64,000 bases of DNA from a virus (taxonomy: Duplodnaviria > Caudoviricetes): the IMG/VR virus record IMGVR_UViG_3300012979_000041, positions 6,377 through 70,376 of that record; one strand, 5' to 3'. How positions within the stretch are numbered: the first letter of the stretch is position 1; each line of letters begins with the position of its first letter. Below, piece by piece: positions 1 to 64,000 of the stretch. Made by a program: the position numbers and the translations under genes. The notes under the pieces are model-generated. The model had not been told where the DNA came from. It ran no database searches and saw only the letters and a list, made by a program, of their open reading frames with translations.

Positions 1-213
1 ACTCCCATCCTGGATCCCAACTGGCTGTACATCATCCCCGGCGGTATGTCTGCCGACGCCCGCAACCTGAAGCTGGTGAACGAGGGTGCTGTGAACTCTA
101 TTGAGAACCAGAACATCGACGACATGGTCTTCGAAGTCCGTCTGGATCAGTGGTTCGGCGCTGCTTTCTGCGCTGGTCAGCTGCCAACCATCGGCGCTTA
201 CAAGATCAACTAA
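1..213 (+). CDS. Major capsid protein, C-terminal end (5' truncated)
   Basis: Open frame from base 1 (TPILDPNWLYIIPGG...GAYKIN) ending TAA TAA; strongly C-ending codon bias like the tail tube gene; upstream of neck genes and followed by a terminator. Confidence 0.6.
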   Translation, partial: TPILDPNWLYIIPGGMSADARNLKLVNEGAVNSIENQNIDDMVFEVRLDQWFGAAFCAGQLPTIGAYKIN

Positions 214-224
214 TAAACGATAGC

Positions 225-258
225 AGCAGGGGAGAGGGCAACCTCTCCCTTCTGCTTT
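225..258 (+). terminator. Intrinsic terminator hairpin after capsid gene
   Basis: GGAGAGG-GCAA-CCTCTCC stem-loop extended by AGCAG/CTGCT, followed by TTTG. Confidence 0.65.
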
Positions 259-280
259 GATTCGAAGAGAGGTATAAGGT

Positions 281-724
281 ATGATGGAAGAATCCTATCG
301 CGTATACAATCGGTGTAAACACGACATCGGTGTTGTTCAGATGAATGGCCTGCAGTCAAATATTAAAGCTGGAAGCTTTAAAATGATGTCTGCTATGGAC
401 ATTCAATACATTGAAAGCATCTGTAATGATACAAAGTTTTTTGCATCTAAGATGCTAGTAGCCGTGGACAAAGACGGCAAGGACGTGGACTTCGAGAAGA
501 TCGGCATCTATGTTGATGAAGATACTCAGGTTCATATGAATGACGACGAAATTACAGCTCTGCTTCGTAAGTCTGCGAAACAGATTGAAGCTGGGCTTAG
601 CAATATTGACGATCCCGCAGAGCTTCATGCTGTCTATATGGTGGCGAAGAACATGGATCTTCCCGCTTCAAAGCTGAAGATTCTAAAGGCGAAGATTCCT
701 GCCAAAGAGTGGCTTGAAGACTAA
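281..724 (+). CDS. Hypothetical head-associated protein (147 aa)
   Basis: Complete ORF with RBS, ends TAA; position between capsid and neck genes. Confidence 0.7.
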   Translation: MMEESYRVYNRCKHDIGVVQMNGLQSNIKAGSFKMMSAMDIQYIESICNDTKFFASKMLVAVDKDGKDVDFEKIGIYVDEDTQVHMNDDEITALLRKSAKQIEAGLSNIDDPAELHAVYMVAKNMDLPASKLKILKAKIPAKEWLED

Positions 725-733
725 TAAACGGAG

Positions 734-1162
734 GTGCGGTCAATGAGCGTCGCTATTATCAATTTGGCCGAGGAACTGAAAAGCAGGACCGAATGGCAAA
801 GAACTCCAGAACCTTTACTGTTGGAAAATTATAGCGACATGATCGTGTATGGTTTAAAAAGACTGTATATCGATACTGGCCGCGCACTGCAGTTTAAAGC
901 TGACTACATCAAAGAAGTCGATGGAGCTTAGATTTTCTCAGAGAATCTAGAGCTTGACGAAGAAGAATATGTGCTTATCTGTGCTCAAATCAATTTTTTC
1001 AAGAAAGTTCAAGCAGATGTAAACAACATCGTTGGTTATACAACAGACGCTTTAACTGTTACCAACGCCGATAAGCCGTATGTTCATCTTCAAGATACTA
1101 TCGATAAATTGGAACAAGAACGTAGAATCATCTACTATAAGATGGTGCGGTTTGCTTTATAA
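734..1162 (+). CDS. Putative head-tail connector/neck protein (1 in-frame TAG)
   Basis: ORFs 734..931 and 971..1162 are in the same frame, joined through TAG 929-931 (EVDGA*IFSENL); ends TAA. Confidence 0.65.
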
Positions 1163-1194
1163 GCAAAAAATGTGAAGGTTATAGGGTGAAAAGA

Positions 1195-1539
1195 ATGAAT
1201 GATTTTTCTGTAAAGATCGCCTACCGTAATCGCTCTTTAGAGAATGTAGGCGAAGAGACATATGATTTCGAACAATATTCGGAGATGATGAAGAGACAAT
1301 AGACTCGCATCATCGTGGATGTCGAAGATTTGCTGTATTATTTGCAAGATAATAAGTCCAAGGATGAATGGGACGAGGGAACGATGGTCAGGTTTCAGCA
1401 CATCAGACATAAGCTGCTGGATCAAGCCAACGCTATCGAACGACTACCTCGAAACCTCTATTATAAAGGCGTGAACTGCGCGAGCATTAGTTCGAGCGAG
1501 ATGGTTGCACGCATTATTGATTCTTTATCTAATAAGTGA
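1195..1539 (+). CDS. Hypothetical virion morphogenesis protein (1 TAG)
   Basis: ATG 1195, TAG 1300-1302 (MKRQ*TRII), ends TGA overlapping the next start. Confidence 0.65.
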
Positions 1540-2282
1540 TGGAAGGAGTCAGCGCTATGACGACAAAGCCATATATTGCTGAAGGAACAAAGTCAAGGTT
1601 CTTTATTCCGAGAACATTAGCTGCTGACTTTACTGAATTCCTCAGTAACGATATTCCAAATACGGTTATGGACTTTACCCTTCTCCATAATTGGTATGAC
1701 CAGTATAAAGAAGGTTATCAGCCTTCTACGATTCGATGTGAAATCTATCCAGATTCTACAAAGAGTCGATATGCGAACACGGATAACAACATGAATATTC
1801 GTGCCGATGTAAATAGCGGCATTGAAAAAGGTGACATGATCATTGATCCTAAAGGCATGGCGTATATTTTAGACTGGGAAGTTGCATAGCAAAGCAACAA
1901 TGCTCCTTCTCGAGCGCTGCGTTGCAATATGCATTTAACGATGTTCAGACACCAAGAAGAAGTTGTCGATATTGATGGGTACGTTATCGAGGAAGAGTGC
2001 GACAAGATCTTGTTTGAAAAGCTTCCAGCAAATGCTTACCGATATGACGGAAGACCTGAGTATAGTGCTATTTCTGGTACTCCTGGTTTGTCGGCCAATG
2101 CGCTAACCATTATTACCGTTCAAATGAACAATGAAACAAAAAGCATTCGAGTTGATGACAAGTTCGTATGGGGTAACGAGACATATGTTGTTATCGACAT
2201 CAGTTATGCTGGAGTGAACGAAATTCACGATACCGGTACTTAGGTTCTTCAAACTAAGAAGGTTGCTGGCGGTGCTGTATAA
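1536..2282 (+). CDS. Putative head-closure / head-tail joining protein (2 TAG)
   Basis: ORFs 1536..1889 and 1929..2243 joined through TAGs (WEVA*QSNN, DTGT*VLQTKK); TAA overlaps next ATG (TAATG). Confidence 0.65.
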
Positions 2283-2809
2283 TGAGTGAGATACAAAATA
2301 GCGTTATGTTATTGTAGTCTGAGAGAGTAAAAAGCTTTGAGCTAACTGCTGACGCTTTCGCACGATCAAGATTCATGCTGCGGAGTTCTGAATACGGGGA
2401 CAACGAAGAAGAAATTGCTGCATTGCAAAACATTGCTGAGAATATAAAGTGTACGGTCGAAACCTCCGATGGAGGTGTATCGTTGAATATAGATTTCGAC
2501 AATGGTGATAGAGGCAATTATCTTGAAGTTGTAGAGAACGGCATGCCTGCACCATAGACTGGCGGCGACAATGGCGTTGTAACGAATCCAGATGGATCTA
2601 CAAGACTCAGTGAAGTCCCGCAGCAGTTATGGGGAAATCCCATCGAAGAGTATTCTGAACAAGGATCTGAAATACTTCAGGAAATTAAGACGATGCTTAC
2701 TTCTTTATTCAAGACTTATGTCGAAGATGTAATTAGCGACTGCAGGTCTGAGATAACGAAGATAGCTAAAGAATATGTAGAGAACGAACTTCGGAAAACA
2801 TAGAAATAA
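2282..2809 (+). CDS. Putative tail completion/neck protein (3 TAG)
   Basis: TAATG-coupled start at 2282, continuous through three TAGs to TAA 2807-2809. Confidence 0.6.
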
Positions 2810-2825
2810 TCGGAGGTGAGTAGGT

Positions 2826-3296
2826 TTGGCTCAATAGGTATGGATAAAAGACTGGAACGAAATCATCAGAAAAATATTCTTTGCCGACTGCGAACTGAAA
2901 ACTCTGATGAAACTTCCTGAAGATACAAACATTATCACATTCATAGACAAGTACTTTATTAAGTCTAGTTGGACGAACACAACTCTAACTGACGAAGACG
3001 TGAGAATTGTATACTGGACAGGCAATGGTTCCGATACTGCAGTTCCAAACGTGAAAAGAAATATGATCACGTTCGACATCTACGTAAAAACGAAGGATAT
3101 TCATAACGTCGGTAGAGATCGTCTGATGATGCGCACAGTACTTATTGCTAATAGAATTCAAAAGCTATTAACATCGAAGCGATATACGCAGGAAACAGGA
3201 TATAGATTCTGGCCTGCTGGTGAATGGGATTCTGGAACGAAGACTCCAGGATACTCAAGATACACTATCGCTTTTTATTATATGGAGGTTTACTGA
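2826..3296 (+). CDS. Putative tail terminator protein (1 TAG at codon 4)
   Basis: GGAGG RBS, TTG start (MAQ*VWIKDWNEIIR), in frame with ORF 2907..3296, ends TGA; immediately upstream of tail tube gene. Confidence 0.6.
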
Positions 3297-3377
3297 TCTC
3301 CAATTCCTACAATATTAAGCTTGCGTTTGTAGGAGGACACAAGTTTAGTATATAAATAAATGAAAGAAGTGAATCAT

Positions 3378-4979
3378 ATGGCTACTTATGTGAAGGCTTA
3401 TAATGGCTATATTGCTGACGTTCCTCATTTCTGGTTCAAACGTTGCGATGGCCGCATCTTCTATTTCGACGAGTAGACCAATGCCTCTGTGACTCCTCAG
3501 GTGAACTACACCGAGGTTAACGCTAAACACAACTGGCGCTTTGCAATGTGAATTGCATCGAATAACCTATCTAAACGGAGAAACTCCCAGATTCGTACAT
3601 AGAGCTTCTGGGACAACTTACCGTGCTAAAGCGTAAGGAGTATTTTTTTATGGAAAGAAGTTATACAGTATACATGCATGTTAATAAGATTAACGGCAAA
3701 GTATATGTTGGGATTACTGTTTTGCTGCCGGAAATTCGCTGGGGAAAGAATGGATCAAACTATAAACAGTCTCCGTATTTCTGGTATGCAATACAAAAAT
3801 ATGAATGGGAAAACTTCGACCATGTCATATTAGCGCAAGGATAGACAAAAGAAAATGCCGCCAGCGAAGAGCGTCGATTGATTGCTGAAAAGAAAGCAAA
3901 AGATCCTCGTTTTGGTTACAATCTTGCATCTGGCGGATATAGTCAGCCTGGAGAAGACAATCCTTTTTTCGGACACACTCATTCTGAAGAGGTTAAAAAA
4001 GCTATTTCGGAAAGAAACAGACACAGAGTTTGGACTGAAGAGTCCAAACAGAAATGTCGAGAGAAATAGCTTGGAGAGAAAAGCCCTCGAGCAAAAGCTG
4101 TGTTATGTGTTGAAACTGGCGAAATATACCAAACAATAAAGATCGCAGCTGAAGCTATGAATGTGACACCCGGTAAAATATGCGATGTTCTTAAAGGAAG
4201 ACATAAGACTTGCGCCGGCTATCATTGGCAATATTCTGAACGTAAAGCCTAACGACTATCCGGGAACGGAGTAGAATCAAGTGATTCGAAAAGATAGGCA
4301 TCTCTTTGAGATGATGATATAGTCTGATCTGCGTAGCAATACGCAGCTGCGTTAATTCGCGGGTAGAGAGTAACGATCTCTACTGAACGTATTGGGTTGG
4401 TCTATGTACCCCGTGGCTTATCTGCCCGGTCAATCCACTTTTGAGATGAACATTACTTCTGGTAAGTTCTATCCCGACCTGTTCTCCATGGCTAATGCCA
4501 CTGATTTCGAGAGCAATGATACTTTCCTGACTCCCTTCACCGAGACTCTGGACGTGGCCGCCGATAAGTCTCTGACTCTGTCTCATGAGCCTGCTGGCGA
4601 TATCTTCATCGAGGGTCTGTCTGCTGAAGACTACACCGTTGAAGGTTCCAAGGTGACTTTCACCGAGGATCAGACTGGTCCTATCCAGGTGACCTACGAG
4701 TATACCCAGACTGCTCACGAGGCTCTGATCGACAACAAGAGCGCTGCCATTGGCGAGGCTATTATGGTGTATCCTGTGTATGGCTCCGGCGACGACTGCA
4801 CTCAGTCTGCCATCATCGGCGAAGTCGTGATGAAGGTGTTCAAGGCTCGCGTTACCGGTCAGCCTGGTCTGAACGGCAGCTACAAGTCTGCTTCTACTTT
4901 CGATCTGACTCTGAGCGCTATGGACGCTAAGCGTTCCGACGGTGCTACTTATTCTATCGCTTACGTGAAGAAGGCTTAA
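3378..4979 (+). CDS. Major tail (tube) protein, spliced: exon1 3378-3524, exon2 4395-4979 (1 TAG)
   Basis: Joining gives ...YTEVNA|[23 protein letters not shown]...; capsid-like codon bias; TAG 3474-3476 (FYFDE*TNAS). Confidence 0.8.
3525..4394 (+). mobile_element. Group I self-splicing intron (phage IA2-like) in the tail tube gene, carrying a homing endonuclease
   Basis: Exon ends in U, intron ends in G; core elements AACGACTATC (~4251) and GATGATATAGTCT (~4313); removal restores the frame. Confidence 0.85.
3650..4252 (+). CDS. Intron-encoded GIY-YIG homing endonuclease with C-terminal NUMOD-type DNA-binding repeats (2 TAG)
   Basis: [18 protein letters not shown]...QKYEWENF...GYNLASGG; TAG 3842 (AQG*TKENA) and 4067; ends TAA inside the intron core. 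Confidence 0.85.
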
Positions 4980-5049
4980 TCGAGATTTTGTTTCTTGTTT
5001 AAAAGGTTTATAAAAAAGGTTGTGGCAAGAGACGCGTAATACGCATTTA

Positions 5050-5083
5050 GGGCTACAGCTGTAATGGTTGTAGCCCTTTTTTA
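5050..5083 (+). terminator. Intrinsic terminator after tail tube gene
   Basis: GGGCTACA...TGTAGCCC stem followed by TTTTTT. Confidence 0.8.
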
Positions 5084-5106
5084 TTCGCTTGAAAGGACGA
5101 TAAGGT

Positions 5107-5577
5107 ATGAAGGAAAGATAGGTTCCAGCTGAAGCCTTGCCGAGCAAAGCTATCCCGGAAAACGAGAAGCCGGCAAAGGCAGTACCTTCGAAAACAAAGA
5201 AACCGAAGGAAGTTCCCAGTATTGAAAAAGAAGAAAATTGCATAATGCTTGGAGATCGTAAAGTAGAAATCAAGGCGACAAAATTAAAGTATTTCAGAAA
5301 CCGTACGGCATCGATCTATAGCGCATAGAAGATCGTGCCGCTATCTGAGTTTCTAGCCTATGATAAAGGCGTATTTGACCAAGAAAGAGATTCCGACCAA
5401 ATTCTATTCGATTTCTTAGTCGCGGTATTCGATAACAGCGCATAGGTTCGTACGTATTATGATGATATGACTTCAGAGGATATTGAAAAGATTCTCGAGA
5501 TATTTGGCCGGGTTAATCATATAAACGAAAAAGAAGAGACTGCAAGAAAAAACAGGGAAGCCCAGGCGAAGCCTTAA
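5107..5577 (+). CDS. Tail assembly chaperone (lambda G-like; 3 TAG)
   Basis: ATG 5107 to TAA 5575-5577 through three TAGs; between tail tube and TMP; slippery heptamer near its end. Confidence 0.7.
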
Positions 5578-5924
5578 GTCTTGACGAAGCTGCTGCGGCT
5601 GTCGCGGCTCACCTGGGTGAAGTTGACGAAGAAAAAATCGACAATATGGCCTACGTATGGTTTAACCTCGTGCTTGAAGCGATAGGCAAGAAACTGAATT
5701 ATGATTCTATTTCTAACCTGTATGGCAACAGTTTTGCCAAAGATGCTTCAAAGATCATTCAGGCGGCTAATCCGCTGGTCAAAGGTAGCGTTGCTAAAGG
5801 CGGGACAGTGGCCGATCTTGTTGGTACGGTTAAAATCATCGACGCTTCTCAGGCTCCCGATGCTGCTAAGAAGGCCGTTGAAGATAGTCTGGGAGATATT
5901 TCGTGGGCAGAAGGATTATTCTAA
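5547..5924 (+). CDS. -1 frameshift extension of the tail assembly chaperone (GT-like)
   Basis: A AAA AAC at 5547-5553 in register with 0-frame codons AAA AAC; -1 frame open from there to TAA 5922-5924 (...LDEAAAAVAAHLGEVDEEKIDNMAYVWFN...). Confidence 0.7.
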   Translation, partial: KKQGSPGEALSLDEAAAAVAAHLGEVDEEKIDNMAYVWFNLVLEAIGKKLNYDSISNLYGNSFAKDASKIIQAANPLVKGSVAKGGTVADLVGTVKIIDASQAPDAAKKAVEDSLGDISWAEGLF

Positions 5925-5936
5925 GGAGATGATATT

Positions 5937-6263
5937 ATGTGTAAAGAAACAAAGAACGAAGAAGTATACTATGGTATCTATGACTTATAGATAGAACCAT
6001 TGGTTGAAATTGGCGTAGACACTATTTCGTTAGACGCCTAGGCCGAGGAAGAATACGAAAGAGAAGAACGTGAGGCAATCCAGAGTGAAACTTACGTTCC
6101 TGTCGAAAAGCCTCGGACGTTATTTATGGGCGTTGTTCCAGAGTGCGATGCGCAATGGGAAATAGTACCTCATGAAGAGGATATTCCTAAAAGTAAAAAT
6201 TGGTTTAGTAGGATAATTGATCGTATCCGTAGATTTATTAGAGGAATAGGAGAGAAGAAATAA
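5937..6263 (+). CDS. Hypothetical protein (2 TAG; missed by ORF track)
   Basis: GGAG RBS, ATG 5937, acidic protein ending TAA that overlaps the next ATG. Confidence 0.55.
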
Positions 6264-6700
6264 TGCTATATTCAGAGTATTTTGCAAAAGCTTATGAGGT
6301 TGCAATTTCCGAAATTGAAAGAACCGGTATTGTCTTTTAGGAACCTCATTATAGAATGTGGCTCACAGAAGAGAAGTAGACTCCAGATCAAGTGACAGAC
6401 TTTCCGATTACCTGGGAAGATGTTCGCGAAATTCTGGAACTCGAGGTAAAGAAAATTAACGCTTTACATGACAACACGCGAGCTGTGGTTGATTGGCTCT
6501 ACCTTGCCATTAACGAAGTTATTGAGCCGACAATGGTTGATCAGGAAAATGAATTACTTAAGAATGTTACAGAGTATATGAAGCTAAATGCTTCTTTAAA
6601 AGATCGCGAGAAAAACATCGAAAAGAAAGAGAAAGCGTTGGAAGACAAGAGCAATATTGTTCAGCTTACTCCGGGCATGAACTTTTCGAAAAGAAAGTAA
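6263..6700 (+). CDS. Hypothetical protein with C-terminal coiled coil (2 TAG)
   Basis: TAATG-coupled start, in frame with ORF 6392..6700, ends TAA. Confidence 0.6.
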
Positions 6701-6747
6701 AAAAAGTATGTTCCAATGTGAATACAATTAACGGTCGGATGGATGAC

Positions 6748-6771
6748 AAAAAGGGCCCGTTTGGGCCCTTT
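6748..6771 (-). terminator. Intrinsic terminator immediately after the helicase TAG
   Basis: AAAGGGCCC-GTTT-GGGCCCTTT perfect hairpin; U-tract on the - strand. Confidence 0.75.
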
Positions 6772-6773
6772 AA

Positions 6774-8621
6774 CTAACATCCAGACATGAAATTGACGAT
6801 TTCTTGGTTTACTTTAATGTCTTCAAGTGTCAATGGTTTCTCAAGGTATAACCCTTCGTAAGATGAGCAACGTGATAGTGCAACGTATGTCTGTCCCGCT
6901 GCGAAAGCATTTCCGTCGTATTTCAGAATAACTTTATCATAAGTTTTTCCTTGGGATTTGTGAATTGTTATTGCATATGCTGGCTTGACAGGGAACTGGC
7001 TGAATTGTCCGACCTCAACTTTGATTAGTTTGTTTTCTTTGCTATCAAATTCATATTCATATTTTTTCCATGTTTCTTTATCAACCGTATGTGTTGTTCC
7101 TTTTATCGTCACCGCAATAGAATTAGGATTGAGCGCGGCAATGATACCTATGGTTCCGTTGACCCAAAGTTTATTCGGTTCGTTTCGCAACATCATTACT
7201 TGCGCTCCGACTTTTAAACGAAGGAACTCGTCTGTAGGATACTGAGAAGGCTTGCCGAAATTACCGATAATAGTAGCACGATAAGTAAACTGTTCGCCAG
7301 GTAGTTTTTGCATCTGTTCTTTATTAATCTTATCAGCGCTTGCATTTTTTTCAGTTAGATACAAAATGCTTTCTTTCGAGGGAGCAGGCAAACAACGTTT
7401 GTTGATTTCTTTTAAGACGTATTCATTCACGTCTCCGATTCTAATTCTATTTAGAAGATCAATAAACATTGGATTATTTTGCCTGAAGACTTGCGTCAAG
7501 TTGATTGTTTTAAATGGGTTGGTTTTAAAAAGTTTGGTCCCGAAGAAAAAGAACGAAGAATATCTGCTAAGTAAGAATTCATGTACGGAAGTGTCTTTTC
7601 CCACTATCGGAGGAAGTTGATACAAGTCTCCGAATACAATAATTTGACAACCTCCAAACGGTAAGTTGTTTTCATGAACTTGTTTTAAGATAACATCGAT
7701 GGCATCAAAAACGTCTACGCGTACCATAGATATTTCATCGATAATAATGGTGTCGACATTTTTTAAACTTTCTTTTTTCTTGTCTGACACTTCTATTTCG
7801 TCAACATCTATGACTTCGTTTTTCAAACCGAAGAAAGAATGAATCGTCGCACCTTTTACATTGAGCGCGGCAATCCCAGTAGGAGCAAGCACGGCGACGT
7901 TCTTTTTTGTGGTATTTACAAAGTGACGAAGAATCACTGATTTACCTGTGCCGGCTTTACCTGTGACAAAGAAGTTATCAGAACTTGACTCCATAGCATT
8001 AATTGCAGCGGCTTGCTCTTTTGAAAGAGTTATTCCTTCCGCTGTAGTTTCTAACGCCGGATTATTGCTTGAAACAATCATATTGTCTGAAAGATTTGAA
8101 ATGTCGTGTAAAACAGAGTTGAATGCTATGTCTGCTTTTAATAAAGACGATTGCCTATTTTGTATCTCAGACAGTTTCTCGTTTTGGTTTTTTAAAGAAA
8201 GCACCGTTGCTTCCAATTGAGCGTTCTTGGTTTCAAGAGCCTTGATGCGATTGAACACTTCTTTGGCATTTTTGTTTTGTTCTTCGATTTTTGCACGCAA
8301 AGTTTCTTGCTGAAAGTTAGATATAAAATCCTTGATTTTTATGGCATTTAAAAAAGAAACAATAAACCATGGAGAATTTTTGTTTTCCGAAACGATGAAA
8401 CATCCTCGTATGATTTTTTCTTTCGAGAACAACGAAGTTTTTGCGATTTGCTCTTCGAATTCTATACCGATAAAATTTACATCGTAAGACGAAGAGAACA
8501 CTAGAGAATTATTAAAACTAACGGAAATTATGTCGTGTGAAATGTGCATAATGCAATCTGTTAGGTTGTTATCTTTATTATACCACCGTATTGGAACGTT
8601 AAGCACGATATTGTTATCCAT
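6774..8621 (-). CDS. PIF1/RecD-like SF1B helicase with N-terminal domain and coiled coil (moron; no internal TAG, ends in TAG)
   Basis: GKAGTGKS Walker A, IIIDEISMV, FGDLYQLPP, AYAITIHKSQG, GQTYVALSR motifs; AAAGGAG RBS; antisense to the structural operon. Confidence 0.9.
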   Translation of the reverse strand: MDNNIVLNVPIRWYNKDNNLTDCIMHISHDIISVSFNNSLVFSSSYDVNFIGIEFEEQIAKTSLFSKEKIIRGCFIVSENKNSPWFIVSFLNAIKIKDFISNFQQETLRAKIEEQNKNAKEVFNRIKALETKNAQLEATVLSLKNQNEKLSEIQNRQSSLLKADIAFNSVLHDISNLSDNMIVSSNNPALETTAEGITLSKEQAAAINAMESSSDNFFVTGKAGTGKSVILRHFVNTTKKNVAVLAPTGIAALNVKGATIHSFFGLKNEVIDVDEIEVSDKKKESLKNVDTIIIDEISMVRVDVFDAIDVILKQVHENNLPFGGCQIIVFGDLYQLPPIVGKDTSVHEFLLSRYSSFFFFGTKLFKTNPFKTINLTQVFRQNNPMFIDLLNRIRIGDVNEYVLKEINKRCLPAPSKESILYLTEKNASADKINKEQMQKLPGEQFTYRATIIGNFGKPSQYPTDEFLRLKVGAQVMMLRNEPNKLWVNGTIGIIAALNPNSIAVTIKGTTHTVDKETWKKYEYEFDSKENKLIKVEVGQFSQFPVKPAYAITIHKSQGKTYDKVILKYDGNAFAAGQTYVALSRCSSYEGLYLEKPLTLEDIKVNQEIVNFMSGC

Positions 8622-8731
8622 ATTACTGCTCCTTTTGCAAGTATTAGGAAACTAAAAATGGTGCGTTCAATTAGTCAAATAAAATGATACCCATGTTCGA
8701 AGTAAAAGTCAATAAAAAAGGAGGAAATACA

Positions 8732-11700
8732 GTGTCAGAATCCATTGATTTAAAATAGAATTTTGATATTTCAAGTTTTCTGGGTCAACTTTCAAAAGCC
8801 GAGGAGCAAGTGTCCTCCTTGAAAGCTGAGTTAGAAGAAACTCCAGGTACTCCAAAAGCGTTAAACGCCGGTTTAGACAGAACTTAGCATACGATAAATA
8901 TGCTAGAGAAGAAGGCGCATGCTGTAAACAAGTTATCTGACGGTAGAAAAGATGCTGTTGTAGGAGATTTAATGGCTGGGCTTGAGGAAATAAATATGTC
9001 AACTCAGTTGTTTTCTGAAGGCGGAAAGTTTTCTACAAGCTTAGCGAAACAAATGTTTGATGGTTTTCCAGAGGCAGTAAAAAAGGAACTCAGTAGCAAC
9101 ACTAGAGAAATCGAAAAGCTGATTCGTTCTTCTTTGGGATCGATTAAGTCATTCGGCGTCTCTAATATGGCTCGAGACATTTTGATGACCGATCGAGCTG
9201 GGGAAATTTTCGGAAGAAGATTCAAAAAAACATCGGGTGATCAATTTAAGAAATATATTGAAATGTAGCTTCCTCATGCTCTTCCTGCTTATATGATGGA
9301 AGAATATCAGATGTTGAGCAAAGGAACTGTTTCGAAAATTAACGCAAGCATTCATCCGCATGAAATAATTCCTAAAGCCTTCCAAACGGCATTCAAGAAC
9401 AAAAACTACACATCTTCAGGTTCTTCTAATGGTTTATTCATGCAAGAAGAACAAAGGAAGATGCTGCGCAACTTAATCTCTGAAAACGATGCTGCAATGC
9501 GTGCTGCGGAAAAAGTTGACGGAATGATCCGTAGAAGCACCGCTGGCCGAGCGCAATTAAACCGAAACATCACACAGGCTCAATATGACCAGTTTAAATC
9601 GAACATGTGGAAAGATTGGGTTCTTAGGGCATCAGGTTCTCAATCAAACAGAGTCGATCTTTTTGCAGACAATCTGTCTGCTTCCGACGAGAGAAAACTT
9701 CTTTCACGTATGACCGGCAGCTCCGCTGGTCGAGTTTTGTCTGCTATGAACAGTCTTGATCCCTTTGAAACTGCTGCGGCGTGGGCCACGAGCACAAAGC
9801 AGAAAGGTTATGAGACTTTAAAAAAAGAAGCTAGAAGAGAACTAGAGCAATATGAGATTGCGAGATTTCGATTTGGAGATGTTTTTTCCGGTAAAGAAAA
9901 ATGGAGACCCGTTGCTCTGTCTGAAAGCCAGAACACTAGATTGCTTGGCTTGAGCGGCATGCATAATCAGTTCACGGATAAAGTTGCTGTACTAGATCTT
10001 GCTGGATATGATAAAGAAAATAAAGAACACCAGAAACTATTGGAGCAATTGAGCAGCGGAAAAGAAGTGTCTTTGCCAGGTTCGAATAAGAAATATATTG
10101 CTCAGAATCTTCATGGTACAGGACGTAACACAACGTTCAGATTGATCGAAGCTGAAGCGTACAAGGCAGTAAGAGACAGAGAAAAAGCGTGGCTCGAGCA
10201 ACAAGGCTTTGCTTTTTCTGGAAATAATTACTGGAATAACCTTGTTGGAGAAGATTATGTATTTGAAAGCGAAGAAGCTTTACGTAAACATTATGACGCT
10301 ACTGGAAAAGGTTGGACACCTGGTTATCAAGTGAGGTCACAATAGAAAGATAAGAACTTTGGTATTGTTGATTTTTCAAAGATAAGCGACGCTGGACAGA
10401 AAGCTAAATAGGCAGACGGACTTGCTTGGATGGCTAAAGGTATTTTGCCTGAAGGATCTATACAGGCAAGAATCGGTATCTCGGGCAAGGGTGTTGTTAA
10501 TGAAATGCCGTTTAAAACAATGGGAGATTGGGCAGTTAACGCAGGATTGATTAAACCTGGTGAAAGGTTTATTCTACCTGGGCCTCGCGGAGATGTTGAT
10601 GTTACAGATTAGAATGGCGTTTCAGACGTGTCTCAGGTGAAAAATATTTCTGCATATGGTAACTTTAAATCTGGCGAAGAAATGAACAAAGCTTTTACTG
10701 CTTTGATGCAAAGATATGGTATTTCTACTGTAACGTCTTTCGGCAACGCAGAAAGCAAAGTTGATAGTTTGGGCCATCAAGCAATGATGTTCATGAAATT
10801 GTCTCCTGAAATTGTGGAAAAACAGATGGCCGCTGCTGATCGCAGACTTAAGATGTTGGATACTGAAGCTGGAATTAGAGAATTCATACTGAGCGATCCC
10901 AACGATTACCTTGCGAAAATGCTTAGAGAAGGCAAAATCTAGCCAACAGACAATGTTATTCAAAGCAGAGTTCAGAAAGAAAAAGATAGTATCATCTCTC
11001 GTTTGGCGAGCGGTGAGTGGCTTGATTTCGACGGGAGTGTTTCTGGTTACAACCAAAAAGTAAATAAAACACTGATGACGTCTCTTGTTGAGTTTGGCGG
11101 TGGTTCTAGAGAAGAAAAAATCCAGAAACTCCGTAAGCTCATGAAAGATAAAGGTTTAACAAGAGAATATACAGACGATGAAATAGCTGGAATCTGGGGA
11201 TTAGGCGGAGTTAAAGGTGGCGCTATAGTAGATTTCTTGCGACCAGACGAGGAATTTGTTGCTGTAAACAGAGCACCTAACGGCATTGCACAATTTGTTT
11301 CTGGTAAAAATTATGCGAAACTAGCACGCGATGTCTATAAAAAGTTTGGAATTTCAACAAATGGCGTGTTCTTGTCTGAAGAAGATATGTTGACTTTAGG
11401 CGACGCGGACTTCGACGGCGACGGCGTTAAAGTTATGTATGGAGATACCGCACATGAAATGGGGCGGGCTTCGGATTTATACAACGAGATTATTAACAAA
11501 CTTGCCATTACTTCAAATGCTCAGCATGTGAAAGATAATAACGGTGTTTTAGGAAGTGTCACGGATACGCCTGAACAAAGAAGGCGTGCAGCTGAAGACA
11601 GTATTGCGGCTGTAATGGCAATGGGATTGACGTCTTCTGCAGGCGAAAAAGCGACCATGTTTGATTTAACAGACCCAAGAAACAGAGATATGTTGATTGC

Positions 11701-14700
11701 GGCTGTACAGTCAAATCCTGCATATTCCATTGCTACCGTTTTAGGCAAAAGAGGCGGACATGTTGAACTGACGAAAGAAATGTGGGCTGCTTCAAGGCTG
11801 GGTAAAACATGGCAAAAGTAGCCTAGCAAATATTCCAATCTGTTCAACGTAACCGGAAAAGATGATATAGATATTCCAGATGAAGAAGATATCTACGTTT
11901 CGGATGAAGGAATAAAAGTTAACCTGGCTCAATTAAGAGAAATGGAGATTGATAAAATCAATCTTCCTTCAGCGTATCAAGATTCAACTTAGGTTGGACT
12001 AAGAATGGCTTCGCAACTCGGCAGCTCTCCAGAGGGAGAAAAACGAAGACGAGCTGTTTTAGAAGCCCTTGACCGAGTTATTGGATACGGTGGCGTCGGA
12101 GATAAATCGAAAGCTCTTTTGCAGAATCTGCGATTCCTGAAATTAGGAATGGCTACAGGAGACAGAGGTTCCACCACTGGGGAAGAAGACGATGTTTTAG
12201 CTGCACAAATATCGGAAGCGTATAAGGAAGTCACAGATTTAGCAAAAAGTAAGATTATTGGCGGTGGCAAGGTTAAACTTGATGATGGAACGGAAAAGCA
12301 GTACGGAGAATATTTGTCTGAACTTCAGAAACAAGCCGGAATAGATGTTGCAAAAGCTTACTTGTATTCTTATGGCGCAACTATAAACAGAATAAAATCT
12401 GTATACGGAGAAGAAGAGGGCTCTAAGATTGCTGCAGACCTTGTCCAACACGAAGGTGTTGATATGCCGAATGCAATCGTGTCTTCTGCTGAACAGCTTC
12501 TTAATCCGCAGAAGACGATTGCTCAACAAGAGAATGCTGTTGCAACTAGCTTTAAAGGTAAAAAACCTAAGTCTCGGAAAATTAAACAAGCACAAAGAAA
12601 CGCGAAAAAAGTAGAAGAGGCAACGCAAGTTGTAGAAGAAAAGATAGACGACAGTATTTCGATTTTTGAACAATACGAAAAAATAAAAACATTCGAAGGT
12701 TCACTGCAGGCAGAAAAAGAACTTTCGGAGTATATTCGCCAGGTTTCAGGTAAATGGTATAAGACGCACGCAAAGGTTGATGAAGATCCTGAAAAATCTT
12801 TCTATGCGCTGTCTTTGTATGAGTAGCGAAAAGCTCAAAATGAATACGATATTGCTTCAACTCATGGTGATTCTACCGTATTTGGCAGCGGAACAGCAAC
12901 AGGAGAAAACCTGTTTGCTTCATAGCAAGGAATGGAAGCTAATTATTTCTTAGCTACCAGAGCCCATCTTACCCAAAGCGGCGAAGGTGCTTTGGAATCA
13001 TTGCGGAAAAGTGTCCAAGGCGTTGGGACCGAATTCGATAAGCAATAGGCTACTCTTGAAAAGTGGAGTTCCGAAGTTGAATCTCTTCAAAAACAGCTTG
13101 ACGCGTTCAAACAATCTCGAGAACAATATTCTTCGAAAGCGAATTCCGATCTTGAGGCAGATGCATAGGCAATTAGCGAACAAGAAAAGAGAATTGCCGA
13201 AGCTAGAAAGCTTGAAGAACGGGGAAGAGAAAATCTGTTAAGAAGTAACGATTTGCGGTTTTCAGAGAACATCGATCAATTTATGTATCAGCTTACTGGA
13301 AAAACTGCGGACAGACAAACAAAGATTAGCAGAGAAGTAGAATCAAGAAAAATGCAACTCGAAAGAGAACGGGCCGCGATGGAAGAAGCTCACAATAAGA
13401 AGTTATTATCTGATGAAGCATACGAAAAACTGCTTCCTAAATTCGATGAAGTATCCAAGTATATCGATGAAGAATATAGAAAAAAACTTGAAACTCAGTA
13501 TACAGATAAGATTCATAAAGAAGTGGCTTCTTTCATTCGTCACGGTGACCGCATGGATCTCGCTCATCGTCGCCGTGCAATCGACAACACGATGTACGGA
13601 CGATATCTGGCTCAGACAGAAAACGAGCTTGAGCAAAGACGTCATTACGACGAGATGGGAACTCTGAAGCTCGAAGAACTCAAAAATGCTCAAGCTCCGC
13701 AGACAGAAATAGATAAGCTCACTGAGTCATTAAATCGCAATAAAGAGGCTATGGAAGGTCTTGAAAAAGCTCGCGGCAAGCTTTCTGCTGGTTTCCAAAT
13801 GCTTGATGACGCGGTTACGCGTGTCATTACGAGATAGGGGAAACAGCTTCTGTCTAAAGCAATGAACGAGTTAAAGAGATTTACGATAGAATTCAACACC
13901 AACATGAAAGAAATTCAGACTGTTACGATGAAGTCAGATGAAGAAATGGTTCAAGTCAGAGAAAATGTTCTGAATGATGCAATAAAATATCGTACTTCAG
14001 TGTCTGATGTTTCTACCGTAAAGAAAGCGCTTTATAGACAGGGATAGAGCGAAAGCGAAGTCGACAGTAGAACTGGTAGTATTTTGAAATTCGCAAAAGT
14101 AACTGCAATCAAGACAGAGAATGCTACGAAGATTATCACAACAGCTTTGCAAAACAATCTTGTATCTACAGCTGAAGAAGCTATGGATGCTTTGGTTGCT
14201 CTTGGCGATAGTGCGGCAACAAGTGCCGATCAGATCGGTGATGCTATGCAGAAGTGTGCTGCTGCTGCAAAGGTCGCCGGAGTTTCTTATTCAGAGTTAA
14301 CACCAATGCTTACCGTTATGACCAGCATGACTCAGTTAAGCGGTAAGCAAGTTGGTACTGCTATGAATACCATTTTGTCGAGACTTCATAATGTTACCGC
14401 AAATAAATACACGAAAGAGATTAACGGCGAAGTTACTGCGTAGAACGATGTTGAATCTGCTCTGGGAACAATAGGTGTTTCTTTGCGAGATGAAAATGGC
14501 GGCTGGAGAAAATCTACTGACGTATAGGTCGACATTGCCGAAAGATGGCAATCTATGACAGACATTCAGAAATCTCTTGTGTCAACTTCCGTTGCCGGCA
14601 CCAGACAGGGAAATATGTTCCAAACATTAATGGAAGGCATGTCCGAAGATGGAGGAGAAACGTTTAGAAAATATCTCGAGCTAGCAGAAGAAAGTGAAGG

Positions 14701-17700
14701 AATTACAGATGGAAAATACGAAATTGCCGTAACGTCTATTGCTTCTGCTCTTGAAACTTTGACGTCTAATTTCGATCGGTTAGTTTCTAGTTTTGAATCT
14801 TCAGGCATTGCGACAAGCGTGCTAGATTTTGTTTCGGATGTCTTGAGCGGACTATCTGATTTAAATGAAAATGTTCCTGCGTTAGGAAGATCATTAACAA
14901 TGTTGATTCCTATTCTTGCTACCGTTGCCGGATTAGCAGTTTTGATCAAGAGCAAAGGAAGTACAATATCTCTTCTTGCAGGCATTGGCGTTGCTGGAAT
15001 AGGCATGTTTGCCGCTTCTCAGATCGGAAAGTTTACGAATGTTTCAACTGCAAATAATGCAGAATACAAACAAAAAGTCGCAGAGCAAAACAGCCAATAT
15101 ATCGCTGAAGTAACAAAACGACAGCAAAGAAGAAAAGAACTCATTGAAGAAACCGTTGCTCTTGGCAAACAATACGATGAATTGGGATCTGCAATGGATT
15201 CTACTAGTTCTGAAAAGTTTGAAAAGAATCTAAACACGCTGATTACTTTGTTCCCTGAATTGAAAGATAATATTTCGGATGCAACAAGCGTTCTTTCACA
15301 ATGGAAAACGATAACGGACGAAGCCGCTGTTTCGGTAAATAATTTAACTAAAGAAGAAATTGCACATGCGGAAGTGAAAGCCAAACTGGATGCAAGCACA
15401 AATTTCGACGATTATGTGCAGCAACAGCTTGATCAGGCTAATGCAGATTCAATTGGCATTTCTTATGATTCGCTAATTGGTTTGGCAAATGCGCAGCCAA
15501 TCGGTCGCGAAACAAACATGTATTCGTTTGATCATTATCGCACGTTGTATGAGGCAGGCTTGCTTGGTTCTGATACTGCTCAAGAACAAGCGATAAGAGA
15601 CTTGTTTGATTATCTTTACAAAGGACAAGAATTCACTAATGCAACTTCTGAAGCTATCTTCTCTGGATATGCAAGCAATTGGTTTAATTGGTTTGGCGAA
15701 CCGGAAATCTATACCAACGGTAGATATAACGAACTTTTTGCTAGAAAATATTTTGAAGCCGAAGTTGTGCCAACACCAAAACAAGCAAGAATCACAAAAT
15801 TTAATCCTTTTAGTTCTGAAAGAAATATCGCAGATTTCCTTTTGTCTGATTCGTATGATTATTCCGATTCTGTTATTCAATAGCTTTCACTGCTTTATGA
15901 TCTGTACGCTCACGATATTGGACTAGACAGTATTTATAGCAATAAAGATGACTTCATTAAAAACATACAGTCAAATGATAATCGTCTAAAGAATTTTGAC
16001 AACGCTAATGTGTTGAGGAATTTATCCGAACAAATGTATTAGGCAGTTAATGGACAGCATGAAGGATTAAATATGCTGTATGAAGAACAGCAAAAAGCTA
16101 TCGATCTTGTGTATGGAGACAGTGTTTCTCACTACATTAGTGAATATGTGCCTGATTACCGCTTAAATCACGCAGATGATGAATTATTAGCTCTTGCCGT
16201 AAGAAAAAAATTTGTTGAATCCATTACAGATCCAGATACAAAAGTTATAGACTGGAGTAAAGTAAACGCTACGGATATGAACGCTGTAATTCCGATTATG
16301 TATGAACAAGTCCTCGAAGAAGGAAAAGAAGGTTATCTCGACATAACAGACTGGCCTTATCATTAGGGTGAAGAAGGTTTTGAATCTTTAGAACAAGCGC
16401 AAACAACGTTATCTGAAAGATACTCTGAAGACAAAGAGGGATATTATGCGGCATTGCGCGAATAGAAAGATAAAAACGAAAATCCTGCGTTTACGCCTGC
16501 CGACTCATAGGCTAAGCAAGCGTATTTAAATTGGGAAGCAAATAACGCTGGATATATTGATCAACTAATCGAGCTTTCGAAATATGCTTCTGATTCGAAC
16601 AACATTACAGAGTTTGTCGACAGAATCCCAGTTGATTTCAACAATCTAATCGGATTGCTTAGTCAGAACGAGACGCTCAATAAAGCGTGGGCTGCCACGC
16701 AAGCTGGCACAATGGATTTCTCGTTATTTAGAAAAATTCTTCAAAGTCAGATCGCTGGTTCCAATTTGTTAGATCACGAAGATTATAAAAATATGCTTCC
16801 TTCTTTCTTTGGAGAAGGGTTTATTTCGTCTTTATCAGAAGGAACTTACGATACTACTTCTACTGAAAACGTTGGTACTCTGATGACAGCAATGAGTAAT
16901 CCTGCGATGCTCGAACAGCTTGAGGCTCTGAAAAGTGTGTTCCCAGGTATCACTGAAGTTATCAATGCTATGACTTCTGGTGTTGAAATGAACGCTGAAG
17001 CACAGCAAAAACTAGCAAATATCATCATGTCAGAGACAGTTCGTGCGTCTAAGAAGTTCGGAGACAGTACCGAAGAAATTGCTGACAATATGGATCAGTG
17101 GGCTGGGGATGCGAAGTCTGTTGCATCCGCAATGAGAGAAATGAACTCTGCTCTCAGCAAAGCCGCGAATAATCAATTCTTTAGAGATAAGTATTTTAAA
17201 GGCGACAGAGATGAAGAGACGATGAGTGCCATTGCTCAGATGACTGGATTCGACGAGGATACAATCAAAGAGCAGCCAGAGATGGTAAAGAAAGCCCTCG
17301 AAGCAGCGCTAGAAGAAGACTATACTCTCATCGAAGAAGAGCTTAATGCTTTCAGTGAAAACATTAGTTCCAATCTTGATTATGATCAGCTTGGTATTCA
17401 ACTGCCTCAAATCGAAGGCGAAGCTCAGCCAGTCGACTTATCAACAGCTATCAATGCTATGACAGGCGATGCCGCAGCGCAACTTCAGCAATTAGCTGAT
17501 TACCTTGCTCAAATGGGCGTCGATGCTCATCTGGCGATCTCTTCTGACGGCGAGAAGATGAGTGCAAAAATTGTTGTTGATAGCATCAAAGGCAGAAAAG
17601 GCACAGCGAGTAGAGGCGGTGGCGGTGGTGGTGGTTCTAAGAAATCTGCAGCTGAGACTCTTATGGAAGACCTTTCCAAAAAGCAGGCTTCAAGAGAACA

Positions 17701-19396
17701 CATCATTAAAATGATCCAGTATCAAGAGACGAAGTATGAGAACCGTGGAGAGTTTGGCAACCTGAATAACATGATTGCTTTGGAAAATGATGCGCAAAAA
17801 GAATACAGATCAACACTTGAAGGCAATCTTGATTCTCTGAAAAAACAATAGGCTCAAACCACAAAGAACTCTGACGATTGGTATAGCCTGAGAGAAGAGA
17901 TTCTTAAGACCGAGGAAGCTATCGAAGAAGTAGATATCGCTATCGAGGAAAACATCGAACGCATGGAAGAAAATGAAGAAGCAATCCGACAGACTCGCAT
18001 TTCTCTGGAAGAGATGGTAGAAGCAGAGATTAACGCCAGAATCCAGAAAGAACGAGACATGCTTGATGGCTCTGTTTCCATGCAAGACACTATCACCGAA
18101 GCAATTCGACAGCGCTATCAGGACGAGTGGGATCTCGTAAAGCGAGACATTGAAAAGAAAAAAGAAGCTCTTGAAGAAGAGAAGAACCTGATTGATGAAA
18201 GATTGAACGCTCGTAAAGAGGCCGAAGACGAAGCGGAGAAATACGCACAACTGTCTGAATATAAGAGACAGCTTGCAATGATCTCTATGGACTCTACGAG
18301 AACCAAGGATGCTGCCGATCTGAGAAAGAAGATCGCAGACATCGAGAAGGATATTGCTTGGGATATTGCAGAGGACGAGGCAGACGCTACAAAGCAGCAG
18401 ATTGACGATCAGATCGCGGCTTACGATGAGTATGTCACTGTTGGCGATGAGGACATGCAGGCGTTCTTAGAGAACGCGAATAATTTCGCTGACGAAATCA
18501 AGAACGTTATGGGCTTGTCTCATGACGATCTGATGAATTGGCTGAAGCTCAATGTTCAGGAATACGCTAACTCTTTAGACGATGCTAAAAAGCAGATGCT
18601 TCAGACCTGGGACGATCTGTATAAACAGATGTACGGAATTACCGATACATACTGGGAGCAGATTAACCAGATTCTATCTTCTAAAGATAACTTCTTAACC
18701 TATATGATGCAGAGCGACGAATACATCAATGCTTCCGAAACAGATAAAGCCTCCATGCTTTACGAGTGGTCTGAAGCTTACGACGATTATGTTGCCGCAC
18801 TTAAAACAGGCGCTGAATACAGCCACGAAGATGTAAGCGTAGACAATATTGGATTGAGCGCTGCGCCTTCTAAAACACCAAGCAGCACACCGACAACCGA
18901 AAACAAGTCGACAACAATAGTCGGGCAAGCCGCTAACTGGTTGAAAGAAACAGCCAGTAACGTTGTGTCTTATTTCAATAGCGGTAAGGCTGCTGAAGAT
19001 GTCAACACTACTGTGAAAAACGGCGTCAATGCGCTTTCTAATCTGGTTAAGAAACTGAATATTCCAGGCTTTAGTTCAGGCGGCGACGTAGACTATACGG
19101 GCTTAGCAATGGTTCACGGATCTCCAAGTAGACCGGAAGCTTTCTTAAGCGCAGACGACAGAGTGTTAGTAAGAAACATGATTGATGCTATGGGATATGT
19201 TCGGTATGTCCCGAAGAGATTTGACTTCGATGTTGATAGCGGCAAGAACGCACAGATCGAAGAAGTCAATGTGGTGATCAACCAGGCTCAACTAAATAAT
19301 GATGAAGATATCGAGATCGTTGCGCAGAAAGTTGGTCAAGCGTTTGTCAAAGAACTTTCTAAATCTGGAGTACACACATCTAAATACTCATTCTAA
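8732..19396 (+). CDS. Giant tail tape measure protein (3554 aa) with N-terminal two-barrel RNA polymerase domain (~21 TAG)
   Basis: AAGGAGG RBS + GTG; 13 ORF-track fragments share one frame and every internal break is TAG; TP901-type TMP core ~13860-14700; C-terminal FSSGG..GLAMVHG..PEAFL; RNAP motifs at 10463, 11267 and 11402. Confidence 0.85.
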
Positions 19397-19402
19397 TTTA
19401 AG

Positions 19403-19431
19403 GAGGAAGGGGAGTAACGCCCCCTTCCTTC
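19403..19431 (+). terminator. Hairpin after the TMP gene
   Basis: GGAAGGGG...CCCCTTCC stem-loop. Confidence 0.5.
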
Positions 19432-19449
19432 GATTCTTATTTTCAGGAG

Positions 19450-20526
19450 GTGAAGGATATGGTTGGAGGTTTTTCCTTCTGCGGCGTTGACGTTGCGGAG
19501 ATTGGATTGCAATATGCTCCTGACAATGCTAATACATATGTTTACAAGCCAACGCAGACGACAATTCAAGAAGAAGCGTTTGACGGCCACGATGGTGGAT
19601 TCTATTATGGAGCAACAAGAAAACCAAAAGATTTCACGCTCCGCTGCTATTATGAATCGCAAAACATCAATGATGGCATTATGGCGAAAATACATTCGCT
19701 ATTCAGAATTGGCAAAACAGGCCAATAGGTTTTTGAACGAAATCCTTGGTTATACTATAACGCTACGGTTATCAGCGTCGATACAAGCCAAATGCTGAAT
19801 TTTTTGAACGGTTGTGTTGTTGTAAAAATGAGAGCATATTATCCTTTCGCGAGAACGGATTTAACCTATATAGATACCTTATCTTTAAATGATTACTCTT
19901 AGAGAAACAATTCTGCTTTGTTGGAAGTGGACGGATTGATGCCCGAGGTCGAGATCACGAAGAATAGCAATCTAACTAATCAAACGTCGTTTTTGCTATA
20001 CAATGCCGGAACGGAAAGAGCCACGGTTGCGATTCAGATCGCCGGCTCAGCCAAAGGTGTTACAATAGCTAATTCTACTACGAATCAAAGTTGCAAATTC
20101 GTCGGCTTATCGACTGGAGAAAACCAGTATGTAATGTCCGATGGTATCAACGGTAAAACTGTTTTAGTGGATAAGGCAGCAAATAAAACAGAATTAGCTT
20201 TCAGATTTCACGATTATGGGTTTATTGATCTTGAACCAGCCTTTCCGATCGCAAGAGATTTCGGAATTTCTTACGAAGAAGGTAGCAATAAGCTAACAAC
20301 AAATTTTGAAATGTATGAGGATTATCAAGGGAAATATATCCTCGTTAGAAACGAATGGCATAAAATTATTGAAGCGAGCGGTAATAAGATTACGTAGGCT
20401 TCCGCATTGGACGCCAACGGAAACGAAAACACAGTTATCGCAACGATGAACGAACTTACAGTGACTCCAGATACTACAATGGATCTGTCTTTGCTTAAGT
20501 TTGTTTACAAACATACATTTTCTTAA
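19450..20526 (+). CDS. Distal tail (Dit)-like protein (3 TAG)
   Basis: Directly after TMP; KTGQ*VFERNPWLYYNA resembles the Dit G-L-x-F..P..YY motif; ends TAA. Confidence 0.7.
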
Positions 20527-20540
20527 GGATGTGAGAAAAC

Positions 20541-23500
20541 GTGATACGAAACCGCAGAAATCTAGTATTGGATATCTTCGATTATAGCGGAAACAAAGTC
20601 TGCCCGCTATACGATGCTACTTCCGATACTTCCGGTCAGGCTGTCGATGTTTTTGTCACAACAGAGAGAAATGGCTGGAGAGAACTTTCGTTCACGATTC
20701 CATCTAAATGCTCAACAGAAAACGGGGAAGAAGAGAATTTTAGATAGAAATACCTAATTGCAGATTATAGAATTCGTCTTATTGATGACGATGGGACGGA
20801 TTGGTTTTTAATCTCTGAACCTAAAGTTACCCACAGTGCTTTTTCAAAAAACGTTCAGGTAACAGCTGGGCATATTTCTCAATTGTTGAAAACAAAGAAC
20901 CTTGGACTGGAATTTACTGACAAAGCCGGCAACAACATCGGAACGGCAGAGGAACTTCTTACAACGGTGTAGGAAGGTACTGGTTGGTCGGTTGGTGACG
21001 TTTCTGTTTTTTATGAGAAGGATGGTAAAACCGAAAAGAAACGCACTTTAAAAGCGTCGGCAAAGACGGGATCTTTCAAGTTGATTTCCAAAATTTGCGA
21101 TCTCTTTGAAGCAAAGCCTGTTTATCATGGAGAAGGAAGAACCGTCGATATTGTCCCGATTAACCCGTTTTCGAAACCTGACGATGATTCGATGCCAGAT
21201 ATTTCGAAAGCAGACGGTGTTGTTGAACTTCATTACGGTAAAAACGTAAAAAGCAACGCAAGAAAACTAAACACAGAAAACTTGATTACGAAACTCTATG
21301 CTTACGGTTCCTATGGTGACGATGTATCTGGATATTGCGGCATCGATGAAATAGAATATAGAGTTGCGAATATCACACTTACCAACGCGGTTGCAAAGAA
21401 CCATACATACTACTTTTCTGTTTTAGATGAAGCCGGCATAGAAGTGACATATTGTTTTGTTAGTACAGATGATCTAAGCAGAGGCACTGTATTGAAATTC
21501 TCAATGTTGGACTATGCATCTATGATGTATTTGTGGAATGATGGACTGCAGAAAGCATACAGAGTTACTTCTGAAATCAGCGGCATTGAACTTCCTTGCT
21601 CTGTAGAATATTCGAATGAGAGAAATTATTTCTCATTTATTATGAACTTTGATTACTACAATAAAGTAGGTTAGCTTACGGACGAGGCTATTCAAGCGAT
21701 CGCTGAATATCAAGTTAATGGTCAAGTTTTGAAGAAAAATATTCTCGATAAAACAACAGAGATGAATGACAGTCAGCTTGTATTAAGTGAAACAATCGGT
21801 AATGTTGATTTTTGCAAACTGAATGTGACAAGCACTGGATTTGAAGATTCATATCGTACGATCACTATCTCTGGAAACCCTGACGATGTTGGTGTTATTT
21901 ATAGAACCGACTATGGCGTTCTGAAAAAAGATAGGTTCGAATGGCATATTTCGAAAGGAATTAAGCCGACTGGTGAGTCCTTAAACGAAGAAGCGTCTGT
22001 TATGTATGTGGTTCACAATACCAGCCCAGTAACGTGGGAGAAAGTATATTTAAAAGACATTGTCAACAACGAAGATAATATTGTTATTACTCTCTGGGCT
22101 GAAGAACATCAACCCATTAGTGTGAACGATAGATTTTATTTGTTCGCAATGAACAACGTTAACGGATACTTCGGAGCATATGAAACAGCAGACGAATCTT
22201 GCAGAATCACGCTAGAAAATGCAGTGAAATAGGTAACAACCAATCATCCAGTATATTTCAGTACGCTCGCTCCTATTGTTTCTGAAGCAGAACTGAATGG
22301 ATATGGGTGGTGGGTAAAGTATTATGAAAACTCTTTGTCTTCTGAATTGTATTTCTGCTATTCTGCGGCGGGGGACAATGGTTGGAATAGGGTTTATTGT
22401 TCAAATACCGCACCTGTTGTAAACAACGGAACGTACTGGTTCAATTGGGAAACAGCAACATAGCATTTCTGCATCAACAATGTTTGGAATAAGGTTGTCA
22501 TTTCCGAAGAGAAACCTGCGCATGATGGCGACTACAGGTTGTATTTCAACACGAAGTTAGTAGAATCGTTTAGCCCCGTTTATAACGCTATGCTTACAAG
22601 AGACAAGTATTATAAAGGCCAATACGATACGTATACCGTTTCGTTGACAAAAACAGTTTCTGCTGGCAATTATTATCTTGCTGATAAGTACGGAACTTAT
22701 TTCCTGTTTACCACAAACAGACAGCTTAATAGTGGAGATAGCGTTGTATATAACACTACAGAAGGTCACGTTGTTCAAAAAGCGTCTGGCGTTGAAACGA
22801 TTCTCGAAGCGAAAGCATATCGTTTCGATAATGTGAAATACCATGCTGCTAATGTTATACCTACGGAGCTGATTTCTTCTGGTACGCTTGATTCTTCTGG
22901 TGTAGAAATTGAAAACGCCGGATACAATCGTACTGGATTTATTCCGATTTATCCAGGAGAATATACGATATCAAATGCTTCGTCTTTAATCGTGCAAAGC
23001 TATTCAAAAGGTAACCAGCTTATATCAAGCATGATGATTCAGAATAGCTTTACTGTTGGGGAAAACACTGCATACATTAGAATCACCGGTTCTGTAAACG
23101 ACTTGAATGATAAAACCATCGTTCGTCATTTATATCAGGGTAACTCTGTAATCGCAGATAAGACTACGTATGTTTACATTGGCAAGAACGTTGGCGGGGG
23201 AGAGCTTAAAGGTCTTGTTCCTCTAATGGTTAAATTCGCCGAATACGCTGATTAGACTTATGAAGTTCGAAAAGCAGCTGTAGATGCCGCACAAAAAGAA
23301 TTTAGAACGCTTGAGTGCGATATGATCGACAAGCTGGGAGATATTTACCGAGAAGGATATTGGCAGACAGAAGAGTACGTTGAGGGAGACGAAAGCAAGC
23401 TATACGATGATGCTTTGGAAAACCTGAAAGAGTTGGCGAAGCCAGACGCTTCATATACTGTCTCTTTCCTTGATCTTTACGGCTCTGCGCCTTAGTCTGA

Positions 23501-26207
23501 ACAGGAAGAAACGGAAGCTGTGATGTGGCCTGATCTGTCTATTATGTCTGCTGCACATCTTGTTGATCCAGATATTGATATCAATCTATGGGCATACTTT
23601 GACAAGATCGCGAAATGTTATGACCAGCCGCAAAAAACAACTATAACAATCAACACAAACCTGACAACGATGGGGCAACATTCGTTTACTGATGTTCTGA
23701 CTCATATTGCCGAAGTCGCTGGAGAAGTGAAAGGCAAAGAAACTTTGTATTCGAGAGCTTCAGCGATTACAAGCAGCGGGCAGATGGCCGCAGAACGATT
23801 AGAAGGTAAAATTGATGCGAACAAGTTGCGCATAACTGGCGGCTCGTCCACTTGGTATACCGATAGTCGCGGCAACCAGGTGTTTGAATCTTCCGATGGG
23901 TTGTCTGCGATGACGTTGACCGGTAATGGTTTTGCTATCGCTAATTCGAAGAATATCTGGGGCGAATGGAATTGGAGAACGTTTGGCACTGGCGAAGGTT
24001 TTACTGCTGATGAAATCATTGCCGGCTATCTTTCTGCTGAGCGTATTGAGGCTGGTACGATTACAACAGATCATTTGGCTAGTACGGTTGGTAATGAATT
24101 GAACATTTCGAGCAACAAAGCTTAGAATCTGTTTGCGACTATTGACGGCAAGAAACCTGCAGGATCTGTGTAGACGAACGGTTCAATTATTGAAATTGCT
24201 ACAGACCATGTGAACATCGGTTCTTCTGGCGAAATCAATATGACAGGCTCAAATCTCGATTTAACCGGAAGCGGAAGTATCAACGTTAGCGGCCAAAGTG
24301 CTGTGAACATCGCTTCAGACGGAAAGGTTGACATCAATGGCGGCACAATCGATGTGAGATCGAATGGCAAAATCAATCTTTCTGGCGGTACATTATCGGT
24401 GACCGCTAATGGTGTTATTGAAGTTGTCTCTGGTTCTGCGATCAAGATCGGAACAGGCACTCTTAAAACTGCTTTAGATAATAAATATTCTATCTTTTCT
24501 GGTGTGGATATTGGGGAGAGCGGCGTTACTGTCAGCGGTAAAACGATTAGTTAGCTTACTGCTTCCGGCGTGGCTGGAGTTATTACGCTTGGCTCCGATC
24601 AGAATAAACTGACTTCTGCCGGCGTGTTGAGTCTTGCTGGTGGCAACATTCTTCTTGATGGGCCAAACAACACGGCTACTATTGGCAACGGTGGTGGTAC
24701 GGTTAATATTGGTACAGCAGGTAACGGAACGATTAACATCGGAACAGGCGGTACAGCAACTATCAATCTTGCTACTTATAACATGAAGAGCAGCACGAAA
24801 TCTGTTGCGTATGATACGACATATTCCGTGGGAGGCACCGCATCTACTGCCAATAGCACTAATACGATCACTTATACGAAGACAGACGATGACGGTACGA
24901 CAAGTGCAACATCTTTTACGATTACCGCACAATATAAGAGTGCAACAATTACTTCAAATGCTAACCCGAGCATAACAAACGGTAAGTTGCTGCAGCTTAT
25001 GTACCAGACAAAAGGTTTAAACATGTATGCTGACGTATCGAATAACAGAACTATATTGGCTCCAAGCGTTGCAGACGGTAACTTACTGGGTTGGAACGTT
25101 ATTAGTGCTGTGAACATCGGCGCTACGAACATGAGTGCTGCAACGATTTGTGCTGACAATATGTATCTTAACGGCATCGCTGTTGCAGATCAGAAATGGA
25201 CTATAGATACAATAGCTCATGTTTTGAATAATAACGACGTTATTCCGTCGATCAAATCTAGAGCAGATAGCGCATATTGGGGAGCCTATCGTAAGCCTAC
25301 GCTCATTTTGACCGAGTCTAGCGGAACGTATTCGCTGACTGTGAAGACTGCTGGAGGCGATTCGAATACCGTAAATTTTAATTCGGCTGCCAGCGGATCT
25401 TTGATATTCACTGGTAGCGGAACGTCAATTATGGCTCAGTTGATGAAAAAAGGCTATACAAATCCTTACGACTCTTCTCAGATGTTGATGAAAGCGTCGG
25501 CACATCTTGAGCTAAACGGAATCTACGCAGAATGCCGTTCTGGTTCGGCTGCGGGGGGCAATCTTATTGCCTCCATCGATTGTACACCTATTTACAATGA
25601 AGGTAAAACAGCAGGTAAAACAGAAGGAGCAAATTCTCTTGTTTTCTATGCAGGAGGATACTCTGAAGTTGCAAATCTTGGCTATGGAGAATCTGTTAGC
25701 ATAACTGCAACAACTACAAGAGGCGACAACACATCTAATGCTACTGGCATTCTTGTAAAGGCTCCGGCTGATAGGTATGCTCAAGGTAAAACAGATGGAG
25801 CAAACTCCCTTGTGTTTTATGCTGGTGGATATTCTGGAGTTGCAGATCTTGGTTATGGAGAGTCTGTAAGCGTTACTGCAACGACAACGAGAGGCGATGG
25901 TACGTCAAATGTCGGGAGCATTTTAGTAAAAGCTCCTGCGGATAGATATTCCGAAGGTTACGCCGCTGGATGGGCAGCAGCAAAAGCAAAGATTGGTCTA
26001 AGCGGAAATCAGATTTCTGGCCCCAGCGCTGCTGTGGATAATAGCGAGGTCTTGTATACTGTTACGGCTGGTGGCAGCATTAACTCCATCAAGAATAACG
26101 CTCCGAACTACATGTTTGCAGAAGGCTATGCTCGCGCATATGTCAATGGAGCACAAGTTAACTATCTGTATATCTCCAAGAGTCAATCTTTCAGCCTTGG
26201 GCAATAA
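20541..26207 (+). CDS. Tail tip/hub (Tal-like) protein fused to a central fibre region, 1888 aa (~10 TAG)
   Basis: Seven ORF-track fragments in one frame, broken only at TAG; TTV*EGTGWSVG, ITKLYAYGS and WNWRTFGTGEGFTADEI are typical Firmicute siphophage tail motifs; Gly/Ser/Thr-rich beta-helix-like region; ends TAA. Confidence 0.8.
25629..25960 (+). repeat. Tandem 171-nt (57-aa) duplication within the tail fibre region
   Basis: ANSLVFYAGGYS..LGYGESVS.TATTTRGD.TSN...ILVKAPADRY occurs twice, starting at 25629 and 25800. Confidence 0.9.
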
Positions 26208-26230
26208 AAAATTTATAAGGAGATCAAATT

Positions 26231-26599
26231 ATGATTTAGACTAAACAAAGTAAAGCTGTTCAAGCATATAAAGCAATCGATAAAATGGCAAAAGGGGCTT
26301 TGCCTTTACCTGTTTCTTATAGTTTTTTTAAATTGAAGAAGGCTTTACAATGTCATATTGAATTTCAGATTTCAAAGGAACAAGAACTGTTCGATCAGTA
26401 CCAACCTGTCTTTAATGAAGATGGTATTTGGACTTTTAAGTCAGAAGACGACAAAAACGAATTCGTGAAGAAGATCAACGAAATTGGAGAACTTGACGTG
26501 GAAATCGATAGCAACATTATTACAATTTCGTAGACGTCTGGAATTACTATGTCTATTGAGGATATGGAAGCTTTGGATGCATTTGTTGAGTTCGAGTAA
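26231..26599 (+). CDS. Small tail-associated/chaperone-like protein (2 TAG, one at codon 3)
   Basis: GGAG RBS, ATG ATT TAG..., ends TAA followed by hairpin GAGAGGCGGC..GCCGCCTCTC. Confidence 0.6.
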
Positions 26600-26656
26600 C
26601 AAAATACGAGAGGCGGCATTGCCGCCTCTCTACCGCACAAATAAGGAGAGGTGTTT

Positions 26657-27454
26657 ATGGCAGACATGAAAACAAACTATGTTGACGTTTCTTTTACGCT
26701 AGGAAATACTGTAAAGAGCGTAAAACCTAGATATCAGTGGGATCATGGTGTTATTTAGCGCATTTCTGGTATAGTCTTTGACGGTCCGGTTTAGCTACAT
26801 TGCGCGTTCGAAGGGCAAACATCGCCAGCAGTGGTTGTCACAACTACGAAAGAAAATGACGTTTGTTTAATGAAAATTCCAGACGAATTATTTCAGCAAC
26901 CCAAAGCTATCCGGTGTTATGCTTATATTGAGAACGAGGAAATGGGTATTACTTTTTTTGAAGTTCGCATACCGATTATTCCGAGAGCTAAGCCTAGCGA
27001 CTATGTTTACGATCCCACCGAGGTTATTCCTAACATCGCCGAACTTCTTGCCGAAATCGAGGAACTAAGAGAAGCGACAGAAGCTGCGCAGAACGCTGCT
27101 GAATACGCTTCAAATATTTCTTCGATCAAAGTATCAGAAACACAACCTACGGAAGAACATGTAGACGTTTGGGTTAAAAGCGATGAAGAAGATGCTTTTG
27201 CCATGCCAGAAATAGAAGATTCTACCATTTCTGAATCAGACACTTGGAGCAGTAAGAAGATTCAAGAAGAAATAAACAAGACTGTAAAAATCGAACAGGG
27301 AACCGCTTTAGCTGGAAAAATTCTTTACGTAGATAGCGAAGGAAACGTCAACGTTTTGACCGTTGGAACTGGATTGGCTATTGAAAACGGAGTGTAGGGA
27401 TTGGCGGGCACAATACTGAACACCTCCAGACTGAACGAAACTGTGCTTATGTAA
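26657..27454 (+). CDS. BppU-like baseplate/fibre protein (3 TAG)
   Basis: YQWDHG.I*RI.G N-terminus, IPIIPRAKPSDYV and DTWSSKKI motifs common in Firmicute phage tail fibre anchors; ends TAA. Confidence 0.65.
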
Positions 27455-27468
27455 GGTGGTCGTGATGT

Positions 27469-30438
27469 ATGAGCTATCAGAAGCAATTTTTCGAGCCGGG
27501 CGAAATACTCGAAGCCGAGGAACTAAACTATATCGAGGACGGTGTAGCCCAAAACGCTGAAAACTTTAATCAGCTTATTGGTAGCGTCACAAAAATTCAA
27601 AACGTATTAGGTATAAGCGATGGCGAGATAGAACAAGTAGATAAATTGATTAAACCAACAAAACATGTGCCTAAAGATTTGCTTAATATTCCTCAAAAAA
27701 AAGTTTACGTTCAAGCTGCGAAGTATGCGTATGCGTTATATGAAATAGACCCCGCTATTACGTATTATGTTACTGGCTCTGCTCATTCCAACGCTGCTGA
27801 ATATCCAGTTGGCGGTTTCTATGATGCAGACGATTCTTTAATTTCTATGTTTGGAACAACTCCAAATGAAGTATACACCAAAGAGCCGGTTGTTCCACCC
27901 GAAAACGCTGTATCTATGGCTGTCAATAAAACAATTCAAACGCAAAGTATAGAAGTTTTCATAAAGAAAACCCTTACTGGCAGCGAATAGATCGACGATT
28001 TGGCAGAACAAACAGAAGAAGTTGTTTCTAGAGTAGACGACTTTTAGGAACAATATGAAAAAGACAACACCCCAGCAATAGGACCAGCTGTTACACCAGA
28101 GTCTACCGTAGAGAATCAAATATATAATGTAGTTACAATGTCTCCTTACGGAAATGAAGTTCATTACGGGCATTCGTTTTACAACGTAACAGGAGGCAAA
28201 CAATATTTTGTCACCTGCACATCTGCAACGAACGTTGATAATTTCCCAGGTGGCGCTTTTTATGATGCAGATGGCAATCTGTTGATAACAATCTGCGCAG
28301 ATCCTTTGACTCGATATTTCGATGTATAGGTTAAAGCCCCAACAAACGCGAAAAAATTAGTTTTAAACAAAAACGCTGGTTTGCCTGCTGCTATTTGTAA
28401 AGTCGGAATCGAATCAGCGGAAAAAAGCGCTTCTTCAAAATCTTACGATCTAGGTATGGCGAGTTCTTTAATTGCGTTAAATAAGCAAAATCCGTTTACA
28501 CTCAAGACTCTCGATAAAGGATATGTCAGTTTTGTTTTTGACGATCTTACTGATGATATCGACAGTATCGCCGCCACTTTTGAAGAATATCAAATGCCTT
28601 TATGTCTTGCCGCTATACCAGAAAAACTTGACAATATTGCAACAGGTGTTTAGGAGACAAGAGGAAGTTATGAACCAAGCATGTCGATGAGAACTATTGC
28701 TAAAAAAGTAGTAGAACTCGGCGGCGAGGTGATGGCACATAACGTTGATGTAATTACTGAGAAAACCCAATACGATTATGAATTCATGTACGATCATGTT
28801 ATCAACTGTAAAAATAGTTTACAAGCAGCAGGATTCACTCCGAGAGGATTTATTCGAGCCGGCGGTGAAGGTGCGATCTCTAATTCGTCAGAAATAGAAA
28901 AATGGTTGATCGGCAATTTCGATTATTCTAATCAAGGTGTTTCATTTAGGTATTCATAGGAACGTGTGACAATAAATCAAAGCATAGATACAATTAAGAG
29001 CATTATTGATAAATGCGCAAGCGATAAAACATGGATAAGATTTATGTGTCACGGATATGAATATGGCGCAGGCGATACTTTCGAGAACGAAACGGTCTTG
29101 CGTGAAATACTTGATTATCTGCAAAGTAAAGGAATTGCCGTAGTCACGTATGAGACAATGATCGACACGTTTGGGTCTACTGACATCGAACAAACCGTTG
29201 AAGATTTATCAGAAGGCATTACTCCAATTATCGAAGAAAAACTAACAATGTTGACTCCAACTCAGGTTGTTGATGGAAGTATATACATGATTCCAGCCAA
29301 CGAATCTTATGGAGATAATGTCTTATACAGTCATGCATTTTTCGACGTAAAAGAAAATGAACGATATTATGTGTCTGGAAGTACACCTTCGAATGGTTCT
29401 GTTTATGCTTTATGTGCTTTCTGGAACGGCATAAATACTTGGAGACTTGCTGTTTTTGGAACTGACAACTCTACGGCTTATAAAGATTTTGAAGTTATAG
29501 CCCCAGCCGGAGCTGTAAAGATGGTCGTAAATAATTGCCTTTCTGGTAGTGAGATTGCGGTCAAACAAAAAACAACATTAGAAGAAAGATTAGACATGAT
29601 GCAAGAGTCTATTGCTGTTGTTGGATCAATGAATGAGCGTGTTACGAATAACGAGAGTCGAATCAATCGCGGATTTTTCCCTGTTATGATTGACAGTGTT
29701 TTACTTGAAGCAAAAAAGAATCCTTTTGCTTTTAAGCCTTTAGACAAAGGATACGTTAGCTTTGTTTTTGATGATTTGAGAGACACCGTCGATTCTGTAG
29801 CAGCTGTATTTGAAGAATTTAATATGCCCTTATGTTTAGCTGCAATTCACACAAGAATGGGCGTTCACGCTACTGGATTATCAGCAGCACGAGGTAGCTA
29901 TATTCCTGATATGATGATGTATGAAATTTGTTTTAAAGTGCTTGAATTAGGTGGAGAGATTATGGCTCATTGTTCGACGGTTATAAATAAAGATAATCAA
30001 TATGACTATGATTTTATGTATGATCATTTTATTACGACAAAAGAAAAATTCGAAGCATGGGGCATTGAAACCAGAGGTATGGTTAGAGCAGGCGGTTCAG
30101 ATCAGATCAGTAAATCAAAAGAGATTACGCGATGGGTTAATGGCACATATGAGTATTCAAATTATAGCGATGAAGTCAATCACGATTTGCAACGTGAAAC
30201 GTTGAATCAGCCGATTGATTCGGTGAAAGCATTGATAAAAGACGCTGTTGATAATAAAAAATGGATCAGACTTATGGGGCATGATTATGATTATGGTAAT
30301 GGAGAAACCTTTACAGGAGAAGATGATTTAAGAGAAATATAGTCATATTGCCAAGAACAAGGGATCGAAGTCGTCACGTATGGATACATGTTCGACAATT
30401 TTAGATCAAGTAAAATAGAACTGCTTATCAATAGTTAA
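27469..30438 (+). CDS. Tail-associated protein with two polysaccharide deacetylase (CE4/NodB-like) domains and repeated beta-sandwich modules, 989 aa (6 TAG)
   Basis: Fragments 27469, 28138, 28381, 28681 and 28966 are in one frame; duplicated KGYVSFVFDDL...GGE.MAH...RG..RAGG...W.R.M.H.Y; ends TAA. Confidence 0.75.
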
Positions 30439-30461
30439 GAGACAAGGAGGTAGTTCATAAA

Positions 30462-32930
30462 ATGAAAACAATAAATCACAAACTATTTTATGTAAAAAAT
30501 CCAGATACAGGAGAATACGAGTCTCTCCCTGCATAGCGTGGCGAGTCTGCTTATGAAGCTGCAGTTCGACTTGGGAAAACTACGCTAACGGAAGAGCAAT
30601 GGCTAGAAGAATATGAAGTAAAACGTGATGACGCAATTGAAGCCATTGAGGAAAAAGGCGTGAATACTCTTGCATCAATACCGGAAGATTATACAGCTCT
30701 GACAAATGAAGTTAGTCAACTTACTGAAGAAATTGAAAAACACACTAACTTATTATTCTGCCGAGAAGAAGTGGCTTTTTCGCAAGGTTGGATTAGATTT
30801 CCGAGCGGAAATCACAAAGATACAGCGAATAGATGTAAGACCGATGAATTGCGAATTGCGCCGAATGAAAAAGTAGTTATCGAGCCAAACGGAATGTACT
30901 ATGTAATGGCAACTATAAATCCGACAACGGGCGAAGCGTCTTTATATTATCCCGATTGGGTATCAAACGGACAAATAGCGGTTATCTCATTTGATGATGA
31001 AACTCAGTTAAGAATCGCTGTAAAAATGCCCGATGATGCGGATATATCTCCAAACGACGTTACCGCTAACGTATATATTGAAAAGATAATAACCAACGTT
31101 ATCGAAAACGACGTACGGAAAGCAGAAAACCAAATTCACGAATTACAAAAAGCAACTAGTTATCACAAGATAAACGCTGAGCTTGTGGGTGGATATGTTC
31201 TCGATTCTCGTTTTTTCGAATCAACTTTCGCTACGGTTGTAAAATTTAGTGCGAATGTCGATCAGTATTATCGTATAAACTTGAATTGCCCACATAATAG
31301 ATTTATCGTTTACGGTAGCTCCGATCAAATCACATACGAAGAAGTAGGGCGTATCGCTACTAATGCATTGACGAATAATGACACATATACTTACTATAAC
31401 GAAAAATATCCTACATTGCTTGTTCAGTGCTGGTATAGTAGTTCAGAAACGCCGCCCGAAAATATCGATCCGCTTGTTTTTACAAGTGATAGCGATAACT
31501 TTGAGGAATTAAAAATCGAGGGCGTACATGTAGTCACGCATGAAGATTTAAATGAAGTCGTCGAGATTTTAAACGAATCTATCGAAAATGTTGCCGATAG
31601 CATTGAAAATATAAGTTTCGATTGTGAATTGACCAACGTAAAAAATGAAGGCAATATATCGAATGACGGTAAAAACCTTTGTCTCGTTTGTCAGAAGCAA
31701 ATTTATAAGAACGGGGAAAGTCCTGACGTAAGCGGGTATCTGTACCTTGACATCTACGAAGGGAAATTTTATTATTCTTCGCCTTTGCCTGACAATCCGA
31801 AATATTTGTGTGATTGGAAAACGGATGTTGCGTATTCTGCTTGTCAAAACAGTACGGATGCGCAGGCGGATAGGTGGCATTTTTCGATTACAAAGGACGG
31901 CGATATTATTTGTCTGCTGAATTATAAAAGATGCGCGCCGATTATTTACCCGCATGGGGATTATAATAATCCTGTTATTGTTGAGGGTATTACGACAAAT
32001 CCATATGGATTGTTGACGCAACAGAGTATCGTTCAGATGGATGACGGGACTTTCTATTTCGGTGAATACGCAGTACATTCGCTCGAAGATGAGCAGAATA
32101 ACGACCGTAGAAATATATGGAAAGTCACGAAACCATACACGGACGCTTCGAATTGGGTTGTCGACCATAGTTTCAAACATGTATATTTTACGAGTCCCGA
32201 ATCTGACGAGCCGGACAATGAGATCGGTCATATCCATTCTGTAACGTTTGACTGGTATACAAACACTCTATACGCGAACACGGGCGATATTGGTAGGCAT
32301 GTAAGGATTTGGAGAAAGACGCTCCCTGACGGCGTTTGGAGCGAGTGTGCAAAATGTACCGGTAACAAACAGATTACGGAAGATGAACAAAAATTCAGAG
32401 TCGTTAATCTTTTGTATACTTCCGATGCTTGTTGGTGGGCTACCGATTCTTTCCATTCACTCCATAATTTGTATAAAGCCGATAGAGACGCAAACGGAGA
32501 CATTGATTTCGCAACCACTCAAAAAATTATCAACCTTGAATCTTTTGAAGGCAGAAATTACAGCAATACACAGCCAACCTATATCAATGTATTGATGCGC
32601 GATCCCAATGGCATCCTGTTCATTGACAGGGGCGAAGACAGGGTAGACAGAAAGCTTGATATCGTGTTCTATAGCTTTGACCGAAACAAAGCCTATATTT
32701 GCAAAACGCTTAAAAAGGTTTCCGAATCAAACGGCCTGTTTAATATGGGTGATAAAGCGACTATGGTGGATCGTGTAGGATTACCGAATCAGTGTGCAGT
32801 GGGCTATCAGCCCTTTAACACCGATTACGTCATGGTTGGTGGCGCGACTTATATTCGGATGAATCAGGTTGATATCTTTAATAATAATCCTGACAATTAT
32901 GTTGGTGCATTGAAGATTAAGATCAGTTAA
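30462..32930 (+). CDS. Putative receptor-binding/tail spike protein, 822 aa (1 TAG near N-terminus)
   Basis: AAGGAGG RBS, ATG 30462, LPA*RGESAYEAAV anchor motif, then a long TAG-free region with beta-propeller-like C-terminus; ends TAA. Confidence 0.6.
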
Positions 32931-33036
32931 TAAGCGATCTAACCCGATTGGTGACTAAATTTAAAAGGTAACTAAATATGAAAAATGAATAAAAATGCAA
33001 ATTTGGAGGGGAGGTTTCTCCCCTCCATTTCGACAA

Positions 33037-34041
33037 TTACAATATGCAACGAGCGTGTTCGGATTTGACTTTCACGTTAGATACTTTAGCGTAAATCATA
33101 GTAGTGGCGACGCTTGAATGACCTAACAACCTGGACACATCTTCTACCGGCATGCCAGAATTAATAGCTTGCGTTGCTGTCGTATGCCTTAAAACGTGAG
33201 GCGTCAATTTCTTGTCAATGCCACATCTTTCTGACATTTGTCGAACAATCTTTTCTACTGCACACTTTGTAAGTTTTCGGCTTGGACGTCTTTCGGTGAT
33301 AAATAAAAATTCGTTAGGTTCTTCTCGTTCTTTTAAATATTCTTTCAAAGCGACTTCGCATTTAGCATTGATGTAGCTAGTGCGATGCTTTTTACCTTTG
33401 CCGAATAAATGTACAGTTTTCTCATTCCAATCAATGTCGTTCATCTTTACGTTGGTTAGCTCTGTTACGCGACATCCTGTAGAATATAGGAATTCTATAA
33501 TGGCAGTTTCTCGCTTTGTTTTACAGGATCTTCTTACGTATTCTAAATCTGTTTGCGTTAAAGCTTGGCGTTCTTTAACCTCATACTTTATAGCTTTTAG
33601 AGACTTTCCGGGATTGTTTGGAATATATCCTTCAGATTGAGCCCAAGAGAAGAACCAGCATATGATTTCCCTATACTTATCCTATGTTCTATCTGAGATA
33701 GCTCTTGATTGTTGATATTCGTAAATATACATTCGGATATCCTAGGCAGTTATTTCTTCCGCTGGTTTTCTCGCCCATAAAAAGAAGGCAAATAGTATCC
33801 TTCTATAGTTTTCCAACGTCCCAAGAGAAAGACCTTCGGTCCTTTTGATTACGAGATACATCTTGACTATTCGAGGTATTGGGTCTACGTAGGTTGTTAG
33901 AGCTACTTCCTTTTCCTTTATGTCGTATGGATAACTCGCTTTATCTAATGCACTCGTAATTGCATTGATCTACTCTCCTGGAAGATTAGGAAGTCGAGTT
34001 TCAAGTTCGATTAAAAACGAATTCTTTAATTGTTCATACAT
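33037..34041 (-). CDS. XerC/D-like tyrosine recombinase (3 TAG)
   Basis: FLYSTGCRVTEL and HVLRHTTAT...LLGHSSVATTMIY catalytic boxes; N-terminal SAM-like domain read through three TAGs from ATG 34041. Confidence 0.85.
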
Positions 34042-34082
34042 AATACAATCTCCTAAAAATAATCGAGAAAGGATGATACATA

Positions 34083-34868
34083 GTGGCTGAGATTAGTTTA
34101 AATACTTTTCTGTTGAAAGCTGATGAAATAGCAGAAGAAAAGCCATCATACCAACTTGGTCACGATGGCTCAGACGGGAAATGTGATTGCATTGGATATA
34201 TCATTGGAGCGATCAGAAGAAGCGGTGGCTCATGGAAAGGCACTCATGGTAGTAATTATTCTGCAAGAAACGAAATGGAGTATTAGGAAAAAATCAACAA
34301 CTTGAAAGAGTAGAAGATTGGAGAAGCCGTTTATAAAGCATCTTCTCCAGGTCAAAACAATTATGATTTGCCAAGCACATACGCAGAGCACGAAGACCAA
34401 AAAGACTATTACCACGTTGGGATTGTGAGAAGCGTTAATCCTCTAAAAATTGTGCATTGCACTGGCCCAGGTATTGTGGTGGATACGAAGATTGGAAAAT
34501 GGAATTATCACGGATGGTTAAAAAAAATAAGTAAAGAAGGGGATGAACCTATGGCAGAGATTGAGTATGCTACGGTTACGGCTAACAGCGGAAGTACCGT
34601 GAATATGAGAAAGAAGCCCGAAGGAGATTTATTAGATCGCGTTCCAGTCGGGGCGAGGGTTTCTGTTATTGGTGAAGATGGCGATTGGCTAAATATCGTA
34701 TATGGAGAAACCGAAGGCTGGATGAAGAAAGAGTTTCTTGCTATCGGAGAAAACAATGCCACCAAGAACGATAATCAGAACGTTAGCGACAATGTAAATG
34801 TTGTTTAGCCCAGAGAACTCGCAGAACAGCTGAGAGACGCTCTTACGGCTGCAGTGGGTTGGGGGTGA
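34083..34868 (+). CDS. Endolysin: NlpC/P60-CHAP-like Cys-His peptidase plus SH3b-like cell-wall-binding domain (3 TAG)
   Basis: CDCIG...YYHVGIV...IVHC catalytic pattern; VNMRKKP...GDWLNIVYGETEGWM SH3b; ends TGA. Confidence 0.75.
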
Positions 34869-34873
34869 TATCG

Positions 34874-35227
34874 ATGGAAACCGTTTCTATTGAAATACCT
34901 GATCTTGCCGCTATCAGAGATTATTTGTTAGTGATTATCGAAATAGCTACAAGTATTGGAGTGATTTATAAATGGATTATAGCTCCGCTTAAAAAGATTG
35001 GAGATATGGTGAAGAGCCAGGAAGACGATATTGCAGATATTTTATGCGATAGGCTTCAACAAGCCCACGACTTTTATTGCTATCAACAAGGCTGGTGCAG
35101 TGCTGCCGATAAAGAGCGTCTTATGATGATGTACAAAAAGTATCGAAGCAAAGGTCGCAATCATTTGGCTGACCACAATGAAGACGATATTCTTTCCTAG
35201 CCAGAACATCCACCTGAAAAAGAGTGA
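34874..35227 (+). CDS. Lysis-cassette membrane protein (holin accessory-like; 1 TAG)
   Basis: One hydrophobic segment, YKKYRSKGRNH..DILS*PEHP; ends TGA. Confidence 0.6.
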
Positions 35228-35232
35228 TATAA

Positions 35233-35511
35233 ATGAAAAAGTATATTCAACATTCAAAAAAGCTGGCGACATTTGCGTTGGCAATATATTTTACAGTTTG
35301 CGTTGGCTGTATAACGTAGGTGGCATAGCTAAAGCTCAACTCTTATGAAATTGATGCTATGGTGAGTTTTCATAATTCAACCGCGACACTATGCGGCGTG
35401 GTGATTACTGCTTATATGGGTAATAGCAGTATAGAAAAATACGGCAATTAGAAATATAAATACCAAAAACTTACTACTACGGAAAATGAGACCGAAGTAG
35501 AGAACGGATGA
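35233..35511 (+). CDS. Putative holin-like membrane protein (3 TAG; missed by ORF track)
   Basis: Two hydrophobic segments; TAGs at the end of the first (VGCIT*VA*LKL); ends TGA. Confidence 0.55.
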
Positions 35512-35522
35512 GGTGACGAGAC

Positions 35523-35858
35523 ATGTTTGAAATTCTTGTAAATATCGACTGGACTCCTTTGATTGAAGCAATTATTGCTATCGCTGGAACTGCTCTTGTG
35601 GCTGTATGTGTAAAGTATGTGGTGCCGTGGCTTAAGGAAAACCATTTGCTAATTGCTGCACAGATCGCTGTGGAAGCAGCGGAAGCAGCTTATGGTCGAT
35701 ATAACGGAGAAGCCAAATGGAAGGCCGCGCTCGAAGCATAGAAAGCCAAAGGATTCAAGATTGATAGCGAAAGCGTTATTGCGGCTGTTAAAGCTGCTTG
35801 GAAACAACTTGATTTGAAGCAGATTGCGGCAGGAGAAAAAACCATCGAAGGTAAGTAA
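35523..35858 (+). CDS. Holin, LL-H-like (1 TAG)
   Basis: N-terminal TM helix, AQIAVEAAEAAY...KAALEA*KAKGFKID...AAVKAAW; ends TAA. Confidence 0.75.
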
Positions 35859-35978
35859 AAATAATGCTGGCGGGTGCGTTCGTGTGCTCGCCAGCACATT
35901 CTAATATAGGAGGCTGATTAAAAGATGAAAACAATGAAAAATAAGTAGATTCGAGATGTAAAAAAGATCTAGAAATCA

Positions 35979-36007
35979 TTGAAAAATCGTAGAATTTTTG
36001 GTATAAT
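35979..36007 (+). promoter_or_regulatory. SigA/sigma70-type promoter for the integrase
   Basis: TTGAAA - 17 nt - TATAAT with extended -10 TG; AAAGGAGG RBS downstream. Confidence 0.75.
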
Positions 36008-36058
36008 CAAATGGCTTAAATCTTCTATTTTTGCCATCGAAAAGGAGGCGGTGGCGCG

Positions 36059-36979
36059 ATGAAAACGTTGGCTGTTTGTATTAAGGAATGGATGGAAAAG
36101 TACAAAAGAAATTCTGTGAAACCTGGAACTTTCGATAGGCTGGAGACATCGTATGATGCACTTCTGAGATATCCTATTGCCAATGTAGATGTTGAAAAAA
36201 TCAAGGCTGAAGATATCCAGAGTTATATCAACCAGATGGTTGAAGACGGATATGCTCTATCTACTATCAAGAAGCAATATCATCTGATTAGTGCGTACCT
36301 AAGACACGCAAACACTGAAGGCATTGTTCTTAGACCGATTTACAACAACGTGGCTCTGCCGGCCCAAACTGCTGTAAAAAAGAAAAAGAGAGATATCGAA
36401 AGTTACAGTCAGAAGGAACAGATTGCTTTAGTAAGAGAATTGAAAACACGGAAACATGTTGGATATAGTGCGGCATTGCTTATGTTGGAAACAGGACTGC
36501 GAGTAGGCGAGGTTTTAGCTCTTACTTGGAGCGATATCCAATGGGGAAGAAAAGCGTTGAGCGTCAACAAAACCTTGATTCGAATCGCAAACAAAAGAAA
36601 AAGCGAAGTTCAAGAAGGCGCAAAATCCTTTACTTCGAACAGGATCGTTCCGTTGAGCAAGACCGCATATTCTTTGCTTGAGGCACTGTATCAAGGTGTC
36701 GAAGACGATTATTCTTACATATTCGCAGACGAAAGCGGCATGCCTATAAGTTACGAGGCTATGAGGTATCAAATAAAAAAAGCATGCAGCGAAGCCAATG
36801 TCGAGTATAAGGGCCAACATGTCTTCAGGCATACCTTTGCTACTAACTGCTATAACAAGGGGGCAAATGTAAAACTTTTATCAAGATTGTTAGGACATTG
36901 TGACGTTTCAATAACATATAATACATATATCCATTTATTCGGAGACGCCCTCGAAGAGCTCAGAAGTGTGGTTGGCTAA
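36059..36979 (+). CDS. int: Phage integrase (tyrosine recombinase), no TAG
   Basis: LETGLRVGEVLAL, HVFRHTFAT and LLGHCDVSITYNTY motifs; adjacent to att core; ends TAA. Confidence 0.92.
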   Translation: MKTLAVCIKEWMEKYKRNSVKPGTFDRLETSYDALLRYPIANVDVEKIKAEDIQSYINQMVEDGYALSTIKKQYHLISAYLRHANTEGIVLRPIYNNVALPAQTAVKKKKRDIESYSQKEQIALVRELKTRKHVGYSAALLMLETGLRVGEVLALTWSDIQWGRKALSVNKTLIRIANKRKSEVQEGAKSFTSNRIVPLSKTAYSLLEALYQGVEDDYSYIFADESGMPISYEAMRYQIKKACSEANVEYKGQHVFRHTFATNCYNKGANVKLLSRLLGHCDVSITYNTYIHLFGDALEELRSVVG

Positions 36980-37021
36980 AATGCACAAAAAAAGTAGACC
37001 TGCGTTATACAGATCTACTAA

Positions 37022-37066
37022 GCAGGGGCACTAGGACTCGAACCCAGAACAAAGGTTTTGGAGACC
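37022..37066 (-). other. attP core: 3' half of a tRNA-Trp(CCA) gene
   Basis: - strand GGTCTCCAAAACCTTTGTTCTGGGTTCGAGTCCTAGTGCCCCTGC = anticodon loop, T-arm and acceptor 3' strand of Firmicute tRNA-Trp; no D-arm or 5' acceptor strand upstream; 43 nt from integrase stop. Confidence 0.85.
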
Positions 37067-37200
37067 CTAGGAAACGCAATATGTTGTATCCGAATAATAA
37101 GATTAACCACAACGTATAGTGGGTGCAAAAATAGGAGATTTAAGCCATCAATATCGTTCAAAGTTGACTTGTTTTGGGGCAGTACCAAAAACGATAAAAA

Positions 37201-37270
37201 AAGGGAGCTGTCTTTTCTGACAACTCCCTAATTTTTTCTAGCCTCTGATGTAATGTCAGAGGCTTTTTTT
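37201..37270. terminator. Two hairpin terminators at the convergence of the + and - transcription arms
   Basis: AGGGAG..CTCCCT with A/T tracts on both sides; AGCCTCTGA..TCAGAGGCT followed by TTTTTT. Confidence 0.7.
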
Positions 37271-37314
37271 ATTCGCTCTTGCCTAAGATGCTTTAGGCAT
37301 TGTTTTGGTCTAAA

Positions 37315-37413
37315 TTTTCTTATCATTCATAGAGAAATTTTGATGTCTATATATCATCCTGAACAAGTTATAGGGTGCAATTAGACATCTGCTTTTTCTT
37401 ATCAATGATAGAA
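37315..37413. promoter_or_regulatory. Two copies of a 20-bp operator-like motif (TTTTCTTATCAATGATAGAA)
   Basis: Exact copy 37394-37413; 17/20 copy 37315-37334; third exact copy 63676-63695; central TATCA-A-TGATA palindrome. Confidence 0.5.
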
Positions 37414-37421
37414 CTTTTAGA

Positions 37422-38114
37422 TTAAATATGACAATCGACTAAACTTACGTATGGATTTGAAGGATCTTCTAAGAACTTGAACCATTCTTCAAGATAGGAA
37501 TTCATAGTTTCCGCATTTTCGTCAGAGCATCCAAACCAGCCTACGTCTCCAGGGCTATGCCACGTACCATCAGGAGTAACAAAAGCGTAAGGATAGACAA
37601 TGCTCATTTCTTTCAGAAACTGTTCTTTTGTCCCATAACGACGAAGATAATATTCTTTTCGAAAGAACGGAGGGATACCGTCTATTCCTTCGGAGATCGG
37701 TTCTCCGTTTACGTAATGATCCCAGAAAGCAGATTGTTTTCTAACATCTACTTCAGGACGGAAGTCTAGCTGATTCTTTCTGTATCTATATTCTTCCGTT
37801 GTTTCTCCTTCTTTAGGATCGAACATATAATCTTTGCCGTCAAGCGTATACCAATCCCATTTGGCGTTAGGGTTGCATCTTCTACCATATACTCCGTTCT
37901 CTACGGTACATCCGCAATAATCTTCGAAGTATTCGTCAAACCCTATAGGCGATTCAGGGTGCGCGCTTTTGTATTTTTCATACTTCGCAGTAGGATTCTC
38001 GACTGGGACAAATTTGAAATATTTTTCGTCAGTTTCTGAATACGGAGCAAGAAGCTCATCGAAACTTCGATTATTGCTCGAATTACTGAAAACCGCTACG
38101 CAATAATGACTCAT
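37422..38114 (-). CDS. Hypothetical phage protein (230 aa)
   Basis: Complete ORF; NPNAKWDWY and PYAFVTPDGTWH motifs; ends TAA. Confidence 0.8.
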   Translation of the reverse strand: MSHYCVAVFSNSSNNRSFDELLAPYSETDEKYFKFVPVENPTAKYEKYKSAHPESPIGFDEYFEDYCGCTVENGVYGRRCNPNAKWDWYTLDGKDYMFDPKEGETTEEYRYRKNQLDFRPEVDVRKQSAFWDHYVNGEPISEGIDGIPPFFRKEYYLRRYGTKEQFLKEMSIVYPYAFVTPDGTWHSPGDVGWFGCSDENAETMNSYLEEWFKFLEDPSNPYVSLVDCHI

Positions 38115-38413
38115 GTAGTTCTCCTTTTTGATCGTAACTTTGCTAACATAGCAGAACGTTTTTCTTTTTCTTCTTGAGAATATTTTTTTGGAGCCTTGAT
38201 TCTAATCCAATTCATAGGCTACGCTATCTGAAGACCGTAGGAATTGTCGAAGATTACAGACACTTCATCGGGATGTTCGGTGACAAGAGCTTGCAGCTTT
38301 TTTATTGTCACCCTATGGCTGCTATAAACGTAAGCCACCTCTTCTTCGTAGTCTATGTTAATAACTGTTTCTTGTTCTTCGAACGGCAGCGGTTTCTTTT
38401 CTTCGAAATCCAT
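38111..38413 (-). CDS. Hypothetical protein (1 TAG)
   Basis: Reads through GLQIA*PMNW to a TGA overlapping the next ATG (ATGA). Confidence 0.65.
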
Positions 38414-38417
38414 CGGA

Positions 38418-38627
38418 TCACACTTTCTGAAGATTCATGATCTCTCGTTCGATATACCAGATGGCTTTCTTAAGGTCTTCGATTGCGTCGTTCTTGTGCC
38501 CAGCTCTAGAGATATACTTTATGGCATTTCCCTAATTAAAACCGAAGCCTTTATCTTCGATATATTCAATGACTTCGATTTTTCCGTGAGTATAGTGGGA
38601 AGGATGATTAACCGCATTATTCTCCAT
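38418..38627 (-). CDS. DUF3310 (SaV-like) protein (1 TAG)
   Basis: VNHPSHYT...GFN*GNAIKYISRAGHK...EDLKKAIWYI family signature. Confidence 0.85.
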
Positions 38628-38629
38628 AA

Positions 38630-39154
38630 TTACCTCCCTGTAGATCCAAAGCCGCCTTCACGAACGCCTGGTTCTGAAGCCGCGTCGTCTACTGTAACGC
38701 CATACTGCATGAAAATGCCCTGCATAAATCTGTCTTGTTCGTTTAGGGACAAAGGTTGACGAGAATCGATTTTTGCCATAATATGACCTTCATTGTTGGC
38801 AAAATAGTAATCCCCGTCAATGATGCCTACAGTGTTTGCGAGGCGAACGCCATACTTAAATCCGAGGCCGGAGCGAGGGAAGAGGGCCAGCATCCAGCCA
38901 GGATTGATCTTTACTCGAACGCCCGTAGGAATCGTAACAGGTACGCCTTCGTTTAAAGAGATGTTGTTTGGAAGGTAGAAGTCATATCCCGCAGAGTATT
39001 GAGTTGCTCTTTTAGGAAGAGTAATGTTTTCCCAGACCGTTCGATATTTTTCAATTTGCGCATCGTCGTCCGAGTTTACGATGCGCTAAGCAACCAGGTC
39101 TTTCTAATATTGTTCGAAAGATACTTTTTCAAATGTAGCAACTTCGTTGATCAT
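38630..39154 (-). CDS. dut: dUTPase, trimeric type (2 TAG)
   Basis: LPKRATQYSAGYDF, PRSGLG, GIIDGDY, QGIF and REGGFGSTG motifs. Confidence 0.9.
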
Positions 39155-39182
39155 ACATATCCTTCTTTCTTAGTTTGTCGTT

Positions 39183-39317
39183 TTAGTCTTCGCTTCGATA
39201 AGGATTCATCGAACACTGAGAGCAGAACAATTCCAAGTTTCCATCTTCGTCGACATAATAATTGTCACCATAGATGCTACATTCGTAGCAGTGATCAAAT
39301 TCTTCATATTCTACCAT
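39183..39317 (-). CDS. Small Cys-rich acidic protein (44 aa)
   Basis: ATG...HCYECS...FCSQCS...TAA fills the gap between neighbours. Confidence 0.4.
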   Translation of the reverse strand: MVEYEEFDHCYECSIYGDNYYVDEDGNLELFCSQCSMNPYRSED

Positions 39318-39340
39318 TGACTATAGTCCTTTGTTTCAGA

Positions 39341-39550
39341 TTATTCATAGACTGGGATCTTGATGTATAGACCACAACAACATTCCTGCGTTTCTTTGAA
39401 TGTTTTACAAGGACATTTCGTGTCAGCAGTTTTTTCCTACTGACACGGACAATAACCATTATTATCTTTGATCCGCTTCTTCAGGTCTTTGACGTATTCT
39501 TTTTCAGGATTTTTGACGACCTGGTATTTTACTGAGTCGGAGAAGCTCAT
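39341..39550 (-). CDS. Ferredoxin-thioredoxin reductase catalytic-subunit-like protein (1 TAG)
   Basis: GYCPCQ*EK...KCPCK...ECCCGLY Cys pattern. Confidence 0.75.
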
Positions 39551-39921
39551 TTGGCACACTCCTTCTCGGCTTTCTTTACGATTTTGCGAATAGCAGAAGA
39601 ACTGCCGAACAGTTTCTTGCATACTGCGGCAGTGAATGCGGCATAATGGTCATTTGAATCGTCAGAGGATTTTCTTACGATGGTTTTTGTGCCATCATCC
39701 CACAGAACAATGGCAACTGGGCCGCTGAAAATAACTCTTTTGATTCCTGGAATATACTACTTTTTTTCAACCATTGGCTTAATAGCGTCGTCCAGAATTG
39801 AGAAAACAGAACTGTAACCATCTAGACGGTTGCTTGTTTTAGTTGGCTGTGTGATATATTCGTAAAGAGAAGGAGTTGTTGAGTTTGTTGTTGTTGTTGT
39901 CTAGAGACTTTCGATGATCAT
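39547..39921 (-). CDS. Hypothetical phage protein (1 TAG)
   Basis: IKRVIFSGPVAIVLWDDGTKTIV motif; ATGA overlaps at both ends. Confidence 0.7.
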
Positions 39922-40400
39922 TTTGTTTGACCTCCTAACTGGTCAATGCATTGTTGTACGTGCTTTTCAGTTAATCCACCGGTGTAGAAGTTTGTTTGAA
40001 CGAGATGAGGAAGAATGCCATTACTTTCGTAATCAGGGAAAATATCGTCGTCGAGAACGATCCACTGGTCTACATGAGGATGTCGGGCAAGCCATTCTGT
40101 AACAGCTTGCCCTCTTTTTTCCGTCATGCCCATCAGATATTCGGTTTTATCTATGATGTGAAGCCCGAACCTCTTTAGTCTTCCGATTAAATACAAAGCG
40201 TCTTTTCCGCAGGCTTCTTCGTCAAACTCCCATTCTCTTCTCCATGTGGAATTTAAGACGATTCTTGCTCCTGTTTCTTGAACAATTTTTCGAAGATTTT
40301 TCAATGGCTGGCTTGCTACGCCAAGACATCCGCTTGGAGCTCTGGCTTCGGTAACCGCGAAGTTAAGTACGCCATCTACATCTAAGAAGATAACCTTCAT
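39918..40400 (-). CDS. HAD-superfamily domain protein
   Basis: MKVIFLDVDGVLN (DxD motif I), IVLNSTWR, IVLDD. Confidence 0.8.
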   Translation of the reverse strand: MKVIFLDVDGVLNFAVTEARAPSGCLGVASQPLKNLRKIVQETGARIVLNSTWRREWEFDEEACGKDALYLIGRLKRFGLHIIDKTEYLMGMTEKRGQAVTEWLARHPHVDQWIVLDDDIFPDYESNGILPHLVQTNFYTGGLTEKHVQQCIDQLGGQTK

Positions 40401-40401
40401 A

Positions 40402-41016
40402 TTATGCGACCTCTTCCAATGCAGAAACGACGTAATCGCACACTTTGTTTTCCAAGCAGAAAGTGGCATCTAGCTCCCAGTCGTTGTTTCTCTTTTTATA
40501 CAGAAGGGTTTTATTGATTTCGGTATTTTCAAGAATAAAATCCTTCATACGCTTAAGTTCCTTCTTATAGCTGTCGGAAGCGTCCATAACTTTGACAGCA
40601 TCACCAGCAAACTGAGCGGAGCCTTCGTGGATAACAACTTTAGCATTTGGCATCATGTATCGCACATGACCAGAAATGAAAATGCTTGCAGCAGCGGAAG
40701 CTGCCACACCGCAGTTAATCGTATGCACCGGCGTAGTAGATGCTTTGATAGCATCGATCAGCATCCACATGCTGTCGACATCGCCGCCATAAGACATAAC
40801 GTAAATCTTAATAGGCTTACGTTCTTCAGCAGGCTTACCTTTGTCTTCAAGATTCCAGCGTACGATCATGCGGTGAATTGTGAGTACTTCTGATGATACG
40901 TCGAAGTCCAGATAGATAATGCGTTCCTTCTCCAGAACATAATAACTGATAGAATCTGGAGCCGGAAGAACCTGGTCGGGGAGAGTTTCTAATACGCCTT
41001 GGAGTAATTCACTCAT
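40402..41016 (-). CDS. ClpP-like serine protease subunit
   Basis: YVMSYGGDV, GVAASAAASIF, VVIHEGS motifs. Confidence 0.85.
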   Translation of the reverse strand: MSELLQGVLETLPDQVLPAPDSISYYVLEKERIIYLDFDVSSEVLTIHRMIVRWNLEDKGKPAEERKPIKIYVMSYGGDVDSMWMLIDAIKASTTPVHTINCGVAASAAASIFISGHVRYMMPNAKVVIHEGSAQFAGDAVKVMDASDSYKKELKRMKDFILENTEINKTLLYKKRNNDWELDATFCLENKVCDYVVSALEEVA

Positions 41017-41028
41017 TGATTGTTCTCC

Positions 41029-41883
41029 TTATTGTTTATTTAGTAGATCTGCGAGCTTTGCAGTCTCGCTTCTAACAGATTCGTTGAGATGAATGTACGA
41101 GAAGAGTCTATGACCTGATAAGCAGTCAATGGCGGCTTCTAGTCCATTGTCTTTTTCAAACGCTTTTGCATCGATCTGCCGACAATCACCTTCAAGAATC
41201 AAGATAGAACCCTCGGCAACGCGGCCTAACAGTAGCTGAACGTGTTCTCTGGTAAGATGTTCTGCTTCTGAACAGAAAATGATCGTTCGCTTGATGTCTC
41301 TGCCTCGAAGGAATCCTAAGTGTTCTACTTCGATTTGGCCGCGCTGAATGAAAGCGTCCAACATTTCTCGACCGCCAAGATGGTCAGCTAAAGGCATTGC
41401 CCATACGGACATTTTGTCGTAGAAAGTTCCTTTTAGGTATCCGATAGGGTTAGAATCTTTTACTTCAATGTTGTTTCTAACCCACATGATCTTATCGAAC
41501 TTGCCGTTTTGAATGAGATTAAAAGCTGCAGCGCAAGCTAAAAATGTTTTGCCAGACCCGAATCCGCCAGACATGACTTTAACCGTTGTCGTGTCGTCCA
41601 GCAGCATATCAATTGCGCATTCTTGCTGTGTGTTTTTGGCTTTTACTTTTCCCAAAGCTGAGCTTTCGATTGGCTTTCTGTTAAGTGGACGGTGTTTGCC
41701 GTCTTGCCACTTATATCGATCTACAATCGTACCAGATTCGTCTGCGATCAACTAATATTGGTTTTCGAATAAATCATAAAAGTTGATGTTTTTGTCTGCG
41801 TAGAAATTTGAAAGCTGCGGGTCGTTAGGCTACACGATCTTGTAACCGCTGTAGGTTGTTCCAATGTCGAGGATAAAGATCAC
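41029..41883 (-). CDS. phoH: PhoH-family ATPase (2 TAG)
   Basis: GGFGSGKT Walker A, FLRGRDI, EAEH, GDCRQID; GTG start overlapping upstream TGA; ENQY*LI. Confidence 0.85.
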
Positions 41884-42452
41884 TCCTTACCTTCCGGTAG
41901 AACTGGTTTGAACCGTTCGTCGGAAATGATTTCTTCGAGGGATACTGGTTCATAATTCCATAGCATGCAGCCGACATTATACATATTGCAAGAGATATCT
42001 AATTGCTGCATCTCTCGTTTATAGCTTTCTACCATATTCCATTCGTGAGAATTATGAACATGTCCATACAACATGTACGAACCATAATGATGCTTGTTGA
42101 AAAACGGGATAGGATAATGGCTGAGTACGATGAAATTATTTTCTATCCTGATTTCAGCGTAATCTACGATAGAATCGAATAAACTCTTCGTTTCGGTGTT
42201 TAACCATCGGTCATCGTGGTTTCCTTTAACAAGAATCTTCTTGCCTTTTAGTTGTTTAAGAATCTCTGCTGTTTTATCTTTTCTATGCCAGCTGACATCT
42301 CCAAGAATGTATACAGTGTCGTTTTCTGTTACTTTCCGATTCCATGACGCAATCATAAAGGTGTCCATTTCATCGGTCGACCGAAAAGGACGATTGTCGA
42401 AACGAATGATGTTGTTGTGTCCAAAATGAAGGTCTGAAGTAAAATATATCAA
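41880..42452 (-). CDS. Calcineurin-like metallophosphoesterase
   Basis: TSDLHFGH, LGD, GNHD, LSHYP, LYGHVH motifs. Confidence 0.9.
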   Translation of the reverse strand: MIYFTSDLHFGHNNIIRFDNRPFRSTDEMDTFMIASWNRKVTENDTVYILGDVSWHRKDKTAEILKQLKGKKILVKGNHDDRWLNTETKSLFDSIVDYAEIRIENNFIVLSHYPIPFFNKHHYGSYMLYGHVHNSHEWNMVESYKREMQQLDISCNMYNVGCMLWNYEPVSLEEIISDERFKPVLPEGKE

Positions 42453-43030
42453 GCGTCGTTTACTCCTTCCTAGTTCGGAGGCTCAAGTTGCTTTTGCGAA
42501 ATTAACCAAGCAATCGCCACAGCAGCAGCATCGGATTCGTCGTCGCATGAGTAAGATTGTTCTCCAAGGTAGTCAGACTAAGCTTTTGTTACTAACGTTT
42601 TGTCTGCTTTGCCGTTGCCGGTTAAGATTTTCTTGATTTGTGAAGGGCCAATATCTGCCCATGTTTTTTTGAGCCGCCACAAAAACCAGTCAGTCTATCC
42701 ATGAACTTTTGCTATGCCGATCATAGCTAGCGGCATAGATCCCTAGGCTACTTTTTCACGAACGTAAAAGGTTGGGATTCCGTCTTCTTCGTCAGGGAAA
42801 AAGAATGCCATCTCTCGAAGTATTTCGTCTAGCAACTGCCCGTGAGGTTTTACGTTTCTTTTATTGTCGACGTTTGTGAATTCAATTTCTGAAATGACGG
42901 GCTTGTCTGTTGTTTTATCTACAAGCATCTTACAGAAACCAGGTCTTTTAATGCTCTAATCCGCAGAGACGATACGATAAACGGAAGGAAAATCTATTTC
43001 GGCTGCTTTTTTCGAAATCTTTTTAGCCAT
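42449..43030 (-). CDS. RuvC-like Holliday junction resolvase (5 TAG)
   Basis: IVSAD*SIKRPGF, YVREK, IKKILTGNGKADK, DDESDAAAVAI; TGA overlaps next start. Confidence 0.8.
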
Positions 43031-43388
43031 CTTTCGATTCTCCTATTGTGTTTTGTTTCGTTGCCGCAATAAGAGCTTCTTGTTTTGAACCGAAAAGTTC
43101 GCTTTGGTCAAACATGGCTATTGTATCGTCTATCATATATTCAACATTATCCATGCCGTCTGCGTCTATGTTCACATGAATATAATCTATTGTTGCTTTC
43201 TTAGGAACATATGTAGTATGTATTTCTTGTAGCCGCCCGTTAACACAGGAGATGTTTTTATATTTTACGAAACAGTTATCTCCTTTTCCATTGCAAATAG
43301 GACAGATCTTGTTCAAATCAGTTTGAAAATCTTGCGTAACTAGACGATAAACCTCGTCTCCGATATTATATTTGGTGCGTATAATCAT
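43023..43388 (-). CDS. Hypothetical protein with CxxC motif
   Basis: TKYNIGDEVY, CPICNGKG; TAATG-coupled to nrdG. Confidence 0.7.
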   Translation of the reverse strand: MIIRTKYNIGDEVYRLVTQDFQTDLNKICPICNGKGDNCFVKYKNISCVNGRLQEIHTTYVPKKATIDYIHVNIDADGMDNVEYMIDDTIAMFDQSELFGSKQEALIAATKQNTIGESKDG

Positions 43389-43867
43389 TATAAATCTTCC
43401 TTCCAAAACTTGTATGTTAAATCTTGATAGCGTATACCTGACCGTGTGTGATATAAGCTATAGAAACGCTGATTAGTTGTCGGCATGTTGATTGGACCTT
43501 TTTCAGCGTCATAACGTCCGAGTTTTAGATAGTCTAATCTATAACAAAGATCCATATCGAGTTTTCGCACATCGTCTATTCCAGTGTACAGGCAAGTTTT
43601 TAAACCATGTTGCTTGACTTTTTCACAAGCTTTGATTAGTTCTGTTTGATCGTGATCTCCGCCCATGAAACATATGCAGCTGATGTAAGGCATGTGTCTT
43701 TCAATCATAAAATCGAGATCGTCAAGCAGATTGCACCCGGCGTCTTCCCATAAATACTGAGAATGACAGCCGGGGCAACGATGCTGACAACCAGAAATGT
43801 TGATGCCTAGAGAAATTTCATTAGGTACTTCCTGAAATACTATGGCATAATTTCTGTATTTAAGCAT
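43388..43867 (-). CDS. nrdG: Anaerobic ribonucleotide reductase activase (radical SAM)
   Basis: CQHRCPGCHS CxxxCxxC motif; adjacent to nrdD. Confidence 0.9.
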   Translation of the reverse strand: MLKYRNYAIVFQEVPNEISLGINISGCQHRCPGCHSQYLWEDAGCNLLDDLDFMIERHMPYISCICFMGGDHDQTELIKACEKVKQHGLKTCLYTGIDDVRKLDMDLCYRLDYLKLGRYDAEKGPINMPTTNQRFYSLYHTRSGIRYQDLTYKFWKEDL

Positions 43868-43878
43868 ACTTCACCTAC

Positions 43879-45759
43879 TTAAACGTCTGAAGACGCATAG
43901 AAACGCTTACGTTCTTCCTTTTGCCGTGCTTCGCTAAAGGAAGAAACAAGCTTAAGATATCCGATGACTCTTGTAGCCCAGTCGATTTTAGCGCTACCGC
44001 ATTTAGGGCAGGTGTTTAGCTTTCTCTTGCTGATGTGTCCACAGTCTCTACATACCGTATTAGGAATATTGAACGTGAAATAGGGACATCCTGTTTTGAT
44101 GGCAATATCAAGCAATTTTAGATATTGCTCTTTGGACAGATGTTCATTCAAGTTGCAATGCAATGCAGAGCCGCCATCCAGATATTGAGTAAACTTCTTG
44201 CCGTGGAGAATAAACTTTTCTACGGGGTCTGTTTCTTCGTCTTCTACGAGGTAGAAATAACTGTTATAACATTCTCTCGGGGCAACATATCCGTCTCGAG
44301 AATCCCAATAAGCATTCTTAACACCAAGATTTTCAGCAGGAACATATTCTGTGTTAAACATGCAATTTTCGTCGCGATCTTCTTTATTTAATCTGTAAGT
44401 CGTTCCAAGAACATCATTGATAAACGTTTCATAGTTTTTATCTGTGCTTCTGATTTCACAACCCATAAACTCGGCAGCTTCGATAAGACCGTTGATGCCT
44501 ACGGTCAGATACTGTCTGTCTGGCGCAACAAAGCCTGCGTCATAGAGAGGCAACAGTCTAGCGTTGTATCTGTCAAGAAGAATGGAGTTGAAAGCTTTCA
44601 GATATTTGTGAACTCGTTTGACAATATCTGTAATGTATTCAAGCGTTCCTTGATATGTGCCAGAAGGATTTAGCTTCCAATACTCTTGTACGACTCTATT
44701 GAAATTGATAGTCATAACACATTTGGAACCCGTAGATACACCGCCGGCTCCAAGAGTATAAGAGAATTGGTTATCTTGGATCTCGTTAGCGAGTCTGCAA
44801 CAGCTAGCGAGGCTATCGACCGAACTGCTGCGATACAGGAAGAAACTATGACCTTCTGCCCACATCTCCGCTGCGAAATCTTTCCAGTCCAGATCAACAT
44901 ATCCGTTTCCATCATCGAGAAGGTTGACTGTTTCGACAGGGAAGGTGAGTACCTTGCGTTTGCGTTCCTGATTGAACCATTTCATAAAGCGCTTTTGCAA
45001 CCAGTTTACGCTATCCCAGATAGGAACTGTGCCGTCTGGAAAGCAGAAATCTTCGAACATTCCTTCGAAGTATGGCCGATCAAAATAAGCGATATTCCAG
45101 AAACAAGCCTGATTGCCTCTTGCTGCAGCAGGCTGGTTGATACTATATACAACTTGCTCAAATCCATCTGTAATTACTTTGTCGATGGTACGTTGACGAG
45201 AAGATAGATCAACAATGGTATCTGCCTTCGTATAATAATCGTCGCCGTATTCTTTTCTGATGAAGTAATCCAGATACATTAAATACTCTGGTGTAGCAAC
45301 AGCTCCAGCAAGCTGAGCTGCCGAAGCAAATACGAAATTAACAAAGCTTCCATTGAAAGATTGCTAATTCGTAGGTGCGGTGGAGGTGCCACCAAGCCCA
45401 GTGATTCCATGCAGAAGAAAAGGATACATTGTGACACTAGCACAATAAGGCTTGCCAACAACGGCTGTTTCGTCGTGCCGGTAAATGCGATGCTTCTCCA
45501 GATCGTCAATATATTGGGCAGCAAGCTCGCGGTCATACATTTCCGTAATCCGCTGCTGCATAGCCTATCGATTCAGAGCAATAGACTCTTTTTTAAACAT
45601 TTCAGCTTCCATTGTGGCAATGGATTTCATTTCCACATTGGCATTGGAGTCGACTTCTGACCCGCTGGCAGCATTCGATGCGGAAGCATATTTAGAAATA
45701 AAGCTCTAATAAGGCTGACGGTCAGCATATCGGAAAGACTTAACAACGGTTTCACTCAT
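43879..45759 (-). CDS. nrdD: Anaerobic ribonucleoside-triphosphate reductase, class III (3 TAG)
   Basis: KPYCAS, SCCRL, PAENL, C-terminal CxxC..CxxC and RVIGYL glycyl-radical motif; APTN*QSFNG. Confidence 0.92.
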
Positions 45760-45988
45760 TGTTGTCACCTCTCAGATTTATAATTCCTTGCAGGTTATAT
45801 ACCACAACATATTCCGATGATTCGTTCTGGATTTCTAGCATCGGTACAGTTTTAAACCCTTTGGCAATGGCAAGGTTGGTATCCGCGATTTTTTCAAACG
45901 GCATACCGATTTTTTGCTAATGTGCTACGGCTACTTCGCATTTCGGGCAATGCGGAGCAGTATATAATTTTGCGATTGGTTTTTCCAT
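45752..45988 (-). CDS. Glutaredoxin/NrdH-like redoxin (1 TAG)
   Basis: CPKC active site, GFKTVPML cis-Pro motif; VAH*QKIG. Confidence 0.8.
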
Positions 45989-46139
45989 TATTCCGCTCCT
46001 TACATAAAAAATTGAAGGCCCGGGGGCCTTCGAAATTAGAACGGTAAACTGTTTAGTTTTGAAAGTCTTCATCCTACGATGGCTTTTTATCTTGATCACC
46101 ATCCCAGACACGGCTGTCAACATAACCCATAACAACCTG

Positions 46140-46424
46140 TTAATCTTCGTCGGGGTAATCGGGCCCGTCGTAATAAGTGGCTGGAGAATGTTTGCCAGGA
46201 AGATCGGGAAAAATCTCTTCTACTGGTAACCCTTCAGAAACACACCAATCATAGAAATCCATCTGAGGAAGATTCTTCAAAGCTTCGACAATTTCTTCAC
46301 GTTTTTTCTCGAACTCTGAAGGCGTCATTTCCTTAATTTGTTTGACGACAGCAGGGATAACAGTTTTAGAGTAGGACATTTGTTCTTCCATGTATGAGAT
46401 GTATTTGCCTTCGTTCGTAAGCAT
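46140..46424 (-). CDS. Hypothetical protein (94 aa)
   Basis: TAATG-coupled to thyX, ends TAA; GC hairpin downstream. Confidence 0.6.
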   Translation of the reverse strand: MLTNEGKYISYMEEQMSYSKTVIPAVVKQIKEMTPSEFEKKREEIVEALKNLPQMDFYDWCVSEGLPVEEIFPDLPGKHSPATYYDGPDYPDED

Positions 46425-47080
46425 TACGAGCTCTCCTTTGTTTGTCCGTAGACAGAGTAAAGCTCGTCGAATACAACAGGAACGGCGTCGTGCGCAAGAC
46501 AAAGCATCTGAATTGCCAATTCTCGCATCTGAGGATATGCTGCTTTAGAACATCTCAAATTGAAGAAGTGCAGCCATTCACGCTAATTGGCCTTCATAAT
46601 GATTCGACATGCAGTAGAGTTCGGCTAAACTTCACGAGCTTGCTGCGGTTGCATACCAAGCTCGATCATGGTTTTATATGTGTCTTCCGCATTCTGCATG
46701 GACTGTTCCCACTACAGGTCCAAAATAGGCTACGAATTATCCGTATTATGCCAAGTGGGATATATAAAGGTGATATCTCCTGTTTTTGCTTCCTGAATGT
46801 ATCGTTGAGATTCTACACAGAATGAAGCAAGTCGATGACGTGTGATTTCTGCCTATACTGCTCTGGAAGTAGTCTAGTCAAAAGTCATATCGCCAAATTC
46901 TAGAGGGGATTCGTGATGGCGCTACTGCTAATTTTCGATAAATTTAAAGCAACTGTCTTCAGTAATTTTGTCTTGGCTTGCGTAGCAATTTCGTCCTGCA
47001 TACTCGCAAGCTTTCTAGAGTGCCAGACCAGATTCTGGCGTGGGCTTAAGAAGCTTCGCGCTTTGATTGATCTAAATCAT
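46424..47080 (-). CDS. thyX: Flavin-dependent thymidylate synthase (10 TAG; invisible to the ORF track)
   Basis: HESPLEF, SRAV*AEITRHRLASFCVESQRY (RHRx7SxR), AREV*PNS, KAN*REWLHFFNLR, AYPQMRELA. Confidence 0.92.
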
Positions 47081-47097
47081 CTGTACTCCTTTCTTGC

Positions 47098-47547
47098 TCA
47101 TAAATCGAGCATGCCGTCTTGTTCTTCGAGTTCTTCATAATCTTCGTCTATATCTGTTGTCATGTCCGGCATATCCTCGTCCAATTCTGGATCTGGAGCT
47201 TCGTCAATTGCGTCGTACACCTTTAGACGTACGGTTTCGCGCTAACGTGCCGCTCCTGGTTGTTTTGAATTGGATTTCTCGATTGCTGACATGATTCGAG
47301 ATACCGAAAGAGGGGAGGCGACAACAGAGCCATTGTCCAGGAAAATAGCTGACTTAACAGCGCTTTTACCAGCTGCGTTAATCAGCGTTCCAGCTCTCTT
47401 TTCGTCTTTAATGACCCGACGAGCTTGATAAGACTCGGTAGACATAACTGCTACGATACGGGTTGCGCAGATAGCTACATCGAACTAACCGTTGTCGGAA
47501 GTTTTCTGCGCGACTTTGATAAATCTTAGGGGAAGCATGTACCCCAT
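47098..47547 (-). CDS. RemA/DUF370-like protein with acidic tail (2 TAG)
   Basis: RIVAVMSTESYQARRVIKDEKRAGTLINAAGKSAVKSAIFLDNGSVVASPL resembles the DUF370/RemA core; Asp/Glu-rich C-terminus. Confidence 0.65.
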
Positions 47548-47574
47548 AAACATCACTTCTTTTACTTTATAGTA

Positions 47575-47958
47575 TTAGAAGTCATCGAATATATCCAGAT
47601 CATCAAAGCCATCAAAGGAATCGTTGTTATCGAATAGCGTGTCGGTATCATTGCCGAAATTCGATGTTCTTCCGAACAAGTCGTCGTATGTATAACCGGC
47701 ATAGCCACCTTCGCTATCATATAGATTATCCCCAAATAAACCATCAGTTGTGAATCCGATGTTTTCACCGGATGAATTATAGTGATTTTGCTTTGAGAAT
47801 ATTCCTTCTTGTGAGTATCCTATATGATGACCATCCGAATCATAATGATTCGTGGCCCCAAAGAAACCTTCTTGAGAATAGCCGAGATATCGGCCATCTT
47901 CGTCATAATGCTTAAGTTCTCCAAATAGCCCTTTGATGCTTCGGATTTTCTTGGACAT
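47575..47958 (-). CDS. Hypothetical protein built of ~19-aa repeats with acidic tail (no TAG)
   Basis: Units of form HY(D/N)xxGxx(L/I)G(Y/F)SxxG(L/F/I)F repeated about five times; AAGGAGG RBS; ends TAA. Confidence 0.75.
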   Translation of the reverse strand: MSKKIRSIKGLFGELKHYDEDGRYLGYSQEGFFGATNHYDSDGHHIGYSQEGIFSKQNHYNSSGENIGFTTDGLFGDNLYDSEGGYAGYTYDDLFGRTSNFGNDTDTLFDNNDSFDGFDDLDIFDDF

Positions 47959-48064
47959 AAGATAACCTCCTTATCTCTATAACTTAATCGTTTGGCAGAC
48001 TATATGCGGTCTGCCAGCGCGATTTGGTTTTGGATTTCTTATACTGATTTTACCATAAATCAGT

Positions 48065-51000
48065 TCAGTTCGCAACATGATAATCGGTTACCCAATATTC
48101 GTATTCTCCAGGTATTGGAATTCTGTTTCCGTTTTGGAATAACGTTCGCTGTCTCGATATTCCGTTATCAATGATGATACAGTCGTTCTCTGTAAACGGA
48201 TCTTCGAAGAACCTTTTCTTCGAGATTTTAACGTTTCCTGAAGTTCCTCGTTTGACACTGTATAATTTTACTTTTACTCCGTATGTTGTATCGACAGAAA
48301 CAACAAAGTATAAGTTTGCAGGAGCATTTTCGTTCGAAGTCAAACAAAGACCGATGTTTTCGTTTTCAGACATCAATTGATGGCCTATCGAAGTGTCCTC
48401 GTTTGGAACTTTGCTTTCGATGGCTTTTAATTCTGCCATACGTTTACAGATCGTTTTCGAAACCTACGTCTTGGTAATTTTGTTTTTACCTTTAAAGAAT
48501 TCCTGGTACACCGTTGCGAGCTTTTTCTTGCCGCCATACTGACTGAAATATCCTATGCTTATCTACACTTCGATTTGACGCGTATTAAGACAAGTATTTA
48601 TCAGCAAATGATGAAGGACGTCTACGAAAGTAGGTAATTCATATTTCGAAGCATCGTATAAGTCCTGTGCCGCCTGAGGTGAAATGAATTTGATGGAGGA
48701 CAAAGATTGAGAAATTGTTTGATTTTCTTTGTCAACAAACCAGTCTCTATTATCTTCACCGAATTGACCTGGTTTCATCCGAATACCTTTGTATTTTTTC
48801 ATTTCAGCTATAATCGCAGCTATCTTGTCTTTGTTGCCCTTTTCCGTATAGAGCTTTAACATAGTGGTATACAGTTCGTATGGATAATGAGCTTTAAGCC
48901 AAGCCGCATACAAGCTATCGCAAGCCATGCTGTAAGCATGAGCTGCACACTTTTACACCGTCGGTTTCCCGATATTTAGTAGCGGAATAGACTATGTCAT
49001 CACCCGGATAACCGGGGCACGGCGCTTCGGAAGCAGGAGTTGCACCTGTTTCCTACTCCTTTTCAGGATAGTCGTTACACCTTCTCGAAAGTATTCGAGC
49101 TTGGCACGGAGTTGACATGAGAATAGTTTTCAGACTTTCTTTTAGTTTTTCTCCGTTAGCATATTGAAAATACACACCTTACATTTGTAAGTTCACCGTG
49201 TTTTCGATACGCGTTACCGCGTAAAGGTTCTATATTTTAAAACATATAAGAAGCCGCGTCATTGATGATCGTCCATATTTTATCGACAATATCGGCAGCT
49301 TCGGCGTCGGAGGACCCTTCTTCTTCTTTAAGCATCTTCGTAAAGCCTGTTTCAAATCGTTCTCTAAAGGAAGCAACTTTGTCGGCTTTCTTCTTCTTGA
49401 TGGCTTTAATGCACACATATGCGTCTGCGGCAGAGATTCCTGCGGATTGAAGGATCGTCAGAATCTGTTCCTTATATACCGTCGGTTTCCCGATATTTAG
49501 TAGCGGAATAGACTATATCTTCATCCTAGTAGAGGATGCGTGGCTTTTCCATGGTGGAATTTCACCATCCATGTACTCCCTGTCGGGATAGTCGTTACAC
49601 CTTCACAGCTCTTCTGCTGTGCTTGGCACGGAGTTGACATGAGAATAGTCTTCAGACTTTCTTTTAGTTTTTCTCCGTTAGCCTCTTAATAAAGAGACAC
49701 CTCGATTAAGTTAACCACGTTTTTTCGATGCGAATTACTTCGCAAAGCGACAAATCAATTATCGAACATCAAGAACGAGTCTGGTATTTCTTTCGTCTGT
49801 AACAATTTGTCCAGAGAAGGGATTCCATAAGAGAATCTGGTTCTGCTGACAAACGTAGATAACATTGATTTGAAACCTGGTCGAACAGCCGCGACAAAAG
49901 CAGCCAACTCAACGACATTCTTTGGTTTGTATTGCATGACGCGTTCGGTTGTCTTTTCTTTTTCGCACTGATTTAAGCCCATTGTAAAACCGTTGGCGTA
50001 AAGATTCCAAACTTCCTTGTCATCTTTGACTGCCTCTAAGAGTTCGTCAACAGACATTACAGGTAAGCCGCAAGCTTCAAAACCGTTGGCAATAGTCTTC
50101 ACTACGTCTACTCGGAGAAAGTCCGCTTTCTAATACCCGTAAGTATCGGCAGCAACACCGTCGATATAGGCCGCATATACAGCTTCTTTATTGCCTGTTT
50201 TTGCTTTGACACGAACAATACCTATCTCTTCTCGAATGTCTTTATCCAACAAGAGGTGAGCACACGGATGTGGAACAATACTGTTTACGATTCCTTTGTA
50301 TTGTTTGCTGTCTTCGATCTATTGTAAGTATTGTGGTTCCACATAAGATTCAACAAGGACATGTTCGTCGACATTATAGTCTGGATCATCCTGGTTGTTC
50401 TCTTTTGCGTGCTTAACATCAAGTTCATAGTTCTGAATCTGCTTAGAGATAATATTTGAAGTTTGGAAATCCTAATTTCTCGCTCTGGCAAGAAGCTTGA
50501 AGGCCGCCTATGTCTTAGCCGTACCGTAGGCGATCATTGGCTAACAGCCATATTCGCCGAGAATTTCTTTACCGGCTTGTTCAAACGCAGGAACGTTTGC
50601 CATGTTCAGATCCAAGTCGGGCAAAGCGCCGCTTTCCAATCGCTCGCGACTGATAAAGCGTTCAGGATATAGTTTAACTGGGCAAGTGAGGCGATTTACA
50701 GAAGTAAAACCCTAGGCAAAATTGGTTGCAAACGACACGCCTGAACCTCTGCCTGTGGTTGTTAATATACCGCCATACTCCTATCCTTTATCGACAATGT
50801 CTTTCATTGCGATGAAGTAATCTGCTGTGCCTGTCTCGGCAACTGCATTCATTTCTGCGTGCTAGTCAGACGCTTCTTGAGGAGATGGCATGCGAGCCTT
50901 TTCGATATATCCGTCGCAGCACTGTTTCTTATACTAGAAAGTGCGTTCTTCCGGCTTCATATTTTTGCGGCTATTAGGTATCTTCTTTTCAGTAGTAAAA

Positions 51001-51836
51001 GAAACGCCTTCAAACTCACGCAGTAACAATGTGTTTTCAAAAGATTCTTCAATTTGTGCTTTCGAGAAAATGTTTTGTTTTTGAAGTAAAGCAAACGCCT
51101 CTTCTGCCGTTGGCTAATACAAATCGAAATCATCTTCATATCCGTTGTTGATGCCGGAAGATAGGAGAAGTTCTTTTCTCAAAAGAGCGTCTTCGTGATT
51201 GATATAGTGACTATCTGTACCATATATCAAAGGCCAATGATGCTTTTGATACATCTTAAGAATCTTTTGATTTGTAGACTACTGAATAAGTTGGGGATGG
51301 TGTTGTATTTCGAGAAAGAAGTGGTCTTTGAAAATCTCAGCCTATTGACAGGCGTAGTTTTCTCCATCATCATCTTTGAAAATGCCGCCAACGCAAGCAG
51401 TAGTACAAACAAACTAATTAGGATCGAGCCGGGAAAGCTAATCAAAGTCTAGTCTTGCGCAACGGTAAAAGCCTGATAAATTGGCTTCAGACAGAACAGA
51501 ATTAAGCTGTCGCAATCCTTCATTGTTTTTTGCTACTAAAACAAGATGGAAACGCCTATCATCTTTTAAATCTGGATTTCTGTCTGGAACGAAATATGCT
51601 TCTGCTGCGGCAAGAGGCGTCATAGTGAACGAATCGTCGCTATATTTTGCAGCGACTTCAAATTGTTTGTATACGTTTGATCTGTTTCCATGTTCGGACT
51701 AACATAGAACATGATGCCCACGCCTGCGATATTCTTTCGCGTAGTCTTCTATAAATACGGTAGAATCAGGCTGGGTCTAACAGTTACTATACGTTGAGTG
51801 AACATGGTAGGGTTCGAACTCGAGCCTTTTGACCAT
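48065..51836 (-). CDS. dnaE: DNA polymerase III alpha subunit, spliced: 51836-49761, 49470-49240, 48949-48065 (~18 TAG)
   Basis: PHP domain (HVHSTYS, SEHG, FFLEIQ, DSH), GRGSG, PDLDL, HPCAH, KADFL; splice joints FD|EQIL and YMF|CAAHA restore conserved motifs. Confidence 0.92.
48950..49239 (-). ncRNA. Group I intron 2 of dnaE (290 nt, ORF-less)
   Basis: U at exon end, terminal G; GTAACGACTATCC and CATAGTCTATTCCGCTAC core elements; in-frame TAA at intron start. Confidence 0.88.
49471..49760 (-). ncRNA. Group I intron 1 of dnaE (290 nt, ORF-less)
   Basis: U at exon end, terminal G; GTAACGACTATCC and GAAGATATAGTCTATTCCGCTAC core elements. Confidence 0.88.
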
Positions 51837-51849
51837 GTTTTATCTCCTG

Positions 51850-52635
51850 TTACTTCTTTTTGTAAGATTTGTTGATGCCGTTATGGCAGGACTTTCTGAC
51901 AGAACAGAGCTCGTGACAGAAGAAATCTCCTTCAGGTTTTGACTCTAACCAATCTAAAGTATCGAAGGATTCGATTTTTTCCACTTGTTCGGTAGCCCAG
52001 GAAATAGCATTGTCGTATTCTTCTTTGTTAAAAGCACGTTCTGGTTTCTCGCCATTTTCTTTGAAAAGATTGAACATGAGCCTGTCGGGCCATTGTCCAT
52101 ATTTCTCGAAAACATATTTTGAGTAAAGCAGTTGCTGGCGATACATCTCGTCTTCGCTCTTTTTGAAAGCGGTCTTTGATTTTGATTTATGGTCTACGAT
52201 TACCAGTTCGTCGGTGAGATCATCTTTGACGATCATATCAATAATGCCAACAAATCTTCGTCCAGCAATAGTTGTTTCGAATTTCTCTTCAGTAGCGACA
52301 ACTGTGTACCCAACGAACTCGTCGAAATTTTGAAAATACTCAAGACCAAGCTGATATGCTTTTTCAGTATATCCTTTGACGGCTAGCATCCGAGGGAAAG
52401 CCGTGACGACTTCTTCTGAATAGCGCCGCTCGTATTCTTCGGGAAGCTGTTCTTTGGATAGTTCTCCTTTTGCCCAGCGATCCAGAAGATCGTGGATCAG
52501 CGTTCCTTGTTCTGCGAATCCGTTGGATTGCTGCTCTACTTTTTCGATTCTGCCAAGGTAGAATCCGTAAGGACATTCAGAGAAGCTGGATAACTGGCTG
52601 TATGAATAGACGTGATTTTCTTTTAGGAGGCTCAT
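51850..52635 (-). CDS. PD-(D/E)XK exonuclease (RecB/AddB-like)
   Basis: YSYSQLSSFSECP, GTLIHDLL, GIIDMI, VDHKS, QQLLY, FCHELCSVRKSC; true start ATG 52635. Confidence 0.85.
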   Translation of the reverse strand: MSLLKENHVYSYSQLSSFSECPYGFYLGRIEKVEQQSNGFAEQGTLIHDLLDRWAKGELSKEQLPEEYERRYSEEVVTAFPRMLAVKGYTEKAYQLGLEYFQNFDEFVGYTVVATEEKFETTIAGRRFVGIIDMIVKDDLTDELVIVDHKSKSKTAFKKSEDEMYRQQLLYSKYVFEKYGQWPDRLMFNLFKENGEKPERAFNKEEYDNAISWATEQVEKIESFDTLDWLESKPEGDFFCHELCSVRKSCHNGINKSYKKK

Positions 52636-53090
52636 GTTTTCACCTCCGGTTCTACATCCATCACGCTTGCCAAATGAACTCCAAATTGAAAACCGATGGC
52701 ATATGGATGCGTTTGAGTTCCCACATCTTCCATAATGTTTTCCATCATGGTTTTCGAATTGATCAGTTTGCCGTTGTCGTAAATGCTGCAAATATAATGA
52801 GTGTCGACATCTGGAAAGAAATAATATGAGATCTCATTGATTTGCTTTGCTTCAAAATATGTTCCTTCAGCCACTGTTGTTTCGTTGTTTTCAGAGTTAA
52901 CGAACACATAGAATGGTGGACATTCTGTTGTTTTTCCTTTCTTTAGTGCATCTAAGGAAATGGCGATTCGTAAATTAGGGCAATCGCTTTCGATCCAGTT
53001 TTCAGAAGAAGAAAGAAATCCTTCTTTGAACTCTTTAGCGAAATCAGAATCGTTTGTTTGAAAAGATACTGTACGTTTCATATGTTTCAC
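52632..53090 (-). CDS. Hypothetical protein (152 aa)
   Basis: Complete ORF tightly packed between neighbours, ends TGA. Confidence 0.6.
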   Translation of the reverse strand: MKHMKRTVSFQTNDSDFAKEFKEGFLSSSENWIESDCPNLRIAISLDALKKGKTTECPPFYVFVNSENNETTVAEGTYFEAKQINEISYYFFPDVDTHYICSIYDNGKLINSKTMMENIMEDVGTQTHPYAIGFQFGVHLASVMDVEPEVKT

Positions 53091-53091
53091 C

Positions 53092-54324
53092 TCACAGTCG
53101 AACAGGGTAGATAGCTTCTACGCCTTTGTCTGTTACGGTAAAACACACTTGCGTAGGATATCCAAACAGTCGTTTCTTGACGGTATATTCATCTCCAGAG
53201 CCGCACACTGAACCATTTCGGATATATCCGATGTTGCCAATATACATCTCTGCGACATGCATATGACCAGCAAGCAGATAGTCGATCTTTTTGGATGTGA
53301 GTCTTTCGATTCTTTGAGCAGACACCTTCAGATCGTTGTCCATGTCTCCGTGAACGCACACGAAATGATTGCCGTAAATATCGAAAGAACCAATGGTATC
53401 ATCGTAGATATTGTCGACGAACACGATGTTTTTGCATGCTGACTATCTTGCTTTACAGTACCACGGTACGAGCGAGTCGAGCTTTTCACCGCGAAGACTG
53501 TCTTCTCCTTTGGGATCAAGCCGAGAATGATTGCCAGCTACACTGTTTACAAATACGGTAGAAAAATAGCTGGACAGCTGATGAAGAAAGCTTGAAACAA
53601 GCTCGGAAACTCCAATGACTTGCTCGATAGCGTTTTCTTTGTTCTCAACTCGGATCGTTTGGTGAATGGAGCCGCTTACCAAGTCGCCCATTAAAGATAC
53701 ATAACATGTAGTAGAATTGTTTTGACGTCCGATACGAATGATTTCTGCTGCATATCGCATAACGCGATCTGAAGCGATTACAGAATCATATTTCCCGATA
53801 TAATTATCGAAGGTCATACCAAAATGGATGTCAGACTACATGGCATAGATTGCTGTTTCGGAAGGATCTTGGACGGGACACGGTTCGAAAGGAGTAACCT
53901 TTTCGATCTTCTCGGCGAACATGTCTAAAATTGAATCTTGGCGAGCGTCATGTCGGAGACAGCGGCTGTAAGATTGACGTTCATCTCTTACCCGAACCCT
54001 TTGTTTTTCAATCTTCAAAATGAAGTTCTGGAGATTGTCAAACAGATTTCCTTGAGATTCGCAGGAAATATCAGGCTCTTCTGCTTCTCCTTCGGAAGAT
54101 TCTTCTTCTGGTTCTTCATACAGTTCGCGATCGACCGTCATGGCTTTGAAACGTTTACGCCAGTAAGATTCTGAATAGTTCTGTTCTGACTCTGGAGAAC
54201 AGGTGTTGAGAATGGGCGCAAGCTCTGTCCATGTCAGGCTGCATACGCCTTTTTCTTTCAAGCATCCTATTCTCCAGAGAAATTCGTCTATAGTTTCTGT
54301 TTCTGTTCTTAAAAATTTATCCAT
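53092..54324 (-). CDS. Metallophosphoesterase with N-terminal helical domain (2 TAG)
   Basis: Three track fragments in one frame: AIYAM*SDIHFG, MGDLVSG, AGNH, HGD, GHMH. Confidence 0.85.
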
Positions 54325-54377
54325 GAAAGCTCCTTTCCGACTGATAAGAAGCTAATCACGAAAAATAATCTCAGTCG

Positions 54378-56557
54378 TTAAAACGGTTGTTTGGAGTAGC
54401 CGGTAGACTCTCCAGATTGAATTGCAAACTCAGGTCTGACGCAAGCTTGGTCTTCCGGGATCATAATACCTTGATGATCCCATCCATAAACAGTGCGGTC
54501 ACCTGTGTTCGCCTGATAAATACGTCTGTTGCAAGGATCGTAGCAACATTCGATATAGTCGAGAATACCAAACTCGCGGTTCTTAGTGATCCGCAGATTG
54601 GGTTTCTCTACCGAGATGACGTTATCTGCAAGATTCGTGATCTTAATATACCGTCGGTTTCCCGATATTTTGTAGCGGAATAGACTATATCTTCACCCAG
54701 TCAGACTGGGGCGTGGCACTTCGCAAGTAGGAATTGCACCTACAAGCTACTCCCGTTAGGGATAGTCGTTGCACCTTCACAGCTTTTCTGCTGTGCTTGG
54801 CACAGAGTTGACATGCGATGCTTTTATGTTTGTTAATGTGGATTTCACTGCGGGAAGGAGGGCTTCGTCATAAGCATCGTTTAGTTTTTCTCTGTTAGCC
54901 GCATTATAGCGACACCGTACATGTGTACGTTCACCACGTTTATTTTATACGTTACCGTATAAAGTGCCTAAAGTTAAGCACTAGAACCGGAGACATCGTC
55001 ATTCGTAATGTTTTCGCCTTGCTTGGTTTTTCTAGGATGCGCAACCAGGATAACATGAACCTTAAACTTCACAGCGAATGCTTTGAGAGCGGCTGCGAAC
55101 TTGGCTTGCGCCTTATTCTCTTCGTCAGCGGATGTGAGTGCTACCATCAGATTATCTACCAGGAATAGTTTACAGCCATATCTCCTGGCGCAGATAGTGA
55201 ACACTTTGATAATCGCATCTTGCTGAGAAGCATCGTCAATATAGGCATTATCGAATAGATAGAAGCGTCCATCGATCCATGATTTGATTCGCTGCTGAAT
55301 TTCAGGAGGAACAAATGGATAAGACTTTCCGCTGCGAACGTCTGTTTTTGTCGTAATATACTTGTTCTCGGTAGCTTGAGCCATAATCCATTCAAGGAAT
55401 TTATAGGCAGAAAGCTCGCCAGAGTAAGCACAGACATTATAGCCTTGTTGGATAGCGTTCAGGAGAAGCTGACCATTGAGCGTACTTTTGCCTTCACCGC
55501 GCTTGCCGGTAAACACCGTGACACCGCCTTCTCCGAGACCGCCAATAGCGTTATCCAAAGCGGGGATCCTTGTGAAGATACGCGGAATAGTCGTAGGGTC
55601 GACGAAGGGAACACTGGCAAGATTCAGAATACCTTTGATTGGAGCAGGTTCACACTTCTTGACAAAGTCATACAGGTATTCCGGGCCGTATGTATACAGA
55701 ATCTCGTTTGCATCCTTGCAGGCCCTGTTGGCATTCACTCCGTCAACGATTAGATCTGGATATTGACCAGGAATAAGACATCTGTCTTCTCCAAGACGCT
55801 TCATCAGCGTGTTGACCATGTCCATGCCGGGTTCATCACTATCACCGAAAAGGATGATCTGAGAGAAGTTCTCGAGCCAATCCCAGCAATTAGTGATCCA
55901 ATCCATGTTATTGCATCCGCAAGGTACAGATACGACGTTGGTACAACCTGCTTCATACAAAGACAAAGTATCGATTTCACCCTCGGTAATAATCAATGGT
56001 TTATTGAAAGATACCATATTCATGCCAAATAGAATCGATTCGGTATTTCGAAGTTGCCATTCTTTAGGCCCGTCAGCCTTAGTATGCTTCTTAGGTTTGC
56101 GCAGTTTGACGAAAGTAAGATCTTTGTCGCGATAGAAAGGAAAGACAATGTTTCCTTTGTCGTCGGTAGAAACGTTGAAATCCTTCTATGTTTCTTCGCT
56201 GATTTTGCGAATTGCAAAATACGTGATTGCTTCTTCGGTTAAAGGTTTGAGCATCTCCGGGTTAGGCTTTTCATAAGTCTTCTTGTTTGTTCCTACTGTT
56301 TTAGGAGCGTTAACCACGCTTACCTGTCTTTCGCCGAAGAATTCACAGAGCTCGCGGAAGCTGCCTGTTTTATTGCAGCCTCCGCGAAGACAAGAAAATG
56401 CTCCATTGTGCATACCTACCGCGAAAGTATCCGTATCGCCATTTTCTCCACCATTGCAGAACGGACACAAGTGGGCGACGACCTGACCGTTTCGAATGCG
56501 GAAATCTCCAAGATGCTTTTCAGCCAGTGCGACGACCGCACTTGTGATATCGTTCAT
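54378..56557 (-). CDS. Primase-helicase (T7 gp4/Twinkle-like), spliced: 56557-54977, 54641-54378 (1 TAG)
   Basis: CPFC..CLRGGC Zn finger, TOPRIM (ITEGEID, FGDSDEPG), GKRGEGKS, LVDNL, VAHPRK; joint DDVSGSSA|ITNLADNV. Confidence 0.9.
54642..54976 (-). ncRNA. Group I intron in primase-helicase gene (335 nt, ORF-less)
   Basis: U/G boundaries; GCAACGACTATCC and GAAGATATAGTCTATTCCGCTAC; shares the 3' element with the dnaE introns. Confidence 0.88.
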
Positions 56558-56584
56558 TTAATTGCACATCCTTTGAAGTAATCT

Positions 56585-56974
56585 TTAGAAGGGGAGTTCG
56601 TCGTTATTTTGCTGGGCGACAGCAGCACGAGGAGCGTCAGCAGAGTCTCCTTTACCGCGAGCGACAACGCGTACATCGTTTGCCGTAACACGTAGAGAGC
56701 AGCGAGGATTTCCGTCCTTATCGGTATAGACGGCGTGTTCAAAGTCTCCTGTGACCCACACCTGAGTTCCTTTCTGTAGACGCTGTAGCAGATATTCGCC
56801 CTGCTTGCCCCAGACAGATACATCGTAGAAGTTGGAATCGTAGGTTCCATCTTCTTTCTTAGTCAGCGTACTGACGGCGACAGAGAAAGAAACGACGTTG
56901 TTTGCGCGAACCTGACGAGTTGCAGGATCTCTCGTCAGATTGCCAAGGATAGAGATTTTTGCGTTGTTTGGCAT
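56585..56974 (-). CDS. ssb: Single-stranded DNA-binding protein
   Basis: ILGNLTRDP OB-fold start, FYDVSVWGKQGE, acidic C-terminal DELPF. Confidence 0.92.
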   Translation of the reverse strand: MPNNAKISILGNLTRDPATRQVRANNVVSFSVAVSTLTKKEDGTYDSNFYDVSVWGKQGEYLLQRLQKGTQVWVTGDFEHAVYTDKDGNPRCSLRVTANDVRVVARGKGDSADAPRAAVAQQNNDELPF

Positions 56975-57062
56975 AATTCATTCCTCTTTTCTTATTTGAG
57001 AGGTGTTTTTGCACTTCTCTTCTCATATACGGGATTTTCGAATCGTCTTAATTTATTTCCGT

Positions 57063-57716
57063 TTACGCGGCTTTGATTTTATTTAAGAGGACTTCGAGTT
57101 TGTTTACATCGCGACAGGTCTTATAGTTAACCTGTCCAATGATCGGAACAATGGTGTTGTTTGCGAAAGCAACCTTTTCGTCCTTGTTCATGGAGGTTGT
57201 TACTTTCTTGATTTCAGAATCGATTTGTTGGATGACCGCAGAGATCTGAGCCATTTGCTTTACTTTCTCTGCCTCGGCCGCTTTCTTTTCTTCGATCGCG
57301 GCTTCTGGTAGATCTTCGCCGGCATAGATATATAGGCCAAGACCGTGTCTTGCGATAGCTTTTGTAAGTGATCTCTGAATAGTCTTGTTTACGTCACATG
57401 AGGTAACGTCTTTTAGCGGGATGGATGCATTCTTGTAATTCATCACAGGAAGGTACTCAATGTGTTCCAAAGAATACTCGTTATCAACGATTGTAACTCC
57501 TGTTTTGACCCAGCAAGTTTTTCCATCGCTGAAGTAATTCCAGCCGTCTGGATTCTCATAAATCGTATAATAGCTTTCGGGATAGCACTCTTTTGCAATA
57601 CCCCACGCCCATGCCCAAGAAAGATAAGAAAGTCCGTTCTTCTTTTCGACGTGGGCGCTACAGTCGATTGCGTTTAGAGTATTGAAAATTGATTCTTGTT
57701 TCGAGATGTTTGTCAT
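57063..57716 (-). CDS. Sak3/DUF1071-like single-strand annealing recombinase
   Basis: EKKNGLSYLSWAWAW, NKTIQRSLTKAIARHGLGLYIYAGEDLP. Confidence 0.88.
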   Translation of the reverse strand: MTNISKQESIFNTLNAIDCSAHVEKKNGLSYLSWAWAWGIAKECYPESYYTIYENPDGWNYFSDGKTCWVKTGVTIVDNEYSLEHIEYLPVMNYKNASIPLKDVTSCDVNKTIQRSLTKAIARHGLGLYIYAGEDLPEAAIEEKKAAEAEKVKQMAQISAVIQQIDSEIKKVTTSMNKDEKVAFANNTIVPIIGQVNYKTCRDVNKLEVLLNKIKAA

Positions 57717-58084
57717 TATGTTCGTCTCCTTCGTTGCGGTAGGTGAGGTTTGTGATCGGTGAACTCCATAACCTCACATGTCGGCTCCCTTGCCTATACC
57801 GTGTTGATAGGGGGAACATATTGTTGTCTTTCACGCTATCGTTTTAGACCACTATCAGTCTCTTTTTTAGCGACTGGAACTCGCATAATAAAAGTTGCTG
57901 TTCCTAGAGGATTGCCTTGTTTATCGCATTCGAACCAAAACATTCCTCCGTGAGGGTAATATTTTTTGGTTTTCTCATGCGAGTAGTGTTTGTCGTTGTG
58001 CATATGGTCTCTGGTACGATAGCTACACAGAAAATCGATCATATCATCGTTGCCAAGGAGAGATGTTACAAGAACCTTGCTCAT
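57716..58084 (-). CDS. Hypothetical protein (2 TAG)
   Basis: Reading through two TAGs ends at a TAA overlapping the Sak3 ATG (TAATG). Confidence 0.55.
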
Positions 58085-58237
58085 GTTACGCTAAGCGTTG
58101 TTCTCGTTTTGTTTCGCTACTCGCCAACATGAACGATTTTCTGATGTTCCTTGTGATTTACACTAGATATAGGAGGGGATAATGATACCGTTTTTCTAGT
58201 CTTCCTCTGCAACGATGCCGAGATAGCAATACAAGCG

Positions 58238-61200
58238 TTATCCACCGTCCTTTACTTTGTTTTTGTAGTACTTTTTGTTTACAGTTTTTCGCAGATTAGA
58301 CGAATGCTCTTGTTGACAACTTAAGCAGCGGCATTGTCTTGAGTTTTTTCTTTCGCAAATCGCTCCGCAATCTATACATTCAAAGAAACCTTTGGATTCA
58401 TGAATACAAATATGTCCGCTTGCCCAGTTCGGTATTTTCGCACCGCAATTTGAACAAACGTAGTATGAAGTTAAATTGGCCTTTAGATGCTTAATGGCAA
58501 TGTCTCCATATAATTTCCAAAAGATTTGTTTGCAATTGTATTTATTGAAGTTTTTTCCGGTAAACAAATGTTTAACCATAACAGGATAGGTGTTCTCAAG
58601 ACTGCCAAATTCTTCTATCTAGCGATGTTCTATGTCTTCTTTGACAAAATCCAAACCAAGAATATTGTATCTTTCGTTATTCTCCTATGCCAGGTTGAAT
58701 ATGATCGTGTTTGGTTTGTTACTGTCATTGGAAGAAAGAAAAATGTCAATAATTCTATTAGCTGCGTTTTGATCGAATTGTTTACGGGCATCTGGTTTAG
58801 GCATCTACATTTGCCAATTGAATGGTGGAACTCCAGGAATTCTACTACTAATTTGTTTAATATTGTCGAATCGAGAACAGATTCTATTCATGACGGACTC
58901 GTTGGGTTTGCAATAAGTTTTTTGATCCTCAGTGCATACATCCAGAAAGCGTCTGCCATTTTTTGAATACTGGAAAAAATGAGGCATACGTCCAGAAGGA
59001 CCGCCTGTTGCTTTGTTGATGCGTGAAAGCATGGCAGGATAATCTTTGTAGCCGTTGATTTTTCCTGTTTTTGCAGCATCGATTACTTGGTTGTTGTAGT
59101 AACAAAGCATAGCCGCAGCAAATCGATCGGGTTCATCGCGGTTCCACAACTTCGTCAAAGCATTGCTTACTTGACCGATGCCGCTATATTCATGAGCTCG
59201 TTTCAAGCCTTTGAACATAGTTTCTCTCGACAGCAACTCAGCGGAAGCTTTGTTTGCATCATAAAACAGAGGAACCACATCGTATTTCTTTAGGTTTCGC
59301 TCTGCGATTTCTACGATAAGCGGATCTACAATAACGTTCAGCTGATCACCATCGACATCGAATTGTAGAATTCGAGATATCAGATCGTGGCAGCTGGTAT
59401 ATATGCCTTTAGTGTAAAACCAATGATAGATAGCCGGGTCATGGACGATTGTACGAACAGCGTGTTCCATATAGAGCATTGAAAATCCCTGGATTTCTCC
59501 AGGGAGTAGACTATATCATCATCCTGCAGTAGGATGCGTTGCGCTTCGGGAAACAGAATTTCACTGTTCCCTACTCTCTTCCGAGATAGTCGTTACACCT
59601 TCTGATGTATCATCAGCTTGGCACGGAGTTGTCATGCGATATATGTCGGCTAATGCACTAAGGAGCTCGTAGATAACGTTTTGGTTATACCATATTTGAT
59701 ACAATGGGATATTGTGTTCTTCGCAATAACTAACTTTAAGAGCATCAGTTTCTTCACGCTGTTGTTTGCCAAATTTTTGGTTTCGTTTTATTGAATGTTG
59801 TTCTCCTTGATATTCGAGAACAGCAAGCAATCGCTCTTCGTTGTCGTAGAAAGCGAAATCAAATCGCAGCAATCCGCCGCGTGAACTAACGAGATTCGGA
59901 AAAGAAACTTCTTTCTTAACTTTGAGATCGAGTCCATTGAGAAATTTCGTAATCGTTTCTTCTGCAAAAGATTGAGTACAGCCACAGCTCTTTACAAGAC
60001 CTCTGAGTAAATGATTGCTACGTACGACTGTTTTAGACCCACATTCGCATTGACATGTCCACATTGCTTTGCGTGTTTTCTCGTCGTTTCCAGCGAATTC
60101 TATTACTGTTAACTTACCAAACTGTTGGCCTGTTAAATCTTGTTTTCGAGCTTGCGCACTTGCTTTTGCAGGAATCTTAGTTTTAGCCCACGCGGAGCTA
60201 GTTTCTCGATGAAGGCAGCCGCAGCTTTTCGTATTGCCGTGTAAAAGATGAGATCCGTCACCGATATATTGGTTTCCACATTCACATTGGCACAACCATC
60301 GAGTACGAGATCGACCGTTTGGTTGGATATAATTTGGCAGTCGACTAATAACAGTAAGTCTACCGAATGTTTGTCCAGTTAAGTCTTTAAGTTTGCTCAT
60401 TAGTACACCTCCTTTCGTTTAGATTTCTCCGTTAGCCGCAAGAATTCTTGCGACACCGTTTATACGTTCACAACGTTATTCGACTTGCATTGCTGCAAGA
60501 AGGCACCTCTGTTGATGCGGACTACGTAACACATCTGCTTTATCGTATTGCTCATAGACTTTACAAGCTACTTCACCGTCTTGAAGCTAACCATGCGGCT
60601 CTTTGATTCCGAGAAACCAAAACTCACAAGCTGCATACATGTCAGGTATTGCAAACAAACGTTTATTCCGGCATTTAATTTTACCGGAACGTGCATCCTA
60701 CACCCAGCGCCGCTTAATATCTTTCAGAGTATTGCGAGCATATGCTTCGCGCAGCAACTCTGGATAAAAATATAAAGCTTGTCTATATGGAGAATCAGAG
60801 TTTTCTTCAGCGTTTAAAACACGAAGCATTGTATCCTTATCTTCGCTGATTGATTCGATTTTCTGCTTAGTCGGACGAATAAACTAATCGATCTCGCGAT
60901 CTGAGAAATCCGTAAGCGTTTGAATCATCTGATAGTTTAGATAAGTATCGGCAATATAGTCTTCTTCATAGTTTGTTGCACACTAATGACAGCCACATTC
61001 TTTGAAACATCGCTTATAATGATCCCAATCGTCATAGTATTTGGCTAGTTTGAATTGAGACTCTGTGAAGATGACACGAATGTTCTCTTCAGCGAGATGG
61101 TGTTTGACTCCCCAATAATCTTCTATCACCGGTTCGATGCCGTGGTGTTTGCAGAATTCGAGATAATCGAAACTGGTCAACAATCCTTTAATCCAAGGCG

Positions 61201-62119
61201 CTCTGACCATGAAATTACTGCGGCTTACGGAAGGAAGCATCATTCCAATACCATCAGTATGATTGATGTTCACCGTTCGTATGCCTCGTGTCATGGTATA
61301 GTTTGGTTCGATGAAATCTAAGACGCCTGTAACAGGAGCTTCGAAATCCTTAATAACAATACATTCATCGATCGTGACGTCATTCCATTCATCAGTTGCG
61401 GAGCAGGGGAGTGCTTGATAAGCCAACAGTTTGTTGACGTTAATGCCTCCCTTTGTGTTTAGCGTTTCCCAATCCATGCCGCATTCCAGTTGTTTGTGGA
61501 TTTTTGCCCACATATCTTCTGAAACACACTGAATTTTATCGGTTCGCTATTGTCCTGCTGACGCAGTGGCAACTCTGTATTTCTTAACAATCAGACTTCC
61601 ATCTGGTTGAAGGATCGGCATGACAAATCCGTCTTTCACAAGCTGCTCAAGAAGATCGAGAGATTTCCATTTAACGATGATTTTGTCGAACGTGATATCC
61701 TAATGATTCAAACCCATAGCGCGGCTTTCCTCGGAAGAAAATTCTGCTATGCGTTTTGACATTTTCAGAGTCCACCAAGTAACTCCAGCAGGCCAGGAAA
61801 CTTCACCGTCTTCGTTGGTGAAATATTTGTAGTCGAGTACCTTGTCCAGTTGAACGTTTCTCGGTGTACCAGCATGCTTAGATATTTGTTCGGCTAGCTT
61901 GTTTTGCTAGCAGCTGCGTTCATCGCACTATCGAATGTAGTCTGGATTGTTCTTTAAATCTTTCGGCTTCAACGTTGCCCGCTAAACAGATATTTCATTT
62001 AGTTTAGTAAGAAGATCTTGGTAGATTTCTGTTTCGTCAGCGGTAAACAAATCGAAAGTTGATATTGTCATTAGTCTGATCTGATTTGACAAATATGATT
62101 TCTTGCTGATATGTATCAC
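58238..62119 (-). CDS. YonO-like single-subunit two-barrel RNA polymerase, spliced: 62119-60515, 59476-58238 (~12 TAG)
   Basis: TASAGQ*RTDK, DGIGMMLP, FMVRAPWIKGLL, LRSPH|LYMEH, QFDVDGD catalytic motif (59345-59359), C-terminal Zn fingers. Confidence 0.88.
59477..60514 (-). mobile_element. Group I intron in the RNA polymerase gene, carrying a homing endonuclease
   Basis: U/G boundaries; GTAACGACTATC and GATGATATAGTCT core; removal restores RSPHLY. Confidence 0.88.
59561..60400 (-). CDS. Intron-encoded endonuclease: two DLTG..FG.LTV..WxCxCxCG..SCGC repeats plus Vsr-like/EDxHD-type nuclease domain
   Basis: Repeated Cys-rich DNA-binding units; LRFDFA...LEYQGEQH; ends TGA inside the intron core; no TAG. 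Confidence 0.8.
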   Translation of the reverse strand: MSKLKDLTGQTFGRLTVISRLPNYIQPNGRSRTRWLCQCECGNQYIGDGSHLLHGNTKSCGCLHRETSSAWAKTKIPAKASAQARKQDLTGQQFGKLTVIEFAGNDEKTRKAMWTCQCECGSKTVVRSNHLLRGLVKSCGCTQSFAEETITKFLNGLDLKVKKEVSFPNLVSSRGGLLRFDFAFYDNEERLLAVLEYQGEQHSIKRNQKFGKQQREETDALKVSYCEEHNIPLYQIWYNQNVIYELLSALADIYRMTTPCQADDTSEGVTTISEESREQ

Positions 62120-62284
62120 CTTACCTTATACAAGTCAGCAAATATACATAAGCAAGTCATCAAAAAGATTGACATAATGAAAATATCCAGAAATAAACCT
62201 ACTCCGCTTTGTGGTAAGCCAGTGCTTAATGATTTGATGTTACTTGACAGAGACAAACAAAAACATACAGTTAGTGAAATCAAC

Positions 62285-62704
62285 TCATCCTAATGCTCTC
62301 GCCAATTCAAAAGGAACAGCTCCTTTCTCTACGTCCATTTTGTCTCCCATGTAGTATTTGATGATCTGATCGGAGCCTACCCAATCATCAAAAGTCCTGG
62401 TAGACCAGCAAGATTGATGCACTGAATAAGGTACGGCAATGATACATGGTGTGACGCGGCTTTTCATATCGTTTTTTGTAAAGTGGCAATCATGTCCATA
62501 GTAGTTATCACATGGTTGAAGAACGATATAATCGAAAGGAAAAGCCAGATCGACATAGCCGGAAATAAACTGCTCATAGACTAAACCCGCATTGCAGTCG
62601 TATGGAGCGTCGTTCCAATCGTCGCCGTAATAATCGAAACAATCGTTGTTTCCAAGATAGAAACGAACAACGTTTCCTTTTTGTTCGAAATCGATTATCT
62701 TCAC
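62285..62704 (-). CDS. Hypothetical phage protein (139 aa)
   Basis: MKIIDFEQKGNVVRFYLG..YGDDWNDAPYDCNAG; complete ORF ending TGA. Confidence 0.75.
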   Translation of the reverse strand: MKIIDFEQKGNVVRFYLGNNDCFDYYGDDWNDAPYDCNAGLVYEQFISGYVDLAFPFDYIVLQPCDNYYGHDCHFTKNDMKSRVTPCIIAVPYSVHQSCWSTRTFDDWVGSDQIIKYYMGDKMDVEKGAVPFELARALG

Positions 62705-63057
62705 GTTGCTGTTTCTCCGTTTCTTGATTCATACAGTCTCAGACTCGTGAGAGCTTTTCGTGCAGCGGAAGCCATTTGCACATGTTTAGCTATTGATTCA
62801 GCTGCGTTGTTTTGAATTTCTATCAACGTTGCTTCGATCATGTGGCTTTCGCTTTGACGCAGATTTCTTTTGAAGATATTCATGTCGATTTCAATCTTCT
62901 TTTCTAGTTCGCTGGTGACGCCTTCTAATTCAGAAATAACGCCAAATACTTCGTGCGGAGATCTGAAATATAAGCCAGAATCCAGCCTTTTGTATGTGTC
63001 GTCATTTTCGATCAATGTGTTTATTGTGCAGTTTGATTTATCAATCAAAGACAACAC
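62701..63057 (-). CDS. MazG-like helical protein (tentative)
   Basis: FRSPHEVFGVISELE resembles phage MazG-like motif; ATGA overlap with next gene. Confidence 0.45.
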   Translation of the reverse strand: MLSLIDKSNCTINTLIENDDTYKRLDSGLYFRSPHEVFGVISELEGVTSELEKKIEIDMNIFKRNLRQSESHMIEATLIEIQNNAAESIAKHVQMASAARKALTSLRLYESRNGETAT

Positions 63058-63280
63058 CTCTCATTCTGATCGAATATGCCTATCGAAAAATAGACAAGTT
63101 AATCACTCCTTTATATATATTGATTCCATCGAGAATGGCGACGTGGTGCGGGTTTGCATTCTCGTTGAATGGAATGTCTAACAAGAGAGTTCATATTGCG
63201 GTCTTCGTCGAACCGAGGAGACTCTACGCGCATAAGGATAACCATAATTAAAATAATACTGATCAGCAGCCAGACCATAA

Positions 63281-63661
63281 TTATCTCCAAATAATATTAG
63301 ACGGCTTATCTACCGTCCAATGATATTCACATAATTCGTTTCTGCCTGCTTGCCAATATTCGTCCCAGGTGTCGTCGCGGCTTTCGCCTTCTCCGTGAAG
63401 ACAGAAAGTAAGTTGAGGATAAGCTTCGCTGATTACTTTCATGTCGTCCGAGTGAGAATACCATTTGACATCATCATACGTATCGAAGAAAACTTCTTGA
63501 TAATTTGGATGCTTTTCAATTTCGGTCCAACTATCGTCCAAAGCGTATTTCAATATGTTGGCGTTTTTCAAACTCTCCTTGAGTCTGTCTAACAAAGATT
63601 GGTCAATAGTCTCTGCTTGCGCGGTTAATGTGTATGAAGTATAGTATCCGATTAGAATCAC
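63281..63661 (-). CDS. Hypothetical phage protein (126 aa)
   Basis: KWYSHSDDMKVIS..YP..TFCLHGEGE..D.W; complete ORF ending TAA. Confidence 0.7.
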   Translation of the reverse strand: MILIGYYTSYTLTAQAETIDQSLLDRLKESLKNANILKYALDDSWTEIEKHPNYQEVFFDTYDDVKWYSHSDDMKVISEAYPQLTFCLHGEGESRDDTWDEYWQAGRNELCEYHWTVDKPSNIIWR

Positions 63662-63675
63662 CTTTTTTGCCTAAA

Positions 63676-63695
63676 TTTTCTTATCAATGATAGAA
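63676..63695. promoter_or_regulatory. Third copy of the operator-like motif
   Basis: Exact match to 37394-37413; intergenic, upstream of the RBS of the 63661 gene. Confidence 0.5.
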
Positions 63696-63708
63696 TTTTT
63701 TAGAGGTC

Positions 63709-64000
63709 TTACTCGGTTGGTGAGGAATCTTCCATCGCTGTATCGAAGTCGTCTAAATTAAATCTGTGAGCAACTTCATATATAGCCAAACATTCTATTG
63801 AATCCTTTATCGATTCATAAGAATACTGCGAATGAACAAGATCGATGAGTTTCTCTTTGAACCAGACAGAAAATTCTTCTTCTGTCATTTTGCTGACCTC
63901 TTGATATTCTGGAAGAATGGTGGTCATGATATCGCCGGAAGACAAAGAATACTCGTACATACGATCAAGACGCACATCGATGGTGAACTTTGTAAGTTTA
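63709..64000 (-). CDS. Hypothetical protein, 5' end probably outside the window
   Basis: Frame is open to the window edge; ends TAA at 63709. Confidence 0.55.
   Translation of the reverse strand, partial: KLTKFTIDVRLDRMYEYSLSSGDIMTTILPEYQEVSKMTEEEFSVWFKEKLIDLVHSQYSYESIKDSIECLAIYEVAHRFNLDDFDTAMEDSSPTE

Follow-up and report, generated by a model that had tools for sequence, protein, structure and literature searches.

UAG as a probable leucine codon in an SPbeta-like temperate phage and its relatives

The window, a stretch of 64,000 nucleotides, comes from an IMG/VR virus record whose contig is about 70 kb long and 59% complete. TAG is a sense codon in the genes of this contig, and comparison with related loci supports leucine as the residue that it would specify. 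Taken as a whole, the explanation that UAG is a leucine codon, most likely through a phage class II tRNA-Leu(CUA) charged by the host leucyl-tRNA synthetase (LeuRS), appears highly probable to us on sequence grounds.

In-frame TAG is a sense codon

Under translation table 11, ORFs cover 64.7% of the 70-kb contig, while reading TAG as sense raises the coverage to 90.9%; the same treatment of TGA and TAA gives only 72.1% and 76.6%, respectively. Since TAG alone restores the coding density, this re-annotation confirms the original prediction that in-frame TAG is sense genome-wide. About 165 in-frame TAGs, far more than chance would give, occur in 49 of 68 ORFs, in virion and replication genes alike, although these counts are approximate because the ORF set is mechanical, with a few wrong-strand calls near 38355–39535 and some run-on into introns. 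The span from 734 to 62119 (both strands) holds about 150 of them. Genes are interrupted by TAG only, never by TAA or TGA, and with TAG read through the ORFs terminate at TAA (45) or TGA (23), the two codons that had been claimed as the true gene ends. Readthrough joins fragments into long genes, such as 8684–19396 (3570 aa, 23 TAGs), 20541–26207 (1888 aa, 10 TAGs), and 49755–51836 (693 aa, 16 TAGs). TAG is as dense in the final 25 codons of the ORFs (0.0071) as in their bodies (0.0074), so there is no sign that TAG still terminates some genes. Counted with the leucine codons, UAG makes up about 9% of the total, spread over virion, replication, and transcription genes. Of the individual TAG positions named beforehand, those recomputed (46625, 46583, 46853, 50130, 51699, 30340, and 28957) are all correct.

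Homologue columns point to leucine

We carried out a Codetta-like test on 47 informative TAG columns, derived by tblastn against 84 related loci. The test assigns TAG to leucine (+37.3 nats), with isoleucine at -35.9 and glutamine at -78.6 nats, and decodes the sense codons correctly in 61 of 61 cases; the TAG columns favor leucine and not glutamine. In a fair control, in which the test codons were masked as X and recoded relatives were left out, TAG still gives leucine with 0.90 nats per column. Ordinary codons give 1.0 (ATA), 1.12 (GAG), 1.24 (CTA), and 1.57 (TTG) nats per column under the same control, and the leucine signal of TAG therefore lies within the ordinary range.

The TAG columns are less uniform than those of ordinary leucine codons. 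Leucine is the top residue in 50–57% of them as against 70–89% of TTG/CTA columns, and the mean leucine fraction is 0.44 as against 0.57–0.58. After leucine, the residues most often facing TAG are Ile, Val, and Met, and some TAGs stand at Lys, Asp, or Ser columns, which may reflect mixed decoding or relaxed sites. Additionally, the +4 base is T after 13% and C after 25% of TAGs, compared with 20% and 18% after leucine codons, and this T-poor, C-rich pattern hints at selection on context at TAG. Such features, together with the host release factor RF1 in metagenome-assembled genomes (MAGs) with sister-clade prophages, speak for a sense but ambiguous TAG, read by two or more tRNAs, as a hydrophobic residue other than Leu (Ile, Met, or Val), or subject to partial termination that yields both full-length and truncated products. 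We consider such ambiguity improbable, as isoleucine scores strongly negative, each relative examined carries one tRNA(CUA) per array, of the Leu type, and essential genes with 10–23 TAGs could not be made were termination often to win.

TAG exchanges with leucine codons among recoded relatives

Codon-for-codon comparison with recoded relatives leads to the same residue. The relative L001, which comes from a third sample and is about 75–78% identical in ThyX, aligns the TAGs of the window with TAG (23), leucine codons (19, including all six), and other codons (5); conversely, the TAGs of L001 face 15 leucine codons and one CAA in the window. In the syntenic relative G009, the TAGs of the window face 45 Leu, 12 TAG, 8 Ile, 6 Met, and 3 Gln codons, and the structural half alone contributes 18 of the Leu. 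In these pairs each of the six leucine codons exchanges with TAG, but CAG/CAA seldom do.

Those rare pairs (two in the close relative L004, three and four in the two directions with G009) are what a glutamine reading can draw on, apart from the Q that public database proteins of close relatives show at TAG sites ('with_TAG=Q'), which is a gene-caller convention only. Glutamine (NCBI table 15) is assumed for recoded phages and by public gene callers, but it is very improbable here: the column statistics already contradict it, with glutamine leading just 2 of the 47 columns, the exchanges involve every leucine codon, and the tRNA(CUA) of the relatives has a Leu-type rather than a Gln-type body. 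Our script also returns glutamine for Phassvirus-like loci that carry a Gln-type tRNA(CUA), and leucine for loci with a Leu-type one, so the method detects glutamine where it is real. Homologue columns, codon pairs, the glutamine control, and the tRNA(CUA) of the relatives therefore all point to leucine, as originally predicted. A third explanation, that there is no recoding but only assembly or sequencing errors or a decayed prophage with nonsense mutations, has nothing in its favor and next to no probability, because TAG alone breaks genes, 56 TAGs recur at identical positions in L004, which was assembled independently from another sample, and 23 recur in L001, the sites are conserved leucine columns in essential genes, and relatives carry a matching tRNA.

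Distribution of TAG among individual genes

ThyX, the flavin-dependent thymidylate synthase (46424–47101, minus strand; Pfam PF02511, E 4.5e-44), contains 10 TAGs, equal to 40% of its Leu+TAG codons. Among 120 homologues, leucine is the top residue at six of the ten TAG columns and second to isoleucine at a seventh, and three columns hold leucine in 110, 103, and 115 of the 120; the six closest homologues carry Q where TAG stands. The ThyX motifs cited in the original prediction hold in part: leucine does occupy the SRAVxAE and KANxREW sites in the closer family, whereas distant PDB ThyX proteins have Thr, and Phe or Tyr.

The DnaE-type DNA polymerase is split into three exons on the minus strand. 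Exon 1 (49761–51836; Pfam PHP, DNA_pol3_alpha, and finger domains) has 16 TAGs, with leucine as the top residue at most of their columns. Exon 2 (49240–49479) lies between two group I introns, and exon 3 (48068–48949) has two TAGs, the first of which faces leucine in 23 of 23 informative relatives and TAG in the 24th. The anaerobic ribonucleotide reductase NrdD (43879–45768, minus strand; PF13597, E 8.5e-89) has three TAGs, whose columns show leucine in 13 of 15, 10 of 14, and 5 of 13 sequences, the last with five further TAGs. In the RuvC-like resolvase (42449–43111, minus strand), six TAGs account for 27% of the Leu+TAG codons.

Virion and transcription genes give a similar picture. The tail-associated lysin or hub (Tal; 20541–26207, plus strand; PF06605 in homologues) has leucine as the top residue at six of its 10 TAG columns, and blastp columns at four sites show leucine in 114/115, 110/117, about 103/115, and 85/about 110 sequences, while a 94%-identical relative has Q at TAG. 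The giant tape measure protein of 3570 aa (8684–19396, plus strand) matches PHROG tape-measure families with E values down to 5.9e-30 and carries 23 TAGs. The YonO-like single-subunit RNA polymerase comprises exon 1 (60515–62071, minus strand; phrog_8308, E 1.4e-118; 9 TAGs) and exon 2 (58286–59476, minus strand; phrog_8308, E 1.1e-45, with a weak PF05183 RdRP match; 3 TAGs). A protein of 989 aa (27469–30438, plus strand; 6 TAGs) is duplicated internally over about 410 aa, a duplication which a self-blastp at E 1e-3 does not report but which is evident from a local Smith-Waterman score of 738 against 37 ± 5 for shuffles. This duplicated domain had been offered as evidence for leucine; the duplication is real, but of its four TAGs two have Leu opposite them and the others have Glu and Ser, and the example was selective.

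TAG is overdispersed among genes, none of 5000 simulations being as uneven. Specifically, the tyrosine integrase (36059–36979, plus strand; phrog_1, E 6.8e-60) has no TAG among 30 Leu codons, and the TAG-free genes include an integrase, ClpP, NrdG, an exonuclease, SSAP, and a block of small genes.

Relatives encode a Leu-type tRNA(CUA)

The original prediction suggested a search for a tRNA with a long variable arm and anticodon CTA. ARAGORN and Rfam detect no tRNA in the window or on the whole 70-kb contig, which is 59% complete, whereas the syntenic relatives L103 and G009 do carry such a gene. The only tRNA-like piece on the contig (14.7 bits) is the 3' half of a tRNA-Trp(CCA), which is probably attP. 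In L103, positions 5886–5966 encode a tRNA of 81 nt whose anticodon is CUA; it has A73 and a long variable arm, and its D arm is Leu-like. It scores 51.6 bits with the Rfam tRNA model and carries a mismatch, A31-C39, at the base of the anticodon stem. By sequence similarity and the established identity elements, this tRNA is of the Leu type: it is 62–71% identical to Leu tRNAs and other Leu-type suppressors, 42–52% to Ser, and 45% to Tyr tRNAs. Across the relatives, the class II tRNA(CUA) genes of 81–84 nt are only 51–57% identical to Gln-type suppressors. In G009, an 84-nt Leu-type tRNA(CUA) lies at 49228–49311 within an array of 15 tRNAs, which maps 9–19 kb beyond the end of the window. An exact look-up of the last gene product of the contig, aimed at reaching this region, gave no match. 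From these relatives, which are 45–83% identical to the window in protein, the decoding tRNA of the window phage is predicted to be a Leu-type tRNA(CUA).

Leu-type tRNA(CUA) genes are present in at least 38 metagenome contigs and at least 9 MAG contigs, mostly from rumen or gut Clostridia; these counts are lower bounds, as the D-arm pattern used was too strict to catch the suppressor of G009, which has a D loop shorter by one base. Genes for a release factor (PF00472) or a class I synthetase (PF00133), as had been suggested, were searched for in the incomplete records G000, G009, and G001, and none was found.

Proposed mechanism and timing

According to our model, a phage-encoded class II tRNA-Leu(CUA) would decode UAG, and its gene would belong to a tRNA array that the incomplete contig does not reach. 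LeuRS does not read the anticodon, so the host enzyme could charge this tRNA. Once charged, the tRNA would face competition from the RF1 of the host at UAG codons, and competition with termination is expected because RF1 is present in MAGs carrying sister-clade prophages. The arrangement may also have a role in timing, as TAG-free genes could be produced before the suppressor is present.

A broader proposal, to which we give an even chance, combines several parts: UAG=Leu would be a natural code variant of bacterial viruses, absent from the phage literature and from prokaryotic-virus code tables, in a broad SPbeta-like temperate family of rumen and gut Clostridia that has its own tRNA-Leu(CUA); it would have been gained or lost more than once in the family; and the split between TAG-free (integrase, early) and TAG-rich genes (ThyX, DnaE, RNA polymerase, virion) would form a translational gate tied to suppressor expression.

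Relation to known code changes

The same assignment, TAG to leucine, exists in the mitochondria of chlorophyceans and Scenedesmus (NCBI tables 16 and 22). Those are organelles of green algae, while the present phage infects bacteria that presumably use the standard code, so the origins are unrelated; the gene set, with tape measure, Dit, Tal, and integrases, is that of a tailed phage and not of a chlorophycean mitochondrion. Another parallel is Escherichia coli supP (Su+6), a leucine-inserting amber suppressor that is a tRNA-Leu with anticodon CUA. It shares with the tRNAs of the relatives the tRNA-Leu body, the CUA anticodon, and the A36-A37-A38 loop of UUR-reading tRNA-Leu, and its function depends on LeuRS disregarding the anticodon. 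The supP strains are laboratory mutants with partial suppression, whereas the relatives here carry a natural gene conserved in a phage lineage whose genes would depend on the tRNA.

Known stop-codon-recoded phages read TAG as Gln ('code 15'; crAss-like, Lak, Garnet/Topaz, phAss-1) or TGA as Trp (code 4) (bioRxiv 10.1101/2021.08.26.457843, PMC10607447, PMC11210395). The Borges preprint describes only TAG-to-Gln and TGA-to-Trp in phages whose code differs from that of the host (bioRxiv 10.1101/2021.08.26.457843). Predicted Sup isotypes include Gln, Trp, Ile, and Tyr, with Leu absent (PMC10879173), and the 'code 16' of Al-Shayeb et al. 2020 for huge phages is a gene-calling placeholder only, with the residue unresolved (PMC7162821). 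In the phage literature searched, the reassignments reported are confined to TAG-to-Gln and TGA-to-Trp (or Gly), in line with the novelty claimed at the outset. Such recoded phages share with the present one in-frame TAGs within essential genes for virion and replication, a coding density that is low under table 11 and recovers with TAG as sense, a tRNA(CUA) in a phage tRNA array (here in relatives), and no phage synthetase or release factor found (here in G000, G009, and G001, all incomplete). Garnet and Topaz are also reported to have one integrase without the recoded codon, as is the case here. The code-15 phages differ in the amino acid, Gln instead of Leu, and in the tRNA body, which is Gln-type (class I, about 72–75 nt) instead of the class II Leu type of the relatives here.

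The field and its gene callers treat phage recoding as TAG to Gln or TGA to Trp. If a sizeable lineage reads TAG as Leu, the repertoire of viral code changes would be wider than thought and would include LeuRS, which is easily hijacked since it ignores the anticodon. Public protein sets would then be systematically wrong, with Q standing in for L at roughly 0.7% of the residues here and at 10 of the 224 residues of ThyX, to the detriment of homology searches, structure prediction, and phylogeny. The unequal distribution of TAG over its genes would make this temperate phage a tractable case of recoding-timed expression, and natural tRNA-Leu(CUA) genes are ready parts for leucine amber suppression in Bacillota.

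Phage identity and host

By its predicted gene set, with a giant tape measure, Dit, Tal, YonO-like RNA polymerase, YonJ_N, DnaE, and two integrases, the phage is classed as an SPbeta-like temperate siphovirus. A crAss-like affiliation, prompted by the weak RdRP match, was rejected, as the giant protein proved to be a tape measure and the tail to be of siphovirus type. The tRNA-Trp fragment, used to look for a host, was sought in five Clostridia MAGs, allowing up to 3 mismatches, and in 401 sampled genomes of the class of those MAGs, allowing up to 2, and matched none of them. The window shares the genes listed above with SPbeta-like phages of Bacillota; the likeness is one of gene content, and SPbeta itself uses the standard code, whereas the phage described here would read TAG as leucine.

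TAG as a sense codon in an SPbeta-type siphovirus

The window spans bases 6377–70376 of a linear virus record in IMG/VR (70,376 bp; CheckV completeness 59%). Its genes are those of an SPbeta-type temperate siphovirus; a crAss-like affiliation was rejected on the same content. The window encodes a 3570-aa tape measure protein (8684–19396), a Tal-type hub (20541–26207), a distal tail protein and two tyrosine integrases (33037–34041 and 36059–36979). Its metabolic and replication genes include PhoH, ClpP, dUTPase, NrdD/NrdG, ThyX, a DnaE-type polymerase and a DnaB-primase, together with an SSAP/exonuclease pair and a YonO-like single-subunit RNA polymerase (RNAP). In a 989-aa protein (27469–30438, plus strand), an internal stretch of ~410 aa is duplicated in tandem (local score 738 versus 37 for shuffles); the protein matched no Pfam family and gave only a weak match to phrog_16164 (function not known), which the adjoining ORF (26651–27454) matches too.

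Under the standard bacterial code (table 11), long ORFs that do not overlap account for 64.7% of the contig. Coverage reaches 90.9% only with TAG as sense, compared with 72.1% for TGA and 76.6% for TAA, which confirms the in-frame sense TAGs of the original prediction, whose TAG coordinates were right at every site recomputed. The ORF set, built mechanically with TAG as sense, comprises 68 ORFs on both strands; 49 of the 68 contain TAG, and the ~165 in-frame TAGs are spread over the virion and replication halves. Within ORFs, the last 25 codons show no excess of TAG over the rest, so nothing points to TAG still ending some genes. Nor are the TAGs an artefact, since the same sites recur in independent relatives: the closest, L004 (a Logan contig assembled from a different sample, ThyX 96% identical), keeps TAG at 56 of 58 aligned sites, and L001 (an ENA assembly that recurs in two more runs, ThyX ~75–78% identical) has 23 window TAGs in common.

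The amino acid at TAG

We compared ThyX (46424–47101), which contains 10 TAGs, with 120 full-length homologues. Leu is the commonest residue at six of the ten TAG columns, and at one more it is outnumbered by Ile alone; at three columns it occurs in 110, 103 and 115 of the 120 homologues. Gln appears solely in the six closest relatives, where Q stands for TAG. Likewise, proteins of relatives in a public protein collection were matched only with TAG read as Q, which is a convention of the gene caller. In Tal, Leu dominates 6 of 10 TAG columns, four of them at 114/115, 110/117, ~103/115 and 85 of ~110.

In a Codetta-like test, which decodes codons from homologue columns, all ORFs with X at TAG were searched by tblastn against 84 related loci retrieved via ThyX. 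All 61 sense codons were decoded correctly, and over 47 informative columns TAG scored +37.3 nats for Leu, −35.9 for Ile and −78.6 for Gln. Because the aligner and close relatives favour sense codons, we ran it again, this time masking nine control codons as X and leaving out the recoded relatives. TAG then scored 0.90 nats per column for Leu, compared with 1.0 for ATA, 1.12 for GAG, 1.24 for CTA, 1.31 for CAG and 1.57 for TTG as ordinary codons. TAG columns are somewhat less Leu-pure than those of ordinary Leu codons. As a positive control, the same script returned Gln for Phassvirus-like loci (including L024), and it returned Leu for six other loci carrying a Leu-type tRNA(CUA).

Codon pairs between recoded relatives give a further view. 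In L001, 23 window TAGs are aligned with TAG, 19 with Leu codons (TTG 5, CTA 4, CTT 3, TTA 3, CTC 3, CTG 1) and 5 with other codons; in the reverse direction, L001 TAGs face 15 Leu codons and one CAA. Against the syntenic relative G009, the counts are Leu 45, TAG 12, Ile 8, Met 6 and Gln 3, and the structural half alone shows the same pattern. TAG thus swaps with all six Leu codons, as synonymous drift predicts for Leu, whereas CAG and CAA would be expected if TAG encoded Gln. Together, the ThyX and Tal columns, the Codetta-like test, the codon pairs and the Gln control support, at the sequence level, the proposed reading of UAG as leucine in this phage.

According to the Borges et al. preprint (bioRxiv 10.1101/2021.08.26.457843), only TAG-to-Gln and TGA-to-Trp have been seen among phages with a code unlike their host's, and TGA-to-Gly occurs in phages of code 25 hosts. 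One study predicted the suppressor isotypes Gln, Trp, Ile and Tyr (PMC10879173). TAG recoding is handled as table 15 (PMC11210395, PMC13037316), under which BK025033 was re-annotated (PMC10607447), and "code 16" has served only as a placeholder with the residue left unresolved (PMC7162821). In published code 15 phages TAG is Gln, whereas in the window phage it aligns with Leu and the tRNA(CUA) of its relatives is Leu-type. We found no report of TAG as Leu in a phage in the searchable full-text literature, outside which most subscription journals lie; within that scope the novelty originally claimed for phages holds. What would be new is the amino acid and the tRNA type, while suppressor-tRNA-driven stop-codon recoding in phages is of an already known kind.

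A Leu-type tRNA(CUA) in recoded relatives

No tRNA genes were found on the window's own contig. The 102-kb record of L001 carries an array of 14 tRNAs, the first of which is a tRNA(CUA) (L103:5886–5966, a piece of that record) of 81 nt with discriminator A73, a long variable arm and a three-pair D stem, its D arm resembling that of tRNA-Leu (Rfam tRNA 51.6 bits; gathering score 29). It is 62–71% identical to the phages' tRNA-Leu(UAA/UAG) and other Leu-type suppressors, compared with 42–52% to tRNA-Ser, 45% to tRNA-Tyr and 51–57% to Gln-type suppressors. The anticodon loop (C32 U33 CUA A37 A38) retains the A36-A37-A38 motif of UUR-reading tRNA-Leu. G009 (92 kb, 76% complete), collinear with the window and 45–83% identical in most genes, encodes an 84-nt Leu-type tRNA(CUA) (G009:49228–49311) among 15 tRNAs at 44–54 kb. 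The window's end corresponds by synteny to ~62–63 kb of G009, so the array of the window phage would fall 9–19 kb past the end of the contig, within the 41% that is missing. The standard-code relative G003 (complete, 111 kb, terminal repeats) encodes seven tRNAs, and CUA is not among their anticodons.

No release factor or class I synthetase genes were found in G000, G009 or G001. The anticodon is no identity element for bacterial LeuRS, and E. coli tRNA-Leu(CUA) mutants (supP) insert Leu; it is natural to infer from this that host LeuRS would charge the phage tRNA-Leu(CUA).

Two odd tRNAs lie in these arrays, one with eight bases in its anticodon loop, read by ARAGORN as "cata" (L103:7977–8054; Rfam tRNA 54 bits), and one called with a two-base anticodon "tt" (G009:53745–53818); either could be a miscall or a tRNA with an unusual loop. 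Near the L001 array, and past the window's end by synteny, L101:8662–9786 and L101:11793–13614 encode an RVT_1 reverse transcriptase, possibly part of a diversity-generating retroelement, a ThiF-family protein, and a NadR-like CTP_transf_like + AAA_28 protein with an NMN transporter. In the Phassvirus-like loci L021 and L025 (TAG as Gln), a second tRNA(CUA) of 91–94 nt (L021:6309–6399, L025:6307–6400), in which a long insert follows the anticodon arm, adjoins the 73–75-nt Gln-type suppressor.

Uneven TAG use, introns and a putative attachment site

Over all genes, TAG accounts for 8.8% of Leu+TAG codons, and its use is overdispersed among genes, the observed dispersion being reached in 0 of 5000 binomial simulations. 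The share is 40% in ThyX, 36% in a 172-aa ORF (57716–58234), 27% in a RuvC-like gene, 22% in DnaE exon 1 and 17% in RNAP exon 1. TAG is absent from the integrase at 36059–36979, ClpP, the phosphoesterase, NrdG, the exonuclease, SSAP, an intron ORF (59561–60400) and a small-ORF block (62285–63975). The second integrase has three TAGs, so avoidance of TAG by lysogeny genes is true only in part here. Under a timing gate, TAG-free and TAG-rich genes would separate by expression time. Relative to Leu codons, the +4 base after TAG is marginally T-poor and C-rich, a bias that in E. coli works against termination by RF1.

Inserts with group I intron matches split three essential genes, namely DnaB-primase (two exons), DnaE (three exons) and the YonO-like RNAP (two exons), all unbroken in the relative L001/L097. 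Five group I intron matches (E 4e-8 to 2e-3), all below Rfam's gathering score, lie at 54642–54976, 49480–49760, 48950–49239 and 59477–60514 on the minus strand and at 4195–4346 on the plus strand. The 1038-nt RNAP insert contains the TAG-free intron ORF, whose 279-aa product is probably a homing endonuclease. Just downstream of the TAG-free integrase, 37029–37083 (minus strand) resembles the 3′ half of a tRNA-Trp(CCA), from anticodon arm to acceptor end. It probably serves as the attP core through which the phage would integrate into a tRNA-Trp gene of its host; this fragment had no match in five Clostridia MAGs or 401 sampled genomes of their class.

Distribution and origins

We surveyed Leu-type tRNA(CUA) genes with a pattern of D arm plus CUA loop, which misses the G009 suppressor (D loop one base shorter) and thus gives lower bounds. 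Such genes occur in 5 contigs from IMG/VR and, among contigs that match the pattern, in 38 of 43 from metagenomes and 9 of 10 from species-representative MAGs. Six of the ten MAG contigs belong to Clostridia, Clostridiales or Ruminococcaceae and come from sheep, goat, rumen or human gut. On many contigs the tRNA directly adjoins homologues of the window's ThyX, NrdD or DnaE-fragment. Four of five MAGs carrying the tRNA have prfA above the curated cut-off, so UAG is a stop in those hosts and the suppressor would have to compete with RF1.

In the ThyX tree, the window clade (window, L004, L003, L011) and a 16-member Leu-type-suppressor clade fall within one well-supported group of 30, with standard-code phages between them. 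This single-gene quick tree fits both two origins and one gain with losses.

A near-identical 86-nt Leu-type tRNA(CUA) with acceptor stem GGGAGC is found in L111, L136, L139, L146, L152 and other metagenome contigs. These contigs range in G+C from 0.41 to 0.62, and several gain little coding density with TAG as sense, perhaps because they use TAG sparsely or because the tRNA has spread between unrelated phages. L126 (JACCDN010945057.1; G+C 0.24), possibly an unrelated TAG-recoded element, also carries a Leu-type tRNA(CUA), and its coverage rises from 0.47 to 0.73 with TAG as sense.

Follow-up and report, generated by a model that had tools for sequence, protein, structure and literature searches.

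A 64,000-nucleotide stretch of phage DNA (the window) encodes a tape measure protein (TMP) of the SPbeta type with a predicted RNA polymerase (RNAP) fused to it. At a probability of roughly 0.7, and by analogy with gp96 of phage P23-45, we take the fused enzyme to be carried in the virion, injected, and used to transcribe the first genes. The module is probably a virion-delivered RNAP, analogous to gp96 but from a separate lineage. Judged from its sequence, the phage is an amber-recoded, SPbeta-like gut phage, the SPbeta grouping coming from the synteny of the tail module.

TMP-fused virion RNAPs are known from P23-45 (gp96) and also from P74-26, G20c and TSP4 (PDB 8H2M/8H2N; Chaban et al., 2024, PMC10770324). 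In the literature searched, they are reported for these four Thermus phages only, and as late as 2024 the P23-45 fusion was termed a "previously unsuspected association" (PMC10770324). The present case would place the same solution in another phage group and host phylum, and derive it from a different, YonO-related polymerase lineage. This suggests that long-tailed phages coupled genome entry to first transcription either by convergence or very long ago.

The gene and its reading frame

With TAG read as sense, an ORF scan finds a single frame of 3,554 codons on the plus strand with 23 in-frame TAG and no internal TAA or TGA, in agreement with an earlier note on this DNA that had proposed one protein once TAGs are read through. 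The frame is open from 8684 to 19396, with the same 23 TAG and zero TAA or TGA. The start codon is GTG at 8732, with AAGGAGG 7 bases upstream; the ATG at 8684 was considered as a start and rejected, being without a ribosome-binding site. Under the standard code (table 11) the region splits into pieces of at most 477 aa, so that standard annotation does shatter the gene, as had been anticipated. In recoded phages, such annotation conceals RNAP-TMP genes completely. Over the whole 70-kb record, the residues in frames of at least 200 aa rise from 12,476 to 21,319 once TAG is sense. TAG most likely encodes Leu, the assignment already favored in the earlier note: several TAGs of the fusion gene sit at invariant Leu positions in the homologue alignment.

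Table 1. Features of the RNAP-TMP gene and of the separate polymerase gene (positions in the window)
Feature	Position	Strand	Basis
Ribosome-binding site AAGGAGG	8717..8723	+	sequence read directly
Whole gene, 3,554-aa RNAP-TMP fusion, 23 TAG; TAA/TGA stop only at 19394-19396	8732..19396	+	
N-terminal region, residues 1-383	8732..9880	+	model of the homologue's equivalent part
Predicted two-barrel single-subunit RNAP module, residues 384-1238	9881..12445	+	
Beta-like barrel motif QARIGISGKG, Q578-x-R580...K586-G587, basic active-site residues	10463..10492	+	homologue alignment, YonO alignment, model
NRAP (R847, P849), counterpart of beta-prime NRAP and YonO RSPH	11267..11278	+	alignments
DADFDGD, metal-binding D893-x-D895-x-D897 loop of beta-prime-like barrel	11402..11422	+	alignments
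Lys/Glu-rich helical linker, RNAP to TMP core, low confidence (pLDDT 29-60), four TAG codons	12446..12973	+	model, sequence
TMP core, residues ~1415-2350	12974..15781	+	PHROG TMP families
Hydrophobic hairpin of the kind usual in TMPs, with two membrane-span-like segments	14888..15025	+	sequence
C-terminal TMP part, rich in coiled coil	15782..19396	+	
Separate RNAP, YonO homologue in two exons	58238..62119	-	E 5e-90 and 1e-28
Exon ending ...LRSPH	60476..62119	-	
Group I intron, ~1 kb, between the exons; TAG-free 279-aa ORF at 59561-60400			
Exon carrying intact FDVDGD	58238..59479	-	

The polymerase module

The TMP has an N-terminal extension of about 1,355 residues, and the model places the RNAP at its core. 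Residues 384-1238 are predicted to form a complete single-chain two-barrel RNAP. The predicted fold, named in the earlier note as a check, does contain two DPBB domains, and these form the catalytic core. Among known structures it comes closest to QDE-1 and RDR2, and the catalytic core of QDE-1 aligns to 9881-12043. Searching PDB by sequence, whether the query was the N-terminal 1,405 aa or a small profile, turned up nothing useful. The region ahead of the module was modeled on the equivalent part of a standard-code homologue (P0005; L002:10001-11260), which is predicted (pLDDT 73) to have a helical part resembling a three-helix bundle, followed by a small alpha/beta domain; its structure matches are generic helical ones only.

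Both barrel motifs and NRAP lie in the order claimed for them earlier, and they are conserved in homologues, so they are not there by chance. None of the aligned homologues listed departs from the Q, R and KG of the first motif or from the three Asp of DxDxD, and only two of them lack R-(S/A/N)-P. R580 and K586 are invariant in the family and align with the R...KG of YonO, just as D893-F-D895-G-D897 aligns with its FDxDGD; QARIGISGKG is predicted to lie on beta strands (pLDDT >94), and K900, just after the DADFDGD loop, is conserved. Catalytic signatures that stay invariant, or nearly so, in homologues down to 25% identity are what one expects of a functional active site. It is therefore very improbable that the polymerase fold has been exapted, without activity, for a purely structural or plugging role in the tail, since the three Asp, the second-barrel Arg/Lys and RSP would hardly have been retained in this way. 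An RNAP of the QDE-1/YonO kind, as originally proposed, has the backing of fold, motifs, family conservation and published precedent.

The closest sequence relative is YonO, together with its metagenomic family. By hhalign, the family profile of the module matches the YonO family with a probability of 96.1% (E 3e-9) over 431 columns, in which R...KG, RSP and DxDxD line up; a rerun of the module against YonO gave 88%, and the reversed control 0.2%. On sequence grounds, the fused module and the phage's own YonO-type polymerase are distant paralogues. Identity to YonO is about 19% over the aligned columns, a distance that makes the module a separate family within the YonO clade. YonO is a free protein of ~840-950 aa outside the TMP, whereas here the polymerase is fused to the TMP. 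The resemblance to Neurospora QDE-1 and plant RDR2, which are RNA-templated, non-virion enzymes of eukaryotic RNA silencing, is one of fold only (~11% identity). That these closest structures are RNA-dependent enzymes counts against reading a template preference from the fold. The gp66 of crAss-like phage phi14:2 (PDB 6VR4) is likewise a single-chain two-barrel RNAP in a very large protein; gp66 is packaged in the virion, as is probable for the module here. When the module profile was aligned by hhalign with the single gp96 and gp64 sequences of P23-45, the matches were not significant.

The tape measure part and its relatives

The C-terminal half had been described as a typical TMP, and it is one. 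PF10145 (PhageMin_Tail) matches at 13985-14596 (E 2.9e-24; 86.5 bits, cut-off 33.2), eight PHROG TMP families match this part, and the hydrophobic hairpin and the gene position agree: a chaperone-like ORF lies upstream and a YomG-like Prophage_tail protein downstream (20541-26207). The TMP core is homologous to residues 356-713 of SPbeta YomI (E 1e-17). YomI has 2,285 aa, close to the ~2,300 aa downstream of the RNAP here, but it is without the polymerase extension. SPbeta itself does without an RNAP module in its TMP, which counts against the delivery reading. The C-terminal TMP part has a Gly run at 17615-17635, carries a conserved C-terminal GGxVDYTG...PExFL motif and is collinear in all giant homologues.

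These giant relatives number 30 (3,699-6,777 aa); they are divergent, hold the RNAP module at the equivalent position, and are each called as a single protein. In those checked, the fusion is an unbroken ORF in the standard code; hence it is real and not a product of recoding, and it is older than recoding or independent of it. The same relatives bear on whether two genes have been wrongly merged here, one of the linker TAGs (12779-13166; residues 1365, 1398, 1439 and 1479) being a true stop, with RNAP and TMP made as separate proteins. Homologues align poorly at those four TAGs, so that the residue cannot be read off there. Yet standard-code relatives cross the RNAP/TMP boundary as one ORF, no in-frame start with a ribosome-binding site for a TMP-only isoform was found at the boundary or past the linker, and the 19 other in-frame TAGs need readthrough regardless, several of them at invariant Leu positions. 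A merger of this kind is thus hard to credit.

Related sequences were also sought more widely. A tblastn search of the module against 50,697 GenBank phage records gave no match, and an IMG/VR search for related loci with a single-protein query gave no confirmed relative. The best-matching sequencing runs, metagenomes from animal gut and sheep gut, contain just 0.28-0.35 of sampled words; no RNA run is among the runs listed. Contigs from the best-matching gut runs match the polymerase part at about 95-99% identity and leave 13.7-17.3 kb of the window uncovered (an uncovered stretch is no evidence).

Proposed delivery with the virion and the second polymerase

Virion presence, injection, DNA-dependent RNA synthesis and the choice of transcribed genes are what we infer from the analogy with P23-45. 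There too polymerase and TMP form one polypeptide with the polymerase N-terminal, and the genome has a second, non-virion RNAP; gp96 differs in having no detectable sequence homology to the present module. The protein would be a late product, synthesized once TAG is being read as Leu, and would be assembled into the tail as any TMP. At infection, the TMP would be ejected into the cell envelope as a conduit for the DNA, and the attached, ready-made polymerase would meet the incoming DNA. It could then transcribe the first (pre-early) genes without the host polymerase, and possibly help to pull the genome in. The intron-containing YonO-like enzyme would handle later gene classes. Against this reading, a globular domain of ~95 kDa cannot sit folded in the lumen of the tail tube; P23-45 shares the problem of where such a domain fits in the particle. 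For biochemical work on how a TMP carries an enzyme of this size, many natural variants are available in the family.

Many TMPs are proteolytically processed (lambda gpH and others). The RNAP could be cleaved off a TMP precursor, or otherwise left out of the particle, and work in the producing cell, such as by serving as an additional polymerase for late genes or an aid to assembly. The long, low-confidence Lys/Glu-rich linker would suit cleavage, and in a relative from a Ruminococcus MAG the first ~370 residues are a separate ORF, so parts of the extension can uncouple. We consider this unlikely: the fusion is kept in all 30 divergent giant homologues, which speaks for a function dependent on the link, the phage already has an unfused YonO-type RNAP to work inside the cell, and the N-terminal part of gp96 has been detected in P23-45 virions (PMC10770324).

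It is also conceivable, if distinctly unlikely, that the module is delivered for a main task other than gene expression, such as a genome-pulling motor, or the making of primers or short RNAs by QDE-1-like single-strand copying for replication or anti-defense. The top structural matches, QDE-1 and RDR2, do copy single-stranded templates. But YonO, the nearest sequence relative, is reportedly a DNA-dependent RNAP that transcribes genes, and motor and transcription roles are compatible with each other. Transcription is known to drive genome entry in T7 and has been proposed to do so in N4 and P23-45 (PMC10770324), which favors a motor, whereas gp96 acts from promoters on defined pre-early genes (PMC10770324), which favors transcription.

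The earlier note had gone further, suggesting that the injected RNAP bootstraps the code switch. This idea is weakened by the unbroken standard-code fusions of the checked relatives. A polymerase alone, moreover, leaves decoding unsolved: the YonO-like gene has 12 in-frame TAGs and the DnaE-like gene 16. No tRNA gene, and hence no suppressor tRNA, was found in the window or in the 70-kb record, which says little, as the record is 59% complete. We regard as doubtful the broader scenario in which TMP-fused RNAPs arose at least twice, a YonO paralogue grafted onto an SPbeta-type TMP gave rise to a lineage, so far undescribed but widespread, of Firmicute phages of the ruminant gut, and the injected enzyme of this amber-to-Leu recoded member starts the code switch by transcribing the first genes independently of the host, a suppressor tRNA gene at the entering end for example.

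The pairing of a virion-type with a separate non-virion RNAP, for which P23-45 had been cited as precedent, holds at the level of gene content, a YonO homologue being present. With it, SPbeta-like phages would gain a two-polymerase program absent from the model phage SPbeta. An Rfam scan of the window gave nothing at gathering thresholds. The YonO-like gene is the orthologue of YonO in this phage, with 39% identity to SPbeta YonO over the exon 1 match.

Reading frame and the meaning of amber

The DNA considered here encodes a putative virion RNA polymerase that is related to the single-subunit enzyme YonO and fused to the tape measure protein (TMP) of SPbeta-like ruminant-gut phages; in the present phage the fusion is hidden by amber recoding. 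In the standard bacterial code, the plus strand from 8.7 to 19.4 kb holds nothing beyond 477-aa fragments. With TAG counted as a sense codon, a single frame spans 8684 to 19396 and contains 23 TAG but no TAA or TGA codons. An ATG at 8684 lacks a ribosome-binding site; the GTG at 8732 has AAGGAGG 7 bases upstream. Since the start is the GTG and not the ATG, the protein has 3,554 residues, as the earlier note had read it (residues are counted from 8732, which is P0001, the numbering from 8684, minus 16). Over the whole IMG/VR record (70,376 bp; the window is bases 6377-70376), taking TAG as sense raises the residues in frames of at least 200 aa from 12,476 to 21,319, nearly twofold. The gain from TGA or TAA is far smaller.

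The assignment of TAG comes from an alignment with 11 full-length relatives, each called as one giant protein and, in those whose DNA was read, unbroken in table 11. Well-aligned TAG positions fall in columns of Leu or other hydrophobic residues: two are Leu in 11/11 relatives and the others L, F, M, I or V, those in the TMP including 14045 and 14525, and none favours Gln. Gln is the usual meaning of TAG in recoded phages and Leu is unusual. Judging from the aligned columns, amber here most likely stands for Leu, the meaning that the earlier note had adopted. A fragment resembling the DnaE polymerase, with PHP, DNA_pol3_alpha and finger domains, carries 16 in-frame TAG (Table), so that dense recoding extends to replication genes and is not confined to late ones. 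No suppressor tRNA is present on the 70 kb record, whose completeness CheckV puts at an estimated 59%.

Table. Coordinates of the features discussed
Feature	Position	Strand	TAG	Remark
Fusion gene	8732-19396	+		GTG start
Barrel motif	Q578-x-R580...K586-G587			fusion protein; high-confidence strands/loops of model
NRAP motif	N-R847-A-P849			fusion protein; high-confidence strands/loops of model
Catalytic loop	D893-x-D895-x-D897 then K900			fusion protein; high-confidence strands/loops of model
Homing-endonuclease ORF (GIY-YIG/NUMOD)	3623-4252	+	2	within tail-tube gene region
PIF1-like helicase gene	6666-8621	-		PF05970, E 5e-37
Tyrosine-recombinase gene	33037-34041	-
Tyrosine-recombinase gene	36059-36979	+	none
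DnaE-like fragment	49755-51836	-	16
YonO-like gene	58238-62119	-	12	exons 9 and 3
Group I intron model match	59487-59789			29 bits, E 4e-5
Separate extension ORF, Ruminococcus MAG relative	L009:4404-5522			first ~370 extension residues
Polymerase-TMP ORF, same relative	L009:5643-18329			unbroken, standard code

The polymerase module and its kinship

Residues 1-1400 match nothing in Pfam and no PDB sequence. Residues 384-1384, run through an exhaustive HMMER search, matched 76 clusters. Of these, 30 are giant proteins (3,699-6,777 aa) in which the match likewise falls at residues ~400-1400. AlphaFold2 on the alignment of these homologues gave a confident model (pLDDT 86.4, pTM 0.81) in which residues 384-1238 are well ordered; the input was a TAG=Gln translation, which differs from the Leu version at 7 of 1,001 positions, and the result is unaffected. 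Every top Foldseek match of the model in the PDB is a two-barrel RNA polymerase: QDE-1 (E 3e-12), RDR2, the non-virion enzymes of P74-26 and P23-45, and gp96, the virion enzyme of P23-45 (E 4e-3). The largest subunits of bacterial and eukaryotic enzymes come next, together with crAss gp66. In a viral structure library the matches were phage proteins with an RdRP-like annotation, and gp64, the non-virion polymerase of P23-45. By this model, the N-terminal extension holds a two-barrel RNA polymerase, the outcome that the earlier note's proposed AlphaFold and Foldseek check was to look for.

The barrel motif, NRAP and the DADFDGD loop, which the earlier note had picked out from the sequence, all lie where it had placed them. 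Across the listed homologues in the alignment, which reach down to 25% identity, the Q, R, KG and three Asp never vary, and R-(S/A/N)-P is present in all but two of them; a dead domain has little support. The DxDxD loop appears to face the basic residues of the barrel motif, as judged by global superposition on QDE-1 and by motif register.

In a profile-profile comparison with 20 YonO-type proteins, the module family matched with 96.1% probability (E 3e-9, 431 aligned columns), R...KG, RSP and DxDxD being in register. A rerun with YonO gave 88%, against 0.2% for a reversed-profile control. The family profile detected neither gp96 nor gp64 as single sequences, and BLASTP found no match to gp96. 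The kinship by sequence is thus with YonO, the SPbeta enzyme, of which the module is a distant relative, and not with the Thermus enzyme; with gp96 it shares fold and architecture, nothing more.

The tape measure part and the fusion in relatives

The C-terminal two thirds of the protein can be assigned to a TMP by homology, in keeping with the earlier description of the C-terminal half as typical. PF10145 (PhageMin_Tail) matches it at E 2.9e-24, residues ~1415-2350 are covered by eight PHROG TMP families, and residues 1711-2091 align by BLASTP with residues 356-713 of the SPbeta TMP, YomI (E 1e-17). A hydrophobic hairpin (residues ~2053-2098) is present, and the family has in common a Gly run and, at the C-terminus, a conserved motif. 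The part after the polymerase, ~2,300 aa, is similar in length to YomI (2,285 aa). From these matches, the protein is a YomI-like TMP with ~1,355 additional N-terminal residues. The gene context fits, with a tail-chaperone-like ORF upstream and, on the downstream side, a YomG-like Prophage_tail protein.

In three close relatives (39-42% identity; 4,834, 4,850 and 4,456 aa) the fusion is called as a single gene within SPbeta-like tail modules (YonB, YomX, YomW, YomU and YomG Pfam families). The DNA of one, the 103-kb contig L002, is readable, and its ORF is unbroken in table 11. A further relative, on a contig of 110 kb from the MAG labelled uncultured Ruminococcus sp. RUG14314, has the start of the extension as its own ORF, 120 bases before the polymerase-TMP ORF (Table); the gene may be split there, a small intron may lie between the two ORFs, or the assembly may be at fault. 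Across the TMP core and C-terminus, every long homologue is collinear. A true stop within the linker has little support. The fusion is conserved and not tied to recoding; among cultured phages, GenBank holds no example of the module.

The helicase gene separates the TMP gene from the tail-chaperone genes. The equivalent slot in L002 holds other minus-strand genes (an LRR protein and one of unknown kind), so that the position looks like a variable cargo slot. A homing endonuclease similar to the one listed occupies the same tail-tube place in L002. Two tyrosine-recombinase genes are also present; as SPbeta itself carries several integrase-like genes, they are by themselves no proof of a temperate lifestyle.

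Precedent and proposed role

The N-terminal part of P23-45 gp96 is an active RNA polymerase, is found in virions and transcribes pre-early genes, among them that of gp64 (Chaban et al., 2024; PMC10770324). This "previously unsuspected association" was reported for P23-45, P74-26, G20c and TSP4 only; in the survey tables of that paper, YonO appears beside further single-subunit families, and no Firmicute phage is entered with a TMP fusion. Full-text literature searches found no further report of a TMP-fused polymerase.

The present phage has the two-polymerase layout of P23-45. Its second enzyme is a YonO orthologue (39% identity; E 5e-90 and 1e-28) split by an insert of ~1 kb just after the RSPH motif: exon 1 ends ...LRSPH, and exon 2 starts at the corresponding position and contains FDVDGD. 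Within the insert lies a TAG-free 279-aa ORF with a weak DUF2726 match, and a group I intron model gives a full-length, sub-threshold match (Table). YonO-like genes are also found on the contigs of both relatives checked.

By analogy with gp96, a virion-delivered polymerase is the best-supported reading of the module. The protein would be made late and assembled into the tail with the TMP; at infection, it would be expelled into the envelope and could transcribe the incoming DNA independently of the host polymerase. The YonO-like enzyme would act later. Of what the earlier note had claimed, the anatomy (single ORF, polymerase fold, TMP) is confirmed and the core interpretation supported; packaging, injection, template and targets we infer from gp96. 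There is little support for cleavage of the polymerase before assembly, or for a role mainly as a motor or in priming.

The further suggestion that the polymerase bootstraps the amber-to-Leu switch loses force, because relatives with the standard code have the same fusion and because a polymerase alone cannot decode TAG. The lack of a suppressor tRNA on the 70 kb and the abundance of TAG in the YonO-like and DnaE-like genes weigh in the same direction.
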